From contig JANOQV010000140.1 of assembly GCA_031414955.1 (NCBI GenBank), positions 1-26,365 on the forward strand: a stretch of 26,365 nt of DNA. The letters are read 5' to 3'. Positions 1-26,365 of this stretch are shown here, one piece after another. The notes beneath the pieces are model-generated. The model saw nothing but the letters and a program-made list of their open reading frames with translations, was not told where the DNA came from and ran no database searches. The DNA comes from Pedosphaera sp. (GTDB lineage: Bacteria; Verrucomicrobiota; Verrucomicrobiia; Limisphaerales; SIBH01). The translations under genes were made by a program, and so were the position numbers. Positions within the stretch are counted from its first letter, which is position 1; every line of letters starts with the position of its first letter.

Positions 1-446
1 GTCCAGTTCGTGTCGCTCAAATTGGTCTTGCTGAGAATCTGGTAATTGGTGCCGGGAATGGTGTTGTGCAACGTCACCACCACGTTGCTGGCATTGTTGG
101 TCGCGCGGACGATCTCCAGCCAGAGCGCGCAGCCGTAGCTCGCCGCGCTCATCGCCGCCTGTGCGCTGCCGGCCTCGGCGCTGGCCGCTTGCATCGCAGC
201 GGCCTGTTTCGCCGTCGGCCTCGATTCATACTGGGCCACCGCCTTCAACGAGGCCTCATAAAGTTTCATCAGCAGAAAATCCCGCGGATCCTCTGGCTTC
301 TGCTCCGCTGCGCCGAGTTGGATAGCCAGCCCTACGACGAAGAGCAGGCCGAACAGCCAGCGCACCAAAGCCGGAGCGTATGAGCGGAACATGCCGTGAG
401 AGACGCGCGCGCAGGCGCTGGACGCAGATACAGTTTTAGAGTTCAT
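1..446 (-). CDS. Secreted/surface protein, 5' part only (runs off the left edge)
   Basis: Not in the ORF track; translated by hand from ATG at 446: MNSKTVSASSACARVSHGMFRSYAPALVRWLFGLLFVVGLAIQLGAAEQKPEDPRDFLLMKLYEASL...ALWLEIVRATNNASNVVVTLHNTIPGTNYQILSKTNLSDTNW. No stop before the edge; hydrophobic signal-like stretch. Confidence 0.8.
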   Translation of the reverse strand, partial: MNSKTVSASSACARVSHGMFRSYAPALVRWLFGLLFVVGLAIQLGAAEQKPEDPRDFLLMKLYEASLKAVAQYESRPTAKQAAAMQAASAEAGSAQAAMSAASYGCALWLEIVRATNNASNVVVTLHNTIPGTNYQILSKTNLSDTNW

Positions 447-589
447 GGAAAAAACTGTTCTGGTTGATCGACCCTTGGATGAGTCATGCAATCCGTATGT
501 TCCGGCCTGCGCAGATGTCAAGAGACCAAGTGGACGGCGTGAGGCGGCGTGGTCGCCGCCCATCGATTGATTCGACACTGCTGCCGCGC

Positions 590-649
590 TCAGGTTTTGA
601 TGTTCATTTCGTACTCGTGCTTGGTCGTCTTGCCGGGGATGGGCACTGG
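590..649 (-). pseudogene. Displaced second 3' end of the Gfo/Idh/MocA gene (PVPIPGKTTKHEYEMNIKT*)
   Basis: 599-649 matches 822-872 at 44/51 nt with a 23-nt identical core. Has its own TGA stop at 590-592 and no credible start. Confidence 0.85.
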
Positions 650-656
650 GAATTCG

Positions 657-2228
657 TTAGCGCATGAGTTCTCCCGCACCACCCTTGCTTAGAATTCTAG
701 ACACCGGTCGCCAACGAGAAGCAGAAACCTTCGCTGGTTCGACTGGAGCAGTAACAATCTTCACCGGTTCTGGCAGCGCCGCCGGCTTTTCCGCAGCCCC
801 TCGCACCAGAAAATCTGGTCGGATGTTGAGTTCATACTCGTGCTTGGTCGTCTTGCCCGGCATAGGCACCGGATACACGCCGTTCGCATCTGCTACGATG
901 GGCGGCGGCGAGTCCATGGTCCACTTGTCGATGCCGGGGGCGTACTCCATGTCGTCGTTGAGCATGTCGTCGTAAGTGATTTCCATGCCGGTGTGCGCGG
1001 CCTTGCGGCCCATGGAGGTGACGACGCTGGCCTGGACGCCGAAGGGAACCTCGTTGTACGGCTTGTCGTTGCGGATGGCGGTGATGAGATCGTTCCACTC
1101 GTTTTGATAAGGGTCGTTTTCCTTTCCGAAGTCGCCCGACTGCCAGAGCATGTTGGTGCGGTTCGGCATCTGGCCCTTGTGAATGCTGGAAGGGCCGGCG
1201 TAATCGCCCGACTTGGCCGCGATGGCCATGCCCTTGGTGCCGTGGACGTTGCTGTAATACATGGGATGCGCGCCCGAGTTGCAGCGGCCTTCCAGGTAGA
1301 ACTTGGCCCCATCGGCAAAAGTGTATTCCACCGCGTAAGAATCAAAATTCTGATCTACCCACATTTCGCCGTCGGGGTTGGTGCGGTAGTGGCGACCGCC
1401 GAGCGCCTGGGCCTTGACCGGCCAGGCGTCCTTCATCCAGCACAGATGATCGATGTGGTGAATGTAGAAGTCGCTGTAGCAACCGCCGCTCGCCCAGAGG
1501 AAGCTGTGGAAGCGCGAAATCTGCCAGAGCAGTTCACTGGGCTTGCCGGGCCAGCGTGTCGAGAAGGCCGAGGCCACGGGACCGTGGCAGCGATAACCGC
1601 GCATCAGCATCACGTCGCCGATTTCACCGTTCTGCACGCGCTTGTGCAGTTCCTGAAGATGGCGCGCATGGCGGGACATCAGACCGACGCCGACCTTGAG
1701 GCCCTTGGCACTGGCCTTGTCAGAAAGTTCCAACATGCGGCGCGAAGTCGGGCCGTCGGCGGTGACAGGCTTTTCCATGAAGACGTTCAGCTTTTTCTCG
1801 ATGGCGTACTGGAAGTGAACCCAGCGGAAGGCCAGCGGAGTGGTGAAGATAGCCACATCGCCGGGGCGCAGGCAGTCCATCGCGTTCTTGTAGCCATCAA
1901 AGCCGATGAACTGTTTGTCCTGGGGCACCTGCACCTGGTCGTTGAATTTTTTTTGCAGTGTTTCATGGCTGCCCTTGAGCTTGCCCTCAAAAACATCGGC
2001 CATGGCGACCAGTTTCACCGGGCCGTCCTTCACGGCGAGTGCGTTGCCGGCCGCGCCCGTGCCACGGCCACCGCAGCCGACCAGGGCGATCTGGACGGTC
2101 TGGCTGTCTTGGGCGTGAACATGGGGCAAGGTCACGCCCGCCAGCGCGGAAGCAGCGGCGAAGGTGCCGGTGGTTTTCAAGAAGTCTCGGCGCGAAGCAT
2201 TGGCCGCGAGGTTTGAAGTTTCATTCAT
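657..2228 (-). CDS. Tat-exported Gfo/Idh/MocA family NAD(P)-dependent oxidoreductase (~523 aa) with Pro/Ala-rich C-terminal extension
   Basis: Twin-arginine signal SRRDFLK, Rossmann motif IALVGCGGRG, family motif VFMEKP, HHID. Start moved to ATG 2228 (MNETSN), just before the Tat motif. Confidence 0.92.
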   Translation of the reverse strand: MNETSNLAANASRRDFLKTTGTFAAASALAGVTLPHVHAQDSQTVQIALVGCGGRGTGAAGNALAVKDGPVKLVAMADVFEGKLKGSHETLQKKFNDQVQVPQDKQFIGFDGYKNAMDCLRPGDVAIFTTPLAFRWVHFQYAIEKKLNVFMEKPVTADGPTSRRMLELSDKASAKGLKVGVGLMSRHARHLQELHKRVQNGEIGDVMLMRGYRCHGPVASAFSTRWPGKPSELLWQISRFHSFLWASGGCYSDFYIHHIDHLCWMKDAWPVKAQALGGRHYRTNPDGEMWVDQNFDSYAVEYTFADGAKFYLEGRCNSGAHPMYYSNVHGTKGMAIAAKSGDYAGPSSIHKGQMPNRTNMLWQSGDFGKENDPYQNEWNDLITAIRNDKPYNEVPFGVQASVVTSMGRKAAHTGMEITYDDMLNDDMEYAPGIDKWTMDSPPPIVADANGVYPVPMPGKTTKHEYELNIRPDFLVRGAAEKPAALPEPVKIVTAPVEPAKVSASRWRPVSRILSKGGAGELMR

Positions 2229-2234
2229 AAGGTT

Positions 2235-2264
2235 AGTTTCGTGACGCCGGGGCCGTGATGTCAA
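2235..2264 (-). promoter_or_regulatory. Candidate sigma70 promoter for the oxidoreductase (probably leaderless)
   Basis: Minus strand TTGACA (2264-2259), 18 nt, GAAACT (2240-2235), 6 nt, ATG. Confidence 0.45.
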
Positions 2265-2432
2265 TTCAAGGAAACTCCTGGAGGGCAAATGGAAGTGACT
2301 TCCACCGGCCGCGCTGGAGAGGTGAAGTCCAAGTCAGAGTCGAGGCCGCCGCCTCCAGTCCGAAATCAGGCGCCCCGCCTGGCCGCACTTGTTGACCGGC
2401 CCTTCCCTTCGCACTCATTCTTGGATGGCAAG

Positions 2433-2461
2433 TTGACGCTGCCAAAACGCGTCGATACATT
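2433..2461 (+). promoter_or_regulatory. Candidate sigma70 promoter for the zinc-ribbon gene
   Basis: TTGACG (2433-2438), 17 nt, TACATT (2456-2461), 25 nt before ATG 2487. Confidence 0.6.
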
Positions 2462-2486
2462 CGCCCGACTTAAACCGGACTCAAAC

Positions 2487-3215
2487 ATGCTCGATGTCAT
2501 AGAAAAAATTCTCGTGCTCCAGGATCGCGACCGGAAAATCATCCACGCCCGGGAGGAGTTGGCCCATGTCGCGCCGGAAAGGGCGGAGTTACTTGGTCGC
2601 GCCTCTGGCACCAAGGCCCGCCTGGATGCCGCCAAACTGGCCCAAAAGCAGATTGAGTCCGACCGCAAAAAGCTGGAACTCGACGTCGAGGCCAAGCAGC
2701 AACAGATCAACAAGTACGCCAACCAGCAACTTCAGACCAAGAAGAACGAGGAATACAAGGCGCTCGCCAACGAGATCGAGAATTGCAAGAAGGTCATCCT
2801 GGGCCTCGAAGATCAGGAACTCGAGTTGATGGAAAAGGCCGAAACAGCGCAGAAGGATGCCGCCACCGCGCAACTGGCCGCCAGCGAAGCCAAAAAACTG
2901 GTTGACGGCAAAGTCGCCGACCTGGACGCGCGGGAAAAGAACCTTCAGGTCGAACTGGTGAAACTCGAATCCAACCGCGCCGAACTGGCGGCCGTCATCG
3001 ACGACTCAGCCCGCGACAAATACGAACGCCTGCTCAAAAGCAAAGGCGGGAATGCCGCCGTCGGCATCAGCCATCATTCCTGCGGCGGCTGCCACATGAA
3101 ACTCAGCCGCGGACTTGTCGTGGCCTGCCAGGCTCACCAGGAGATTGTGACCTGTTCAAACTGCGGCCGGATTCTCTTCTTCACCCCGGACATGGACCTG
3201 GCCATCGCCGACTAG
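2487..3215 (+). CDS. Coiled-coil protein with C-terminal C4 zinc ribbon (DUF164 / CT398-HP0958-like), 242 aa
   Basis: Long helical coiled coil with NEEYKAL..EI, then CGGCHM and CSNCGRIL. Start at MLDVIEK. Confidence 0.9.
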   Translation: MLDVIEKILVLQDRDRKIIHAREELAHVAPERAELLGRASGTKARLDAAKLAQKQIESDRKKLELDVEAKQQQINKYANQQLQTKKNEEYKALANEIENCKKVILGLEDQELELMEKAETAQKDAATAQLAASEAKKLVDGKVADLDAREKNLQVELVKLESNRAELAAVIDDSARDKYERLLKSKGGNAAVGISHHSCGGCHMKLSRGLVVACQAHQEIVTCSNCGRILFFTPDMDLAIAD

Positions 3216-3338
3216 CTCGTAGGAGACAGCGGAGTGAGCACCGCGAGCAGGGTTTAGTCCTGCGCCGATTCCCGGAACACAGCCGGTCTGCGCTTTGCTT
3301 TCGTGAACACGACGCGTAGTTTCACAGTCGATTGACCT

Positions 3339-6300
3339 ATGCGTTTTAGATTCCTGTGGCTGCTGCCGTGCCTTGCATCGTTGGCGGATGCGCAACTCGC
3401 GCCTCCGACCAATGCGCCCATCGTCGGCGCGCGGCAGCCCGCCCTCAGCCCGGATGGCAAGCGGTTGGCCTTCGTCTATCGCGGCGACATCTGGACTTGT
3501 GATTCCAAGGGCGGGCGCGCCCAGCCCATCACTTCGCATCTGGAAATGGACGCTTATCCGCTCTTCTCCCCGGACGGCCACTGGATCGCTTTCTCGAGCA
3601 AGCGCAGCGGCAACTCGGACATCCACGTCATCCCTGCGGAGGGTGGGGCCGCGCGGCAACTCACCTGGCATTCCGGTTCGGATATTCCCTACGGCTGGAG
3701 CTCGGACGGGAAGTATCTGCTCTTCTCCAGCAAGCGCGACACGGTGAACTACGAACTGTTTTCGCTCGACCTGAACACCGGGCGCACGCGGTTGCTCACC
3801 GAAGATTACGCGACCATCAACAACCCGAACTTTTCCCCGGACGGAAAACAGATCGTGTATGCGCGCTATGGCTTTCCATGGACGCGCCCGCGCTATTCCG
3901 GTTCGGCGGCGGCGGAAATCTGGCTGCTCAACGCCGCGAACGGCCAGCGCCGCGCCCTCACCACCAATGGCTTTCAACATCTCTGGCCGCGTTTCATGCC
4001 GGATGGAAAAATCCTGACCGTGACGGTCGATGAACTGACGCCTTCCACCACCAAGCTCGGGGACACCGTCTCGCCCATCGCGGACAACCCGCACCGTACG
4101 CCCAACCTCTGGCTGTTCGACACGAATGGCGGCGCGAAGCAACTGACCATCTTCACCGGCGGCTCGGTGCGCTGGCCGAGCGTGGCCTCGAAGAGTGGCG
4201 ACATCGCGTTCGAATACGGCCCCGACCTGCATGTGTTGCGCAAGGGGGCGAAAGAATCTCAGCCATTGAAACTCCTCGCGGCGGCGGATGAGAAGCAAAC
4301 CACTCGGCGCCGCGAGAAGGCGACCAGCGGCATCGTCGAGGCCGAGCTTTCGCCCGATGGCAAGACGATGGCCTTCGGTCTGCGCGGCGACATCTGGACG
4401 ATTCCCGTGGAGAAGCCCAAGGGCGTCGCGGCCAAGAACGCCGAGTATGCGACGCGCCTGACGGACTGGGCGGGCGACGACTCGGACTTCATGTGGTCGA
4501 AGGACGGCAAGAAACTTTACTTCACCTCGGACCGTGAATTCTACACGCGCATCTACGAGCTGGAGCTGAAGACGCGCAAAGTCACGCCGCTGTGGAAACG
4601 CAACAGCGATGTCGAGCGCATGAAGCTCTCGCCCGATGGCGCGCAGCTTGGCTTCTGGGTCACCGGCCCCGATGGAGGGCTTTACACCATGACGTTGAGC
4701 AATCAGGAGACGAAGAAGATCGTCAGCGTGCCCGGCCCGCAGTGGCGCAATCAGGGCGGCGGCGACTACGAATGGTCGCCCGACCTGAACTGGATTTGCT
4801 ACGCGCACCGCGGCGAGAGCAAGGCTTGGAACCTCTGGCTCGTCCCCGCCAATGGTTCCGCCGAGCCGCGCAACGTGACGCGCCTTTACGCCCACCACAG
4901 CCTGCCCGCTTGGTCGCCGGACGGGAAGTATCTCTTCTTCCAGAGCAACCGCGACAGCAGCGGCCTCTACGCGCTGCCGCTCGTGGGCGAAGATATTCGC
5001 GTGAGTGACACCGATCTGAAGTTCGTGAAGCCGACCAATGCCGTGACGGTGAAGATCGATTTCGAGGACATCCACCGCCGCATTCGCAAAGTCGGCTCGC
5101 AATCGCCGCAGGCCGACCTGCAAGTCACGGCCGAGGGCGTGATCGTTTTCATCGCCGAGGGCGACGTGGCTTCCATCGGCTACGACGGCAAGGAGTTCAA
5201 GAAGATCACCAGCGGCGGCGGCAAGAGCCAGTTGCGCGTGAGCAAGGACGGCAAGAAGGCTTCCTTCCTGAGCGGCGGCGAGATGTTCACCATGAGCATC
5301 GGCGGCGGCAAGGAGGAGAAAGTCACCTTCACGGCGGAGTGGGAGCGAAACATCCGCGCGGAGCGTCAGGCGTCGTTCACCCAGTTCTGGCGCTCCTACG
5401 AGCGCGGCTTCTACGACGCCAACTTCCATGGGCGCGACTGGTCAAAGATTCGCACCCGCTACGAGCCGTTGCTCGACGCGGTGGAAACCAACGACGAATT
5501 CGCCGGCCTGCTCAACATGATGATTGGCGAACTCGAAACCTCGCACGCTGAAGTCACGGCGGGCACGAACAAGGAAGCCGTGACCACGACGACCACGCCC
5601 CACCTCGGCTTCACCTTCGATTACACGCACGATGGTCCAGGCCTCAAGGTGAAGACCGTGCCGCACGGCGTGCCGGGTTGGTACGAGAAGAAGCGCATTC
5701 AGCCCGGCGACTACGTGCTGGCCATCAACGGCGAGGACGTTTCGTTGAACGAGAACCTCTACAAGTTGATCAACGATCGGCAGGACCGCGAGTTCGAGTT
5801 CCTCGTCAGCACCAACACCGATCGAGAGGGCGCGCGCACCGTAAAGTACAAGGCGCTCAGCACCGACGACTGGACGCAGCTGGCCTACCAGAACCGCGTC
5901 GAACGCACGCGCGAACAGGTCGAGAAGAAGAGCGGCGGCAAGGTCGGCTACCTCCACATCGCCAGCATGGGCGCGCAGAACCAGCAGCAGTTCGAGCGCG
6001 AGGCCTACGAGTTCATGGTCGGGCGCGAGTCGATGATCATCGATGTGCGGTTCAACAGCGGCGGCAACATCGCCGACACCCTGGTCGAGTGGCTCGAACG
6101 CAAACCGCACGGCTGGACCCGCCCGCGCGACGGCGTCAAGGAAGCCGTGCCCTTCCACACCTGGGACCGCAAGATGGTGGTGCTGATGAACGAGCACAGC
6201 TATTCCAACGGCGAAATTTTCCCCAATGCCATGCGTTCCAAGGGCCTGGCCCAGCTCATCGGCATGCCCACGCCCGGCTACGTCATCTGGACGGATTCCC

Positions 6301-6491
6301 TCAGCCTCGTTGATGGCACCAAGGCGCGCATGCCCATGACCGGCGCCTACCGCCTCGACGGCACGCCGATGGAAAACCTGGGCGAGAAGCCGGACCTCGA
6401 AGTGCGTCTGTCGCCGGAGGATTACCTGAACGACCGCGACCCGCAGCTCGACAAAGCGATCGAGGTGTTGGTTGGATCGCCGGTGCAGTAG
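3339..6491 (+). CDS. Tricorn-like S41 peptidase with PD40 beta-propellers and PDZ domain
   Basis: Signal peptide; many (W/F/L)SPDGK repeats; PDZ-like GDYVLAING; S41 motifs GYLHI, IIDVRFNSGG, SYSNGEIF, DPQLDKAIE. Confidence 0.93.
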   Translation: MRFRFLWLLPCLASLADAQLAPPTNAPIVGARQPALSPDGKRLAFVYRGDIWTCDSKGGRAQPITSHLEMDAYPLFSPDGHWIAFSSKRSGNSDIHVIPAEGGAARQLTWHSGSDIPYGWSSDGKYLLFSSKRDTVNYELFSLDLNTGRTRLLTEDYATINNPNFSPDGKQIVYARYGFPWTRPRYSGSAAAEIWLLNAANGQRRALTTNGFQHLWPRFMPDGKILTVTVDELTPSTTKLGDTVSPIADNPHRTPNLWLFDTNGGAKQLTIFTGGSVRWPSVASKSGDIAFEYGPDLHVLRKGAKESQPLKLLAAADEKQTTRRREKATSGIVEAELSPDGKTMAFGLRGDIWTIPVEKPKGVAAKNAEYATRLTDWAGDDSDFMWSKDGKKLYFTSDREFYTRIYELELKTRKVTPLWKRNSDVERMKLSPDGAQLGFWVTGPDGGLYTMTLSNQETKKIVSVPGPQWRNQGGGDYEWSPDLNWICYAHRGESKAWNLWLVPANGSAEPRNVTRLYAHHSLPAWSPDGKYLFFQSNRDSSGLYALPLVGEDIRVSDTDLKFVKPTNAVTVKIDFEDIHRRIRKVGSQSPQADLQVTAEGVIVFIAEGDVASIGYDGKEFKKITSGGGKSQLRVSKDGKKASFLSGGEMFTMSIGGGKEEKVTFTAEWERNIRAERQASFTQFWRSYERGFYDANFHGRDWSKIRTRYEPLLDAVETNDEFAGLLNMMIGELETSHAEVTAGTNKEAVTTTTTPHLGFTFDYTHDGPGLKVKTVPHGVPGWYEKKRIQPGDYVLAINGEDVSLNENLYKLINDRQDREFEFLVSTNTDREGARTVKYKALSTDDWTQLAYQNRVERTREQVEKKSGGKVGYLHIASMGAQNQQQFEREAYEFMVGRESMIIDVRFNSGGNIADTLVEWLERKPHGWTRPRDGVKEAVPFHTWDRKMVVLMNEHSYSNGEIFPNAMRSKGLAQLIGMPTPGYVIWTDSLSLVDGTKARMPMTGAYRLDGTPMENLGEKPDLEVRLSPEDYLNDRDPQLDKAIEVLVGSPVQ

Positions 6492-6518
6492 AGAACAGGC
6501 TGCCGCTCAAATGCACCA

Positions 6519-6788
6519 GAGCCTGGGTTTTCAAACCGCCGCCGAGTGAAAGGGAGAGCGGTATCCGCAAGTTCCCACGGCCTTGGCCTACGAACGTGGC
6601 TGCGCGTTGAAAACTCGCGCTCCGGGGTGAGCAAAACACCCAGACGAGCGCGCACCGCCAGGTGGTGTTGGTCGCGCAGCGACCAGTAGAGCCGCAGGCC
6701 AAGGCGCAACGAATGGGCGGACCCAAGACTTTGCTTCCGGCGGCCCGCTGGGCGCGGGCCGAGTTGTCGCAGCGCGACAACTTCCACC
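6519..6788. repeat. Two inverted doublets of REP-like palindromes
   Basis: 6519-6539 (gagcctgggttttcaaaccgc) is an imperfect inverse of 6602-6622. 6661-6687 (ggtggtgttggtcgcgcagcgaccagt) is an imperfect inverse of 6761-6788; these two carry internal hairpins (6669-6685, 6762-6782). Extra 8-bp stem at 6741-6761. Confidence 0.6.
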
Positions 6789-7027
6789 TCCTCGGCTTCG
6801 TCCGATGGCAGTATCAAGATGCCCCTCTGAAGCTTGGGGCGGTGAGGTGTAGCTTGCCTCAGCGCGGTTGGTCGGGCATCCATTCTTGCTGCACGTTCGC
6901 CCCCGGCGTGCTGGGGTCAGCTCCCCCACTTTCATCTTAGCTTTAGCTGGTCCTAAGCTGTTGCGCCCGCCGCTGCGCAGGGCCTACTCCGCACCAGAAG
7001 AACCGCAAGGGTGAGAGCTACAGAAGG

Positions 7028-8344
7028 TCAGCGATTAAATCCGCCGCGCGGACGGTAGGGGCGCGCGGAGCGACCGGCGCGATTCCCGGACCCGCCGCCG
7101 TAGCCGCCGCGCTGCGGTTGCGCGGGCCGATCCGGGCCGGAGGAACGCTGCGGGGGCCGGCCTGGGGATGGACGGTGTTGCGCCGGGCGATGGGCTTCCG
7201 GGGGCGGACCGCCGGCGGAATAGTTAAAGCCCTCGGCGCGTTTGCGCACGATGCCGCGTCCGATGAATCGCTCGACCGAACGCAGATCACCTTGATCCTC
7301 CGGAGTCACAAAACTGATCGCATCACCGATCGCTTGGGCGCGTCCGGTGCGTCCGATGCGATGAACGTAATCCTCCGCGTGCATCGGGAAGTCGAAGTTC
7401 ACCACATGGGAGATGCCGTCCACGTCGATGCCGCGGGCCGCGATGTCGGTGGCGACGAGCACGCGCACCGCGCCCGACTTGAAGTCTTTGAGGGCGCGCA
7501 GGCGCTGGTTCTGGGAACGGTTCGAGTGCAGCGTGGCGGTGCGAATGCCGCTGTGTTCGAGCTTGTCCGCGATGCGATCCGCGCCGTGCTTCATGCGCGA
7601 GAAGACCAGCACCATGTCCATCTGCGGATCCTTGAGCAGATGCACGAGCAGCGCGGGCTTGAGGTGCTTGGGCACTTCATAGATCAGTTGGGTGACGGTT
7701 TCGGCGGGATTGGACCGGCGGCCGATCTGAATGATCTTGGGCGCGTGCTGGAATTCGCGGGTGAGACGTTCGATCTCAGTGGAGAGCGTGGCCGAGAAGA
7801 GCAGCGTCTGCCGCTTCTGAGGCAGCATGCGGACAATCTGTCGGATCGCGGGAATGAAACCCATGTCCAGCATCCGGTCGGCTTCATCCAGCACGAGGAA
7901 TTCCAGCCCGGAGAAATCTCCATTGCGCCGCTCCACCAAATCCATCAGCCGCCCCGGGCAGGCCACGATGATGTCCGTGCCGGCCCGCAGCGCGCGAATC
8001 TGCGGGCCTTCCCCCACGCCGCCGAAGACCGTCGCCACCGTCAGCGGCAGGTGGCGGGCGTAGGCGCGGATGTTCTCGTCGATCTGCACGGCCAATTCGC
8101 GCGTCGGGGCCAGGACCAGCACGCGAGTGCGCCGCGCTCCCGGCGGGCCGGAGGCGAGCTTGGTGAGGATGGGCAGGGTGAAGGCCGCCGTCTTACCCGT
8201 GCCCGTCTGGGCGATGCCGATCAAGTCGTGCCCGGCGAGGATGGGCGGGATGGCCGCCGTCTGGATGGGCGTGGGTTCGGTGTATCCGGCCTCCTGGACG
8301 GCTTTCAAAATTCTAGGCTCAAGGCCAAGCGCGTTAAACGACAT
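7028..8344 (-). CDS. rhlE: DEAD-box RNA helicase, RhlE-like (438 aa)
   Basis: Q motif GYTEPTPIQ, AQTGTGKT, PTRELA, DEAD, SAT, ARGID, HRIGRTGR, and an R/G/P-rich tail. Start at MSFNALGL. Symbol is a best guess among DEAD-box paralogues. Confidence 0.9.
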   Translation of the reverse strand: MSFNALGLEPRILKAVQEAGYTEPTPIQTAAIPPILAGHDLIGIAQTGTGKTAAFTLPILTKLASGPPGARRTRVLVLAPTRELAVQIDENIRAYARHLPLTVATVFGGVGEGPQIRALRAGTDIIVACPGRLMDLVERRNGDFSGLEFLVLDEADRMLDMGFIPAIRQIVRMLPQKRQTLLFSATLSTEIERLTREFQHAPKIIQIGRRSNPAETVTQLIYEVPKHLKPALLVHLLKDPQMDMVLVFSRMKHGADRIADKLEHSGIRTATLHSNRSQNQRLRALKDFKSGAVRVLVATDIAARGIDVDGISHVVNFDFPMHAEDYVHRIGRTGRAQAIGDAISFVTPEDQGDLRSVERFIGRGIVRKRAEGFNYSAGGPPPEAHRPAQHRPSPGRPPQRSSGPDRPAQPQRGGYGGGSGNRAGRSARPYRPRGGFNR

Positions 8345-8508
8345 GCAGCCATCTTGCGGGATCGCGGAGCAATAGCACGCAATTAACTTGGAGGCGATGA
8401 GAGGCGGGCGCACCTTGGAATTGCCGCTGTCATCCTGTCTGGCACTGCGACCCAAAAGACCAACGACCTAATCGCGAAACAATCCGCGAGCCAGGCTGGA
8501 TTGAGAGA

Positions 8509-8537
8509 TTGCGAGCCGCACTTGGTTGCGGCAGAGT
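8509..8537 (+). promoter_or_regulatory. Candidate promoter/operator of the MNT-HEPN operon
   Basis: TTGCGA (8509-8514), 17 nt, CAGAGT (8532-8537), 7 nt, ATG. Inverted repeat gccgca-N6-tgcggc (8515-8532) fills the spacer. Confidence 0.4.
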
Positions 8538-8544
8538 TCCGACC

Positions 8545-8856
8545 ATGAGCGTCGCCGAGTTGCCCATCCCGCTGGACCGCGAGAAAATCGCGGAGTTCTG
8601 CCGTGCGCGCGGCATCCGCAAGCTGAGCCTCTTCGGTTCCGTGCTCCGGGATGACTTCGATCCCGCTCGCAGTGACGTGGATGTGCTGGTGGAATTTCTC
8701 CCCGGCGTTCGGCCCGGCCTCAAGTTCTTCGGCTACGGCGAGGCGCTGGCGGAGATCATCGGACACAAAGTGGATTTCAACACCGCCGAGTGGTTGAGCA
8801 AATACTTCCGTGATGATGTGGTCCGGGAGTCTGTCGGAATTTATGAGCAGGCATGA
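8545..8856 (+). CDS. Minimal nucleotidyltransferase (MntA-type antitoxin), 103 aa
   Basis: LFGSVLRDDFDPARSDVDVLV fits the GS..DxD nucleotidyltransferase motif; KVD near the C-terminus; overlaps the HEPN gene. Confidence 0.9.
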   Translation: MSVAELPIPLDREKIAEFCRARGIRKLSLFGSVLRDDFDPARSDVDVLVEFLPGVRPGLKFFGYGEALAEIIGHKVDFNTAEWLSKYFRDDVVRESVGIYEQA

Positions 8857-9199
8857 TCCGAAAGTGACGCTGCGCCAGCTTGCGGAGTACGCGCGCCACT
8901 CCCAGGAGATTTGCAGTCAAAACACCTTGCCGGAAATCCGGGCCGACTGGCAGAAGCGCGCGGCCTTTGAGCGGGTGATGGAAGTTCTCGGCGAAGCGGT
9001 GAAGCGGCTGCCCTTTGAGTTGTGCCAGCAATATCCCGCCGTGGAATGGCGTCTGGTGGCCGGGATGCGCGACCGCGTGAGTCACGGCTACGACGGCATT
9101 GATTACCAGATGCTGTGGGACACGGTGGAGCAAGACTTGCCAACGCTGCTCACCACGGTCGAGAAGATGCTCGCTGACCTCGACAAGAGTTCTCATTGA
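8843..9199 (+). CDS. HepT-like HEPN RNase toxin (DUF86), 118 aa
   Basis: EVLGEAVKRL and WRLVAGMRDRVSHGY (R-x4-H-x-Y); 14-nt overlap with the MNT gene. Confidence 0.9.
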   Translation: MSRHDPKVTLRQLAEYARHSQEICSQNTLPEIRADWQKRAAFERVMEVLGEAVKRLPFELCQQYPAVEWRLVAGMRDRVSHGYDGIDYQMLWDTVEQDLPTLLTTVEKMLADLDKSSH

Positions 9200-9220
9200 C
9201 TCGCAGACTCGCAGACTCGC
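9198..9220. repeat. Tandem 8-mer (gactcgca) x ~2.9
   Basis: gactcgca gactcgca gactcgc, starting inside the HEPN stop codon. Confidence 0.8.
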
Positions 9221-9234
9221 CGGTCGGCGCTCCG

Positions 9235-9764
9235 CTACACCCGCAGCTTCGCCAGCAAGTCCTTGCTCTCCACGTTCTCGCCGACCTGGACGTTGATCTC
9301 GCTGACCACGCCGTCTGCCGCTGCGTAGATCGTGGTCTGCATCTTCATCGCTTCCATGGTCATCAGCTTGTCGCCTTTCGCCACCTTGGTGCCGACGCTA
9401 ACGTTGACGCTGGTGATGATGCCGGGAATGGGCGCGCCGGCCTGGAGCGGATCGGCAGGGTCGGCCTTGGCGCGGGCTTTCTTGTCGGCCTTGGCGGACT
9501 TGTCGGCGATGTGCGCGACGCGGGTGATGCCGTTGAGTTCGTACGTCACCGGGCGGCGGCCGTCCTTGTCCGGGTCGCCCACGCTGAAGAAGCGGATGAA
9601 GAGCGTCTTGCCTTCCTCGATATCGACGCTGATTTCCTCGGCGGGCTTGAGCCCGTAGAAGAACGCGGCCGTGGGCAGCACGCTCACGTTGCCGTAGTCG
9701 CGCGTGAACTTGGCGAACTCGGCGAAGACTTCGGGATACATGAAGTGGCTGTAGAGATCGTCGT
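9235..9764 (-). pseudogene. Displaced duplicate of the pyc 3' end (includes the biotin-carrier domain), direct repeat of 12255-12784
   Basis: Ungapped alignment at offset 3020; 27 mismatches in 530 nt by hand count; 4 amino-acid changes; intact EAMKM; TAG stop. Confidence 0.95.
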
Positions 9765-9832
9765 AAGCGGAGTCGCGGACAGCCTTGTAAGCAGTTTTTT
9801 CTTCAAGCACGACCGGCGGTAGAAATTGCCGT

Positions 9833-9861
9833 TTGCGAAGCCCGGTCCGGCTGGCTATTCT
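9833..9861 (+). promoter_or_regulatory. Candidate sigma70 promoter of the antitoxin-ParE operon (leaderless)
   Basis: TTGCGA (9833-9838), 17 nt, TATTCT (9856-9861), 6 nt, GTG start. Confidence 0.55.
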
Positions 9862-9867
9862 TTCGCC

Positions 9868-10092
9868 GTGAGCACACTGATGGAAATTCAAGACGCCGTA
9901 ACGAGGCTTCCCGCTGACGAGAAGACCGCCCTCTCGCTCTGGCTGAATTCCCAGGCCGCGCCCGCCCTGAGCGCGCGCGAGGAGCAACAGCTTCTCCGCT
10001 CGCTCGACGAAGCCATCCGGGACGTGGATGCGGGCCGGGGCGTGTCGCTGGCCGACGCGCACAAGCTCGTGGTTTCATGGGCTGCAAAGTAA
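9868..10092 (+). CDS. Putative type II antitoxin (addiction-module-like), 74 aa
   Basis: MSTLMEIQDAVTRLP...LDEAIRDVDAGRGVSLADA; small protein overlapping a ParE/RelE gene by 16 nt. Confidence 0.8.
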   Translation: MSTLMEIQDAVTRLPADEKTALSLWLNSQAAPALSAREEQQLLRSLDEAIRDVDAGRGVSLADAHKLVVSWAAK

Positions 10093-10373
10093 TTTTCTCG
10101 CCCCAGGCCATTGCGGACCTCGCGGCTGCCGTCCGCCACATCGCTAAGGACGATCCTCAAACCGCCGAACGCATCGGTCATGCGCTGATTGACCGCGTGA
10201 CCATTCTGGAAAATTTCCCACTGCTCGGCGCTCCTTATCCCAAGCGGCCCGGCGTGCGGAAACTCGTCTCCCGTCCCTACATCATTTTCTACCGCGCCAG
10301 GCCGGAAGAGAACTGCGTGGATATTCTCCGCTACTGGCACGGGACGCAGAGCGAACCGGTGCTGAACGATTGA
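10077..10373 (+). CDS. RelE/ParE family toxin, 98 aa
   Basis: VIFSPQAIADL, LENFPLLG, RKLVSRPYIIFYR, ILRYWHG: typical ParE-like pattern. Confidence 0.9.
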   Translation: MGCKVIFSPQAIADLAAAVRHIAKDDPQTAERIGHALIDRVTILENFPLLGAPYPKRPGVRKLVSRPYIIFYRARPEENCVDILRYWHGTQSEPVLND

Positions 10374-10409
10374 GCCGCCGGTCACCGATGGGTGCCTCTT
10401 TCCGAATAC

Positions 10410-10481
10410 GATGCCGCTCCGACGGAGCTTGGGATTCCGTTGCGGTGGCCTTTCTACAAAGATGCCGCCCCTGACGGGGCT
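10410..10481. repeat. Direct pair of REP-like hairpins
   Basis: gatgccgctccgacggagct (10410-10429) and gatgccgcccctgacggggct (10461-10481); stems gctcc/ggagc and gcccc/ggggc differ by compensatory changes. Confidence 0.75.
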
Positions 10482-10524
10482 GCCTGACCGCGCCCCGTCG
10501 CCAAGTCCGTGGCGACGCGGTTCT

Positions 10525-10753
10525 ATCCCAACGGGATTGCATCATTCAGCCCAGCGTTGCGACGCCGGGTCGCTACGCTGGGAAAGAGGTTTGCAGATTC
10601 ACCAACCCTGTAGGGGTTGCATCCCCGGACTGCACCCGCCATGGCCCGCTCGCGCTTCAACCCCTGCAGGGTTGATGTCGAATTGGTTTCCGGCACCCAG
10701 GGTAGCTCGCGGACTCGCAACCGCTGGGCTGAGTGATGAAATCCCGTTGGGAT
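10525..10753. repeat. 229-bp palindromic REPIN/MITE-like element
   Basis: Perfect 14-bp terminal inverted repeat atcccaacgggatt / aatcccgttgggat; arms stay complementary for ~58 nt; inner inverted pair 10603-10619 / 10658-10674. Confidence 0.85.
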
Positions 10754-10939
10754 TCAGGGGCGGCGCGATTGGGAAACCCGACTGGCTCCGCCGCGCGCAC
10801 CGGGAGAAAAAGCCGCGCTCGACAGCCCGTTTTCCCTGCCTACACTGCCGCTATGACCGCGCCGTTCCCGGACTGTTTCACGGATGGGCTGAAACGCGAA
10901 TTGCGGGCGAATATCTGTTGGAGCTGACGACAGGAGATT

Positions 10940-11437
10940 ATGGTGCCGCACAAGTACGACGAGATTGTCAGACATTTGTCAGCCGCTTTCGCCGAGATGA
11001 GAAGGATCGGCCTTGCCGACGTTGTGGCGAAAGGGGGAGTTGGCGAAATTTTACTGGCCCGCAATCGCGGACATGAATTGATTGTTTCCGACAAGGGAGC
11101 CGACGGGAAGGATTCCAATGACAATCGTTACGAGTACAAGGTCAGCATAACGGATCAGTTCAACTTCCACTTTGGCACACGCGAAACCAAAGACCCGCCT
11201 GAAGAGAAGGTGAAGAAACATTTTAAGGGTCTCAAAGGTGCGCTTTGCGCAAAGCGTGAGGACGAGAAGATAAAGCGGATTGTGTTTATCCCCACTGAAT
11301 CAATCGTGCCCTATCTCATCGATCACTTTGCCAATACGACAGGAAAGCAATTGAACGGGAATTTCTCATTCGGCCGTCTGCTTGCGATGAGGGATGCCGT
11401 AGAGCTAAACCCTGAAGACCCAACAAGTGCTCTGTGA
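10940..11437 (+). CDS. PD-(D/E)XK nuclease, PvuII restriction endonuclease-like, 165 aa
   Basis: RBS AGGAG upstream; GGVGE...GADGKDSNDNRYEYK gives D55-x9-E65-x-K67; size and layout resemble R.PvuII as recalled from memory. Confidence 0.65.
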   Translation: MVPHKYDEIVRHLSAAFAEMRRIGLADVVAKGGVGEILLARNRGHELIVSDKGADGKDSNDNRYEYKVSITDQFNFHFGTRETKDPPEEKVKKHFKGLKGALCAKREDEKIKRIVFIPTESIVPYLIDHFANTTGKQLNGNFSFGRLLAMRDAVELNPEDPTSAL

Positions 11438-12251
11438 ACTGTCGCTACGTCGCGTGAACAACACCATCGTCCAGCCACCAACCAAGGAAATCCTCGCGCT
11501 TTGCGACGACTCCGACTTGCTTATCGAGCGATATCTGGCGTGCGTTGGCACGATTCGCAGAACGATTCGCCGTTTCGAAGCTGAGACGGAGGTTTACACC
11601 ATCATGAAGCTCCTGATTCGCCACTTGGAGTCGGTATGCCAGTTGGCGCGTCACGATCTCGTTCAACTACCCTCCGCAGTCGTCCTCTCTCGCGCGGCTT
11701 TCGAGGCCAGCGTTCGCGCACGGTGGATGCTCCGTCCAGTTGATCCCTATGAACGAGAGGTGCGATGGGTTCTGCATCTTCGCTCTGCGACGGAGCACTA
11801 CGCCAAATTGGAGCGCAGCACATGCATACCGAAGGAGACCGCTGCGGCTTACGGCCTACGCCGCCAATCATACGAGGAATTCGGTGCCGACATTTCCAAA
11901 CTCCTTTGTGAGCGTGGATACTCCTTACCAAAGCAAGCCCCGAACATTTGGGAGATGGTCAAGGACATCGGCGAGCCAAACCTTTACCATTTCTACATTC
12001 TTCTTTCCGCCTACACGCACACGAATTTCGAGGCAGGCAACCTCTATCGTAAAAATCTCGGCAACGCGAAGGAACTGGGCGAGTTCATCACACCCAAAGA
12101 TTGGCAGCTTCCTTTGGAGGTCGCTTGGAGGTCCTTTTTCGTCATCGCCCACGACTTCTTGTACTGGGTCGAGGCAGACATGGCGACATTCTCCTCGAAG
12201 ACCCTGCGCCCCGGCTTTGAATCGCACTTATCCCAACTCAATGCGGCCTGA
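11427..12251 (+). CDS. DUF5677-like (HEPN-related) helical protein; start may be GTG 11454
   Basis: SAVVLSRAAFE and LYHFYILLSAYTH match the A..L.R...E and Y..LS...H pattern of DUF5677-type proteins. Confidence 0.6.
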   Translation: MLCELSLRRVNNTIVQPPTKEILALCDDSDLLIERYLACVGTIRRTIRRFEAETEVYTIMKLLIRHLESVCQLARHDLVQLPSAVVLSRAAFEASVRARWMLRPVDPYEREVRWVLHLRSATEHYAKLERSTCIPKETAAAYGLRRQSYEEFGADISKLLCERGYSLPKQAPNIWEMVKDIGEPNLYHFYILLSAYTHTNFEAGNLYRKNLGNAKELGEFITPKDWQLPLEVAWRSFFVIAHDFLYWVEADMATFSSKTLRPGFESHLSQLNAA

Positions 12252-12254
12252 CCT

Positions 12255-15200
12255 TTACACCCTCAGCTTCGCCAGCAGATCCTTGCTCTCCACGTTCTCG
12301 CCGACTTGCACGTTGATCTCGCTGACCACGCCGTCCGCCGCCGCGTAGATGGTGGTCTGCATCTTCATCGCTTCCATGGTCATCAGCTTGTCGCCTTTCG
12401 CCACCTTGGTGCCGACGCTGACGTTGACGCTGGTGATGATGCCGGGAATGGGCGCGCCAGACTGGAGCGGGTCGGCGGGGTCGGCCTTGGCGCGGGATTT
12501 CTTGTCGGCCTTGGCGGATTTGTCGGCGATGTGCGCGACGCGGGTGATGCCGTTGAGTTCGTATGTCACCGGGCGGCGACCCTCCTTGTCCGGGTCGCCC
12601 ACGCTGACGAAGCGGATGAAGAGCGTCTTGCCTTCCTCGATATCGACGCTGATTTCCTCGGCGGGCTTGAGTCCGTAGAAGAACGCGGCGGTGGGCAGCA
12701 CGCTCACGTTGCCGTAATCGCGCGTGAACTTCGCGAACTCGGCAAAGACCTCGGGATACATGAAGTGACTGTAGAGATCGTCGTCGCCGACTTCGCGTTT
12801 CAACTTGCCGATGAGCGAGCGCGTCTCGGCCTTCAAGTCGGCGGGCGGGAAGTTGGAACCGGGCCGGCCCTTGAGCGGCTTCTCGCGGCCAATGACGACC
12901 TTCTGCAACTGCTTCGGCCAGCCGCCCATCGGCAGGCCGAGTCCGCCGCGCAGCATATCGACGACGCTGGCGGGAAAAGGCGTGACGCCGGGTTCGAGGT
13001 TCACCACGTCGGCGGGCTTGATGCCGCGCGTGATGAGAAACATCGTCATGTCACCGACAACCTTGCTGCTCGGCGTCACCTTCACGATGTCGCCGAAGAG
13101 CTGGTTCACCTCGGCGTAAGTGCGCGCGATCTCCGGCCAGCGATGCGCGAGACCCATGCTGGCGGCCTGTTCCTTGAGGTTCGTGTATTGGCCGCCGGGC
13201 ATTTCGTGGAGATACACTTCCGCGCTGCCGGTCTTGGGCGCGGTGTCAAAGGGCGCGTAAATCAAGCGCACGCGCTCCCAGTAGTCGGAGAATTCGTTGA
13301 GCGCTTCGAGGTCGAGTCCGGTGTCGCGCGGCGTACGTTCGAGCGCAGCGACTATGGAGTTCATATTTGGCTGGCTCGTCGAACCGCTCATGCTGGCGAT
13401 GGCGAGATCAACGATGTCCACGCCGGCATCCGCGGCCTTCATCACGCTTGAAGCGTTCACGCCGCTCGTGTCGTGGGTGTGGAAGTGAATGGGCAGGCCA
13501 ACCTCTTCCTTGAGCGCCTTGACCAACGCGTGCGCCGCATAGGGACGGCAGAGTCCCGCCATGTCCTTGATCGCCAAGAGGTGCGCGCCCATGCGCTCCA
13601 GTTCCTTGGCGAGCTTCACGTAATACTTGAGCGAATACTTGGTGCGCTTCGGGTCCAGGATGTCGCCGGTGTAGCAGATGGCGCCCTCGCACAACGCGTG
13701 CGTCTCCTGCACCGCGTCCATCGCGACCGTGAGGTTGGGCAGGTAATTCAGCGAGTCGAAGATGCGGAAGATGTCCATGCCCGACTCGGCGGCGTGCTTG
13801 ACGAAACCGGCCACGACGTTGTCGGGATAATTCGAGTAACCCACGGCGTTGCTGCCGCGAAAGAGCATCTGGAAACAAATGTTCGGCACCTTGGCGCGCA
13901 ACTCGCGCAACCGCGCCCACGGATCTTCGCGGAGGAAACGCATCGACGTGTCGAAGGTCGCGCCGCCCCACATCTCCAGCGAGAACAACTGCGGCGTGCG
14001 TTGCGCCACCGCACCGGCGGCGGCGAGCATGTCGTAGCTGCGTACGCGCGTGGCCATGAGCGACTGATGCGCGTCGCGAAAGGTCGTGTCGGTGATGAGC
14101 AGGCGCTTCTGCTTCGCCGTCCACTCGGCGAATTTCTTCGGGCCGAGTTCGAGCAGCAGGTCGCGCGTGCCTTTCGCCGGCTTGGCCTTGTGGTCGTATG
14201 CCGGTGGCGCGATCTGCGGCGCATGACTCGCGAGCTTGTGGCCCTTCGCGTGCGGATTGCCGTTCACGATCACGTCGCCGAGGAAACTGAGCAGCTTGGT
14301 CGCGCGGTCGCGGCGATGCTTGAAGGCGAACAATTCCGGGGTGTTGTCGATCAGCGTGGTCGTGGCCTGCCCGCTGCGGAAGGTCTCGTTGTGAATCAGG
14401 TTTTCGAGGAACGGGATGTTCGTCTTCACGCCACGAATGCGGAATTCCTTGAGCGACCGATCCATGCGCTGCAACGCCATCTCGAAGGTCTGCCCGCTCG
14501 TCGTGAGCTTCACCAGCAACGAGTCGTAGAAAGGCGTGATGACCGCGCCCGCATAGCCCATGCCGCCGTCGAGTCGCACCCCGAAACCGCCCGCGCTGCG
14601 GTAGGTGAGAATCTTGCCGTAGTCCGGCGTGAACTTGTTCTCGGGATCCTCGGTGGTGATGCGCGACTGCACGGCGTAACCCTGGCGCGGGATTTTATCT
14701 TGCGGCGGCAGGCCAACCTCGGCTGAGAACATCGACTGCCCTTGCGCAATCATTATCTGCGCGCGCACGAGATCGATGCCGGTGATGACTTCCGTGACCG
14801 TGTGCTCGACTTGAATACGAGGGTTCATCTCGATGAAGAACCATTCGTTGCAGTCGAGGTCGTAAAGGAATTCCACCGTGCCCGCGTTGTCGTAACCAAT
14901 CTCTTTCGCGATGCGCGCGGCCGCGAGACACAACTCCTGCCGAACGTGATCGTCCAAGCCAACGCTGGGCGCGATCTCGACAACCTTCTGATGCCGCCGC
15001 TGGACCGAGCAATCGCGTTCGTGCAAATGCAGCACATTGCCGTGCTTGTCGCCGAGCACCTGCACCTCGATGTGCTTCGCGCGCGGAATATATTTCTCCA
15101 GGAACACGGCGGGATTGCCGAAGGCGCGTTCCGCTTCGCCCTGCGCCTCGTCGAGCAGATGGTCGAGGTCACCGGACTTGTGAACGACGCGCATCCCGCG

Positions 15201-15725
15201 CCCGCCGCCGCCGAAGGCCGCCTTGATGATGAGCGGGAAGCCAATCGATTTCGCGACCTTCAACGCCTCGGCGCGATCCGTGATCGGCTCCTCGGTCCCG
15301 GGAAGCGTCGGAACATTGATCTTCGCCGCCAGCGCGCGGGCCGCCGTCTTGTCGCCCATCATGTCGAGCAACTCCGGCTTCGGCCCGACGAAGGTGATGC
15401 CCGCCCCGGCACACGCGCGCGCGAACGCCGCGTTCTCGGAAAGAAACCCGTAACCCGGATGAATGAGATCGACGCCCTTCTCCTTCGCCAGCGCGACAAT
15501 GCTGGGAATGTCGAGATACGCCGCGACCGGCCCCTTGCCCTGACCGACGAGATACGCCTCGTCCGCCTTGAAGCGATGGACCGAGAGGCGGTCTTCCTGC
15601 GCATAGATGGCGACCGTGCGGAGATTCAACTCCGTGGCCGCGCGAAACACGCGGATGGCGATCTCGCTGCGATTGGCGACGAGAAGCTTCTTGAACTCTT
15701 TGGGCTGGGCTTTCGACGAACTCAT
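12255..15725 (-). CDS. pyc: Pyruvate carboxylase, single-polypeptide type
   Basis: Biotin carboxylase (ANRSEIA, GGGGRG, ERDCSVQRRHQK), carboxyltransferase (DTTFRDAHQS, HFHTHDT) and BCCP (EAMKM) domains; 1156 aa. Confidence 0.98.
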   Translation of the reverse strand: MSSSKAQPKEFKKLLVANRSEIAIRVFRAATELNLRTVAIYAQEDRLSVHRFKADEAYLVGQGKGPVAAYLDIPSIVALAKEKGVDLIHPGYGFLSENAAFARACAGAGITFVGPKPELLDMMGDKTAARALAAKINVPTLPGTEEPITDRAEALKVAKSIGFPLIIKAAFGGGGRGMRVVHKSGDLDHLLDEAQGEAERAFGNPAVFLEKYIPRAKHIEVQVLGDKHGNVLHLHERDCSVQRRHQKVVEIAPSVGLDDHVRQELCLAAARIAKEIGYDNAGTVEFLYDLDCNEWFFIEMNPRIQVEHTVTEVITGIDLVRAQIMIAQGQSMFSAEVGLPPQDKIPRQGYAVQSRITTEDPENKFTPDYGKILTYRSAGGFGVRLDGGMGYAGAVITPFYDSLLVKLTTSGQTFEMALQRMDRSLKEFRIRGVKTNIPFLENLIHNETFRSGQATTTLIDNTPELFAFKHRRDRATKLLSFLGDVIVNGNPHAKGHKLASHAPQIAPPAYDHKAKPAKGTRDLLLELGPKKFAEWTAKQKRLLITDTTFRDAHQSLMATRVRSYDMLAAAGAVAQRTPQLFSLEMWGGATFDTSMRFLREDPWARLRELRAKVPNICFQMLFRGSNAVGYSNYPDNVVAGFVKHAAESGMDIFRIFDSLNYLPNLTVAMDAVQETHALCEGAICYTGDILDPKRTKYSLKYYVKLAKELERMGAHLLAIKDMAGLCRPYAAHALVKALKEEVGLPIHFHTHDTSGVNASSVMKAADAGVDIVDLAIASMSGSTSQPNMNSIVAALERTPRDTGLDLEALNEFSDYWERVRLIYAPFDTAPKTGSAEVYLHEMPGGQYTNLKEQAASMGLAHRWPEIARTYAEVNQLFGDIVKVTPSSKVVGDMTMFLITRGIKPADVVNLEPGVTPFPASVVDMLRGGLGLPMGGWPKQLQKVVIGREKPLKGRPGSNFPPADLKAETRSLIGKLKREVGDDDLYSHFMYPEVFAEFAKFTRDYGNVSVLPTAAFFYGLKPAEEISVDIEEGKTLFIRFVSVGDPDKEGRRPVTYELNGITRVAHIADKSAKADKKSRAKADPADPLQSGAPIPGIITSVNVSVGTKVAKGDKLMTMEAMKMQTTIYAAADGVVSEINVQVGENVESKDLLAKLRV

Positions 15726-15737
15726 AAATTGCGCGTG

Positions 15738-15766
15738 GTTATAGAGAGGGGCGGGGGTGATGGCAA
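15738..15766 (-). promoter_or_regulatory. Candidate sigma70 promoter of pyc
   Basis: Minus strand TTGCCA (15766-15761), 17 nt, TATAAC (15743-15738), 12 nt before ATG. Confidence 0.6.
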
Positions 15767-15883
15767 AAGGTTTGGTACTTTCGGCGGAGCGGGCCTCGCG
15801 GGTGCCGCGCCTGGAAGCGATCGAGTGCCGACTGGCGCTGGTTTCAAGCTCTGGTCGAAGTTTCCTGGGCGCTCGAATCGCGG

Positions 15884-16930
15884 CTAAATGTTCAGCAGGA
15901 GAGCGGCTGATTTAGACTGCGCGGCGGCGGCGATCGCGACCAGCGCCTGGCTGCTTTGCTTGCGGCAGAAGTCGGCCACTCCGCGGGGCAGGGCATGCCA
16001 GTACTGGCCGGAGTGGTTTTCCTTCACCCAGGCGAGGAATTCCGCATACTGCCGCACCTCGAATTCATCCTCGACCGCCGCGCCCTGGCCAAAGTCCACA
16101 TAGTCCGGATGGACATTGAGCAGCGCCATGCCGCCGCGGGAGCGGATCCATTCGAGCTTCTGCTTCCAGATGTCGTTGGTCGGCTCCTGCAGCATGACGA
16201 AGAGGGTCGAGTCCTGGACCAGAGTGTAGGGCAGTTCCATGTAGCCGCCACCTTCGCGCGCGCCGATCCAGAAGGGGAAGATCGTCTTCACCCCGTCGGG
16301 CTGCGGCTCGAACGGGTCGGTGTCGAAAGTGGAGGCGTCGTACTGGACGTGGAGTTCCTTGATCCATTCCAGGTTGTGGAACATGAAGCCGGAGCGGAAT
16401 CCCACCGCGTCCCATTCCTTGAGATAGAAGTTGATGCGCTCGGCGCTGGCGCGAAAAGCCGCCCGAGACTGGTAGAGCTTTCCGTCGTGCCGGTGATCAT
16501 GCACGCCCACCTCGAAGCCCGATTCGACCAGCCAGTTCCGCAACTCGGCGCTGACGCGGTAAGATCCCTCGGGAACAAAATTGAAGGAGGAACGGAAGCC
16601 CAGGGACATCTCCAGCTCGGCCAGTTGCCGCACGCGATCCAGTCCGCGCTGTGATTCCACATCGTGGGTCAGGACGAAGGCAAACTTGCGCTCCTCCGGC
16701 CAGCCCGGCCAGTTCGCGGGCGCGGTGCCGGCAGATTCCAGAATGGGCCATTGGCCGGTGCAGCGGGCGCGTTTGCGGCGGGCCAGCCAGCGCCGGATGG
16801 GCAGGCGGAAGCCGAGTGGTAGCGCTGGCTTGATCCAGTAGTAAAGGCGCAGGCTGACCAGCCAGAGCACGCCGATCACCAGAGTGATCGAAAGCCAGTG
16901 GCCGCGCAAAAATCCCAGGACAGTTCTCAT
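15884..16930 (-). CDS. Polysaccharide deacetylase-like (CE4/NodB fold) protein with N-terminal membrane anchor, 348 aa
   Basis: WPEERKFAFVLTHDVE, FEVGVHD, GFRS, YDAS, ELPYTL, NVHPDY. Start at MRTVLG, 26 nt after the GNAT stop. Confidence 0.8.
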   Translation of the reverse strand: MRTVLGFLRGHWLSITLVIGVLWLVSLRLYYWIKPALPLGFRLPIRRWLARRKRARCTGQWPILESAGTAPANWPGWPEERKFAFVLTHDVESQRGLDRVRQLAELEMSLGFRSSFNFVPEGSYRVSAELRNWLVESGFEVGVHDHRHDGKLYQSRAAFRASAERINFYLKEWDAVGFRSGFMFHNLEWIKELHVQYDASTFDTDPFEPQPDGVKTIFPFWIGAREGGGYMELPYTLVQDSTLFVMLQEPTNDIWKQKLEWIRSRGGMALLNVHPDYVDFGQGAAVEDEFEVRQYAEFLAWVKENHSGQYWHALPRGVADFCRKQSSQALVAIAAAAQSKSAALLLNI

Positions 16931-16956
16931 CGTGATACGCGCGTGATAATCCCAAC

Positions 16957-18027
16957 CTAATCCAGGTGCGGGTAAAGAATCCGCCCCATCATTTTGAAAA
17001 CTGGTGAGGGCGTCAACTGCAACATCCGATTGGCCCAACTCGCTTTCTCCTCCCGGCCGGCGAGGAATTTTCCCTGGCGCAGGTCATGGCGGTAATAGCG
17101 GATGGTCTGTTCACCAGCCCCGAACCCGCGCTTGAAGCGCCGCAGCCCCTCGTTGGTCAGCGCGCTCCGGCCCATGGAAAAGGTGGCGAAGCCGCGGGCG
17201 GCGAACCACTGGATGGCGGCCCACATCACGAGATCATTTCCGCGCAGATTCAGTCCGGCCGGATCGGAAGCGCCAAACTTGTAGATGGCGGTGCGACCGT
17301 GGTGCAGGAAGATGCCGGCCGCGACCAATCGCTCCTCGTGCCAGGCTTCCAGGATGAATCCGTGCTTCGTTTGGAACAGGTGTTCCACGATGCTTTGGAA
17401 AAATGAGAAAGGCTGGGGCGGCACGCCATGCTTGCGCCGCGTGACGCAGTGTAAGTCGTAGTAGCTGCGCATGGCTTCCAGCGAGGTGGCGATCCTCGTG
17501 GTGACGCCCGACTTTTCGGCCTTGCGGATGGCCCGTCGCACGCTCGATTCCAGTCCGTCCGACAACGCTCCCAACTCCACCGTGAGATCCAGCGTATGCC
17601 CGGCGTATTCAGCCCACGGCGTAGCCGGAGCCTGGCCGGGAATCGCGCCGCGAATTTCGAGGTGCTTCCAATGCCGCTCCCGCCCCAGTTCCAGTGCCTG
17701 CTCGAACAATCCCAAGCCCCCGTAGGGGGCCTCATGAAGCACACCGCATTCATCCGAGAAGGGCAGCGCCACGCCCCGACGTCCAGTCAGAGGGCTGTTG
17801 ATCTCCATGATCGGCAGTAATGCGAGCGCCTGGTCTCCCTCCATGTCGGCGAGGTAAAACGGCTTGTGCCCATAGCTCCCGTGCAGCACCCGGGACCAGC
17901 CCTCGCCATGGAAGATGGAAGCGGCGGGATGGGCTGAGAGCAGCTCATCCCAACCGCTGTCCTGCAAAGGGTTGAACGTGCGAATGGAACGCCGGGCCGG
18001 AGATGAAGTTGGCGACGAGGCAGTCAC
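16957..18027 (-). CDS. FemAB-like / GNAT (Acetyltransf_6-type) protein
   Basis: SIFHGEGW, LPFSDECG, RRAIRKAEKSGV, GLRRFKRGFG; typical of envelope-polysaccharide loci. Confidence 0.85.
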   Translation of the reverse strand: MTASSPTSSPARRSIRTFNPLQDSGWDELLSAHPAASIFHGEGWSRVLHGSYGHKPFYLADMEGDQALALLPIMEINSPLTGRRGVALPFSDECGVLHEAPYGGLGLFEQALELGRERHWKHLEIRGAIPGQAPATPWAEYAGHTLDLTVELGALSDGLESSVRRAIRKAEKSGVTTRIATSLEAMRSYYDLHCVTRRKHGVPPQPFSFFQSIVEHLFQTKHGFILEAWHEERLVAAGIFLHHGRTAIYKFGASDPAGLNLRGNDLVMWAAIQWFAARGFATFSMGRSALTNEGLRRFKRGFGAGEQTIRYYRHDLRQGKFLAGREEKASWANRMLQLTPSPVFKMMGRILYPHLD

Positions 18028-18258
18028 GAAGGCGTCGGAAGCGGGCTTGGAAAACCCGTCTCACCGAGGTGCGTAAAATCTGCGCAATGAAGCATGGGCC
18101 TTTCGATACATTTTCGCGCCCGGCTGTTCAAGCCAAGAAACCTGCGCGGCGAGGCGAATTGCCCCGGTCCAAGGTTAGGGGATTCCCAGAGTCCAAAATG
18201 GTTCCGCCACGACCGGACTATGGAGGTGGTTCCGGCGGTGCGCGCGGCGCGCGACCGC

Positions 18259-21200
18259 TCATGGCCGGAGCAGAATCTTGTAGAGGCGCTGGGTGTTGGT
18301 TCCCACCGGATCAGTGAGGGTGGCCGAGGCGTTAGTCGCGGCCATGTTCGTGGCCAGCACGGACCAATCGAGTTCGACCAGAGCGTTCTTGAATAGCACA
18401 TCATAGTTTCTTCCCGCCACGGCGTTCCAGCTCAGCGTCACCACCGCGTCGGTCAGGGCGATGGAGGCAGTCATATCGGGCGAGACCACCACCACCTCGA
18501 AGCTCTTCGCATCCTCCAGCGCGGGCGTGCCGCCGTCGGTGGCACGCAGGACGAAGGTGTTCGTGCCGAGGTTGTTCGCGGTCCAGGAGAACAATCCGCT
18601 GGCCGCGTGGACGCTCGCGCCGGGGGGCGGAAACACGCCGAAGTCGAAGGTGATGGTCTGCGCGGGCAGGTCGGCGTCCGTCGCTGTGGCGGTAAACGAA
18701 ACGACTTCGCCGAGTAGCGTGGTGCGGTTCGTCATCGCGGCCAGGACTGGCGTCGTGTTGCTCTCGTTCACGATGATGAGTATCGCCGCCGAGTTGCTCA
18801 ACGCCGGCGTGCCATTGTCCTGCACGCGCACGATGACGGTGTAGGCTCCCGGTCCTTGCGCCTCGGAGGGCTGCCAGGTGAAGACGCCACTGGTCGGATT
18901 GATCCCAGCCCCCGCCGGACGCGACAACGGATCGAGGCTGAAGGCCAGCGGTTGGGCCGGCACATCAGAGTCCGCCGCCAGCGCCGTGAAGGTGAACACG
19001 GAACCCTCACCTACCAATCCGTCGCCGGGAATGCTCAGGCTCGGCGCGTTGTTCGTCTCCAGCACCGTCACGAGGAAGGTCTGCGTGGCACTCAGCGGAG
19101 GCAGTCCGTTGTCCTGCACCCTCACGCTGAACTCGTGATTGGTGCCGCCTTGCGACTCGTCGGGAATCCAGCCGAACACGCCGTCCGTGGCGCCGATGAT
19201 CGCGCCCGCCGGAGCGCCGGGCAGGAATGACCAGGTCAACGTCTGGCCGGGCAGGTTGGCGTCGCTGGCCAGGACAGTGAAGGCGAGGATGCCGCCCTCG
19301 GCCACCGTCTTGTCGCCGATCGGATTGAGCACCGGCGCAACATTGGGCAGCGGATAATAGTTCGCCGCGCGCGGCGTGGTGTTGGTCAGGAAGAAGGTCG
19401 GCGGGCCGGCATCCGGGAAGCGTCCCTGCGTGACGTCGGCTTGCTGCAAGCCAAAGGTCACCGCATCGATCTGAAGCCCGTCGGGCGTGAAGAGGCCGAT
19501 GGCTTCGCCCGTCCTCGCCAGACCGAAATCCACATGCAGGTCCGCGCGGTTGGTGGCGTTCTGCCCGGCCTCGCTGTCCGCCCAGACCAGCAGGTAGCCG
19601 TGCGGCGGGATGTAATAGCCGGGCGGGATCTGATATTTGAATTTGTTGGTCAGCGTGTCGGTGAGGTAATAGCCGGCCAGGCTCACGGTGTTGCTGCCGG
19701 GATTGTGCAGCTCGAACCAGTCCTCGTAATTGTCGTCCGCCGGATCAGCCAGCGCGCCCACGTTGTCCGCCATCCATTCGTTGATGAACACCGCGACCGG
19801 CGGCAACGTGCCGTTGTTGGTCGCGCCCGCCGTCACGTAATACATCTCGAAGCGGGTGAAGGGCTGTCCGTCCGGATACGAGCCGAAGGAGTGATCGAGC
19901 CCCGCCACGTAGTTCACATGGTCGATGACCTGCAGCTCGCCCGCGTTGGGCCGCGACAGCGCGACCGAGCCGGAGCCGGACGCGAGGCGGAAGCCGGCGT
20001 GCAGTTCACCGGACGTGGTCTCGTTCGTTTCGCCGTCGCAGAAGACGATCTTGAACTGGCCGGCATTGACGACGTGACCGGACGGGAAAGCCCACTGCGC
20101 GAGCACGGTGTAATTCGAGGCGAGGAACAGTCCGTCCAGCGACACGGCGTTCGTGCCGGGATTGTGAATCTCGATCCACGGCTCGCGTTCGCTGGCCGTG
20201 TCGAGCGGCCCGGTCAGATTCCCGGCCTGCACTTCATTGATCCACAAGTTGGGGAAGACCGGCAGCGTGCGGGTCATGGCGTTGGAAGCGCCGGGCGTGC
20301 CCAGGCTGCCGAGGGCCACGACCTGGCGGTTGATGTTGGTCGTGACGTTCAAGGGGCCGCTGTTCTGGAGCTTGACCGTGAGATTGGTCGCGGAGTTGGT
20401 GGAGTAAAACCAGAAGCTCAAGGTATGCACCGCGTTGGTCAGCGGCGCGGGGGAAAGCAACTGCGAGATGAGGCGCGGACTGGCGTTGCCAAACGTGGCG
20501 CAGACCATCTTCAGCGCACCCGTGCCGCTGTGAACCACGTCGCCAGTGATCACAGTGTTGGTGTAATTGGTCCCCACGTTCCAACTGTTGGTCACGGGCG
20601 ACACCTCCAGCAGCGGCCCCGTTTCAAAATCGCCGTTGCGCACGTAGTTGGGGCCCACGCCCGCCACGGTGCCCGCCACGACGGCGATGTCATCGACCAC
20701 GCCGACGGCACCGTTGATTTCGCCATTGCCGAAGTTGAGGGTCAGCCGCATCTGGTTGCCGCCCACGCCCGGTCCGGCAATGCCGGTGGCGACGACGAAG
20801 CGCCAGCCTTCGTTGACCGCCTGCACCGCGCCCCAGTTGCCCACGCGCCGCGTGTCCTGCGCCGCGTCGATCAATTGCAACGACACGCCGCCGCCGCCGC
20901 CCGGCCAGGGCAACGCGCCTTCATAACGAACCTTGTCCACCACGAGATCCAACTCCGGAGTCGCGCCTGGTTTGACCAACGTGAGCGTCTCGCCCCCCGT
21001 TTGTAGATTGCCGGGATAAATGTCGTAGGGCGTCACGTTCGTGCCATAAGCCGCCGCAAACGCCACCCGATCCTTTGCCAGCACCAGGTAAGTGCGCGGG
21101 CTGAAGATCGTGCCGTCGGGGAAGGTGTAGCCGAGGCCATCCAGCCGCCAGTTCGAGAGATCAAAGGTCGTGTTGGTGGACGTGTTGAACAGCTCCACGA

Positions 21201-24200
21201 ACTCCGCGTCCGGCCAGGGCGGCTGCGACATGATCTCGTTGATGACCAGAAAATCCTGCGGCGGCGCGGGCGGGGCCGTGACTGTGACCGTGATGGTGTC
21301 CATGCTGTTGCTGAAGGCGTTGCCGTAATGATCACGCGCCACCAGGTTGAGCACGTTGGTGCCGGAGGGCAGGGCAAGGACGAGGCTCCAGTTGGTCGTG
21401 GTGCTCCAGGTCAGCGCGTAGGTCACGCCGTTAATCTCGATGCTGTCCACTTGAAGCGGGCCGCGACCATTGAGCGTGACCACGTTGTTGGCGTTGGTGA
21501 AGTCATTGCCGGAGTTGCTCTGAATCTCGAACGTCGCCGTGTTGTTCGTGGCCAGGGCGTTGAGCAGCACCACGCGCTTGGCCGCGATGTGCGTCTTGAT
21601 CGCGGACGGACTGGCCACGCCCGCGCCCGCCGCGACCATGCCGGCATAACGTGCGTCGATGATCGTGTCCGAGCGCGTGGGCAGCATCATGCCGTGGGCC
21701 GCTTCGAGCAGCGTCTGCCAATAGATACGGTTGAAGGGCGTGTGATCATTGCGCGGCCCGTGATCCGCGCCGCCGATGCCGGTCAGGTTGGAATCGCTGC
21801 CCGTCCCGCCAAAGGCGAAGTCCACGTCCCAGAGCAGCAGATTCCAGCGACCGTGCGACGGACGGTACATGAAGGCGTTCTGACCGCCGCCATACGAGAA
21901 GCTGTCCGTGTTGTTAATCAGATGCTGCGTCACATCAGTCTTGTACCACTCGCGCACGTCGAAGGAGTTCGTCAGCGTGGTCGTGTAGAGAGCCGTGTTG
22001 AGCGCCGCCGCCGTCATGGCGGCATTCACCAGTCCGTACACATTGGTGTAATTGTTTTGCTCCAAGGGCGAGGCCGAGCGCCAGGGCAGGGTGGCGCGGT
22101 AGCGGGCCATCTTGAACGCCCCGCCCGTGGTCGTGTAGCGGTTGAAGTTCGCCCCCACTGTCCCGTAGCCCGCCTCGCCGTTGCCGTAAGCCGTGTCGCC
22201 AAACTCGAACCCAATCTGAATCTTGTGCAGCTCGCCGTCGGCATCATCCGGAAACCACTGGTCCACGAAGTCGCCGTTGGGCTGCTGCGCGTCGTGCATG
22301 ATGGTGGTGTTGCGCCGTTGCCCGTTCACGTAGAGGAAGACCGGACGGTGGTAGAGGAACGGATTGCCGAACTGCCCGCCGAACCAATAGGCGTGAATCT
22401 CCTTCTGGCCCGTGGTGTCGCCGCCGCCGTTGCCGGGGCGGAAGAGATTGAGGTCCGTCTCGCCGAAGAGCCGCTCGTCCGGCGCGAAGCCCAGATCGTA
22501 ATCGCAGTTGTTGCCCACCGGCGAATTGTAGGCCGGCGAATGATACGGGCTGCCGTGGAACCACGCCCCCATGTTGTAGAACACCCGGTTCGTGCCATAG
22601 ATGAAGGTCGCGTCCTTGGGTTTGTTGCTCATCTTTTCCTCCGCCACCCAACGGTCGATGGTGCGCTGCGTAAGCCAGAAGCGATACGTGGGCAACGTGC
22701 CGGGAATGTTCACGTCGCCCCACTCGAGCACGCACTCGCGCGCCGGCGCGTCGTTCGGGAAAGTCGGCCCCGTGCCCGGACTGAGCCGGTCCGTGGCCTG
22801 GAGGTGGAAGGCCGCGAAGACATTGCTGGCCTGGCCGGGAATCACCGCGCTGAACAACCCCGCGCCGTTGTTGGTCATGGCCAGCGCGATGAAGTTCGTG
22901 GATGGCTCCACGCGATACTTCAAGAGCAACGTCGCCAGCCCGTCCGGGTCCTCCACCCGCGCCGTCACCAGCACGGGCGTGTTGGTCGCGGGCAGGGCCG
23001 GCCAGTGCGCCACCGCCGTGATGGCCGGACCCGCATTCGTGGTCGCGGTCGAGTTCACCGCGCCGGGCGTGCCGAGATTCTTGGCCGTGACCATGTAGCC
23101 GGGCGCTTCCATGTAATTGCCACGCACCCGGAGCAGGATGTTCGGGTTGCCTTTCAGCCAGCGCACCTTGGCCCGGATCGTCACCGTCGTGCCGCTGGCG
23201 ATGGCGAAAGGCAGTTCGCAGCGCACCCGGTTCGCGCCGCTGTCCCCGCGCCCGGTCGCGCGCAAATGCAGCGAGCTGGTGCTCAGGTAGCCGGCCTCCG
23301 CGTCCCGCCCGGATTCGTTGTGGTTGCCCTGGAAGGTCCACCCGGCTGAATCCGTCTCGAAGCCGGTGTTGCCGATCAGGTTCGTGACGAAGTTCACCTG
23401 GATGAGTTCGACGTAGTCCACCAGCGCCTCGCCCGCGCCGAGCAGCGTGAGGTGGAGTTGGTGCGCCGTCTGCCACCCGTTGTCCATCACGCCCGTCGCT
23501 TCCACCGTGATCCACTGGCTCTTCGCGGTCTCGATGCTGTCCGCCCAGTTCGGCGCCAGCCGGCGGTTGCTCCGCCAGTCCTTGAGTTCCAGACTGCTCC
23601 CCCCGCCCGCCGCCCATTTGCCCCAGCGCCCGCCGTCCGCGTACGTCACCTCGTCCATCACGATGTGAATGGTGTTCGTCGAGACCACGCCCTGGCCGTT
23701 GGTGCTCACGATGGTGTCGGGCTTGGTCAGCGCCATGCGTTCGCCGCTGTCCTTCAACGTGCCCTCCCAATCGCCCAGGCAATTGTTCGTCGTGAGCGTG
23801 AGGTAATTGGACCGCAGCAGCGTCGCCTTGGCCGCGAGGACCAGATAGCCGTGGGCGGGAATGACCGTGCCGCTGGGGATGGTGAACTTCACTCCATCCT
23901 TGATCCGCCACTTGCCCACGTTCACCGCGTTGCTGCCGGGGTTGAACAGCTCGATGTATTCCTCGTCGCTGTTCTTGGTCACGGGGTCATACATGATTTC
24001 ATTGATCACGATGACCGGCGTGCGGTGACGCGCGTTGGCGGCTCCGGGCGTCTTGCTCTGGAGGCGATGAAGCTCCGTCCCGCCATCCGGGAAGCGCCCC
24101 GTGGCCACGCCGTTCTCTTGCGCCTCGAAGCGCACGCAATCCAGCACGCGGGTGTTCTGAGGGTTCTTCAGGTAAACCGTCTCGCCCTCCGCGCTCAGGC

Positions 24201-26109
24201 CGAAGCCGAGATCCGTCTCGGTGTAAACCACGAAGCCATTCGCCGGGATGATCGTGCCCGGCGGGATGACAAACTTGTTCGTCCCCGCGTCATCTGTCAG
24301 CACGCAGCCCGCGAGGTCCACGCTCTCCGTCGAGTAATTGAACAGCTCGAGATAATCCAAGTCGGGCCAATCGGTGTGCGCCAGGAACTCATTGATCATC
24401 ACCGTGCGATACGGGTTGGCGCTGGCCACTTCGTTCGTGCCGGGCGTGCCGCCGATCACGTCACTGGCCAGCCACGCGCGCGCATCACCTTCGCCGTAAC
24501 TCGGACGCGCCAGCACCAGCGAATGCCCCGCGCCATCCGCCGCCGCGGGGAAGGGGACAGCACCCGCGTAATCCATCTCGAACATCACCGCATCCGCCTT
24601 GTTCCGCAGGCGCAGCGTGCCCTCGCTGTTGTTGAGCGCCCCGGCCCACGGCCCCAGCACGCCGCTCGTCCCGTACACCGCCAGCACATCCGCCGGCACC
24701 GCCGCGATCACCGCGTAGCTGCGCGCGCCGAGCACGAAGTTGCTGGGGAAGGTGTAAGCAACCTCGCCGCTGAGGCGCCAGCCGCCCAGTTCCTCGAACC
24801 ACGGACTGCTGTTGAAGACCTCGATGAACTCCACGTTGCGCCCATCGAACCGATTCGTCGGATGATACATCACCTCCGAGATCGTGAGCGCCCCGCGCCG
24901 CGTCGAGGGTCCGGGCGGTTCGCTCTGCGGCTTCAAGTAACCCACGTCGAGCGGACGGCTCGCGAGGAGGAACGCCGCCTCCGTGTTCGGCGCAATCGTG
25001 TTCGGCGTCTGCGCTCGGTCCCGCACGTTGCTCACGCGCAAGGTGTAGTCCACCCCCGCCGCCATCGGCGTCGTGGTCAGCACCACCGTGCGACTGTCCA
25101 CGCCCATCGCCGCCGTCAGCACGCTCACGCCATTGCTGATGTTGTAATTCCCCGCCCCCGTGGCCGTCGCCACCTCCACCGGCTCCGCGAACACTACCGT
25201 GAGCAAATCCAAATCGCCCAGACCGCCCACGCTCGCCAGGGCCGGCGGCGTCGTGTCCGCCAGCACGGTGAGGGTGAAGTTAGTCGTGAAGGCGGCCCCG
25301 GCCAGATTGCTCGCCCCGAACCGGAACGTCGCTCCGTGATCCGCCAGCGTCAGGACCGGGGTGAGATAATTCGTCGCCGTCGCGCCGGGCAGGTTCGTCC
25401 CGTTGCGTTGCCACTGCTGCGCGGCGCTGAACCCGTGAATGAACGCCACCGAAAAACTCGGCTGGCTGCCCTCCACCACCGTGAGGTTCGCCGGCTGCTG
25501 CGTGAAGACCGGCGGCACCACGCCCACCGGCACGCACCGCACCGCCGGGATGGGCGCGTTCGTATCCGCCGGCACTTCCCACCCGCCGCCCGGCAACTGC
25601 CAGCGCACGCTCAGGTTGTCCCCGCCCGTGCCCTCCTTCTGCAACGCCTCCAGGTAATACTGTTGCCCGCCGACCAGCGTGATGGGTGCCGACTGCTGAT
25701 TCGTCTCCTTGGTCCACTGCTTCCAGGTCGTGCTGCTGTTGACCGTGGCGATGAGGCGCTTGCTCGCCGCGTCGCTGTTCGTGCCCAGATAAAGCACGCT
25801 GTTGTCATCACTCGCGATCCAGAACGTGTATTCGCCCGAGGCCGGCGGCGTGATCAGCGCCCGCAGCCGCGTGCCATAGTTGTCGAGGATGTTGACCGCG
25901 CAATCCAGGTTGGTCGTCAACACCTCCTCGATTCCGGGCGAGTTCGGGAAGCTCGCGGCGTTGGTCAACAACGCCACCGTGCTGCCCGTGATGTTCAGAT
26001 AAACCTCGCGAGTGATGCCATTGGAAGACTGGGCGCGCAGCGTCAGTGGAAGTAAAAACATGGCCGTGAGAACGGCCATGACGTGGGCGGCGTTTGGGCG
26101 CAATCGCAT
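18259..26109 (-). CDS. Giant secreted protein (~2616 aa): PA14, Ig-like, six lamin-tail domains, CotH kinase, three Ig/cadherin-like repeats
   Basis: Signal peptide from MRLRPN; PA14 (YTFWIASDD, YYLEALQKEGTGGD); LTD starts ISEVMY, INEFLA, INEIMY, INEIMS, INEVQA, INEWMA; CotH-like NNTDS..QNAFMY..WDVDFAFG; three N.(A/T)P.L...G.F.W repeats. Confidence 0.9.
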   Translation of the reverse strand: MRLRPNAAHVMAVLTAMFLLPLTLRAQSSNGITREVYLNITGSTVALLTNAASFPNSPGIEEVLTTNLDCAVNILDNYGTRLRALITPPASGEYTFWIASDDNSVLYLGTNSDAASKRLIATVNSSTTWKQWTKETNQQSAPITLVGGQQYYLEALQKEGTGGDNLSVRWQLPGGGWEVPADTNAPIPAVRCVPVGVVPPVFTQQPANLTVVEGSQPSFSVAFIHGFSAAQQWQRNGTNLPGATATNYLTPVLTLADHGATFRFGASNLAGAAFTTNFTLTVLADTTPPALASVGGLGDLDLLTVVFAEPVEVATATGAGNYNISNGVSVLTAAMGVDSRTVVLTTTPMAAGVDYTLRVSNVRDRAQTPNTIAPNTEAAFLLASRPLDVGYLKPQSEPPGPSTRRGALTISEVMYHPTNRFDGRNVEFIEVFNSSPWFEELGGWRLSGEVAYTFPSNFVLGARSYAVIAAVPADVLAVYGTSGVLGPWAGALNNSEGTLRLRNKADAVMFEMDYAGAVPFPAAADGAGHSLVLARPSYGEGDARAWLASDVIGGTPGTNEVASANPYRTVMINEFLAHTDWPDLDYLELFNYSTESVDLAGCVLTDDAGTNKFVIPPGTIIPANGFVVYTETDLGFGLSAEGETVYLKNPQNTRVLDCVRFEAQENGVATGRFPDGGTELHRLQSKTPGAANARHRTPVIVINEIMYDPVTKNSDEEYIELFNPGSNAVNVGKWRIKDGVKFTIPSGTVIPAHGYLVLAAKATLLRSNYLTLTTNNCLGDWEGTLKDSGERMALTKPDTIVSTNGQGVVSTNTIHIVMDEVTYADGGRWGKWAAGGGSSLELKDWRSNRRLAPNWADSIETAKSQWITVEATGVMDNGWQTAHQLHLTLLGAGEALVDYVELIQVNFVTNLIGNTGFETDSAGWTFQGNHNESGRDAEAGYLSTSSLHLRATGRGDSGANRVRCELPFAIASGTTVTIRAKVRWLKGNPNILLRVRGNYMEAPGYMVTAKNLGTPGAVNSTATTNAGPAITAVAHWPALPATNTPVLVTARVEDPDGLATLLLKYRVEPSTNFIALAMTNNGAGLFSAVIPGQASNVFAAFHLQATDRLSPGTGPTFPNDAPARECVLEWGDVNIPGTLPTYRFWLTQRTIDRWVAEEKMSNKPKDATFIYGTNRVFYNMGAWFHGSPYHSPAYNSPVGNNCDYDLGFAPDERLFGETDLNLFRPGNGGGDTTGQKEIHAYWFGGQFGNPFLYHRPVFLYVNGQRRNTTIMHDAQQPNGDFVDQWFPDDADGELHKIQIGFEFGDTAYGNGEAGYGTVGANFNRYTTTGGAFKMARYRATLPWRSASPLEQNNYTNVYGLVNAAMTAAALNTALYTTTLTNSFDVREWYKTDVTQHLINNTDSFSYGGGQNAFMYRPSHGRWNLLLWDVDFAFGGTGSDSNLTGIGGADHGPRNDHTPFNRIYWQTLLEAAHGMMLPTRSDTIIDARYAGMVAAGAGVASPSAIKTHIAAKRVVLLNALATNNTATFEIQSNSGNDFTNANNVVTLNGRGPLQVDSIEINGVTYALTWSTTTNWSLVLALPSGTNVLNLVARDHYGNAFSNSMDTITVTVTAPPAPPQDFLVINEIMSQPPWPDAEFVELFNTSTNTTFDLSNWRLDGLGYTFPDGTIFSPRTYLVLAKDRVAFAAAYGTNVTPYDIYPGNLQTGGETLTLVKPGATPELDLVVDKVRYEGALPWPGGGGGVSLQLIDAAQDTRRVGNWGAVQAVNEGWRFVVATGIAGPGVGGNQMRLTLNFGNGEINGAVGVVDDIAVVAGTVAGVGPNYVRNGDFETGPLLEVSPVTNSWNVGTNYTNTVITGDVVHSGTGALKMVCATFGNASPRLISQLLSPAPLTNAVHTLSFWFYSTNSATNLTVKLQNSGPLNVTTNINRQVVALGSLGTPGASNAMTRTLPVFPNLWINEVQAGNLTGPLDTASEREPWIEIHNPGTNAVSLDGLFLASNYTVLAQWAFPSGHVVNAGQFKIVFCDGETNETTSGELHAGFRLASGSGSVALSRPNAGELQVIDHVNYVAGLDHSFGSYPDGQPFTRFEMYYVTAGATNNGTLPPVAVFINEWMADNVGALADPADDNYEDWFELHNPGSNTVSLAGYYLTDTLTNKFKYQIPPGYYIPPHGYLLVWADSEAGQNATNRADLHVDFGLARTGEAIGLFTPDGLQIDAVTFGLQQADVTQGRFPDAGPPTFFLTNTTPRAANYYPLPNVAPVLNPIGDKTVAEGGILAFTVLASDANLPGQTLTWSFLPGAPAGAIIGATDGVFGWIPDESQGGTNHEFSVRVQDNGLPPLSATQTFLVTVLETNNAPSLSIPGDGLVGEGSVFTFTALAADSDVPAQPLAFSLDPLSRPAGAGINPTSGVFTWQPSEAQGPGAYTVIVRVQDNGTPALSNSAAILIIVNESNTTPVLAAMTNRTTLLGEVVSFTATATDADLPAQTITFDFGVFPPPGASVHAASGLFSWTANNLGTNTFVLRATDGGTPALEDAKSFEVVVVSPDMTASIALTDAVVTLSWNAVAGRNYDVLFKNALVELDWSVLATNMAATNASATLTDPVGTNTQRLYKILLRP

Positions 26110-26220
26110 AGTGATTCCGCCCACCGTAACATTCCCGTCACCTGCACCCAAGCACTCTCCTGCCTCCTGCCATGTTACCTGTTGAAGCGCCCTCCCCGAC
26201 CTTCCGGGCAGCAGCAGCCG

Positions 26221-26365
26221 AAACCCCAAACCCCAAGCTCCAAACCCCAAGCACCAGGGAAACCCCAAGTTCCCAAGCTCCCATCGGCCCCGGCACCTCG
26301 AGGCCACCGGCCCGATGAGGAGCTGGACCACCGGCTTGGAGCTTGGGGTTTGGAGCTTCTCTGGT
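26221..26365. repeat. Heptamer-based inverted repeat element (AAACCCC/AAGCTCC units), truncated at the right edge
   Basis: aaacccc aaacccc aagctcc aaacccc aagcacc... at 26221-26282; reverse-complement arm ttggagcttggggtttggagcttctctggt from 26336. Confidence 0.8.

What the first reader, a model, noticed from the sequence alone, without database searches (positions are those of the whole stretch)
590..12784. Candidate system: recurrent recombinase-free 3'-end replacement of core genes
Seen: two unrelated genes within 13 kb share one architecture: intact gene, foreign DNA, then a start-less, synonymously diverged copy of its own 3' region with a stop codon. Repeat sizes differ (51 and 530 bp) and no integrase, transposase or reverse transcriptase is in the window. 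Established: integrative elements restore target genes with short att duplications. Inference: DNA carrying another strain's gene end plus downstream cargo enters by homology (single crossover of a circle, or homology-facilitated illegitimate recombination), so gene ends act as landing pads. Two cases so close together suggest a genome-wide habit. I cannot confirm novelty without a literature search.
Basis: partly seen in the sequence, partly recalled or inferred. Interest (0 to 1): 0.88.

Follow-up and report, generated by a model that had tools for sequence, protein, structure and literature searches.

The report
Displaced gene ends flank inserted islets
In this freshwater-sediment Verrucomicrobial genome about one gene in a hundred is followed by a small inserted islet, often a toxin-antitoxin or defence gene, and then by a dead copy of the gene's own last codons, which suggests that ordinary recombination with DNA of related strains, not a dedicated mobile-element enzyme, put the islets there.

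Summary
Both duplications are real, and unitigs from two samples bridge the pyc junctions. pyc (12255-15725, minus) is followed by a 2.49-kb islet (ParE toxin-antitoxin pair, DUF5677, a palindromic repeat). Then comes a 529-bp, 95.1% identical copy of its 3' end. G008 shows the empty site. The 51-bp case is an allelic end swap.

The habit is genome-wide. At 75% identity or more, 23 genes have a C-terminal copy downstream on the same strand, against 1 upstream.

Differences between copies fall 52/25/145 by codon position, and no fragment has an internal stop. The copies are therefore diverged alleles, not decaying target duplications.

No integrase, transposase or reverse transcriptase was found in 149 six-frame cargo ORFs.

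Local direct repeats bracket 6 of 13 ParE genes and 7 of 25 PIN genes.

Best reading (0.6): recombinase-free additive integration of relatives' DNA, anchored by homology at gene ends, by single crossover or HFIR. Insertions survive preferentially at 3' ends and when the cargo is addictive.

Limits: the mechanism is inferred. An 800-kb sample of the toxin-antitoxin-poor relative G002 has none. Outside the genus, 1 of 73 pyc loci has a fragment.

Laboratory precedents exist, and this scan noted similar scars in other genomes.

The parts
12255..15725 (-). Intact pyruvate carboxylase gene (pyc, 1156 aa)
   Evidence: Pfam CPSase_L_D2 1.1e-75, PYC_OADA 6e-68 and Biotin_lipoyl. Orthologs 80-87% identical in genus relatives.
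12256..12784 (-). 3' end now attached to pyc (copy I), one arm of the 529-bp direct repeat. Stop codon TAA at 12255-12257.
   Evidence: It differs from copy F at 27 sites inside the repeat, 22-23 of them third codon positions.
9766..12254 (.). Inserted islet (cargo), 2.49 kb, with lower G+C (0.53-0.56 against about 0.62)
   Evidence: Composition. Absent from the collinear pyc-downstream junction of G008. Even unitig depth with the flanks.
9880..10092 (+). Candidate antitoxin (70 aa), overlapping the start of the ParE gene
   Evidence: Position and size only. No Pfam, NCBIfam or PADLOC hit.
10077..10373 (+). ParE/RelE-family toxin (98 aa)
   Evidence: Pfam ParE_toxin 1.6e-15. NCBIfam RelE_StbE 2.9e-6, just under its cut-off.
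10525..10756 (.). Palindromic dispersed repeat of about 230 bp (MITE/REP-like) inside the islet
   Evidence: Inverted repeat I1. 33 BLAST hits on 18 contigs of G000, matching on both strands. Copies throughout the genus. No Rfam family.
10940..11437 (+). 165-aa ORF of unknown family
   Evidence: No hit in Pfam, NCBIfam or PADLOC.
11427..12251 (+). DUF5677 protein (274 aa), convergent with pyc and ending 3 nt from its stop codon
   Evidence: Pfam DUF5677 4.5e-7. Weak PADLOC PDC-S52 hit, 4.9e-6. A paralog at 82% nt and 80% aa identity lies on C208.
9235..9764 (-). Displaced, start-less pyc 3' fragment (copy F) with its stop TAG at 9235-9237
   Evidence: Contiguous with the ancestral downstream DNA, as in G008.
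8498..9234 (.). Ancestral downstream region of pyc. The conserved genes are on the + strand at 8509-8856 and 8810-9199.
   Evidence: Collinear with the pyc end in G008 C359 at 83% over 1266 nt. The + frames are 85-90% identical to G008 in aa, the minus frames 67-70%.
657..2288 (-). Gfo/Idh/MocA-type oxidoreductase with TAT signal (543 aa), carrying a 55-aa C-terminal extension
   Evidence: Pfam GFO_IDH_MocA_C3. NCBIfam TAT signal. The extension is absent in 9 of 10 genus orthologs and present in G001.
822..872 (-). Upstream copy of the 51-bp repeat, inside the intact gene
650..821 (-). 172-bp insert that encodes the alternative C-terminal extension and its stop (657-659)
   Evidence: Not matched in 9 relatives, whose homology stops at 820-832. 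Matched at 78.5% in G001 down to position 705.
592..649 (-). Displaced ancestral short end of the oxidoreductase gene (51 nt, then two further codons and the stop at 592-594)
   Evidence: 86% identical to 822-872. Nine genus orthologs end two codons after this motif. The reading frame of the fragment was read by eye.

Best explanation
The two duplications are scars of additive, recombinase-free integration of DNA from related strains.

Proposed mechanism (inferred):
- An incoming piece of a relative's chromosome carries the end of a shared gene plus whatever lies beyond it in the donor.
- It pairs with the resident gene by homology and is added instead of replacing the resident DNA.
- This happens in one of two ways. 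A circular or 'ends-in' molecule undergoes a single crossover inside the shared segment (Campbell type). Or the homologous end recombines and the other end joins illegitimately a little upstream of the resident stop codon (homology-facilitated illegitimate recombination, HFIR).
- Either way the gene stays intact with an allelic 3' end, the cargo sits behind it, and the other copy of the 3' end is left start-less downstream.

Selection then filters the outcomes (inferred):
- Insertions whose homology segment is internal to a gene destroy that gene.
- 5' duplications must carry the promoter.
- So 3' ends dominate among survivors.
- Inserts flanked by direct repeats are easily deleted again. Addictive toxin-antitoxin (TA) cargo and useful restriction or defence cargo are therefore over-represented among what remains.

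Shown here: the architecture, its recurrence and direction bias, the allelic (synonymous) divergence of the copies, the empty site, re-use of the same gene end in relatives, and the lack of recombinase genes.

Inferred: the recombination route, the donor, and the stabilising role of TA modules.
For: 1. Recurrence and polarity.
- Local direct repeats with one copy at the 3' end of a gene of 250 codons or more, and the other copy downstream and not in a comparable gene, make 15 rows (13 genes). The 3' end/upstream class has 3 rows, 5' end/upstream 6, 5' end/downstream 2, out of 68 rows.
- In the tblastn scan at 75% aa identity or more: C-terminal/downstream/same strand 23 genes, C-terminal/upstream 1, middle/downstream 5, middle/upstream 1, N-terminal/upstream/same strand 7, N-terminal/downstream/same strand 2.

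2. The copies are alleles.
- Over 18 pairs and 904 codons, differences fall 52/25/145 by codon position, with 137 synonymous against 54 non-synonymous codon differences.
- 0 of 18 fragments has an internal stop.
- pyc alone has 4 aa changes in 176 codons.

3. Empty site and re-use.
- In G008, pyc joins directly to the homolog of window 8498-9235.
- G009 (two fragments), G007 and G003 carry their own pyc tail fragments of 113-156 nt with different inserts.

4. The cargo can be plain chromosomal DNA of a relative.
- C65 reads asd, gene Y, asd 3' fragment, Y', a 2.4-kb diverged tandem (78% overall, asd part 93%).
- C56 has a 594-bp repeat spanning two convergent gene ends around 9.8 kb of ordinary genes.
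- In case 1 the 172-bp insert is the alternative C-terminal allele that G001 carries natively.

5. No recombinase.
- 0 of 149 six-frame ORFs of 90 aa or more in 17 cargo intervals hit an integrase, transposase or reverse transcriptase family. The same holds for the called genes.
- The 8 tyrosine-recombinase loci of G000 lie on other contigs. There are 0 serine recombinases.
- By eye, the junction sequences share no motif.

6. Link to toxin-antitoxin modules. Local direct repeats bracket 6 of 13 ParE and 7 of 25 PIN genes, against 276 of 4624 called genes overall.

7. Laboratory precedent.
- In E. coli, 56 of 60 recombinants gave the diagnostic PCR product. The 14 that were sequenced carried duplications of 109-950 bp of the lacZ end. 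The authors ascribed this class to a single crossover with a circular molecule (PMC3240628, passages).
- Here the repeats are 47-594 bp.

8. pyc mosaic. The genus-consensus state sits in copy F at 12 of 17 informative sites up to repeat position 330, and in copy I at 9 of 9 from position 369. The permutation p over all breakpoints is 0.0025. A crossover inside the repeat would give this pattern.
Against: - No donor genome was found. No relative carries pyc directly followed by this cargo: tblastn of the cargo proteins on 9 relatives' pyc loci found nothing, and one search found no close DUF5677 relative.
- No circle, empty-site joint or excision product appears in the four runs laid.
- The mosaic test is clear only for pyc. 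For the DUF1501 pair it is weak (p 0.048 and 0.275). A donor allele that is itself a mosaic would give the same pattern.
- The copy contiguous with the resident flanks carries most of the derived states. Neither model predicts this asymmetry.
- Four of 17 pairs have longest exact tracts of only 12-23 nt. That is short for a RecA crossover inside the repeat (the threshold is recalled, not tested), so one route cannot explain all cases.
- No Ku homolog was found, so circularisation by end joining has no support.
- One case is a tRNA-Arg 3' half, the classic integrase target.
- The habit is not general. There are 0 cases among 398 genes in 800 kb of G002, where about 4 would be expected at G000's rate. 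Outside the genus, 1 of 73 pyc loci has a fragment.
- All positive genomes are fragmented short-read assemblies.
Confidence: 0.6

Rival explanations
1. The islets are decayed remnants of islands that integrated site-specifically at gene 3' ends, or non-autonomous derivatives of them mobilised in trans (CIME-like). Such islands would resemble e14 and phage 21 at icd, or ICEs at fda or tRNA genes. The direct repeats would be attL and attR, with the element supplying a replacement gene end. The integrase genes would have been deleted or would lie elsewhere.
For: - The architecture (gene end restored, direct repeats, hot-spot re-use, defence and toxin-antitoxin cargo) is what such elements leave behind.
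- One case sits at a tRNA-Arg 3' half with AbiE and TOTE-type cargo.
- The genome has 8 tyrosine-recombinase loci that could act in trans.
- Serial fragments (IspH, DUF1501, M16 peptidase, aminoacyl-tRNA synthetase genes) resemble tandem accretion.
Against: - 0 of 149 cargo ORFs is a recombinase, over about 25 loci.
- Some inserts are only 172-269 bp and hold no gene.
- The cargo is sometimes just the allelic neighbour gene or an alternative gene end.
- Repeat length at one gene varies from 113 to 529 nt, and by eye no shared core was seen at the boundaries.
- About 25 different targets would need many specificities.
- A 5' mirror class exists.
Confidence: 0.2
2. An unknown dedicated mobility mechanism of small toxin-antitoxin or defence cassettes copies tens to hundreds of bases of the target on insertion. 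This would be a long target-site duplication, or a cassette system using repeats such as the 117-bp array on C137.
For: - The same ParE-type toxin-antitoxin family is bracketed by repeats of different genes in different genomes. In G000 the repeat is the pyc 3' end. In G007 C25 it is a 56-bp 5' end.
- A third of ParE and PIN genes are bracketed.
- The C137 islet is subdivided by five copies of a 117-bp repeat, which also flanks a PIN gene on C138.
Against: - Copies made at insertion would start identical, and the dead one would then decay at all codon positions. Instead the differences are 65% third-position, and there are no internal stops.
- Several inserts hold no cassette or hold ordinary genes.
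- The 117-nt repeat shows no attC-like hairpin. Its fold z-scores range from -2.7 to +1.1.
Confidence: 0.08
3. Local tandem duplication of gene end plus neighbour, followed by divergence and partial deletion, without any foreign DNA.
For: C65 (asd, Y, asd fragment, Y') and the pyc locus of G009 look like tandem repeats of a whole segment.
Against: - The cargo of most cases has no counterpart after the second copy.
- The pyc cargo has lower G+C and is absent in G008.
- The dead asd fragment keeps 11 synonymous against 2 non-synonymous codon differences, while Y and Y' are only about 75% alike. An old in-place duplicate would not look like this.
Confidence: 0.05
4. Artefact of assembling mixed strains from short reads, in which two strain variants of a gene end were strung together.
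For: - All genomes that show the pattern are fragmented metagenome bins. G000 has 313 contigs and 5.84% contamination.
- The one genus genome with long contigs that was sampled shows none.
Against: - Unitigs at the same depth as the flanks cross cargo/fragment, cargo/pyc and fragment/downstream in X1, and two of these junctions in X2.
- The cargo-to-mid-gene junction needs real reads.
- The strand, direction and stop-codon register of about 25 cases are not what graph errors would give.
- G002 is also poor in toxin-antitoxin genes, with 1 ParE against 11-18 in other relatives.
Confidence: 0.04

Closest known systems
Single-crossover (Campbell-type) integration of a circular molecule carrying a gene-end fragment, and homology-facilitated illegitimate recombination (HFIR), as measured in E. 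coli conjugation (PMC3240628, passages read) and, as cited there and in PMC5361080, in Acinetobacter, Streptococcus pneumoniae and Pseudomonas stutzeri
   Same: - One-sided homology to a resident gene.
- No site-specific recombinase.
- The product keeps the gene and adds foreign DNA.
- The single-crossover class duplicates 109-950 bp of the gene end. Here the repeats are 47-594 bp.
   Different: - Those are laboratory events with engineered substrates at one locus. Here the evidence is natural scars at about 1% of genes.
- Here the copies are diverged alleles and the cargo is biased to toxin-antitoxin and defence genes.
- Which of the two routes acted here is not resolved.
- Typical HFIR gives a deletion, not a duplication.
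C-terminal displacement in rhs genes, orphan cdiA-CT/cdiI modules, and sequential displacement of T6SS effector-immunity modules in Vibrio cholerae (PMC5361080, passages read; Jackson et al. 2009 seen only as a reference there)
   Same: - A new 3' part plus cargo is added behind a conserved gene.
- The old 3' part is pushed downstream.
- Serial arrays form.
- HFIR was proposed as the mechanism and no integrase is known.
   Different: - There the displaced tips are variable toxin domains with immunity genes, and selection acts on the tip.
- Here the genes are housekeeping genes (pyc, asd, lepA, ispH, gcvP, bioB, aminoacyl-tRNA synthetase genes).
- Here the old and new ends encode nearly the same protein, and the selected part is the cargo.
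Integrative elements that restore the 3' end of their target gene: e14 and phage 21 in icd of E. coli, ICESt1/3 and CIMEs at fda of Streptococcus thermophilus
   Same: - The gene end is duplicated.
- The element supplies a synonymous replacement end.
- Hot spots are re-used and elements accrete in tandem.
   Different: - Those elements encode a tyrosine recombinase, or depend on one with a defined core site.
- None was found here.
- Here repeat lengths vary at one gene.
Toxin-antitoxin 'islets' lying alone between core genes (Belot et al. 2026, PMC13617665, abstract and passages read)
   Same: - Toxin-antitoxin modules sit between core genes without mobile-element genes.
- Turnover is high.
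- That paper calls the mechanisms of gain and loss 'poorly characterized'.
   Different: - That study points to Tn3-family res-like palindromes and cointegrate-forming transposases.
- The passages I read do not mention displaced gene ends. I did not read the whole text or its supplements.
Chromosomal integron cassette arrays and CALINs (recalled)
   Same: Arrays of small, often toxin-antitoxin, cassettes separated by a conserved repeat, as in the C137 islet.
   Different: - No IntI-like gene lies in or beside the islets.
- The 117-nt repeat does not fold like an attC site.
- The flanking repeats are gene ends.

Membership tests
Integrase-mediated integrative element with a 3'-end-restoring att duplication | Direct repeats flank the insert, and one repeat completes the target gene | tested here: met
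   529-bp and 51-bp repeats. pyc is intact with an in-frame stop.
Integrase-mediated integrative element with a 3'-end-restoring att duplication | A tyrosine or serine recombinase gene inside the element | tested here: not met
   None among 25 window ORFs. 0 of 149 cargo ORFs genome-wide. The 8 PF00589 loci lie on other contigs and there are 0 PF00239 hits.
Integrase-mediated integrative element with a 3'-end-restoring att duplication | A defined core site, so that the repeat boundary is constant for a given target | tested here: inconclusive
   pyc fragments of 113, 119, 135, 156 and 529 nt in four genomes. The boundary differs, but a common core inside the last 113 nt cannot be excluded.
Integrase-mediated integrative element with a 3'-end-restoring att duplication | Excision as a circle with a precise attP joint | not testable with these tools
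   No joint skipping about 3020 nt appears in four runs of contigs, but contigs drop rare forms.
Homology-anchored additive integration (single crossover or HFIR) | The repeat arms are diverged alleles of a resident gene, that is, donor and recipient versions | tested here: met
   Differences fall 52/25/145 by codon position, with 137 synonymous against 54 non-synonymous codons and no internal stops.
Homology-anchored additive integration (single crossover or HFIR) | Duplication size in the range seen experimentally for single crossovers (109-950 bp) | tested here: met
   Repeats of 47-594 bp, compared with PMC3240628. The shortest fall below that range.
Homology-anchored additive integration (single crossover or HFIR) | A reciprocal exchange point inside the repeat (Campbell type) | tested here: inconclusive
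   pyc mosaic with permutation p 0.0025. The DUF1501 pair gives p 0.048 and 0.275. A mosaic donor allele would mimic the pattern.
Homology-anchored additive integration (single crossover or HFIR) | A 3-10 bp microhomology at the illegitimate joint, seen by comparison with the donor (HFIR) | not testable with these tools
   No donor sequence was found.
Homology-anchored additive integration (single crossover or HFIR) | Dependence on recA and on DNA uptake | not testable with these tools
   One ComEC homolog is present and no Ku was found. This is presence or absence only.
C-terminal displacement arrays of polymorphic toxins (rhs, cdi, T6SS effector-immunity) | Orphan 3' fragments accumulate downstream of the full gene | tested here: met
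   Serial fragments behind IspH, DUF1501, M16 peptidase and class II aminoacyl-tRNA synthetase genes.
C-terminal displacement arrays of polymorphic toxins (rhs, cdi, T6SS effector-immunity) | The displaced tips are variable toxin domains paired with immunity genes | tested here: not met
   Old and new ends are 86-100% identical in protein and belong to housekeeping enzymes. The cargo is toxin-antitoxin, restriction-modification or defence genes, or ordinary genes.
Integron or CALIN cassette array | attC-type imperfect hairpins between cassettes and an IntI integrase nearby | tested here: not met
   The 117-nt repeat of the C137 islet folds no better than shuffles on three of four strands tested. 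No recombinase lies on that contig.

The most novel reading that the evidence does not exclude
In this Limisphaerales genus the ends of ordinary genes serve as general homology landing pads. At least a third of the ParE and PIN toxin-antitoxin modules, and several restriction or defence islets, entered the chromosome on pieces of relatives' DNA without any recombinase. The addictive modules persist because they penalise the repeat-mediated deletion that removes other such inserts. If so, displaced gene ends are a readable footprint of how toxin-antitoxin islets 'without mobile-element signature' are acquired, and the same footprint could be counted across all genomes.
Probability: 0.45. Interest if true: 0.75.

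Novelty: new variant of a known kind. Interest (0 to 1): 0.62.

Why it matters
How small toxin-antitoxin and defence islets that sit alone between core genes get into chromosomes is an open question. A 2026 study calls the mechanisms of their gain and loss 'poorly characterized' (PMC13617665, passages).

Here the islets carry a datable scar, the displaced gene end. It shows where the join was made and that the incoming DNA came from a relative a few percent diverged. It also shows that no recombinase gene came along.

If the reading holds, three things follow.
- Single-crossover or one-sided homologous recombination, so far mostly a laboratory finding, would be a quantitatively important route of gene gain in at least one soil and sediment lineage.
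- It would explain why toxin-antitoxin modules are enriched at such sites.
- It would offer a simple genome-wide statistic for comparing lineages: C-terminal copies downstream against upstream.

My searches of the paper library found no description of this pattern for housekeeping genes with toxin-antitoxin cargo. The library lacks most subscription journals. This scan's own earlier notes list similar scars in at least 38 other genomes.

Tried and rejected
- Donor search. The search for related loci with the DUF5677 protein found no relative in genome contigs. tblastn of the four cargo proteins on nine relatives' pyc loci found nothing.
- Mosaic test on asd (C65). The orthologs covered under 80% of the repeat, so no outgroup was usable.
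- Mosaic test on the DUF1501 pair. It was not robust.
- The 117-nt repeat and the 230-bp palindrome. Neither matches an Rfam family at gathering score. The 117-nt repeat does not fold like an attC site.
- A common motif at the repeat boundaries. None was seen by eye in 22 aligned junctions. No motif search was run.
- Empty-site or circle joints in four metagenome runs. None was listed. Contigs drop rare forms, so this says nothing either way. Runs X3 and X5 hold only parts of the stretch, from relatives.
- Ku for end joining. Not found in a genome that is 95.9% complete.
- Literature. Seven searches gave no paper describing displaced ends of housekeeping genes around toxin-antitoxin modules. 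My recollection that a Sulfolobus islandicus genome paper described vapBC insertions with duplicated gene ends could not be confirmed.
- Tandem-duplication and target-site-duplication readings. Rejected on the codon-position pattern.
- My gene calls are a crude GC3-based ORF filter (4624 genes). Counts that depend on them are approximate. Hits inside a comparably long gene were dropped as paralogs before counting (one search lists them).

Full report
WHAT IS IN THE WINDOW

The window is the whole of contig C140 of a 6.55-Mb, 313-contig draft genome. The nearest public pyc loci are labelled Limisphaerales or Verrucomicrobiota. The stretch occurs in freshwater-sediment metagenomes.

On the minus strand, 12255-15725 encodes a complete pyruvate carboxylase. 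Its last 529 nt recur at 9236-9764 with 95.1% identity and no gaps. Both copies end in a stop codon. Homology begins abruptly and ends at the stop.

Between the copies lie 2.49 kb of lower G+C. This stretch holds:
- a 70-aa ORF overlapping a ParE-family toxin gene;
- a 230-bp palindromic dispersed repeat;
- a 165-aa ORF without family;
- a DUF5677 gene that ends 3 nt from the pyc stop.

In relative G008, pyc runs straight into the homolog of window 8498-9235 (83% over 1266 nt). The displaced copy plus what follows it is therefore the ancestral arrangement, and the cargo plus one repeat unit was added.

SECOND CASE

The oxidoreductase gene at 657-2288 contains the 51-nt segment 822-872. This segment recurs at 599-649 (86%) and is followed by a stop.

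Nine of ten genus orthologs end two codons after this segment. G001, like G000, instead reads on into a C-terminal extension of about 55 aa. The 172-bp 'foreign DNA' is therefore an alternative allele of the gene end, and the downstream copy is the ancestral short end.

IS IT REAL?

Unitigs of run X1, at depth 10-13 throughout, cross cargo/fragment, cargo/pyc and fragment/downstream without a difference. Run X2 crosses the last two. X1 may be the source sample, and these are not long reads. Still, a mid-gene-to-cargo junction at full depth is hard to get from mis-assembly.

IS IT A HABIT?

I ran a self-BLAST of every contig with a crude gene call. Among 68 repeat rows with one copy in a long gene and the other not in a comparable gene, the counts were:
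- 3' end with copy downstream: 15 rows (13 genes)
- 3' end with copy upstream: 3
- 5' end with copy upstream: 6
- 5' end with copy downstream: 2
- internal: 42, of which about nine lie within 75 nt of the called start with the copy upstream

A protein-level scan took the last, first and middle 50 aa of 3257 genes against their own contig within 20 kb, after removing paralogs. At 75% identity or more it gave:

| Segment and place of copy | Genes |
|---|---|
| C-terminal, downstream, same strand | 23 |
| C-terminal, upstream | 1 |
| Middle, downstream | 5 |
| Middle, upstream | 1 |
| N-terminal, upstream, same strand | 7 |
| N-terminal, downstream, same strand | 2 |

At 60% identity or more the C-terminal counts were 36 downstream against 7 upstream.

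The genes affected are ordinary ones: pyc, asd, lepA, ispH, gcvP, bioB, two aminoacyl-tRNA synthetase genes, an aldehyde dehydrogenase, an M16 peptidase, DUF1501 and PSD1 proteins. Several have two or three serial fragments.

WHAT THE COPIES ARE

Over 18 pairs (904 codons), differences fall 52, 25 and 145 at codon positions 1, 2 and 3. There are 137 synonymous against 54 non-synonymous codon differences, and none of the 18 fragments has an internal stop.

Copies made at insertion, one of which then decayed, would not look like this. The two ends diverged as working gene ends in different lineages.

For pyc both copies are about equally distant (76-86%) from nine genus orthologs. The donor was therefore a close relative of the host.

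WHAT THE CARGO IS

Domains found in the inserts:
- Toxin-antitoxin: ParE, RelE with an HTH partner, PIN, PIN_3, PemK/MazF, SocA/Panacea, DUF433 with DUF5615, AbiEi/AbiEii.
- Restriction, modification or defence candidates: DNA methyltransferases, an HNH protein of PtuB type, a DUF4143 ATPase (PADLOC PDC-S01, 1.9e-179), DUF6883.
- At the pyc site of G003: a truncated Type ISP/IIG restriction enzyme and a PsyrA-like protein.

Other inserts hold no gene (172-269 bp). Still others hold ordinary genes:
- 9.8 kb of transporters and regulators between two convergent genes, flanked by a 594-bp repeat that spans both gene ends (C56);
- a giant DUF11 protein gene (C11);
- simply a diverged second copy of the neighbouring gene (C65: asd, Y, asd fragment, Y').

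Local direct repeats bracket 6 of 13 ParE genes and 7 of 25 PIN genes, against 276 of 4624 called genes.

RECOMBINASES

- None of 149 six-frame ORFs of 90 aa or more in 17 cargo intervals hits an integrase, transposase or reverse transcriptase family. The same holds for the called genes.
- The eight tyrosine-recombinase loci are on other contigs, and there are no serine recombinases.
- By eye, the junctions share no motif.

RELATIVES

- The pyc end carries its own tail fragments in G009 (two), G007 and G003, that is 3 of 9 genus relatives with a pyc end, each with other inserts.
- A related ParE module in G007 is bracketed by a 56-bp repeat of the 5' end of the next gene.
- The habit is not universal. 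In 800 kb of a 1.5-Mb contig of G002, none of 398 genes shows it, where about 4 would be expected at G000's rate. G002 has 1 ParE gene against 11-18 in four other relatives.
- That single ParE gene in G002 sits just downstream of the DUF1501 ortholog, without a duplication. This is the configuration a donor would have.
- Among 80 pyc loci of other Verrucomicrobiota and Acidobacteriota, 1 of 73 evaluable has a tail fragment.

MECHANISM

The simplest account is additive integration of a relative's DNA anchored by homology at the gene end.

In the Campbell type, a circular or ends-in molecule recombines once inside the shared segment. In E. coli, 56 of 60 recombinants gave the PCR product diagnostic of a lacZ-end duplication. 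The 14 sequenced clones had duplications of 109-950 bp. The authors ascribed this class to a single crossover with a circular molecule (PMC3240628, passages).

The pyc copies show the mosaic this route predicts. The genus-consensus state is in the displaced copy up to repeat position 330 and in the attached copy from position 369, with permutation p 0.0025. However:
- the DUF1501 pair does not show it clearly;
- a mosaic donor allele would mimic it;
- the excess of derived states on the resident haplotype is unexplained.

For tiny inserts and for repeats whose longest exact tract is only 12-23 nt, HFIR with the anchor further upstream fits better. Typical HFIR yields deletions. Duplications would be the subset in which the illegitimate joint falls upstream of the stop.

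The 3' bias, and the excess of toxin-antitoxin and defence cargo, are then survivorship effects. Only end-inclusive homology keeps the gene alive, and only addictive or useful cargo resists deletion between the repeats. These last steps are inference.

RIVALS

- Decayed or trans-mobilised integrase islands remain possible for some loci, notably the tRNA-Arg case. They do not explain gene-free inserts, allelic cargo, variable repeat lengths at one gene, or the total lack of integrases.
- A dedicated cassette mechanism with long target duplications, and in-place tandem duplication, both fail on the codon-position pattern.
- Mis-assembly fails on the unitig evidence. Long reads are still wanted.

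COMPARISON AND NOVELTY

The process works like laboratory single-crossover or HFIR integration. It also works like C-terminal displacement at rhs, cdi and T6SS effector-immunity loci, for which HFIR was proposed (PMC5361080, passages).

It is not a member of the integrase-island family as tested, because no recombinase was found. It is not a polymorphic-toxin array either, because the ends are allelic and belong to housekeeping genes.

What is new is the scale (about 1% of genes), the kind of target, and the link to toxin-antitoxin and defence islets, whose route of entry a 2026 study calls poorly characterised (PMC13617665). Earlier notes of this scan report similar displaced ends in at least 38 other genomes. 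I did not test those notes.

I rate this a new variant of a known kind, with interest 0.62.

Noticed in passing
window 10525-10756: A palindromic repeat of about 230 bp that matches itself on both strands. It gives 33 BLAST hits on 18 contigs of G000 and has copies in all genus relatives searched. A copy also lies inside the C137 islet. It matches no Rfam family. It may be a MITE/REP-type element that prefers accessory DNA.
   Followed up: partly
G000 C137 58515-62067 and 65412-65525 (L052); C138 3598-3709 and 4569-4679; C131: A conserved repeat of about 117 nt (83-93% identical) occurs five times inside the DUF1501 islet, cutting it into cassette-like units. It occurs once more 3 kb further on, and it flanks a PIN toxin gene on C138. 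It does not fold like an attC site. Its nature is unknown.
   Followed up: partly
window 1-316: The contig start is a repeat. Bases 1-141 are 100% identical to the start of contig C127 in reverse. Bases 1-316 are 92% identical to C135 16471-16783, the contig that also holds a tyrosine recombinase at 12992-13504.
   Followed up: no
window 18259-26331 (minus strand): A giant ORF of 2690 aa or more with six lamin-tail domains, PA14, CotH and Ig-like domains, running off the contig end. It contains diverged internal repeats (families D2-D4).
   Followed up: no
G000 C83 1-11169 (L026): One 11-kb contig holds two aminoacyl-tRNA synthetase genes, each followed by fragments. There are three class II (D/K/N) fragments interleaved with PIN and ParE modules, and a 205-aa fragment of a class IIb synthetase gene 4.9 kb from its parent, with a D12 methyltransferase between them.
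   Followed up: partly
G000 C3 12297-13861 (L038): A mirror-image array at a 5' end. Two copies of the first 113-180 nt of a 900-aa gene (89% and 94% identical) alternate with PemK and YafQ toxin genes upstream of the intact gene.
   Followed up: partly
G009 C159 2569-2902 and G007 C95 1828-2168 (L011, L012): The insert between pyc and its displaced 113-119-nt tail is the same segment of about 335 bp in both species (95% identical including flanks). By eye it encodes a protein of about 76 aa on the pyc strand. I did not search it against any family.
   Followed up: no
G000 C218 10949-14125 (L035): tRNA-Arg(CCT) is followed by AbiEi/AbiEii and a frameshifted AEP-TOTE primase-like gene, and then by a 49-nt copy of the tRNA 3' half (98% identical). 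No integrase was found.
   Followed up: partly
window 10940-11437: A 165-aa ORF next to the DUF5677 gene has no hit in Pfam, NCBIfam or PADLOC. By eye it has a D...E-x-K-like motif, so it may be a small PD-(D/E)xK nuclease. This is a recalled resemblance and was not tested.
   Followed up: no

Follow-up and report, generated by a model that had tools for sequence, protein, structure and literature searches.

Orphan gene tails behind inserted cargo at pyc and other conserved genes of a Pedosphaera genome

Main finding

In a genome of Pedosphaera sp. (Verrucomicrobiota), the intact pyruvate carboxylase gene pyc is followed by a block of accessory DNA and, behind this cargo, by a spare and allelically diverged copy of its own 3' end. 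On balance, we lean towards an origin of this islet by trimming, circularisation and single crossover of a close relative's DNA into the pyc tail. DNA carrying the relative's own pyc 3' end and the genes behind it would enter the cell, be trimmed and closed into a circle, and then undergo one homologous crossover in the pyc tail, which would leave pyc intact and strand a spare tail 3 kb downstream. We infer the circle, its route of entry and its dependence on RecA; natural transformation is a possible route, given that the genome encodes ComEC and DprA. In the genus, the 3' ends of numerous conserved genes seem to have become, by the same route, places where toxin-antitoxin, restriction and other accessory modules stack.

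Results

The pyc repeat and its cargo

The window, that is, the whole stretch of 26,365 nucleotides of contig JANOQV010000140.1 that was analysed, belongs to a metagenome-assembled genome (MAG; 95.9% complete, 5.84% contamination) designated here G000. The gene order is intact pyc, cargo, orphan tail and HepT-MNT pair (Table 1), and the identity of pyc is supported by biotin carboxylase, PYC_OADA and biotin-lipoyl domains (Pfam).

Table 1. Features of the pyc islet and its surroundings (positions in the window)
Feature	Position	Strand	Basis or remark
MNT (nucleotidyltransferase) antitoxin	8545..8856	+	outside repeat; older cargo
HepT-like toxin	8843..9199	+	close homologue directly 3' of pyc in G008
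Repeat copy B, orphan pyc 3' end	9235..9764	-	stop TAG, open frame, 95% identical to copy A
Cargo, 2490 bp	9765..12254		GC 0.576 vs 0.623 in the genome
Candidate antitoxin, 74 aa	9868..10092	+	no Pfam family; by position; pairs with ParE gene in homologous loci
ParE-family toxin, 98 aa	10077..10373	+	PF05016 (ParE_toxin), E 1.6e-15
Short palindromic repeat	10452..10483		further copies on C97 and C215
Long palindromic dispersed repeat, 45-bp arms	10512..10766		fold z -8.5; relatives on >10 other contigs; presumably REP/REPIN-like
Solitary PvuII/BisI(NhoI)-fold endonuclease, 165 aa	10940..11437	+	predicted fold; cargo without methyltransferase
DUF5677 protein, 265 aa	11454..12251	+	convergent on pyc, stops 3 bp apart
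pyc, intact pyruvate carboxylase, 1156 aa	12255..15725	-	sequence comparison and Pfam
Repeat copy A, in-use final 176 codons of pyc	12255..12784	-	stop TAA
Candidate single-crossover interval	12421..12458		allele polarity vs outgroups switches; weak, p 0.04-0.06
Recombination endpoint, run X2	12498..12518		allele A joined to allele B

Realignment agreed with an earlier note on this DNA, which had described an ungapped 530-bp repeat of the pyc end with 27 mismatches, four amino-acid changes (F/V, D/E, A/S, A/S), different stop codons and 2490 bp of cargo between the copies (BLAST E-value 0.0; copy-to-copy spacing 3020 bp). Differences are strongly biased towards synonymous positions (pS 0.184, pN 0.010, pN/pS 0.054; binomial p 4e-11), a pattern that indicates divergence under purifying selection as alleles from two lineages. 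The note had further proposed that the copies are two functional alleles. This holds for their ancestry, functional alleles being the ancestors of both, and such alleles do recombine (see below); nevertheless, the orphan begins mid-domain, at about codon 981, and has no pyc start of its own, so that it is no second working allele now and is probably silent. The promoter and terminator scan stayed at chance level. A recoded pyc tail was not seen. The tail differs from the five closest outgroups by 0.13-0.19, which falls inside the span of 0.07-0.21 for the rest of pyc. In its geometry, the suggestion that RecA loop-out between the copies would release a 3020-bp circle is correct.

The orphan adjoins HepT, the neighbour that pyc itself has in the congener G008, which represents the empty state: pyc is there followed directly by the same HepT. 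The HepT-MNT pair is older cargo than the 2490-bp block. Within this block, both the ParE-type toxin and the nuclease noticed earlier were recovered, the former by its Pfam family and the latter by its predicted fold. The nuclease model (pLDDT 93.7) matched PvuII (Foldseek E 9.8e-6; VIA-align Z 12.9, rmsd 3.6, 149 aligned) slightly better than NhoI (Foldseek E 1.1e-5; Z 11.3, rmsd 4.0, 140 aligned), and its relation to the BisI family (NhoI, Eco15I), which is characterised by 5mC-dependent cleavage at GCNGC, is a fold match only, at 13-16% identity. A profile search for the nuclease in 401 genomes of the phylum matched G000 only, and a search with the single protein in 301 genomes of the order found three others; the DUF5677 protein was found in G000 only among 301 genomes, where it has an 80% identical paralogue on C208 without flanking repeat. 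PADLOC gave no match for the nuclease and a weak partial PDC-S52 match for the DUF5677 protein. Of 9 homologous ParE pairs examined in other genomes, 4 lie within a bracket formed by a diverged 35-56-bp duplicate of the end of a neighbouring gene. The pair in the window might, as the note proposed, penalise loss of the islet; no toxin was recognised in several of the sister cassettes.

Orphan tails across the genome and the genus

Orphan tails of 40-530 bp behind cargo were found at about 19 genes of G000, including lysS, thrS, ppdK, asd, ispH and lepA. This density of about 3 per Mb may or may not be exceptional, no distant genome having been scanned whole. The earlier note had missed that the pyc islet is one of these loci and that the layout recurs across the genus. 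When copies with at least as many synonymous as non-synonymous differences were retained, 21 downstream tails (19 genes), 6 upstream heads (4 genes), 3 upstream tails (3 genes) and 1 downstream head (1 gene) were counted, so that tails outnumber heads by 19 to 4 (p 0.003), probably because a stranded tail is silent and a stranded head would be expressed from its native promoter. Head duplications do exist, on C184 and, in the congener G007, before a pheA-like gene. In 20 curated orphan copies, 40-529 bp long (median 95), 175 codon differences were synonymous versus 44 non-synonymous. Before these codon and length counts, the copies on C11, C142, C184, C215, C237, C267, C67 and C80 and the second one on C40 were dropped by eye as repeat-domain proteins, shadow frames or unclear cases, and the lysS and ppdK tails were handled separately.

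Congeners differ in tail length and cargo at pyc, lysS and lepA. Their pyc tails measure 113, 134, 158 and about 585 bp, against 530 bp here, and lysS tails range from 69 to 372 bp; such varying lengths argue against a fixed site. G007 and G009 share one cargo with the same 113-bp pyc boundary. Tails are stacked in G000 at lysS, ispH, a DUF1501-like gene and an M16-like peptidase gene, and in G009 at pyc. Across genomes, pyc tails were detected in 5 of 44 cases and pyc heads in 0 of 42 (p 0.056), and ispH tails occurred in G000 only, among 41 genomes. Some orphans at other loci are decayed, frameshifted or internally deleted. The exact DNA pattern had no match in metagenome contigs. A literature search in which subscription journals were thinly covered found no account of such a layout, either for housekeeping genes or for Verrucomicrobia. 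The insertion route itself is already known; the novelty lies in the genome-wide and genus-wide scale.

Junctions, crossover signal and recombination genes

Orphan boundaries are sharp, homology past the boundary not being significant (1 of 23 copies reached p 0.049). Decayed homology 5' of the pyc boundary was considered and discarded, as the apparent upstream likeness was no better than in random controls (p 0.195). One RelE-like cargo end is joined to lysS in two places, 82-84 and 339 bp from the gene end, at short shared words, which indicates that junctions are remade. A search for the sequence into which the cargo would natively continue at the pyc junction was negative. Along the pyc repeat, allele polarity relative to outgroups switches once, between 12459 and 12420, as a single crossover predicts. 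This signal is borderline (permutation p 0.04 with 9 close outgroups and 0.06 with 18, the outgroups being related), and gene conversion at a later time could obscure or imitate it.

None of the eight tyrosine-recombinase matches (PF00589) lies on the 17 event contigs, the large serine recombinase family (PF07508) had no matches, and Ku was not found in the 95.9% complete genome. ComEC and DprA matched above the cut-off, although their presence does not show competence. The genome holds 12 Y1_Tnp matches, and a small repeat lies right at the pyc junction; junctions made by REP/RAYT were rejected, the flanks being no more repetitive than non-coding controls (9/23 vs 154/400, p 1.0). GTAG stops were counted in 4 of 17 cases vs 33 of 391 (p 0.06).

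Discussion

Precedents for a probable one-anchor insertion

The closest precedent comes from E. coli, where 56 of 60 clones obtained with a substrate of one-sided homology carried duplications, 109-950 bp long in the 14 sequenced, formed by partial degradation, recircularisation and a single crossover, as described in the relevant parts of PMC3240628. As here, a variable duplication of the anchor gene surrounds foreign DNA in the absence of an integrase. In that description, however, the DNA was an engineered plasmid with identical homology, delivered by laboratory conjugation and not by transformation, at about 4e-9, whereas natural DNA, a diverged allele and many housekeeping genes are involved here. 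C-terminal displacement of rhs/T6SS effectors likewise leaves an intact gene followed by orphan 3' fragments of variable length, and either a circle plus crossover or homology-facilitated illegitimate recombination (HFIR) is proposed for it in passages of PMC2935791 and PMC5361080. There the displaced tip is a new toxin domain; here the same enzyme tail is retained (4 changes in 176 codons), the exchange is confined to the cargo downstream of it, and about 19 unrelated genes are affected.

Another known class, the unconventional circularizable structures, has long direct repeats on either side of its cargo and lacks a recombinase gene. The present loci differ in that their repeats are diverged alleles of an essential gene end, their cargo is not drug resistance, and they are known from sequence and not from circles.

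Alternative origins

It is rather unlikely that linear DNA was inserted by HFIR, with the donor anchored in pyc and the cargo end joined at microhomology 530 bp before the stop, so that no circle was formed. The one-sided homology, the presence of ComEC and DprA and the short shared words at the two lysS junction positions would all fit, and HFIR has been put forward for T6SS/Rhs displacement (PMC5361080, in part). Nevertheless, HFIR usually couples insertion with deletion, according to the pertinent part of PMC3240628, whereas recipient DNA is duplicated here and the tail-HepT link of G008 is kept behind the cargo; nor would the polarity switch be expected.

We consider it unlikely that a donor already carrying gene, cargo and orphan passed on its cargo by double crossover, with the orphan serving as second arm and being refreshed with functional alleles. 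In such a scheme, the cargo nuclease might drive transfer, in the manner of the WHO homing elements at FBA1 in yeast. The architecture is identical to that of the WHO clusters, which also combine gene, nuclease and orphan 3' fragment, stacking over time and diverged allelic tails (PMC7282813, in the parts that describe them). The restriction-fold nuclease without methyltransferase, the cargo and 113-bp boundary shared by G007 and G009, and the allele recombination in run X2 point the same way. Unlike in the described WHO clusters, however, fragment starts vary here, even where the gene or the cargo is the same, the divergence of the pyc tail from congeners does not exceed that of the remaining pyc, and the nuclease family is not tied to the layout, most cassettes having other cargo. 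Of 14 loci with homologues of the nuclease (3 bacterial, 11 viral), not one is placed between a neighbouring gene and a duplicate of that gene's tail, and methylation-dependent activity of BisI type, as outlined in part of PMC11347163, would account for the absent methyltransferase. The model also leaves the first insertion unexplained.

A relic of an integrase-borne element that supplied pyc with a replacement 3' end and has since lost its integrase is highly improbable, as no integrase occurs on any of the 17 event contigs, the five tail lengths at pyc leave no fixed attachment site, and the pyc tail was confirmed in 0 of 7 candidate viral contigs. The prophage e14 uses a site-specific integrase. 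Around it, the 3' end of a housekeeping gene is duplicated as icd/icdC in the same gene-element-fragment layout, the copies recombining when the insert is lost (PMC13626634, in the section concerned); e14 is a 15-kb prophage, whereas the present loci have neither integrase nor fixed site.

Assembly support and allele mixtures

The assembled contigs of two runs of one study, X1 (possibly the source sample) and X2, independently assembled, bridge every junction with zero mismatches: cargo/orphan (X1, 9722-10343), cargo/gene end (X1, 11748-12291; X2, 11753-12338), gene end/rest of pyc (X1, 12642-12933) and orphan/HepT (X2, 8840-9361). From these contigs, each of which covers one junction and none both copies, we infer that the copies lie on one molecule. 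Tandem amplification, which the repeats had been thought to allow, was not seen, the depth ratio of cargo to flanks being below one (0.82 in X1, 0.92 in X2), and the contigs, at depth 6-15, showed neither a circle nor an empty site. The alleles of the two copies recombine in the natural population: in X2, the A allele at 12497 is joined to the B allele at 12519, 22 bp apart, a combination absent from both copies in the window. The A alleles at 12564-12608 are missing in X1 and X2, with ambiguous expected versus observed depths; they were not counted as conversion because cleaning of an assembly graph could drop that arm.

A merger of strains with and without cargo in the metagenome assembly is hardly credible, despite the MAG contamination, four identical runs of 38-68 bp not phaseable by short words and uneven allele depths within the repeat, since contigs that were assembled independently cover all four junctions at depths similar to the flanks, the cargo/orphan junction lies mid-gene, where merging two full pyc alleles would not create one, and the decayed, frameshifted and internally deleted orphans of other loci are no assembler products.

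Implications

Beyond the single-crossover origin favoured here, it is possible, though doubtful, that the 3' ends of housekeeping genes in the genus form an integrase-free, integron-like system, in which circles of tail plus cargo would excise, move between strains and re-integrate at matching tails. Such a system would let toxin-antitoxin and restriction modules pile up at dozens of loci and become attached to new gene tails, and kin alleles would keep replacing the C-termini of essential enzymes.

The layout is a footprint, visible in sequence, of gene gain by way of one anchor. Measurements of such gain usually come from the laboratory, and only at very low frequency; here it appears at about 19 genes of a single genome and, throughout the genus, at the same genes. 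Duplicate fragments of about 95% identity in MAGs, easily taken for contamination or strain mixing, can be genuine. If the process is general, marker genes such as lepA and lysS would have recombinant final codons, and the ends of housekeeping genes would be a main gateway through which defence and toxin-antitoxin genes arrive with no need of mobile-element enzymes.

The pyc duplication and its support

The Pedosphaera genome G000 (6.55 Mb, 313 contigs, 62% GC) carries pyc on contig C140, wholly covered by the window, and the closest named relatives of this gene are for the most part from Verrucomicrobiota MAGs. The repeat reported in the earlier note was confirmed as 530 bp with no gaps, 27 mismatches, four amino acid changes and different stops, and the synonymous bias claimed between the in-use end (copy A) and the orphan tail (copy B) also held (pN/pS 0.054, p 4e-11). 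Read in the direction of pyc, the full gene gives way to the cargo, encoded on the opposite strand, and then to the orphaned final 176 codons; a HepT-MNT pair comes next, and after it a DEAD-box helicase.

Parts of the window were present in 20 sequencing runs, and two runs of one study held 0.92 and 0.81 of its words. All four junctions were crossed by contigs of runs X1 and X2 with zero differing letters, the cargo/orphan junction by a listed contig from X1 only. The pyc duplication around the cargo is a real feature, and an artefact is highly improbable. The suggestion that the repeats allow tandem amplification found no support, since the cargo:flank depth on clean pieces was 0.82 and 0.92, a weak measure that likewise gives no indication of a minority strain. 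None of the X1/X2 contig pieces examined reaches across both A and B, whose phasing is impossible because of four identical runs of 38-68 bp inside the repeat; conceivably, the two copies lie on a chromosome and a one-copy circle.

Features of the window and of stretches (L) fetched for comparison
Location	Length	Feature
598-649 / 821-872	51 bp	Repeat, 86%, at the 3' end of a Gfo/Idh/MocA gene (657-2288, minus); the copy 223 bp downstream may be one more short orphan tail
9198-9220		8-bp unit in tandem past the HepT stop; one copy fewer in a strain of run X3
9235-9764	530 bp	Copy B, orphan pyc tail
9765-12254	2490 bp	Cargo
12255-12784	530 bp	Copy A, in-use pyc 3' end
18259-26331	2690 aa	Protein with PA14, six lamin-tail, CotH kinase and Ig domains
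26210-26359		CCCCAA-rich short repeats, tandem and inverted, at the contig end
L217:7088-7564		Nuclease homologue, 56% identical, sole insert in a presumably lutA-lutB-like operon, no flanking repeat
L221 (G000:C83:1-11169)		Convergent lysS/thrS; the cassette array between them contains a thrS tail and three tails of lysS; identity of the lysS orphans is 89-92% to lysS of congeners and only ~80% to the in-use lysS tail
L267:610-665		Orphan head with a frameshift, from a pheA-like gene; lies upstream of a ParE pair homologous to the window's; head-type event
L271:1415-1463, L273:1421-1470		ParE pair directly behind a gene, together with an orphan fragment of this gene; two genomes, different families

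Age of the two ends and exchange between them

In the congener G008, pyc is directly followed by a close homologue of the window's HepT, and in X1 the pyc end of another strain is joined to a similar HepT, which places the orphan at the old gene end, with the cargo inserted between. Ten other loci were compared, and most of them differ in the gene that comes after pyc.

In X1, both alleles stay linked over 12459-12519 (depth 18.7 for B, 9.5 for A). One X2 contig, at depth 12.2 (about twice its neighbours), has the A allele up to and including 12497 and the B allele from 12519 onwards. As nine 31-letter words cover both sites, this combination, found in neither window copy, must exist in the X2 reads, arising either from intrachromosomal conversion or from uptake from kin. 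In a comparison with outgroups, the ancestral state is found more often in B on the 5' side of 12459 and more often in A on the 3' side of 12420 (p 0.04-0.06 by permutation), a switch weakly suggestive of the pattern that a single crossover would leave.

Cargo genes

The cargo encodes a ParE-family toxin, an upstream 74-aa partner kept beside ParE in other genomes, a 165-aa protein and, last, a DUF5677 protein; it contains a dispersed palindromic repeat and no integrase or transposase. The 165-aa protein gave 74 matches in a protein search, self counted, and its model (pLDDT 93.7) matches PvuII and NhoI/Eco15I, the latter methylation-dependent according to PMC11347163. No methyltransferase was found beside its gene. 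Solitary homologues of this PvuII/BisI-fold nuclease occur on 11 low-GC phage contigs (L234-L244), where no methyltransferase was seen by eye; what we take to be a MazG-like gene lies near several of them, and in L235 the nuclease gene's own 3' end is repeated (110 bp, 90%). Distant homologues accompany a DNA methyltransferase within a bacterial microcompartment operon in L218 and L219.

Orphan gene ends across the genome

Among 4225 likely coding frames scanned for same-contig copies of frame ends, retaining those with synonymous differences at least equal to non-synonymous, 21 downstream orphan tails were found in 19 genes and six upstream orphan heads in four (19:4 by gene, p 0.003), together with three upstream tails and one downstream head. 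The genome-wide count is for G000, whose density of tails may be unusual. The hand-curated set comprised 17 genes and 20 copies, with lysS and ppdK added to it; its members presumably include thrS, asd, ispH, lepA, glmS and gcvP, names read by eye from sequence. Curated tails span 40-529 bp at 82-97% identity, with 175 synonymous versus 44 non-synonymous differences, and homology ends at most 2 bp beyond the stop in 16 of the 20 copies.

Besides the window's, 13 cassettes were scanned with Pfam: six encode PIN, ParE, RelE or PemK toxins, two other toxin-antitoxin-associated domains, two DNA methylases and one an AAA ATPase, and two gave no match. The remaining cassettes, read by eye only, include surface and regulatory genes. 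Between contigs of G000, 37 matches of at least 300 bp (88-98% identity) were detected, many of them where contigs end; additional tail cassettes that interrupted the assembly may account for some.

Recurrence in relatives

Matches to the pyc tail came from 44 genomes, and five of these carry a downstream partial copy on the same contig; for the head the figure is 0 of 42 (p 0.056). Such a tail copy is present in three of the five congeners having at least 2 kb downstream. In 160 further pyc loci, a set overlapping the former and not independent of it, tails were present in 4/126 with enough downstream DNA and heads in 0/87. Orphan lysS tails (69-372 bp) were found at 10 of 11 fetched loci, mostly picked for multiple matches among 41 genomes; lepA tails of 41-61 bp occurred in four congeners, two on separate contigs, and the ispH tail in G000 alone among 41 genomes.

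Boundaries vary for one and the same cargo, and short shared words link the end of a RelE-like gene to two different positions in lysS. The ParE pair of the window has homologues at 14 fetched loci. The best nine of these were examined, and in four a diverged 35-56-bp copy of a neighbour's end brackets the pair (two at one gene type, one at another tail, one at a head). At L271 and L273 we take the bracketing gene to encode a type II topoisomerase B-subunit, in which case the toxin may adjoin a relative of its target.

Origin of the cassettes

We favour, with moderate confidence, a route in which one-sided homologous DNA would be trimmed and recircularised, the circle then integrating by single crossover in the gene tail. 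This route agrees with tails of varying length, with sharp joints, with the downstream genes having been kept and with the lack of an integrase. PMC3240628 describes E. coli duplications of 109-950 bp formed in this way from a one-sided substrate, ten times more frequent than homology-facilitated illegitimate recombination (HFIR) with the same substrate, and a circle was likewise proposed for rhs tip displacement (PMC2935791). Linear HFIR is an unlikely source, as it usually deletes recipient DNA (PMC3240628). A two-armed cassette, or one resembling the WHO homing elements of yeast FBA1, is rather more doubtful: in a comparison with PMC7282813, three of the WHO features tested were absent at pyc. 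An integrase relic is very improbable; the eight tyrosine recombinase matches in G000 all lie off the 17 event contigs, and no large serine recombinase was found in the genome. Ku was not found either; ComEC and DprA are encoded.

The trimming and circle route itself is already known. In the literature searched, mostly without subscription journals, no paper was found that describes orphan tails of this kind in Verrucomicrobia or across numerous housekeeping genes. What this case adds is the scale, polarity and genus-wide recurrence of the tails, modules that pass from one gene end to another, and a recombinant of natural origin.
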